Positions 1-20,000 are shown, counted from the first letter of the stretch. The stretch is 20,000 bases of DNA from Psammoneis japonica (GCA_008632985.1 QPGO01000272.1:59898-79897), one strand, 5' to 3'. The notes: generated by a model not told the origin, from the sequence alone. Numbers and translations are program-made.

Positions 1-240
1 TTTGTCGCACGTGCGACAAAATCGCCAAAACATCAGTTGATGAGTGCAGTCTTCGCCGAAAGCCAAACTCATCATGTGGCGCTGCAGTTGACACAACGTC
101 TGTGTTTGGGACACGCCATCGCCAATTAAATGATGATTTTGTCTTGTTTGTCGCCAACGGCCAAAATTTGTCTCAAAGGGCGTTTTTCACGACAAATCGT
201 CCAGCTCATTTGTGGGAATGTCGCAATTGGCGACAAAATG
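1..240. repeat. Cluster of TGTCGC/GCGACA motifs, including a perfect 20-bp palindrome; possible subterminal region of a DNA transposon
   Basis: 1-20 tttgtcgcacgtgcgacaaa is its own reverse complement. Related motifs occur near 148 (tttgtcgcc), 190 (cgacaaa) and 219-238 (tgtcgcaattggcgacaaaa). The transposon interpretation is inference. Confidence 0.35.
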
Positions 241-850
241 CCGTGTGTCCCTGCCCTGGTCCACCATGACCCAACCGCAGGGTCGCTGCCGTCAGTGCGT
301 GCTGGTTCGAGCGGCATTGCCGGTGCAGGTGTCGCCGACGTGGAAGTTTCGTCCAGAAACGCAAGCAAGTCATTTGAAACGGCACCCGTCAGTGCGGAAG
401 GATCGCCAGTGAGTTGCGCCGCCGTAAACTCGGAAGATGATGCCACCTTGAATCTGTGTGGAGTTCAATTGAGAAACGGAACATAAAATGTGAGTCAGCA
501 CACAAGTGGACAGAACGCCACCAAGCGCCACACGGTGTGCATGCTAAAGTGCAACATGACAGCATGCACTCACCCGCAACTGCAGCGACCCTCACTTCTC
601 ACTTGCTCTCTGGTGTGAAAATGACAGCAGTTGTCAGGAGCACGTCATCAGTTGTGGGTGCTGCAGCAACAGATTCAGCAGATTTGGCTGCAAAGCCAGT
701 CTCCCGTTGGTGTTTTGCTTCTTCGCAGGGCGCCGGCAAGCGATGAGCGCCAGCCACATGCACAATCCTGCAAACAACTGGCGAGAGCAAGCAACAGCTG
801 AAGCCAACCGTCACCGGCCGAGGACATTTTTGATCGGCTGAAGGACAAGT

Positions 851-1128
851 CTCAAGGCGCCAACCATCTGCTGCAAACTTTTCGAGGACAACTCGGCTGC
901 ACTCGCAATCGTGAAGGTGCGCCTGAGATGCATCCAAGAACGCGTCACATCGACAATGTCTGTCACCATTTTTGCTCTGAAGTTGCCAACAGAAGCCTGC
1001 TGATTGAGGCTGTTGGCTCCAAACTCCAGCAAGTGGACTTCCCAATGAAAATGCCGGACCTGTCGTTGTTCATCCACCGTTGCCTGTCTGTGCAGGGATG
1101 GCAACAACTCGGACATTTTGGCGTGTGA
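851..1128 (+). pseudogene. Ty1/copia RNase H C-terminal remnant (frameshifted)
   Basis: Reads LKAPTICCKLFEDNSAALAIVKV, then MHPRTRHIDNVCHHFCSEVANRSLLIEAVGSKLQQVDFPMK..QGW. This matches the copia RNase H pattern FEDN..A..PRTKHI..KYHHFR..Q.AD..TK..GW. Confidence 0.85.
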
Positions 1129-2679
1129 GAATGTGTGCACTCCCGTGGTGTGCATCATCATGCCACCAAGTCCTGTGTGCCACAATGACCCTTCAGAAAC
1201 TGCCATCAACTGCCATCAACAACTCGCCCAATCAGAGATCAAGAAATGAATGAGATCGGAGGTCTGGGGTGCAATCGAGAACAGAGCCTCACCTCCATTC
1301 TTCTTTTGTGCAATCATCAAGAACTTTTTGTTCTGGGTGAGTCTTCACACCATGTTCATCTGTGTTGAGTTTGGCACAAATCACTTCTTGTTCTCTGCAA
1401 ATTCTTGTTGGTTTCCAAGTGGAGTGGTTTTTGTTCTCACAATTTGGTGACTGGTCAATTCGCAACTCCCAGGTTGTCCACTTTGCCATTTCCATCTCTG
1501 CGGTGCAAACTGATGCATTCCCACACAAGAAATGCCATCAAGCTGGGAGTGATGGAGAACATCATTTTGCCATCATTCCACAAAAGGAAACTGTGGAACA
1601 GCACAGCTGATGAGTGCAATGATGGCGGGAATGTGGCCAGAGAGCAGTGCCTCATTTCCAGAAATCTGCAAGATTGGCTGAAAAGAAACAAAAAAAAGAG
1701 ATGCGCGCGCATTTGAGTCTCAAGCTCAAATGAGATTCTGGACAAAAAAGCGCAGCTCAGACAAAACATAAACTGCAGCACACATTGGATGCCAGACAGA
1801 GTTCCAGTCCATCAGAGTGTAAACTGGGCAGACACGCTGCACGTGCAACTGCAGTCAAAATCGAGCCAAAGCAGATCACCTCTTTGTCATTTTTGGGTCG
1901 ATTGATTGAGTTCCCAGAAATTGCATCCCAGCACCAACCACCATCTTGGGGTGGATTGGATGGCTTTTTCAAGTGTCACCTCAAGATTTTGCAAAGTTCG
2001 CTCCCTTGCTGAACTTCATGTTGGTCCCACCTTTGTTGCAACAGAGCTTGTTTGCACAACACACAGTGGTTTCATTTTGTGGAAGCTGAAATTTTTGTGT
2101 GAGCATTTGTCAGCTGCTGTGCCACAGTTGTCAGTGGCACATCATTGCAACAGGCAGAGGCTGGGTGTCGGGAATCCAAATGTGCATTGACGTGCAATGC
2201 TGTCTTTGCATGCCAGGCACCCTGCCCGGTGATTGGCTGCAGGGCGCTTTGCTGTCCCCGTCCCCGGGTGCGAATGCACGCGCGGTTGTTGTCCCGGCAT
2301 CTGAGATTGACGGTGCAGCTTGCTGAGCACTGGCTGCATCTGCTGGTCTAAAATGACTGCCAGTGTGGTGCACAAATGAAGTTGTTTGTGAGCTTCACTG
2401 CTGGTGGCAAGACACATCACAATGCTGCATGATCTGCCCTCTCCAGATTTTCTTTTTTCTGGTGCTTTTCCACATTTGTGAGCACATTTTTTCATCATGA
2501 GCACGCAATGGCATTCAAGTGGGATGTGGCACCACAACCGTGTGACAGTGATGGTGCTTTGGCTGTCTTGATGCCAGATGTTGAGGTTGTCTGGGAGCAG
2601 GTGGTCAACATTTGGTCCAGGAATTTGGAGCGCAGCTCAAGCAGGGCTCATTTGGAGTGTGGTGCAAAGGGGCAGACCA

Positions 2680-3004
2680 GCACCATCCTCCTCCCACTGG
2701 GGGTGCCTGGAGCTGATCTAAGACAAAGGGATGCATGATCCCCTCAGGCAATGATGAGTTGCCTGTGACTCTCAGCATGGCTTTTGCCATTTGTCAGCCA
2801 GCCATGCACTTTGTCAAGCAACACACCACCCTCTTGTTCCGCCATGTGCGAGAGGCGATTGCCTGCAGTTTCCTCAAGTTTCATTTCATTGAAGGTTCCC
2901 ACAACCCAGCTGACATCCTCAGCAAGCACTGGAGCCACTCCCAGGTCTGGAACTTTCTTCATCCTCTGATGTTTTGGAGTGTCAATCCCAAGGCTTTCAA
3001 CTGA
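2680..3004 (+). pseudogene. Ty1/copia (CoDi-type) RNase H C-terminal remnant
   Basis: LGVP..GNDE..KQHTTLLFRHVREAIACSFLKFHFIEGSHNPADILSKHWSHSQVWNFLHPLMFW matches the CoDi pol end HRVREAIA..NPADILSKHW..VW..L.PLLFW. Confidence 0.9.
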
Positions 3005-3045
3005 TCCGATTTCAAATCTGTTGCTGTTGACCCCTCAAGCAAACT

Positions 3046-3061
3046 GGGGAGTGACAGGATT
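3046..3061 (+). other. Polypurine tract plus start of a 3' LTR (GGGGAG|TGACAGGATT)
   Basis: Lies just downstream of the RNase H stop. The same TGACAGRA terminus starts the LTRs at 7861 and 8552. The LTR end was not found. Confidence 0.65.
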
Positions 3062-5656
3062 AGAAAGAGATTTTGGTTTGCCACATGTGATTGTGTGTGC
3101 TCTCAGTTTTGCGTGCAGTGCGCAATGCAGTTTGCTTTCAAGCCACATGGCTCACAAGAACAACAACAGCAGTGCCGGTGTCATGACACCAGTCTTTCTT
3201 CTCCTGAAATGGTCTCAGCACAGAGACTCATTTGCCACTTAGACAGCAGCAAGGAGTCATTGTTTTCTTCCACCCACTCATCTTCAATTTCTGTCATGAG
3301 GTCAGGACGCAGAGTCTGAAGGTTCATTGCAAGTGTCTCCTCACACATCTTGGCTTTCCTGTTGGCTGCTTCATGTTTCACTTGGCACAAAACATCCTTG
3401 TGGGCTGCTGAAGCAAAATCTGAGTGGCCACAAAGTGAGCCCCACATCACATGGAAGAATGCAGGAGCACTCACTTCACATTTTTGGGTGCAGACTTCAT
3501 TGGACAAAGGATGAATGGTCCTGAAAATTTGATTGGGAGGGCAGACAGGGCCATTCTGTGGCTGTCATCAGCCAAGGTCTTGCCATCTGATGCCGGATTG
3601 CTCCGCAAATGTGTGTTGCCAGTTTTTCTTTTTTCTCTGACAATTTTTTGCTGCATCAAAATTTTCAGCTCTGTGGCAATTGCACAAGGAGGTTCAAGGT
3701 TCAAGGCAGGTTTGAGGGCAGTGAGTGGTGATGATTTCCCTTTGCGTCTGCTTGTTGGCGCACATGTGTGCTGCACCATCGCAGCCAGCTCTCAACACTG
3801 CATGGGAGGTCTGTCCTTTCCCTGCCGTTTGCTTGAAACAAACAGTGAGCTTTGTTGACTGCACAAAATCAAATGTTGCAAGTGCAAGCAAAAGCAGCAG
3901 GAGGGCTTCAAAGGGGCAAGGTCTGTGTTTTGGCCAAATCATTGTGAGCTGTGACATGGATGCACAAGGGCAAAAAGAGACACAAGCACAACAATGATGT
4001 GTGCACAAATGAGCGCTGATGATTTGGCTGCTGCACTTGATTGCCTCTCAACCAAGGTCTTTGTGTGACAGTGGAGGTGCAATGCAACATGTTGTGTTGG
4101 CATGACTCACTCATTTGCTCCAGCTCAAGTTGCGCCAGAATGCACAGCACGCATGACTTTGACTTGCAACTGGCATCTTTCCCAATTTTTCTCTCTTTTC
4201 AGCTCAATTTTAACAGCATGGATGGCCTGTTCTGGCCACAGGTGAGGAGCAATCCATCACGTGAGAGGCTTTTTTCTGCGCTGTTTGGCACACTAAAATT
4301 CCTCAAATTTGATTGTTTTGAAAATCAAAAGGTGAGTGCACACAAAAAAATGAGTTTTGTGCACAATCACCCTTCAGGAAAAAACTGATTTTGAAGGAGT
4401 TCATTGTGCTGCTGGAGCTGGAACAGGCCAGACTCTTTCATCTCTGATGTTGTTGTCTCTGTCTCCACCCACCATCAACATTTGAGAGCCACTTCTGGCT
4501 GTCCAACATGTCTGGTGCAACATTGTTCTGACAGCAGAGAAAGTGCAAACATTGCAATTGCGCGGCATTTGTTGTTGTTCAAACATGTCTTTGCTTGTGA
4601 TCATCCATCCAGTTGACAATGTTCTTTCCTTTCCCTTTGCTTGCACAGCACATCATGAATGCTGCAATTTCAGATGAGTTGTGCCACATCCACTGCACTG
4701 ATTCTGTTTGCCCTTTCATTGATGCACACTGCAGCTTTCTCAGTGTCTGACAATTGACAGTGTGTGCCACGCATCTGTGCTGCTGCTGCGCGAGAGGCAG
4801 CTGCTGCATGTGAAGGTGCTGCACAATGTTTGCTGCTTGCACTGAAATTGACCAAAGCATTTGTGTGCATTTGACATGTGAGGCAACAACAGGGCATTCT
4901 TTGATGACATCAATCTCTAGAGTTTGTCTCTGCAACAGGTGCTTTGACTTTTCCTTTGGCATCATTCAAGGCAAGATGCCCCCAAAAGATGACCACCTTG
5001 GTCACCCACCTCAACAATGCCATCGCCTTTCTCCATTCTCCCTCAAAAGACTGGTCTCAATGACAAAGTTTCCAAGCAGTCACCTTTTTCTGATCTGAGA
5101 GGTGTGCTGATGAGTTGTTTGCAGCCCAAGAAACAAGCAAGAATGGCAGATTGTGCTTTTGAGACAGAGCCCCCATTCCTTGCTGTGGCTCCTGTGGCAG
5201 CTCATTTGCTTTGGTTTTGTGTTCTGTGGAGCACAAGTCACTGGAGAGCTGAGAAGAGTGGCATGAAATCAATCCAAGGAAAAGGATTTTTTGGTGCTGC
5301 TCAAAAAATCAGATTGTCAACAGCTCTAAATCAAATTTTTCAGTCATGCAAGCATTTGATGCACTGCCAGTTTTTCTTTTTTCTGATGATTTTTTGCTCA
5401 CAGAAAAGCACTCAAGAGAGAGCATGGCAATGTCAGTTGACCAATGAAAAGATGTGGAAGTTCACCCAAAACTGACAAGACAAGGAGAGATTGGGCCACA
5501 CATGTTGCCAAACGTTCTGAAAAACAATGCCGTGTTTGCAGAGAAAATGCCATGTTTGTGGGTGGTCAACCAGCCCAGAAACCCAACTGGCTGAGGATGT
5601 GGTGGATGCTCTCTGCGGCTGGGGTCATTCCCACCATCTCAGACCATTGCATTCAC

Positions 5657-5802
5657 TGTCACAATGTCCAGGGCAAAGTCAACAAGCAAAGTTTGATGAT
5701 GAACAAAGGACATCATGACAACTCCAGATGCCAGCTGCTTTGCAGTGACCAAATTGAAGTTGTGAGGAGAGGGGAAGCTCATCACGTCCTCTCTTTGAGG
5801 TG
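5657..5802. repeat. Direct repeat copy A; candidate 3' LTR remnant of the outer copia
   Basis: gcaaagtcaacaa..caaaggacatcatga..tgcagtgaccaaattgaa.ttgtgaggagagg..ctctttgaggtg is shared with 19322-19466. No clear PPT was seen. Confidence 0.6.
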
Positions 5803-6322
5803 TTTTGAGTGATGTTGGTTCCGATGATGCAAGTCATTGCAATGGCAAGTCACAATGACCATCATGATGATTTGACAATCTTCACACTTCAAGCCACACA
5901 GGGGCTGAGTTGGTGGCCAGTGAGACCAAACACACACTTGCCAGCAAGTCGCAAGCCATGGTGGTGCTCCAATGCTGGGTGCCTCTCCCAGCACCACTGC
6001 ATGTCCATCAGCTTTTGACATGTTTGCCACTCTCATGCTGTGGCCAGCCCACCATTTGCATTTTCCAGAGCTGCTGCTTTGTCACTCAAGAGATGAGCGA
6101 CTCCATTTTTGCCAGCCAAAAAGGCAAAGACACCCACAACACACCACTCAAAGGGAGCAGGCTTGTCAGCAAGCTTGTTTGGGGCAAGTGCACAGCAAAA
6201 GACCACAAAAGCAAATGAGGTGACCTCGCACATGTGCTGCATCAATGGGGCCAATTTGTGCTTGGCGCGCACACTCTTCCTGCCCATTGGCCAGACTCCC
6301 AGCCACCCACACACCCCAAAGG

Positions 6323-6631
6323 CCGCTTCATCTGCCACACCACCGGCAGCACCTTGCAGTCTCTTTTCACCTTTGATCTTGGAACAATGGAAAACTTGCC
6401 ATTTTCCATTTGATCCAACACCTGTTTTTGCATTGCCCTCAGGAGTTGTGTGTGATCTGGTTCCTTCACAGCTTGGTGCGTGCACATGGTGTCAGGATGT
6501 GCTGATGCTTTGCAGGCAAGGAGAAGATTCTTCTCTTCTTGCAGTGCTTGTGAGTCTTGGGGATGCATTGCTGTCAAACACATTGTCTCACCCTCAATGT
6601 TGCTCTTTGTTTCGCTGCTGATTTCAGACAT
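6323..6631 (-). pseudogene. Outer copia: N-terminus of reverse transcriptase, truncated after WQMKR
   Basis: LLACKASAHPDTMCTHQAVKEPD..LRAMQKQVLDQMENGKFSIVPRSKV..VLPVVWQMKR matches CoDi AYKA..DPDTMY.HQAM.EPD..F..AM.KE..ILPAVW.MKRKR. Confidence 0.9.
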
Positions 6632-6649
6632 CTGTCCTTGTTTTGAAAA

Positions 6650-7343
6650 AACTCAGTGTGTTGTCGATCACATTGTTGGCCATTTGCATTGCGTGAGGCC
6701 AAAGATTTGCTGTGGTGATTGCCTTTTTCCATTGGCTCTGAGCGTGTCTTAACATGCTTCTTGAGAGCTCTTAGAGTTCACACATGTGGCACTTGGACAA
6801 ACCATTTTGGTGGTGAGTGCTGACCACTGCAAAGGTGAGCCATTGCCCCTGTGTTCTACATGCACATGCCAAGTTGTCAGCCTTGAAGACACCATTGTCA
6901 GCATGACAGCAGGCTTTGACTGTGATGCCACAACCCTTCTTGGTGCATTGCTCGAAAGCACGTTTGCCCTCTGGCATCTGTGCTGCCAATGCAATCTTTT
7001 GCAAACACACATGCCCCAGCTTGAGCCATTGATTGACAGGCACAGCAGTGCACTTGTGCCTTTTGGTCATTGGCCATCAAGTCATTTGAGCAATCAACCC
7101 CAGCATTGGAGATGTGAGTTGATCCACTGATGTGACTTGCCCTGGGCATGTGGGTTTTTCCCTCGTTTCTGGTTGCTTTGTGTTTTGTCCCGCCATCTTC
7201 ATTGCCTTTGCATGCAGGCACACAGAGCAGACAGGTGTGTTGCATTTTGCCAGGCTCTTGGGAAGTGTTCCCAATCTTGCCACAACTTGCAGCTGCTTGA
7301 AACTCACATGACCAAATTGTTGATGGCATTTTAGGAGTGGCAA
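6650..7343 (-). pseudogene. Outer copia: integrase (HHCC zinc finger plus core), frameshifted
   Basis: HQQFGHVSF..CSVCLHAK (HHCC); PGQVTSVDQLTSP..GLIAQMT; EGKRAFEQ..CHADNGVFKA; HHQNGLS; LWPHAM. Confidence 0.92.
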
Positions 7344-7739
7344 TGCCTTGGCAGATCCTTGGCAGTCCTCTTCATCCTTCCTGTTGGTGGCTTGAAGAAT
7401 TCTTCCTGCACCACATTTGGTGTGCTGGAATCTGCTCCCTTTGAGGTTGAACCCGGCAAGTTGTCCATGTCACCCTTGTGCTTGCCGTTCATCTTTGGCC
7501 CGTCCAAGTCAAAAACTGCTGCAGCGGGCCCATTGCCACTCCCAGGAGCCAACCCTGAGTCTTGTGATTGGTCTTGGCCTGCAGGTTGAAGTTTCATGTG
7601 TGGCACTTCAGCCTTGCATTCCACCATCCTTGTCTCAGTCCTCATTGTCGCTGACAATGGAAGCCCCCTCAGCAAGCACAGGATCCTTGGCGCTTCACGT
7701 GCTGGGTCGGTGTCATCCTTGGCACACCAGAATGCTTTG

Positions 7740-7860
7740 CACTTCTCATGTCCCACCACATTGGTCATCTTGCTCAGCGGCACAGTCAGTTGGTGTTTCT
7801 TTTGGCTCCAACAGAGGGTTTCCTGTTTTGAGTTGGTCTTGCTGCCAGACCCTTCCCCAG
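7740..7860 (-). pseudogene. Outer copia: protease C-terminal segment, continuing from 16241
   Basis: GEGSGSKTNSKQETLCWSQKKHQLTVPLSKMTNV is in frame with ..LLSPQHWAKTQWDNEPG once 7861-16240 and one TSD copy are removed. Confidence 0.8.
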
Positions 7861-8366
7861 TGACAGAAATCGAGGAAGGGGTTGGATTTTTCGACAGCCA
7901 ACCTTCACGATGAATGCAGAAACAGTGAATGGCAACAGCGACAAATCAGCAGCACAAACACTGACAGATCACTCCATTCCTTGGTCGGGGAATGGAAATC
8001 TGTTGGCAACAATGGCGCACTCTGGTGCGAATTCCAAAGTGGGCTTGGGTTCGAGTCTCACCAACCACGTGTCTTGGCCGTCGGGGTGTCTGAACATCCG
8101 GGCGTGCCACCACAGGCACAAGACCAGGCACCTCCACCTGGCCAGACCGAAAACTGTTCCTGACCCTGGAACACATGTCCTCATTGTTCACAGGGGCACC
8201 CGCAACGGTCTCTGCATGGAGACTTGTCTGCTGTGTAGACAGCAGCAAAGTGTTGCACACTGGGTCTGGGCTGGAGGAGCTCCACTCACCGTGTCCACCT
8301 GATCTCACATGCACTCGAGTTGCGGAGACAGAGCAAGAGCGAGTCATTCTTGTTCGAATCCTGTCT
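7861..8366 (+). repeat. Uninterrupted 5' LTR (~506 bp) of the short LTR element
   Basis: Aligns piecewise to 8552-8659, 8927-9009, 15394-15508 (inverted), 15668-15785 and 16188-16240. Confidence 0.88.
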
Positions 8367-8657
8367 CAGATTGACAGTCTTGATGACCCTGGTCAATGCA
8401 ATGAGCTCTGATTGAGCAATGAGAACATCTCAAGGACACAAAGTGTGCAAGTGGTGACTGGAGTCAACTCTGGGGCCCGTTTGACAGCAAAGCCAGAAGC
8501 CACTCAAGAGACATGGAAGAATGACACTCAAAGTGTCAGGTCAATGAGGAGTGACAGGAATTGAAGAAGGATTGGATTTTGACAGTCAACCTTTGCAATT
8601 AATGTGGAAAGAGTGAGTGGCAACAGCGACAAGTTGGCAGTGCACGCACCAACAGAT

Positions 8658-8926
8658 CAACAGCAATCTTTCGTGCTGCAGAGTCATTTGCGTAGAAACA
8701 TGTGGAACAGCACCAAGACAATCATTGAAAAGTCTGTCTGTCTGTCCTTAACGATTTTTAACTTTGCGAAAAATGGACTTGACTGTTTTCTGATCAGGTG
8801 CATTTTTCTTCAATGCACTTGCAAAAATGCTCCTGACCCGACAACAGTTAAGTCTGTTTTTGCACAAATTGTGTGAACACAACAGTTTCAGTGCAAAAAC
8901 GTGCAACTTTCAAAAGATTCCCATTG
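8658..8926. mobile_element. MITE-like insertion (~265 bp) in the 3' LTR
   Basis: Absent from the 5' LTR (agatc|actcc at 7966-7975). Degenerate TIRs caacagcaatcttt / aaagattcccattg, with an internal ~40-bp imperfect inverted repeat (8766-8807 / 8823-8864). The TSD is ambiguous. Confidence 0.75.
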
Positions 8927-9009
8927 ACTCCATTCCTTGGTTGGGGAATGGAAACCTGTTGGCAACAATGGCACATTCTGGTGCAAATTCCAAAGTGGGC
9001 TTGGGTTTG

Positions 9010-9193
9010 TGAATGAATGCCACCATGACAGCCAAGAATTGGGTGCAAGACAAGACAGAGTGTCGAACAGCATCAACAGGTTCTAGAATTGTGAGATGTC
9101 ATGCCACTGGGTCCACCAAACAAGCGACAGTGGACCAATCGCCAACAGCACATGAACTGCCTGTGTTCGTGACAGTGTGTCAGCATTTGCTCA
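9010..9193 (-). repeat. 3' LTR (184 bp) of the inner copia
   Basis: TGAATGAATGC...GCATTTGCTCA has TG..CA ends with short inverted termini and matches 15381-15393 plus the reverse complement of 15509-15667. A PPT-like AAGGGGAC lies on the minus strand at 9194-9201. Confidence 0.88.
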
Positions 9194-9344
9194 GTCCCCT
9201 TGAACTGACCCTGGCTCCGCTTGGGCCAGATCAACAGACAAATGCAACCTGATGCTGCCCTGTTCCAGGGCAGCATTTTCATTTTGGGGGTGGGAAAAGC
9301 CACGCCTGTGTGGCAAACCCATTTGGTTTGTCCCCTTTTGGGAC

Positions 9345-9810
9345 TCACCATGAGATGTGACTTGTGGTCTCCCAGAGCTTTGGTCCAGGCAACAACTTGG
9401 TTGACACGTCCACCAGATTCATGCGTCTGTCTTCCCAAGCAATGCGCACTGTCCCAGCAGCTTGTGCCTCATGAGTCCTGTGACAGGCAATTGCATCATT
9501 GTGCTTCTTCTTCAATGCAGACTCTGGCTTGGTTGAGTTCTTGAAGACAGCTTCATTGTCGCAGAAGACATCAGTGGCCCCACCCATGGGGATTCCAAGC
9601 ATTTGAAGCTTGCAGTGCAAGGTTTCAATCTGCTCCACTGCAGCCCTCATTGCTGTGAACTCAGACCCAAAAGCAGAGGACTCTGTGGCATTCGGCCGTT
9701 TAGAGTGGCACAAGAAGGGCACTTGTTGGATGAATGTGTCACAGGATCCCAGTGTGGGACCTGTGCATCACACGGCATCCCACGTGATCAGCATCAACAA
9801 AGCAAGTGGT
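9345..9810 (-). pseudogene. Inner copia: RNase H
   Basis: FVDADHVGC..RSHTGIL; HSKRPNATESSAFGSEFTAMR; LGIPM..VFCDNEAV; KKHNDAIACHRTHEAQAAG..NLVDVSTK. Confidence 0.93.
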
Positions 9811-11001
9811 TGTCATGCTGTTCCCACATGCTTCTGGCATGTTCAGCGGCATTGGCTCAGCCACACCAGGGCAGCACTCTTCCCAATTGCACTCAGCAAA
9901 ATGGCTCTTGTCAAAAGCAGGCTCAGTGCTGTCAAACACTGGCACAGACTTAGAGTGAGCCTCCAAGTGCGCAAAGATGTGGAGCACCTCGTCCAGGTGC
10001 CCAACTCGTGGTGCTGCCAAGTGGGAGGACATGAGCAAGACGGCAACAAAAATGTCCACTTGACCTGGTTCAACCACCCATCAGAGCACACCAACAAGGC
10101 CCTGATGGCAGCCAGCCATTTTGGCATTCAACTCAGGCGAACCATCCAATTCAGGCCCATGTCCCGAGCTCAAGGGCATTGACGCCTTCGTTGGAAGGTG
10201 CCTGTCAGTTTTCTTGCTGGGATCTAACTCAACATCAGCCAATGCCCTTTTGACACACAGGTCAGAGGACACAGCCCAGCGTGTCTTGCCATCCGAGTCA
10301 GACAACTGGTGCTGCTTTCTGATCTGAGCGCCTGAGTGCTCTTCCGGCTTGCAGACACTTCAACCTTGAGCGTGCACCCAGAGCTCATGCAATCCATGAC
10401 TTTCTGAGGTTCATGTGAGACACACAACAAGTTGTCCACATGGACAAGCACATGTTCTCAGTGCTTGAAGCCATCCAGCTTAACAGCAGCTCACATCCAG
10501 ACATCCGGCTCAGCCTTTCAAGACTCGAATCCAGCGTCATGCAAAGCAGCCGCCATGTGCTCCCTAAATCTTGCACCTGAAGACTTGAGACCATGCAAGG
10601 CTCAGACAATGATCGCCGGCCTTCCTTTGTTGTGCTTCCCAAATTCCAGGCCAGCAGCGGCACACCACTTCTCCTTGGTGTGTGCATTCAGGCAGGCATT
10701 CTGAATGTCAGCACTCAAGACCTCCAGGTTGTTGAGAGCCACTGTGGTGAATGCTGTCCCAACACTGTCACGTGAAAGCACACTGGAACAGGTTGATTCC
10801 TTCATCATCATCGCAGAATTCGAACACGGGCATGACATTGCGCATTTCCTTCTTGATGGCCTTGAACCAGAAGTCAGTCCCCATTGCATTGTCCATTTCC
10901 ACAGCTTTCTCAACAGGTTTTGGGAGTTCAATTCCAAACTTGTGCACGCGTTTCCAGTGACGCGACTTGACTTTCTTCAGGATCCTTGACCTGCAACACA
11001 A
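9811..11001 (-). pseudogene. Inner copia: reverse transcriptase (frameshifted, with an internal deletion near 10795)
   Basis: HKFGIELPK..WFKAIKKEM; SSVLSRDSV; ADIQNACLNA; ALHGLKSSGA; LVHVDN at 10431-10448 (the YVDD motif); PELDGSPEL..CHQGLVGVL. Confidence 0.95.
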
Positions 11002-11007
11002 GACGTC

Positions 11008-11481
11008 TCAGACCCACCAGTTAAAAGCTGGTTCACCAGCCACTTTGTTTGCTGCAGCATGCTCAGCAACCTTGACCGGGTTGGATTCCTTCAAATCCTT
11101 GAGAGAAACCCAGGATGTGGTCCCATCCTTCCATTTGACTTGTGGGTCCCAGCCTGCGGTCGTCATCTGAGGAGCACGCCTGCCAGTCTCAGTTGTTGTG
11201 TGCCCGTCATCAGCCTTTTCGGCATGAGCATCAGTTTGGTGATTGACTGTCTCCTTCAGGATCTGGCAGGCATTGCCTTTAGAGTCCTCTGTCTGGGTGA
11301 ATAGATTCTCTGTAATTGCATCAGCAGTGTGGGAGTCAGTGGAACCATCAGGGAATTCCACATCGTGTGCCCCAGAGTCAAGGACAGGGTTGTCATTCCC
11401 AGTGCCAGAAGGAACCCCGTCACTGTCCCGTTTGCATGCAATGACCCTGGCATGGGTCAGCTCACCTCCATGTGGTGACAT
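11008..11481 (-). pseudogene. Inner copia: conserved post-integrase domain with a chromodomain-like segment
   Basis: ARVIACKRDSDG..NPVLDS..HDVEFPDG..ITENL..TTAGW..QVKWKDGTTSWVSLKDLKESNPVKVAEHAAANKV..EPAFNWWV. Confidence 0.8.
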
Positions 11482-11699
11482 GACCTGAGCAGTGAGTCAT
11501 TCGTCAAGCCCCTCTGGGGTGCACTCATCAGCCTCTGGTTCAGAAGCTTTGGGTTCCACAGGTTTGACAGCATTGTCCCATTTGTCCATGAAGTCATCAG
11601 GGAGTTCAGGGAAGTCAGCCTTGACATCCTGTTCTGGGAGGGTGAGCCACTCAATCAGAGCTTGATCAACTCATGCAAGATCTGTCTGAATCATTGGAG

Positions 11700-12540
11700 T
11701 GTTAAGGTCATCCTCTGGCACAGCCCGCGCATCCTTCCGAATGATGAGTCTGCCTGATTCGCGCAGGACAATGAATGCCATGTCGTCAGTGCAGTTGTTG
11801 GCCACTCCGAGCCAACATCTGATGCACTTTTTTCATGTGGGAACTCCACCACAGGCATGTGACAGCAGAGAGGTTGATGCCAATCAAAAGGAGAGAGGGA
11901 TGAGATGTCAGGTGTCGAGCCTGTCACCTCCTCCTCTGGGACTCGTCCTCCCACATCTGACATGCCAGTTGCAATCATGTGTTGGATGTTGCATGTGCAC
12001 TTGGCACTGCAGGAGCACAGTCACCCGTGAGTGCCAGTCCAGTGCAGAGTCATGCGGACCCTCTTCTTCAACTCACAAATGGATGCCTTGGCCAGGTTCT
12101 GCCACGGGCTGTGCAGGGTGGACACTTCCTGATGTGTCCTGTGCTCCTTGCAAATGTCCTTGGTCTGGCCTTCTGCCATTTCTGGCACACCATCCGAAAC
12201 AAGGGTTTGTGGCACTCCAACATCATGTGTGAATGACATGACGGCATCCAGGTGGTCCTGTTTCCTCTTCCAAGGACAGAACCCATCATGCCCTCTTCCA
12301 TTGGCAAATGCACCCTGTCTTGCCATGTGTTGATTTGACCTTCGAAAACATCTGGTCAGAGCAGAAGCATCCCTTGACAGCAGGGAACTTGAGCCATGGG
12401 GCCTTCTTCCAAACTTTCCGTTCGGATGGTGTGCAGACATTGCGGACCCTTGTCTGGGTTGTTGCTCTGAGTGTGTTCTTGGCAGCTGTCAGGCCGATGT
12501 TCCACCTCTTAGAGAGTGTCTTGGGTGTGATGGTTGATGC
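11700..12540 (-). pseudogene. Inner copia: integrase
   Basis: TPKTLSKRWNIGLTAAKNTLRATTQ; SDQMFSKVKS; DVGVPQTLVSDGVPEM; HSPWQNLAKASICELKKR; TGSTPDISSLSPFDWHQP. Confidence 0.9.
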
Positions 12541-12849
12541 ATGACTCAAGGTCAACAGTGCATGCATCTGTTTCCGCTCGGCACAATCCGGGTGGACGTC
12601 CAGGTCACACCAGTCATGCAGCCCATCTCCCTCAAGCAATGTCATTGTGGGAGACATTCACCTGAGCAACCAGGCAGTGATGCAGAGAATTGTTGTCATT
12701 GGTGTCCACAATGATGCTCTTGTCGTGATGAGACATTTGGCGCAAACAAATTGAAGCGACACACCTGGTTGTGTCAATCATTGTCAAGTCACCTGTCTGT
12801 CAGGCTTTGCTGATCCTTGGTGCACACTGGCACACACACATGTTCTTCC

Positions 12850-13320
12850 TCCTTTTGTGCCATGGCATCAGTGGAGGGTTCCCATTTGAGGGGTGGTGTG
12901 AGTTCCAATTGGGGGAGGTTCTCCAGATCCTCCTGAGTCGGCTTGTGTGAGTCAAAGACTGAAGCAACACCTCACACGCGCAAGGGCATCCTGATTTTCG
13001 AGTCAGGGAAAGCAACAAAGTGTGTGCTGTTTGGATCAAACTGGTGAGGGGTGTCATGGGCAGTCAGTCCGTTTGCTCACAGTTGGTTGGGGGCACAGCA
13101 GGGTGTTTGTTGTCCTGTCCCTGAAAAATGCAGCCTCGTGGACTGGCAGCAGGCATGGTTGTCCATTGGTTGGATCAACCCACACGGCAGCAGCTGTGCA
13201 AATAGGAACATTCCTCATTGGCGCACACTCTTTGGAGCAAGGATGCAAAATTGGACCCAACAGCACACGCATCTGCGTGCGAGTCCAAGTCATTCATTGC
13301 CTCACCATCTGGATGTCCAG
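12850..13320 (-). pseudogene. Inner copia: aspartic protease region
   Basis: LDSHADACAVGSN at ~13250-13289 is the CoDi LDSHADT active-site motif. Downstream: VPICTAAAVWVDPTNGQPCLLPVHEAAFF..TLLCPQ. Confidence 0.85.
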
Positions 13321-13429
13321 CAGATGACAGAGAGACATGTGTGTCTTTCAAGAATCACCCAGATAAATGCACAGTGCCAGCAGGTTTAGCAACAGCTGGC
13401 TCTGCACCTTTTGGTGCTGGCGCAACTGT

Positions 13430-14860
13430 TCACTCCTCTTTCTGAGGTTTCTCATGGGCGCTGCATCCAAACTGGGCACCTGCACTGGCAGCAGGCTTGG
13501 AATCTGACTCGTCCAAGTCTTTCCATTTGTCAGCAGCTTTGTGTTCAGGCTCAGCAACAGCCACCTTTTTAACAGCATGAGTTTTGGCATTGGCCGACTC
13601 TGTCTCCAAAGACGTGGCAGCTGCCTTGCATTTCTTCTTGGCTTGCTTTGCTTTGCAGAGCTTCTTGACTTGCTCCTTTTCAGGATCATCAAGAGCACTC
13701 CACTCATCAACAGGACAACGACCTGCCCAGATCCTGGGCTTGTCCTTCTCAGGCGGGTGCTTGCCACCAGGGTTTCCACCCCGGTTGTTGCAGTGTTGGA
13801 CGGATGCCACACCGCGAGTGTCGGCATTGTGGTTCTCAGCATTCTCAACCAGAGTTTTCATGCACTGCTGGCATGCTTCGAAATCTGTGAGCTTCGCCGG
13901 GTCGCCATCCACCACACTCTAGCCAGTCTCCAACCTCGGGTCAGAGACACCCTTGAGAAAGTCTGAGACCTTCTTGGTCTTGGCTGCCAGTTCATCCAGC
14001 TCTGACAAGTCATTGTGAGCTTTCTGATGGCGTTGAATGCACTGGTCAAAAGTGAAATGACCCTGTCCGGTGCACTTTTTGCAGCAGCAATCTGTGCACA
14101 GGCATGGTTCTTGCGGGCAGTGGCAGCAGCCAATCCTTCCGCCTGCCTCTTCAGGGCAAAGAAGGCAGTGCGACCATCGCGACTGCAATTGGAAGGTTTG
14201 ACAAAAGCCCGTCCAGTCCTGCCTGTCACCAAGTTCTTCAGGTGATCACACAGACATTGCCTGTCCTGTGCATGTTGTGCTCCTGCAAGTTGGGCAGCAG
14301 CAATGAGGTCTTCGTCAATGGCAGAGCAGGTGGCACCCAACATTTTGGCGGTGACTGCTTTGTGTTCCCCAACGAGGTGGACAATGGGGGACTCCGGCAA
14401 CAGTGCTGTGATGGTGGCACAGTTTGGTCTCCAGTGACTCTTGGAAGGCAGGCCAGTCACACAGATTCTTGAGCTCCACAGCCGTCTTGGTCATCAAGTC
14501 TTCATCCGAATCTGCCAACTTGAGTTGTTCAAATTCTGTGAGACATGCCATCCATGTGCTGACAGTGTTGCCAGCAAAGAGAGCAGGGGTTGGTTCTTGA
14601 TTCCGGGCTCTGTGGCAGCCAACCCATGCACGTGGGGCCTTGAACTTGTGATTCGCCAGGTGTGGAAATCGGACTTGAGGGTTGGCGGTGGCATCCACAC
14701 CTTTCATGACACTCTCAGTTGTTGCAGTGATTTCTGCCAAAGGGACATGTTCCAGATCCTGAACAGTGGCAAAGCCTTGACCGGCTGCACAGGCACGCAT
14801 CTGCACATTGCATCCACAATGCGCAAGACTTGCAGCAAAGGCTGCGGCAGCAGCCATTGT
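13430..14860 (-). pseudogene. Inner copia: gag (frameshifted)
   Basis: Position between PBS and PR. Motifs: DWPAFQESLET, RDGRTAFFALKRQAEG, FTFDQCIQRHQKAHNDL, KVSDFLKGVSDPRL, DFEACQQCM, EWSAL..EKEQV. Confidence 0.85.
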
Positions 14861-15365
14861 GCATCAATCGTTGTTTGCATTTTGACGTGTGAGCATCCAC
14901 TTGAGCAGTGGAGATTTGTGAGAAAATGTGTGGTTCTCATGCTGATTTGGCAGTTTCTGCCAAACAAACCAGTGAGCAGGCGAGGTCACAACCAAGCAAC
15001 AATTTCTGACAGACATGTGTTGACATGCACAGTGTCCAAGCAGTTTGACAACATGCTTTGATCAATCAAATGTGTGCAGTCAAACAACAGACCTCAACAC
15101 ACAAACCACAATGTTGTCCATGCCACCAATGTTTGTGTGTCTTAGCCTGCATGTTGTCCACTGATGTCATGTTTGACGGATCACAGATCTGGTCTCCAAG
15201 AGCATGTCGTTCACATCTGCAAATGTTGACACACGCACAAAAGACTCAGCAATCACACAAGCAACCATGGGACCAACATGGCACTTGCCACAAAAATTGA
15301 TCAATCGCAATGACACCGTTGTGCCATTCATGATGCCCATTCCAGGCGTTGAACATCACAGCGCA

Positions 15366-15380
15366 TTGGCTCTGATGAAG
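15366..15380 (-). promoter_or_regulatory. tRNA-iMet-like primer binding site of the inner copia
   Basis: The minus strand reads CTTCATCAGAGCCAA directly after the LTR end, compared with the canonical TGGTATCAGAGCCA. Confidence 0.7.
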
Positions 15381-15667
15381 TGAACAAATGCCAGGAACAG
15401 TTTTCGGTCTGGCCAGGTGGAGGTGCCTGGTCTTGTGCCTGTGACTGCAGGTGCGCCAGGATGTTCAGACACACCAACAGCTGAGACACACGGTTGGTGA
15501 GACTCAAATGAACAAATGCTGATGTGCTGTCACAAATGCAGGCAGTTTATGTGCTGTTGGCGATTGGTCCACTGTCGCTCATTTGGCAGACCCAGCAGTG
15601 CAACATCTCACAATTCTAGAACCTGTTGATGATGTTCAACACTCTGTCTTGTCTTGCACCCAGTTCT
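15381..15667. repeat. 5' LTR of the inner copia plus a host-LTR segment, rearranged by a ~275-bp inversion
   Basis: 15381-15393 is the LTR edge in direct orientation. 15394-15508 is the reverse complement of 8050-8160. 15509-15667 is the reverse complement of 9035-9193. Confidence 0.85.
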
Positions 15668-15785
15668 CAGGGGCACCTGAAATGGTCTCTGCATGGAGAC
15701 TTGTCTGCCATGCAAACAGCAGCAAGGTGTCGCACCAGGTCTGGGCTGCAGCTCTGCTTGCCGTGTTCACCTGACGTCGTCAACG

Positions 15786-16183
15786 GACGGGTTCCAATCC
15801 TGGGTGGGACTTTTTGTGACATTGGGCGCGCAGAATTCCACGTGCGAGCTCCGCAGCAAAATTGTCAAGCAATGAAAATGTGAACAATCGCTGACAGAAA
15901 TAGAGGCAATTTTATGAACGTGTCTCCTCCTCCAAATTTGAAGCACGTCATTTGCAGTTTGCCCGGGTGTGTTCTTTGGACATTAAAGAATGTGCCCCAG
16001 CGCATTTTTGTTGTCACAAATGCAGAAAACAGAAAGCCTTTGGCTTCGCAAAAGAGGCAGTGTGGAACAATTTTTTACAATGGAACACGCAGAAATGCAT
16101 GTGCAAAAACATGCGATGGACAACAAAATGCAATTGTGTCACAGTCCAGCAGTGCGAGGTCCCACCTGGAGCTGGAACGCGTC
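15786..16183. mobile_element. GAC..GTC MITE copy 1 (398 bp, 4-bp TSD AACG)
   Basis: TIRs gacgggttccaatcctgggtgggac / gtcccacctggagctggaacgcgtc. aacg lies at 15782-15785 and 16184-16187. The element is absent from the 5' LTR. Confidence 0.85.
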
Positions 16184-16240
16184 AACGCTTGAATGATGGA
16201 GACAGAGCAAGAGTGAGTCATTCTTGCTCAAATCCTGTCA

Positions 16241-16506
16241 CCCAGGTTCATTGTCCCACTGAGTTTTAGCCCAATGTTGAGGGCTCAGCAACCTGTCCTT
16301 CCCACTTGGCATGCAGAATGAATGTGGCATCTTGAGCTTGTGCGCTCTGCTTTCATTGCTCCACCTCCACAGCAGGGTGGTGCCAACCTTGACTCTGGTT
16401 GTTTGTGAACCTCCAAAGCCCTTTGTAGTTCTGTTGCAATCTTGCACTTCGCCAATGAAGTCTTTTGCACAATCGGACACACAACCTGCAGCCCAATTGT
16501 CAGCTC
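16241..16506 (-). pseudogene. Outer copia: protease core
   Basis: ADNWAAGCVSDCAKDFIGEV..TKGFGGS..VGT..LWRW..PHSFCMPSGKDRLLSPQHWAK matches CoDi DN.AS.CIS..DF..IKGFGG..RLLSPQHWA. Confidence 0.9.
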
Positions 16507-17420
16507 GACACCCGTTCCAGATCTGGGTGGGACCTCGCACTGCTGAGCTGTGACATCGACAGTTTTTTGAGTCTTGTCGCATGTCGCGCACGTGGATTTC
16601 TACGTGATTTTTTTGATGTTTTGTGTCATTTTTCGGCAAGGGCTGAGATGAGCGTGCGGATGCAGGAAGTGGTCAGTCCCGCATGCTCGTGACTCAGCAC
16701 TTTCCCACAGTGAAAATTGTGCAGAGATCCGAAGATGACAAAAATGGTCCGACAACTTCTGGTGACAACAACGTCAACTGCATGCAGCGCACATTCGTTG
16801 TTCTTTGACATGTGAATGAACCACTTTGAGCGTCAGATGCAGTCACTTTGACGAACTTCGCCAAAATGACTCTTGGCGCTGCTTTGCGTGCAAAGCTGCG
16901 GTGCTCCGCACGACTCGTCTTTCGTTCGGAGCACCTTCCAATTCGTCAAAGCAGCTGCATCTAACACTTGAAGTGGTTCATTCACACATTAAAGAACATT
17001 GAATGTACATTGCATGCAGTTGATGTTGTTGTTGGCGGAAGTTGTCGGACCGTTTTTGTCATCTTCGGATTTCTGCGCAATTTTCACCGCAGGAAAGCAC
17101 TGAGTCACGAGTGGGCGGGACTGACCACTTCACATTTACGCGCGCTCATCTGAGCCCTTGCACTTGTTGAGCGATCCGTCTGACAACTTTTGACATTTTT
17201 TGTTGCAGCGCGATTCTACAATGTCTTGAGAATCGCGCAGGGCAGGCGAAGTTGCAAAAACATCGAGTGGCAAGAGGCGTGATTGTGCCACAAACTTGGC
17301 CGTTCATTTGATGTTGAAGACAAACGCATCCATCAATTAAATTCTCGCACTGCGGAGCTCGCACGCAGAATTCTGCGGGCCCAATGTCACACGGAGTCCC
17401 ACCTGGGGCTGGAACGAGTC
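16507..17420. mobile_element. GAC..GTC MITE copy 2 (opposite orientation, 4-bp TSD GCTC), containing a foldback insertion
   Basis: Both ends match copy 1. gctc lies at 16503-16506 and 17421-17424. Removing the element restores the frame TFDTDSRPVGADNWAAGC. Confidence 0.88.
16636..17161. mobile_element. Foldback / long-TIR MITE (arms ~220 bp, spacer ~85 bp)
   Basis: 16636-~16856 is an imperfect reverse complement of ~16942-17161 (GCAAGGGCT...AGCCCTTGC). No convincing TSD. Confidence 0.85.
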
Positions 17421-17989
17421 GCTCCGACTGGTCTAGAGTCAGTGTCAAAAGTCACCGTGTGTTCCAAGATGCTCTTGTGTTGAGCCTGCCTTGCCACCAC
17501 AACCCAAGCTGATGCTGCAGCACAACATTGTGGTCACTTGGGGCCCTTCAGCTTGTCCATGGACTGGCAGAGTCTTTGGATTCTCCCTCTTCTGGATGAG
17601 TCGGTGTTGGTGTCCATCACTTCAATGGAGCATGTGACTCATTCTCTGATGTTGCACAATGTGTTGGTCAAATGGTGCCAACCAGAGCGCAGCCTGTGCC
17701 ATTGCTTGCACTTGAGTGCACAGTGTGGTGGATGTCCTGGGTTGTCCTTGCAGTGGGGCGACAAGCTGATGACAAGGATTGCAGCTGAAAGACTGCAATG
17801 AGCACAGGCCATTGAACAGCCTGCAATGATCAGTGTCAGAACTGTGGTTGTGCAGTTGCAAGCTGTTGCACACCATGCAAATGCAGCAGTTGCTTTTAAA
17901 AAAGTGCAGCACAACATCACAAGGTTTCCAGCTGCATTTCCATCTTGCACGTGATTGCAGCAGTTGCAACCGTGGCCGCGCTCTGAGAG

Positions 17990-19250
17990 TCACTCAGAAT
18001 CTTTGTTCGATCCTTCCTTGTTGACAACTGCCTTGCAAGCCTTTGCAAGCTTGAGACATCTCTTGTCATTGTGCTTGTGGCCAAACTTCTCATCCCATCC
18101 ATTGCCGCTCTTGTCTTTGGCTGGCCTTTTCTTGTTGTGCCACTCCGGGTCACATGTGCAATTCTCTGGAGTGTGCTTGTGCCACTTGCCAGGGCATTTG
18201 CCTTCAAGGTCCTTGTGGCAGTGAGCACTCCATTCCAACACTTTGGCTTGGGGATCACATCCTTGGCTGGGTGCAAGTTGTCCTTCATCCACCTGGACAT
18301 GCCCACCTTGTCACCATCTTTTCCCTTTGCCACGCTTGGGGTCATTTTGGTTGTTTCTGGCATTGTCCTTCTTGGCCAGCTTTTTGACTCTTTCTCACTC
18401 AGCACACTCCACTTCTTCTTCTAAACCAAGTTCTTGCACTTGCTGTTTGCAAGCATCATGAGGTGAGCTGGCATGATGTCCTTGCCATCCTCATGTTCCT
18501 CTCTTGCTTGTTTCCAATGTGCTTCACAAAGCTCTTGTCTGAAGCAGCCAAATGCCCTTTGAACAGATTTGTCAGAAGGTCTTGTTCCGTGGTTTTGCTT
18601 TGAGACCTCAAAACTGAAAGGAGGAGAGCCACACACTGATTGAACTTTTGCTGTGTCATGACCAACTGCAGGCAAGCATTGGTCAAGCTCCGCGAGTTTT
18701 GTGCGGACATTGCTCGTGGTCCCGTTCATGTTGAGGAGCGACTCTTGAATGTGATGACCTTGAGAACAAGCAGACAACCAGAAATCTTGTCTCCAATCTT
18801 GTGTGACTTGTCATGGATGCACACCTTGTCCTTTCCACTTTTGGAGATTGAATTGACAAGACAGTGTCCATGCATGGCAGTGTCTTGGGCTGCACAACAA
18901 CGGCTCACAATGCACAACTCCTTGTGTTTTTTGTGTGTGCCCCAAGCTGATCTCACCACAGCTGGTGAGCAGGTTCAAGTGCATTGCACTGGGATCATCA
19001 AGGTCTTTGGGTGTCATGAGAATTCCTGTGACCGGGTCATTCCATCTGAGCAAGCTGGCCCTGTTCTTTTTGACCTTCTTGAGGAACTGAAAGAGTTTGC
19101 CTGGAGTGCTGTCGAGCGCATCTCTCCACTCAGCTCTTCCAAACCAGTTTGGAAGTGTCTTTGTCCAGCACTCTTGTGAAAGTCCAACACTCTTGCAATC
19201 ACCTGAGCTGGAGTCAGAGCAAGTGCAATGTCCTCATCAGAGATGAGGAG
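17990..19250 (-). pseudogene. Outer copia: gag (frameshifted)
   Basis: ALTPAQVIARVLDF; NLLTSCGEISL; AAQDTAM..CLVNSISKSGKDKV; SGCLLVLKVI; VRTKLAELD; DLLTNLFKGHLAASDKSF; zinc-knuckle-like GKCPGKWHKHTPENC. Confidence 0.9.
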
Positions 19251-19321
19251 GACAAGGATGATGGTGCACTTGAAGCACCCGGCGTGTCGTTTCTTGTCTT
19301 TGGCACAGAGGAAGTGTGTGC

Positions 19322-19466
19322 CACCATGACATCCAGGAGCAAAGTCAACAAACAAAGGAGCATGATGGAGACCAAAGGACATCATGATGACTCCAGGCGC
19401 CAGTGTTGCAGTGACCAAATTGAAATTGTGAGGAGAGGAAGTTCATTGCATCTTCTCTTTGAGGTG
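19322..19466. repeat. Direct repeat copy B; candidate 5' LTR remnant of the outer copia
   Basis: Matches 5657-5802 and lies just upstream of gag on the minus strand. No clear PBS. Confidence 0.6.
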
Positions 19467-20000
19467 GGGGGGCAAAAGCACAAAACATGCGCAGAAATCC
19501 CCGCACAGTGACAGACTGCCACTGCGATTCTTGCTGCACTGCGATGATGGTGGCGACACCCAAAATGGCGCGTTGTTGCAAAATGTGAAATGTTCTGGGA
19601 GGTGCAAGAAAAATCGAAATCTTCATTTTTCCTCATTTTCTCCCTCTTTTTCAACACCTCACGGCGTGCCTTTTTGTGCATTGTCTTGTGGCAAACAGTG
19701 AGCAGCAAAGCACGATGCAAGTGAACCGACAGCTGCTGTCCTGAAATCCATTCTGACCCTGCTGCACTGTCCTCTGGGATGACTTTCTGGAGTTGACAAT
19801 CCACTGTGGCTTTGGGTTGGGGCACTGACATGGCAAGTTTGTGCTTCTGTGCATCTTGTGTTTGATGTTTTTTGTTCTTGCCATGTGCTTGCTGCGTGCC
19901 ACCGCGACAGCGGGGAGGGTGCAGAAGTTGTCGTCACCACAGGTGGATTGAGTTTCTGCTGCGGAGCTGTTGGGGTTCTCATTGCAGTCAAAAATTTTCT

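Follow-up and report, generated by a model that had tools for sequence, protein, structure and literature searches.

We analysed one 20-kb window, the whole stretch of 20,000 nt from Psammoneis japonica, and conclude that its dead transposable elements have probably been rewritten by two DNA-level transition processes. One of them would be ordinary CpG decay. The other, much stronger, would turn TpA into TpG or CpA on both strands alike, acting on each repeat copy separately after its insertion. The direction of this change (TA to TG or CA), its strand symmetry, its dependence on the flanking bases and the size of that dependence were all observed in the counts. The rate ratio between TAY and TAR is about 4 to 9, and TAR is a slower target rather than a non-target. 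We are confident that a flank-dependent TpA mutator exists, and we consider the whole explanation, in which CpG decay and an enzyme-driven, context-dependent TpA mutator have acted on dead transposons, somewhat probable.

Composition of the window and its dead elements

The dinucleotide counts describe the whole window (1..20000) as a tract of decayed repeats, poor in TpA and CpG and rich in CpA and TpG. The observed/expected ratios were 0.05 for TA, 0.37 for CG, 1.86 for CA and 1.67 for TG, at a GC content of 0.50, and every 2-kb block held 1-12 TA. No intact gene was found in the window when 148 of 155 stop-to-stop frames with a minimum length of 70 aa were scanned against Pfam; the scan returned one weak transposon match (gag_pre-integrs) and three unrelated sub-threshold matches. 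A search of the window for Rfam families and tRNAs was negative, and no host gene usable as a contrast lies within the 20 kb.

A decayed Ty1/copia-type polyprotein with integrase, RT and RNase H occupies 9348..13309 on the minus strand and is broken by frame changes. In tblastn searches, full-length homologues (e.g. P0012, residues 2-1358) aligned to it in alternating frames, and 9348-9767(-) was matched by 2866 homologues at E<=0.001. A second copia-type element has left a GAG-pre-integrase domain at 7080..7469, also on the minus strand (PF13976, E = 2.9e-6, 27.4 bits, slightly below the cut-off of 28.4). This remnant was single copy in run X1, in which 6827-7928 was matched by an identical contig at a depth of ~28. 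On the plus strand, tblastn identified what remains of the C-terminus of a copia-type RNase H at 2717..3001, with 11 HSPs in the 2000-3000 bins and 71 in a later run. The closest proteins in the database shared no more than 72% identity.

Regional tallies and contig depth set apart a very high-copy, less decayed repeat block at 15342..18009, which holds an inverted repeat (16636-17161). Its summed contig depth was 16000-52000, compared with ~35 in the unique parts, and it contained 6.4 TA and 39 CpG per kb. Across the window, TpA loss had struck copia-type pol, the gag-pre-integrase remnant and repeats with hundreds of copies or more.

Surviving TpA sites and the products of TpA loss

Exactly 60 TA sites survive within 126..18423 (first TA at 127, last at 18422). 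They comprise 40 YTAR (TTAA 15, TTAG 11, CTAA 9, CTAG 5), 12 RTAR (three each of GTAA, ATAA, GTAG and ATAG), seven YTAY (CTAC 3, TTAT 2, TTAC 2) and one RTAY, in close agreement with the hand tally of ~39/12/7/1 of ~59 in the initial annotation. The sole RTAY survivor, which had been placed near 17005, is the GTAC at 17005..17008 (TA at 17006); it sits in one arm of the inverted repeat, and the other arm reads GCAC. In strand-symmetric classes, the 60 sites are 40 YTAR, 19 mixed (RTAR plus YTAY) and 1 RTAY, or 39/19/1 after sites with an identical 12-mer context are dropped.

These counts were compared with four nulls. The expected YTAR/mixed/RTAY numbers were 15/30/15 from base composition (p = 1.6e-13), 18/29.7/12.2 from flanking dinucleotide frequencies (p = 1.3e-9), 14.5/30.6/14.9 for new TA arising by transition from present NCAN and NTGN (p = 3e-14), and 10.9/29.7/19.4 when the expectation was taken from TA sites in 80 related copia-like loci that are not hypermutated (chi2 = 99, p = 3e-22). 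These 80 control loci (308 kb) come from metagenomes and are not true ancestors. The NTAN bias suspected from the hand tally holds against all four nulls, with 1.3e-9 as the weakest p value, and normalising to the ancestral-like frequencies of the related loci strengthens it.

Relative to the controls, the surviving fraction was ~0.22 among YTAR, 0.038 among mixed sites and 0.003 among RTAY; by trinucleotide, it was 0.125 for TAA, 0.099 for TAG, 0.024 for TAC and 0.013 for TAT. The earlier description of YTAR as spared is an overstatement, because ~78% of YTAR has also gone; it is a target slower by 4-9 fold. A second protective position was found at +2, where A occurs in 68/120 strand-sites against ~30 expected, and survivors read TA-R-A. 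This effect is as strong as that of the flank class and had been missed by the initial annotation.

Such a spectrum is what would be left if the A of TpA altered ~4-9 times faster before a pyrimidine (TAY) than before a purine (TAR), with an A two bases downstream slowing the change further. RTAY would be almost extinct because it presents the fast context on both strands, and the same rule would make the mixed class rare and leave YTAR, above all T-A-R-A, as two thirds of the survivors. The survivors are compatible with a single-exposure decay model at kY/kR = 4 (p = 0.37) and with a creation/removal equilibrium model at kY/kR = 9 (p = 0.21); the two models require different rate ratios. The survivor classes were 8/8/1 in the high-copy block and 32/11/0 in the rest of the window. 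The block is younger and keeps more TA and CpG, and its flatter class spectrum is as progressive removal predicts.

We then considered the products. YTGY outnumbered YCAY by 1322 to 919 in the window, compared with 11100 to 11005 in the controls (p = 3e-15). Since transitions preserve the R/Y class, this test is not blurred by later decay. The YTGY excess was present in 9/10 two-kb blocks, the block at 10001-12000 being without product asymmetry; among the controls, YTGY/YCAY was 1.42 in one locus of 6.8 kb (L050) and 1.45 and 1.52 in two shorter loci. TG was the outcome for a fraction of 0.90 of YTAY (bootstrap 95% CI 0.80-1.01), which places kY/kR at 4 at least and at about 9.

The dinucleotide balance against the controls was -825 for AT, +759 for GC and -21 for AA (2940 in the window vs 2961 in the scaled controls; AA observed/expected 1.16). 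The loss of AT and the gain of GC are what a predominance of TAT>TGT and TAC>TGC would produce. In the mass balance against the 80 related loci, ~961 TA and 584 CpG sites are missing, which predicts a gain of 1545 TG/CA; the gain counted was 1567. About 94% of the expected TpA has gone, to TG or CA, and GC content has been raised to 0.50 from the ~0.48 implied prior to the changes. Among repeat copies in the window, CA against TG was the most frequent dinucleotide difference (41 cases), and differences of CG against CA/TG also numbered 41. Judged by related elements, about 56% of the CpG has been lost (CG observed/expected 0.37), which probably represents ordinary decay reflecting cytosine methylation.

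Strand symmetry was assessed with RTAY, the class whose context is identical on both strands. On the retroelement coding strand, the RTAY-derived gains (CpG-corrected) were ~+44 for RTGY and ~+41 for RCAY. Single-copy relics and non-coding repeats were depleted of TA equally.

At 25 codons of the decayed copia pol, Tyr is present in at least 60% of the aligned homologues (another 3 positions of this kind read Phe and were omitted). TAY was kept at 0/25; 15 codons read CAY, nine TGY and one TGA. All 25/25 are products of TpA>TpG or TpA>CpA, and 15/25 were altered by T>C. After Y, the outcome was TG in nine codons and CA in four; after R, it was TG in one and CA in 11 (Fisher p = 0.004 for the 5' base; 0.02-0.03 at laxer thresholds). 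Product asymmetry, AT/GC balance and Tyr outcomes all support the model of the initial annotation, in which 5'-TAY is the faster context for mutation of the A in TpA, whichever strand it lies on, RTAY being hit twice and YTAR least. In the symmetric context R-TA-Y, the Tyr codons went 11:1 to CA, against the 1:1 predicted by the flank model.

The agent behind TpA loss

Hypermutation of TpA to TpG or CpA in foreign or repeated DNA has already been described for Bigelowiella natans in a preprint of 2026; the flank rule was not found in the main text of that preprint, where flanking bases are unanalysed (Mettrop et al., bioRxiv 10.64898/2026.01.13.699255). The agent in our window would be an enzyme that targets repeats or foreign DNA, most likely a TadA/ADAT2-like DNA adenine deaminase, which would convert A to inosine read as G. 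A TadA/ADAT-like DNA deaminase, already among the candidates of the initial annotation, is plausible, and to adenine deamination as the mutator's chemistry we give somewhat less than an even chance. More speculative is the reading that the fingerprint, which favours T-A-Y and spares T-A-R-A, is the substrate signature of a specialised DNA adenine deaminase with TadA/ADAT2 ancestry, one that reads its target like U33-A34-C35 in an anticodon loop and provides a protist lineage, possibly extending beyond B. natans, with a RIP-like defence; we regard this as rather doubtful. If it is true, a deaminase erases transposons and integrated viruses in that lineage, and the fingerprint would offer a biochemical means of recognising the enzyme and a purely sequence-based means of following the defence from genome to genome. 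The flank fingerprint could help identify the responsible enzyme.

In sequence, A>G on one strand and T>C on the other look alike, and thymine-side chemistry leaves the same footprint. It is possible, though unlikely, that the T of TpA in repeats is modified (to 5-hydroxymethyluracil, 5hmU, or a J-like base) and mispairs with G to give T>C, through a TET/JBP-type enzyme that prefers R-T-A and, for example, hydroxylates T. Since R-T-A>R-C-A exactly complements T-A-Y>T-G-Y, the survivor, product and dinucleotide counts fit such a process equally well. In dinoflagellates, 5hmU has been reported mainly in TpA and TpC, and base J replaces T before A in kinetoplastid telomere repeats; however, 5hmU:A pairs are not known to be highly mutagenic. 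The authors of the B. natans preprint favour deamination (10.64898/2026.01.13.699255). We judge it less likely still that the survivors reflect creation of TA, with a background C>T preferring T/C-C-A that yields YTA, which is TAR on the opposite strand, and seeds YTAR in TA-cleared sequence. The fit of the equilibrium model, the dominance of 5' T (30/60) and 3' A (30/60) among survivors, and two of the 12 copia pol survivors (11280 and 11313), which fit new TA via G>A by the homologue consensus, are consistent with it. However, creation without a context preference is the NCAN+NTGN null, which misses the observed classes (p = 3e-14), the less decayed block has the flatter spectrum expected of progressive removal, and the TAY preference recurs in three lines of evidence that make no use of survivors (product counts, AT/GC balance and Tyr codons).

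Error-prone repair in silenced chromatin by a Y-family polymerase of the pol eta type, another candidate of the initial annotation, is very improbable. The errors of pol eta consist of A>G at WA, where TA is the hotter site, and the process is strand-symmetric and acts at the DNA level, as observed. However, AA is undepleted at 2940 vs 2961, and a 94% loss would demand a rate both very high and targeted. Strict TpA specificity is also seen in the Tyr data and in the B. natans preprint (10.64898/2026.01.13.699255). The most improbable source is ADAR-like editing of transposon RNA that was then fixed by reverse transcription, for which one target here, a retroelement, is suitable. The ADAR optimum is TAG, with 3' G favoured and 5' U or A tolerated, yet TAG survives ~4-8 times better than TAC or TAT (0.099 vs 0.024 and 0.013). 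RTAY-derived T>C (~41) balances A>G (~44) on the retroelement coding strand, which contradicts RNA editing; the equal depletion of single-copy relics and non-coding repeats also counts against it. The sense-only A>G and the 3' G preference of ADAR hyper-editing both fail in the window, and AA is undepleted. A favoured 5' U, given for ADAR in the Discussion of the B. natans preprint, agrees with the window, but a transcriptionally silent single-copy insert also mutates in B. natans (10.64898/2026.01.13.699255). Decay of a modified adenine (ApT-type 6mA), which the initial annotation had also raised, was a poor fit; the AT loss equals that predicted from TAT>TGT, and the 5' T is obligatory.

Comparison with known systems

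The window resembles fungal RIP in its DNA-level, dinucleotide-specific transitions, which wreck repeats copy by copy and are read as dinucleotide ratios; repeat dependence lies outside this likeness. RIP changes CpA to TpA (C>T) and raises TpA and AT, whereas here TpA is removed and GC is up. With TA observed/expected of 0.05 and CA/TG of 1.7-1.9, the window is the opposite of RIP, which was rejected as a candidate. APOBEC3/AID-type hypermutation of retroelements and viruses offers a parallel, as a defence by deamination whose footprint in foreign DNA follows dinucleotide context. However, its target is C (G>A on the plus strand), and its action on minus-strand cDNA makes it strand-asymmetric, whereas the change here is A:T>G:C and strand-symmetric.

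TadA and ADAT2-ADAT3 convert A to inosine, and the U before the target A in their natural substrate (U33-A34) matches T-A-Y; in bacterial tRNA-Arg, U33-A34 is followed by C35-G36. Unlike the proposed agent, the natural enzymes act on tRNA. The TadA variant ABE8e-A48E, when editing A in DNA, favours YAC (review, PMC13109818), an instance of a TadA-type pocket responding to the bases on either side. Amphioxus ADAT2, the sole ADAT2 with demonstrated deamination of A in DNA, favours GAA when it acts on A and TCG when it acts on C (PMC10354150), and a preference for GAA, not TAY, counts against an ADAT2-type agent. The context in the window is an obligatory 5' T with C/T preferred 3', compared with U33-A34-C35 in tRNA and GAA in the lone DNA-assayed ADAT2 (PMC10354150).

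The closest data on TpA come from mutation-accumulation lines of B. natans, in which two integrated viral regions yielded 231 de novo mutations, 230 of them A>G or T>C and all of these on TpA; the ongoing de novo rate in some lines is ~1e-7 to 1e-6 per site per generation, and the enzyme put forward as the candidate is an ADAT2 homologue (10.64898/2026.01.13.699255). The preprint also describes TpA-poor, CpA+TpG-rich clusters and CDS in which RT and DDE domains are over-represented, and takes as the footprint at least 3 consecutive kb with a Rho_TpA of at most 0.43 and a Rho_CpA+TpG of at least 1.52 (10.64898/2026.01.13.699255). By these values the window carries the footprint over 20 kb (TA 0.05, CA 1.86, TG 1.67). 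The mean TpA frequency is 0.0018 in the low-TpA CDS of B. natans (10.64898/2026.01.13.699255) and 0.003 in the window. The B. natans mutations are de novo, whereas the window holds a fossil footprint. In both, TpA goes to TpG or CpA on both strands, TpA loss and CpA+TpG gain go together in clusters 3 kb or longer, RT-bearing sequences are targeted, and foreign or mobile DNA is hit.

Content of the window and surviving TA sites

The G+C content of the 20-kb window was 50%, yet TA occurred at only 60 sites, an observed/expected ratio (o/e) of 0.05; the ratios for CG, CA and TG were 0.37, 1.86 and 1.67, respectively. The whole analysis concerns this one window. No intact gene was found in it by a Pfam scan of stop-to-stop frames or by tblastn (148 of the 155 frames of at least 70 aa were scanned, 7 near the 3' end being left out). 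The sole transposon match among the 148 frames was a weak one to a GAG-pre-integrase remnant (gag_pre-integrs) at 7080-7469 on the minus strand; three further sub-threshold matches were apparently unrelated. Rfam and tRNA scans of the window returned no family and no tRNA, and a tandem-repeat scan returned nothing relevant. In a sensitive protein search, the frame at 9348-9767 (minus strand) had 2866 relatives, and tblastn with full-length relatives revealed a near-complete Ty1/copia-type polyprotein, interrupted by frame changes, at 9348-13309 on the same strand. The closest database proteins in a word-indexed search were at most 72% identical, and all came from metagenomes.

One public sample, sequenced in three runs (X1-X3), contains the window; among the runs listed as containing it, none was of RNA. 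The unique parts matched the sample contigs exactly at a depth of about 30-37, and the summed contig depth reached 3000-52000 over 8.7-18 kb and about 2.7-3.3 kb. Given this pile-up of contigs, the two regions are members of abundant repeat families. At 80% likeness 9981 contigs were recovered, representing many diverged copies, whose differences comprised 1734 transitions versus 413 transversions. The window is a transposon graveyard. Two of its repeat families are very abundant: the summed depth in run X1 was 16000-52000 at 15342-18009, which is the least decayed part, and about 37000 at 2669-3335, compared with about 35 for the unique parts. The copia remnant is flanked by pieces of another repeat (8050-9193 and 15392-15774), partly inverted and partly direct, with 8111-8162 and 15392-15443 being 100% complementary over 52 nt. 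These bracketing pieces are not LTRs.

The exact count of surviving TA sites gave 15 TTAA, 11 TTAG, 9 CTAA and 5 CTAG, in addition to 12 RTAR, 7 YTAY and a single RTAY (GTAC, with its TA at 17006). The hand tally of the initial annotation was within one site of this count. RTAR and YTAY are one class seen from opposite strands and were pooled as mixed, so the strand-symmetric classes YTAR, mixed and RTAY held 40, 19 and 1 sites. This distribution departed from that expected from base composition (p = 1.6e-13), from flanking-dinucleotide frequencies (p = 1.3e-9), and from new TA arising by transition at the present NCAN and NTGN sites (p = 3e-14). The null weighted most among the four was an ancestral-like one, taken from 80 related copia-like loci from metagenomes (308 kb), which are relatives and not ancestors of the window. 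None of these 80 controls was TA-depleted (o/e 0.53-1.00). Against their class shares, 10.9/29.7/19.4 sites were expected where 40/19/1 were observed (p = 3e-22); the survivor bias therefore persisted after normalization to ancestral-like frequencies. The observation is confirmed with high significance. In the controls, 18% of TA sites were YTAR, 49% mixed and 32% RTAY, which means that the dominant class among the survivors is normally the rarest. The near two-fold preponderance of RTAY over YTAR in the controls, together with their TA o/e range, is a useful baseline for surveys of the signature.

Three results show that the missing TA became TG or CA. The first came from 28 codons of the decayed pol aligned with positions at which Tyr occurs in at least 60% of homologues; in the window they read CAY (His, 15), TGY (Cys, 9), TGA (1) or Phe (3), and Tyr in no case. 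The second was a balance of dinucleotides. Going by the controls, a stretch of 20 kb should hold about 1020 TA and 1050 CpG. The window falls short of this by about 961 and 584; its gain in TG, each of which reads CA on the opposite strand, was 1567, versus 1545 predicted if all lost TA and CpG became TG or CA. The last was a comparison of the repeat copies within the window (alignments of about 1.5 kb in total, two copies each). The commonest dinucleotide difference was CA versus TG (41 cases), as expected if a shared ancestral TA or CG was converted separately in the two copies. Among the differences listed, the same pattern was seen against other genomic copies, for example at 162-163, 11541-11542 and 15314-15315.

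The repeat copies also differed by CG versus CA or TG in 41 cases. At the sequence level, these differences and the CpG deficit point to heavy cytosine methylation of the repeats beside the TpA process. In addition, several of the copia RNase H homologues in the database (P0066, P0096, P0113, P0145, P0185 and P0059) had no or almost no Tyr, with His or Cys in place of conserved Tyr, as in LRHKL or LRCKL for LRYKL. Therefore, other TpA-hypermutated copies exist in public data.

Dependence of TA loss on flanking bases

The initial annotation proposed that A is mutated in 5'-TAY on either strand. This could be assessed from the products, independently of the survivors. Transitions preserve the purine/pyrimidine class, so TG and CA formed from TA still show the ancestral class in their flanks: an ancestral YTAY becomes YTGY if the A in TAY is struck and YCAY if the A of the other strand (TAR) is struck. 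YTGY outnumbered YCAY by 1322 to 919 in the window, versus 11100 to 11005 in the controls (both strands; p = 3e-15). Corrected for the levels in the controls and for half of the CpG loss, the TAY strand accounted for the resolution of 90% of YTAY (95% CI 0.80-1.01, bootstrapped over control loci and 1-kb window blocks), which puts the TAY:TAR rate ratio at no less than 4, with a value of about 9. The YTGY excess was seen in nine of ten 2-kb blocks, the exception being 10001-12000. Outliers among the controls had YTGY/YCAY ratios of 1.42 (one 6.8-kb locus), 1.45 and 1.52 (two shorter loci). The remaining classes agreed with prediction: the gain in RTGY was 468 versus 418 predicted, and that in YTGR 292 versus 331 predicted. 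A base-specific product analysis at positions +1 and +2 was abandoned, as the flanks themselves have been rewritten and impossible fractions such as 2.77 and -0.57 were obtained; the results at the purine/pyrimidine level were used instead.

Counted on both strands, AT fell by 825 and GC rose by 759 while AA was unchanged, which is the balance predicted by TAT>TGT and TAC>TGC. Tyr codons preceded by a pyrimidine (Y-TA-Y) became TG in 9 cases and CA in 4, whereas those preceded by a purine became TG in 1 and CA in 11 (Fisher p = 0.004; 0.02-0.03 at laxer thresholds). The proposal is thus supported by the products, the AT/GC balance and the Tyr codons, and is now quantified.

Over the whole retroelement, coding-strand gains derived from RTAY amounted to about 44 TG and 41 CA, indicating strand symmetry in the cleanly testable class. 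The purine-preceded Tyr codons of 9348-13309 (minus strand) contrast with this balance: despite the strand-symmetric context, 11 became His and 1 Cys (12:3 at a laxer threshold). This His excess at R-TA-Y may be due to chance, or to purifying selection during the active life of the family, Tyr>His being milder than Tyr>Cys.

Relative to the controls, survival was 0.22 for YTAR, 0.038 for mixed sites and 0.003 for RTAY. YTAR, earlier described as spared, is accordingly lost as well, only more slowly than the other classes. Decay in a single exposure, with the two strands independent, fitted 40/19/1 at a ratio of 4 (p = 0.37), and an equilibrium in which TA arise at random and are removed according to context fitted at a ratio of 9 (p = 0.21); a ratio of 2 was rejected in both models and a ratio of 20 in the equilibrium model. 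Exposure is heterogeneous. The very high-copy block at 15342-18009 retained more CpG and TA (39 and 6.4 per kb) and had classes of 8/8/1, versus 32/11/0 in the remaining window, and this is the order of loss predicted by the model.

The initial annotation overlooked a further effect. Adenine was present two bases 3' of the A at 68 of the 120 surviving strand-sites, versus about 30 expected (p = 1e-14), and in both +1 classes. Survival per strand-site was 0.27 for TAGA, 0.235 for TAAA, about 0.10 for TAAC and TAAG, and at most 0.065 in all other contexts, reaching 0 for TACC, TACT and TATA. The survivor consensus is T-A-R-A. Among the 120 strand-sites, 11 read TAGAG and 7 read TAGAGT (ACTCTA on the other strand; e.g. 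at 4918, 6772, 9701, 9951, 11280 and 17434). The motif may represent either an extended context that protects TA or a repeat fragment shared by these sites.

Twelve survivors lie in the copia pol. In several of them, the A is the first base of a conserved Lys, Arg or Ile codon, which is compatible with retained TA, but the T usually falls at a synonymous third position. Two of the twelve, at 11280 and 11313, fit a new TA formed via G>A, given a homologue consensus of Glu/Asp and Ala. The flank rule stands for old and new survivors alike, because removal rates shape the class spectrum in both cases. Taken together, the rule has three elements: mutation of the A requires a 5' T, a 3' pyrimidine favors it about 4-9 fold, and A at +2 protects against it.

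Candidate agents and comparison with known systems

The process operates at the DNA level and acted on single copies after insertion. Any agent has to require a T directly 5' of the A, AA being untouched, and to prefer C or T at +1. RNA editing of the ADAR type would be confined to the sense strand, yet symmetry was seen; moreover, TAG, the optimum of ADAR, is among the best survivors. The agents listed in the initial annotation need trimming. Error-prone repair of the pol eta type, with its WA mutagenesis, is argued against by the unchanged AA, and ApT-directed decay of 6mA by the 5' T requirement and by an AT loss equal to that predicted from TAT>TGT; the deaminase on that list stands as the best candidate, a TadA/ADAT2-type DNA adenine deaminase. 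In the natural substrate of TadA, the target A is preceded by U and, in bacterial tRNA-Arg, followed by C. This substrate counts in favor of such an agent, as does a TadA variant that favors YAC in DNA (PMC13109818). The one natural ADAT2 known to deaminate A in DNA is that of amphioxus, and its GAA preference counts against an agent of this type (PMC10354150). Alternatively, thymine-side chemistry may have converted R-T-A to R-C-A through a modified T, and its footprint would be identical at the sequence level. For a 5hmU-based process as in dinoflagellates, no evidence was found.

A deaminase of the TadA/ADAT2 type would agree with the one comparable case. In mutation-accumulation lines of Bigelowiella natans, 231 de novo mutations, nearly all at TpA, were reported in integrated giant-virus and virophage regions, the A>G and T>C changes all being on TpA. 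The same work describes TpA-poor, CpA- and TpG-rich clusters and coding sequences with an over-representation of reverse-transcriptase and DDE domains, and proposes an ADAT2 homologue as the agent (bioRxiv 10.64898/2026.01.13.699255). The main text of that preprint makes no mention of flanking context. Full-text literature searches returned no other relevant work on TpA hypermutation, and the remaining matches listed for one of them were largely on fungal RIP. The phenomenon is of a kind described once before, in the 2026 preprint; the flank rule itself, with TAY fast and TA-R-A slow, is apparently novel.

The quantified rule is a constraint able to separate candidate enzymes, and can be checked on the published de novo mutations. 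It also provides a sequence-only detector (YTGY over YCAY, GC gain, AT loss and RTAY extinction) that is more specific than bare TpA depletion in surveys of other genomes. For base-editor engineering, too, a DNA adenine deaminase that occurs naturally and has a defined context would be of interest. By the footprint criteria of B. natans, the window qualifies by a wide margin. Fungal RIP runs in the opposite direction, from CpA to TpA, whereas the window loses TpA; if DNA is naturally subject to targeted A:T>G:C hypermutation, this would form an adenine-based parallel to the RIP and APOBEC defenses.
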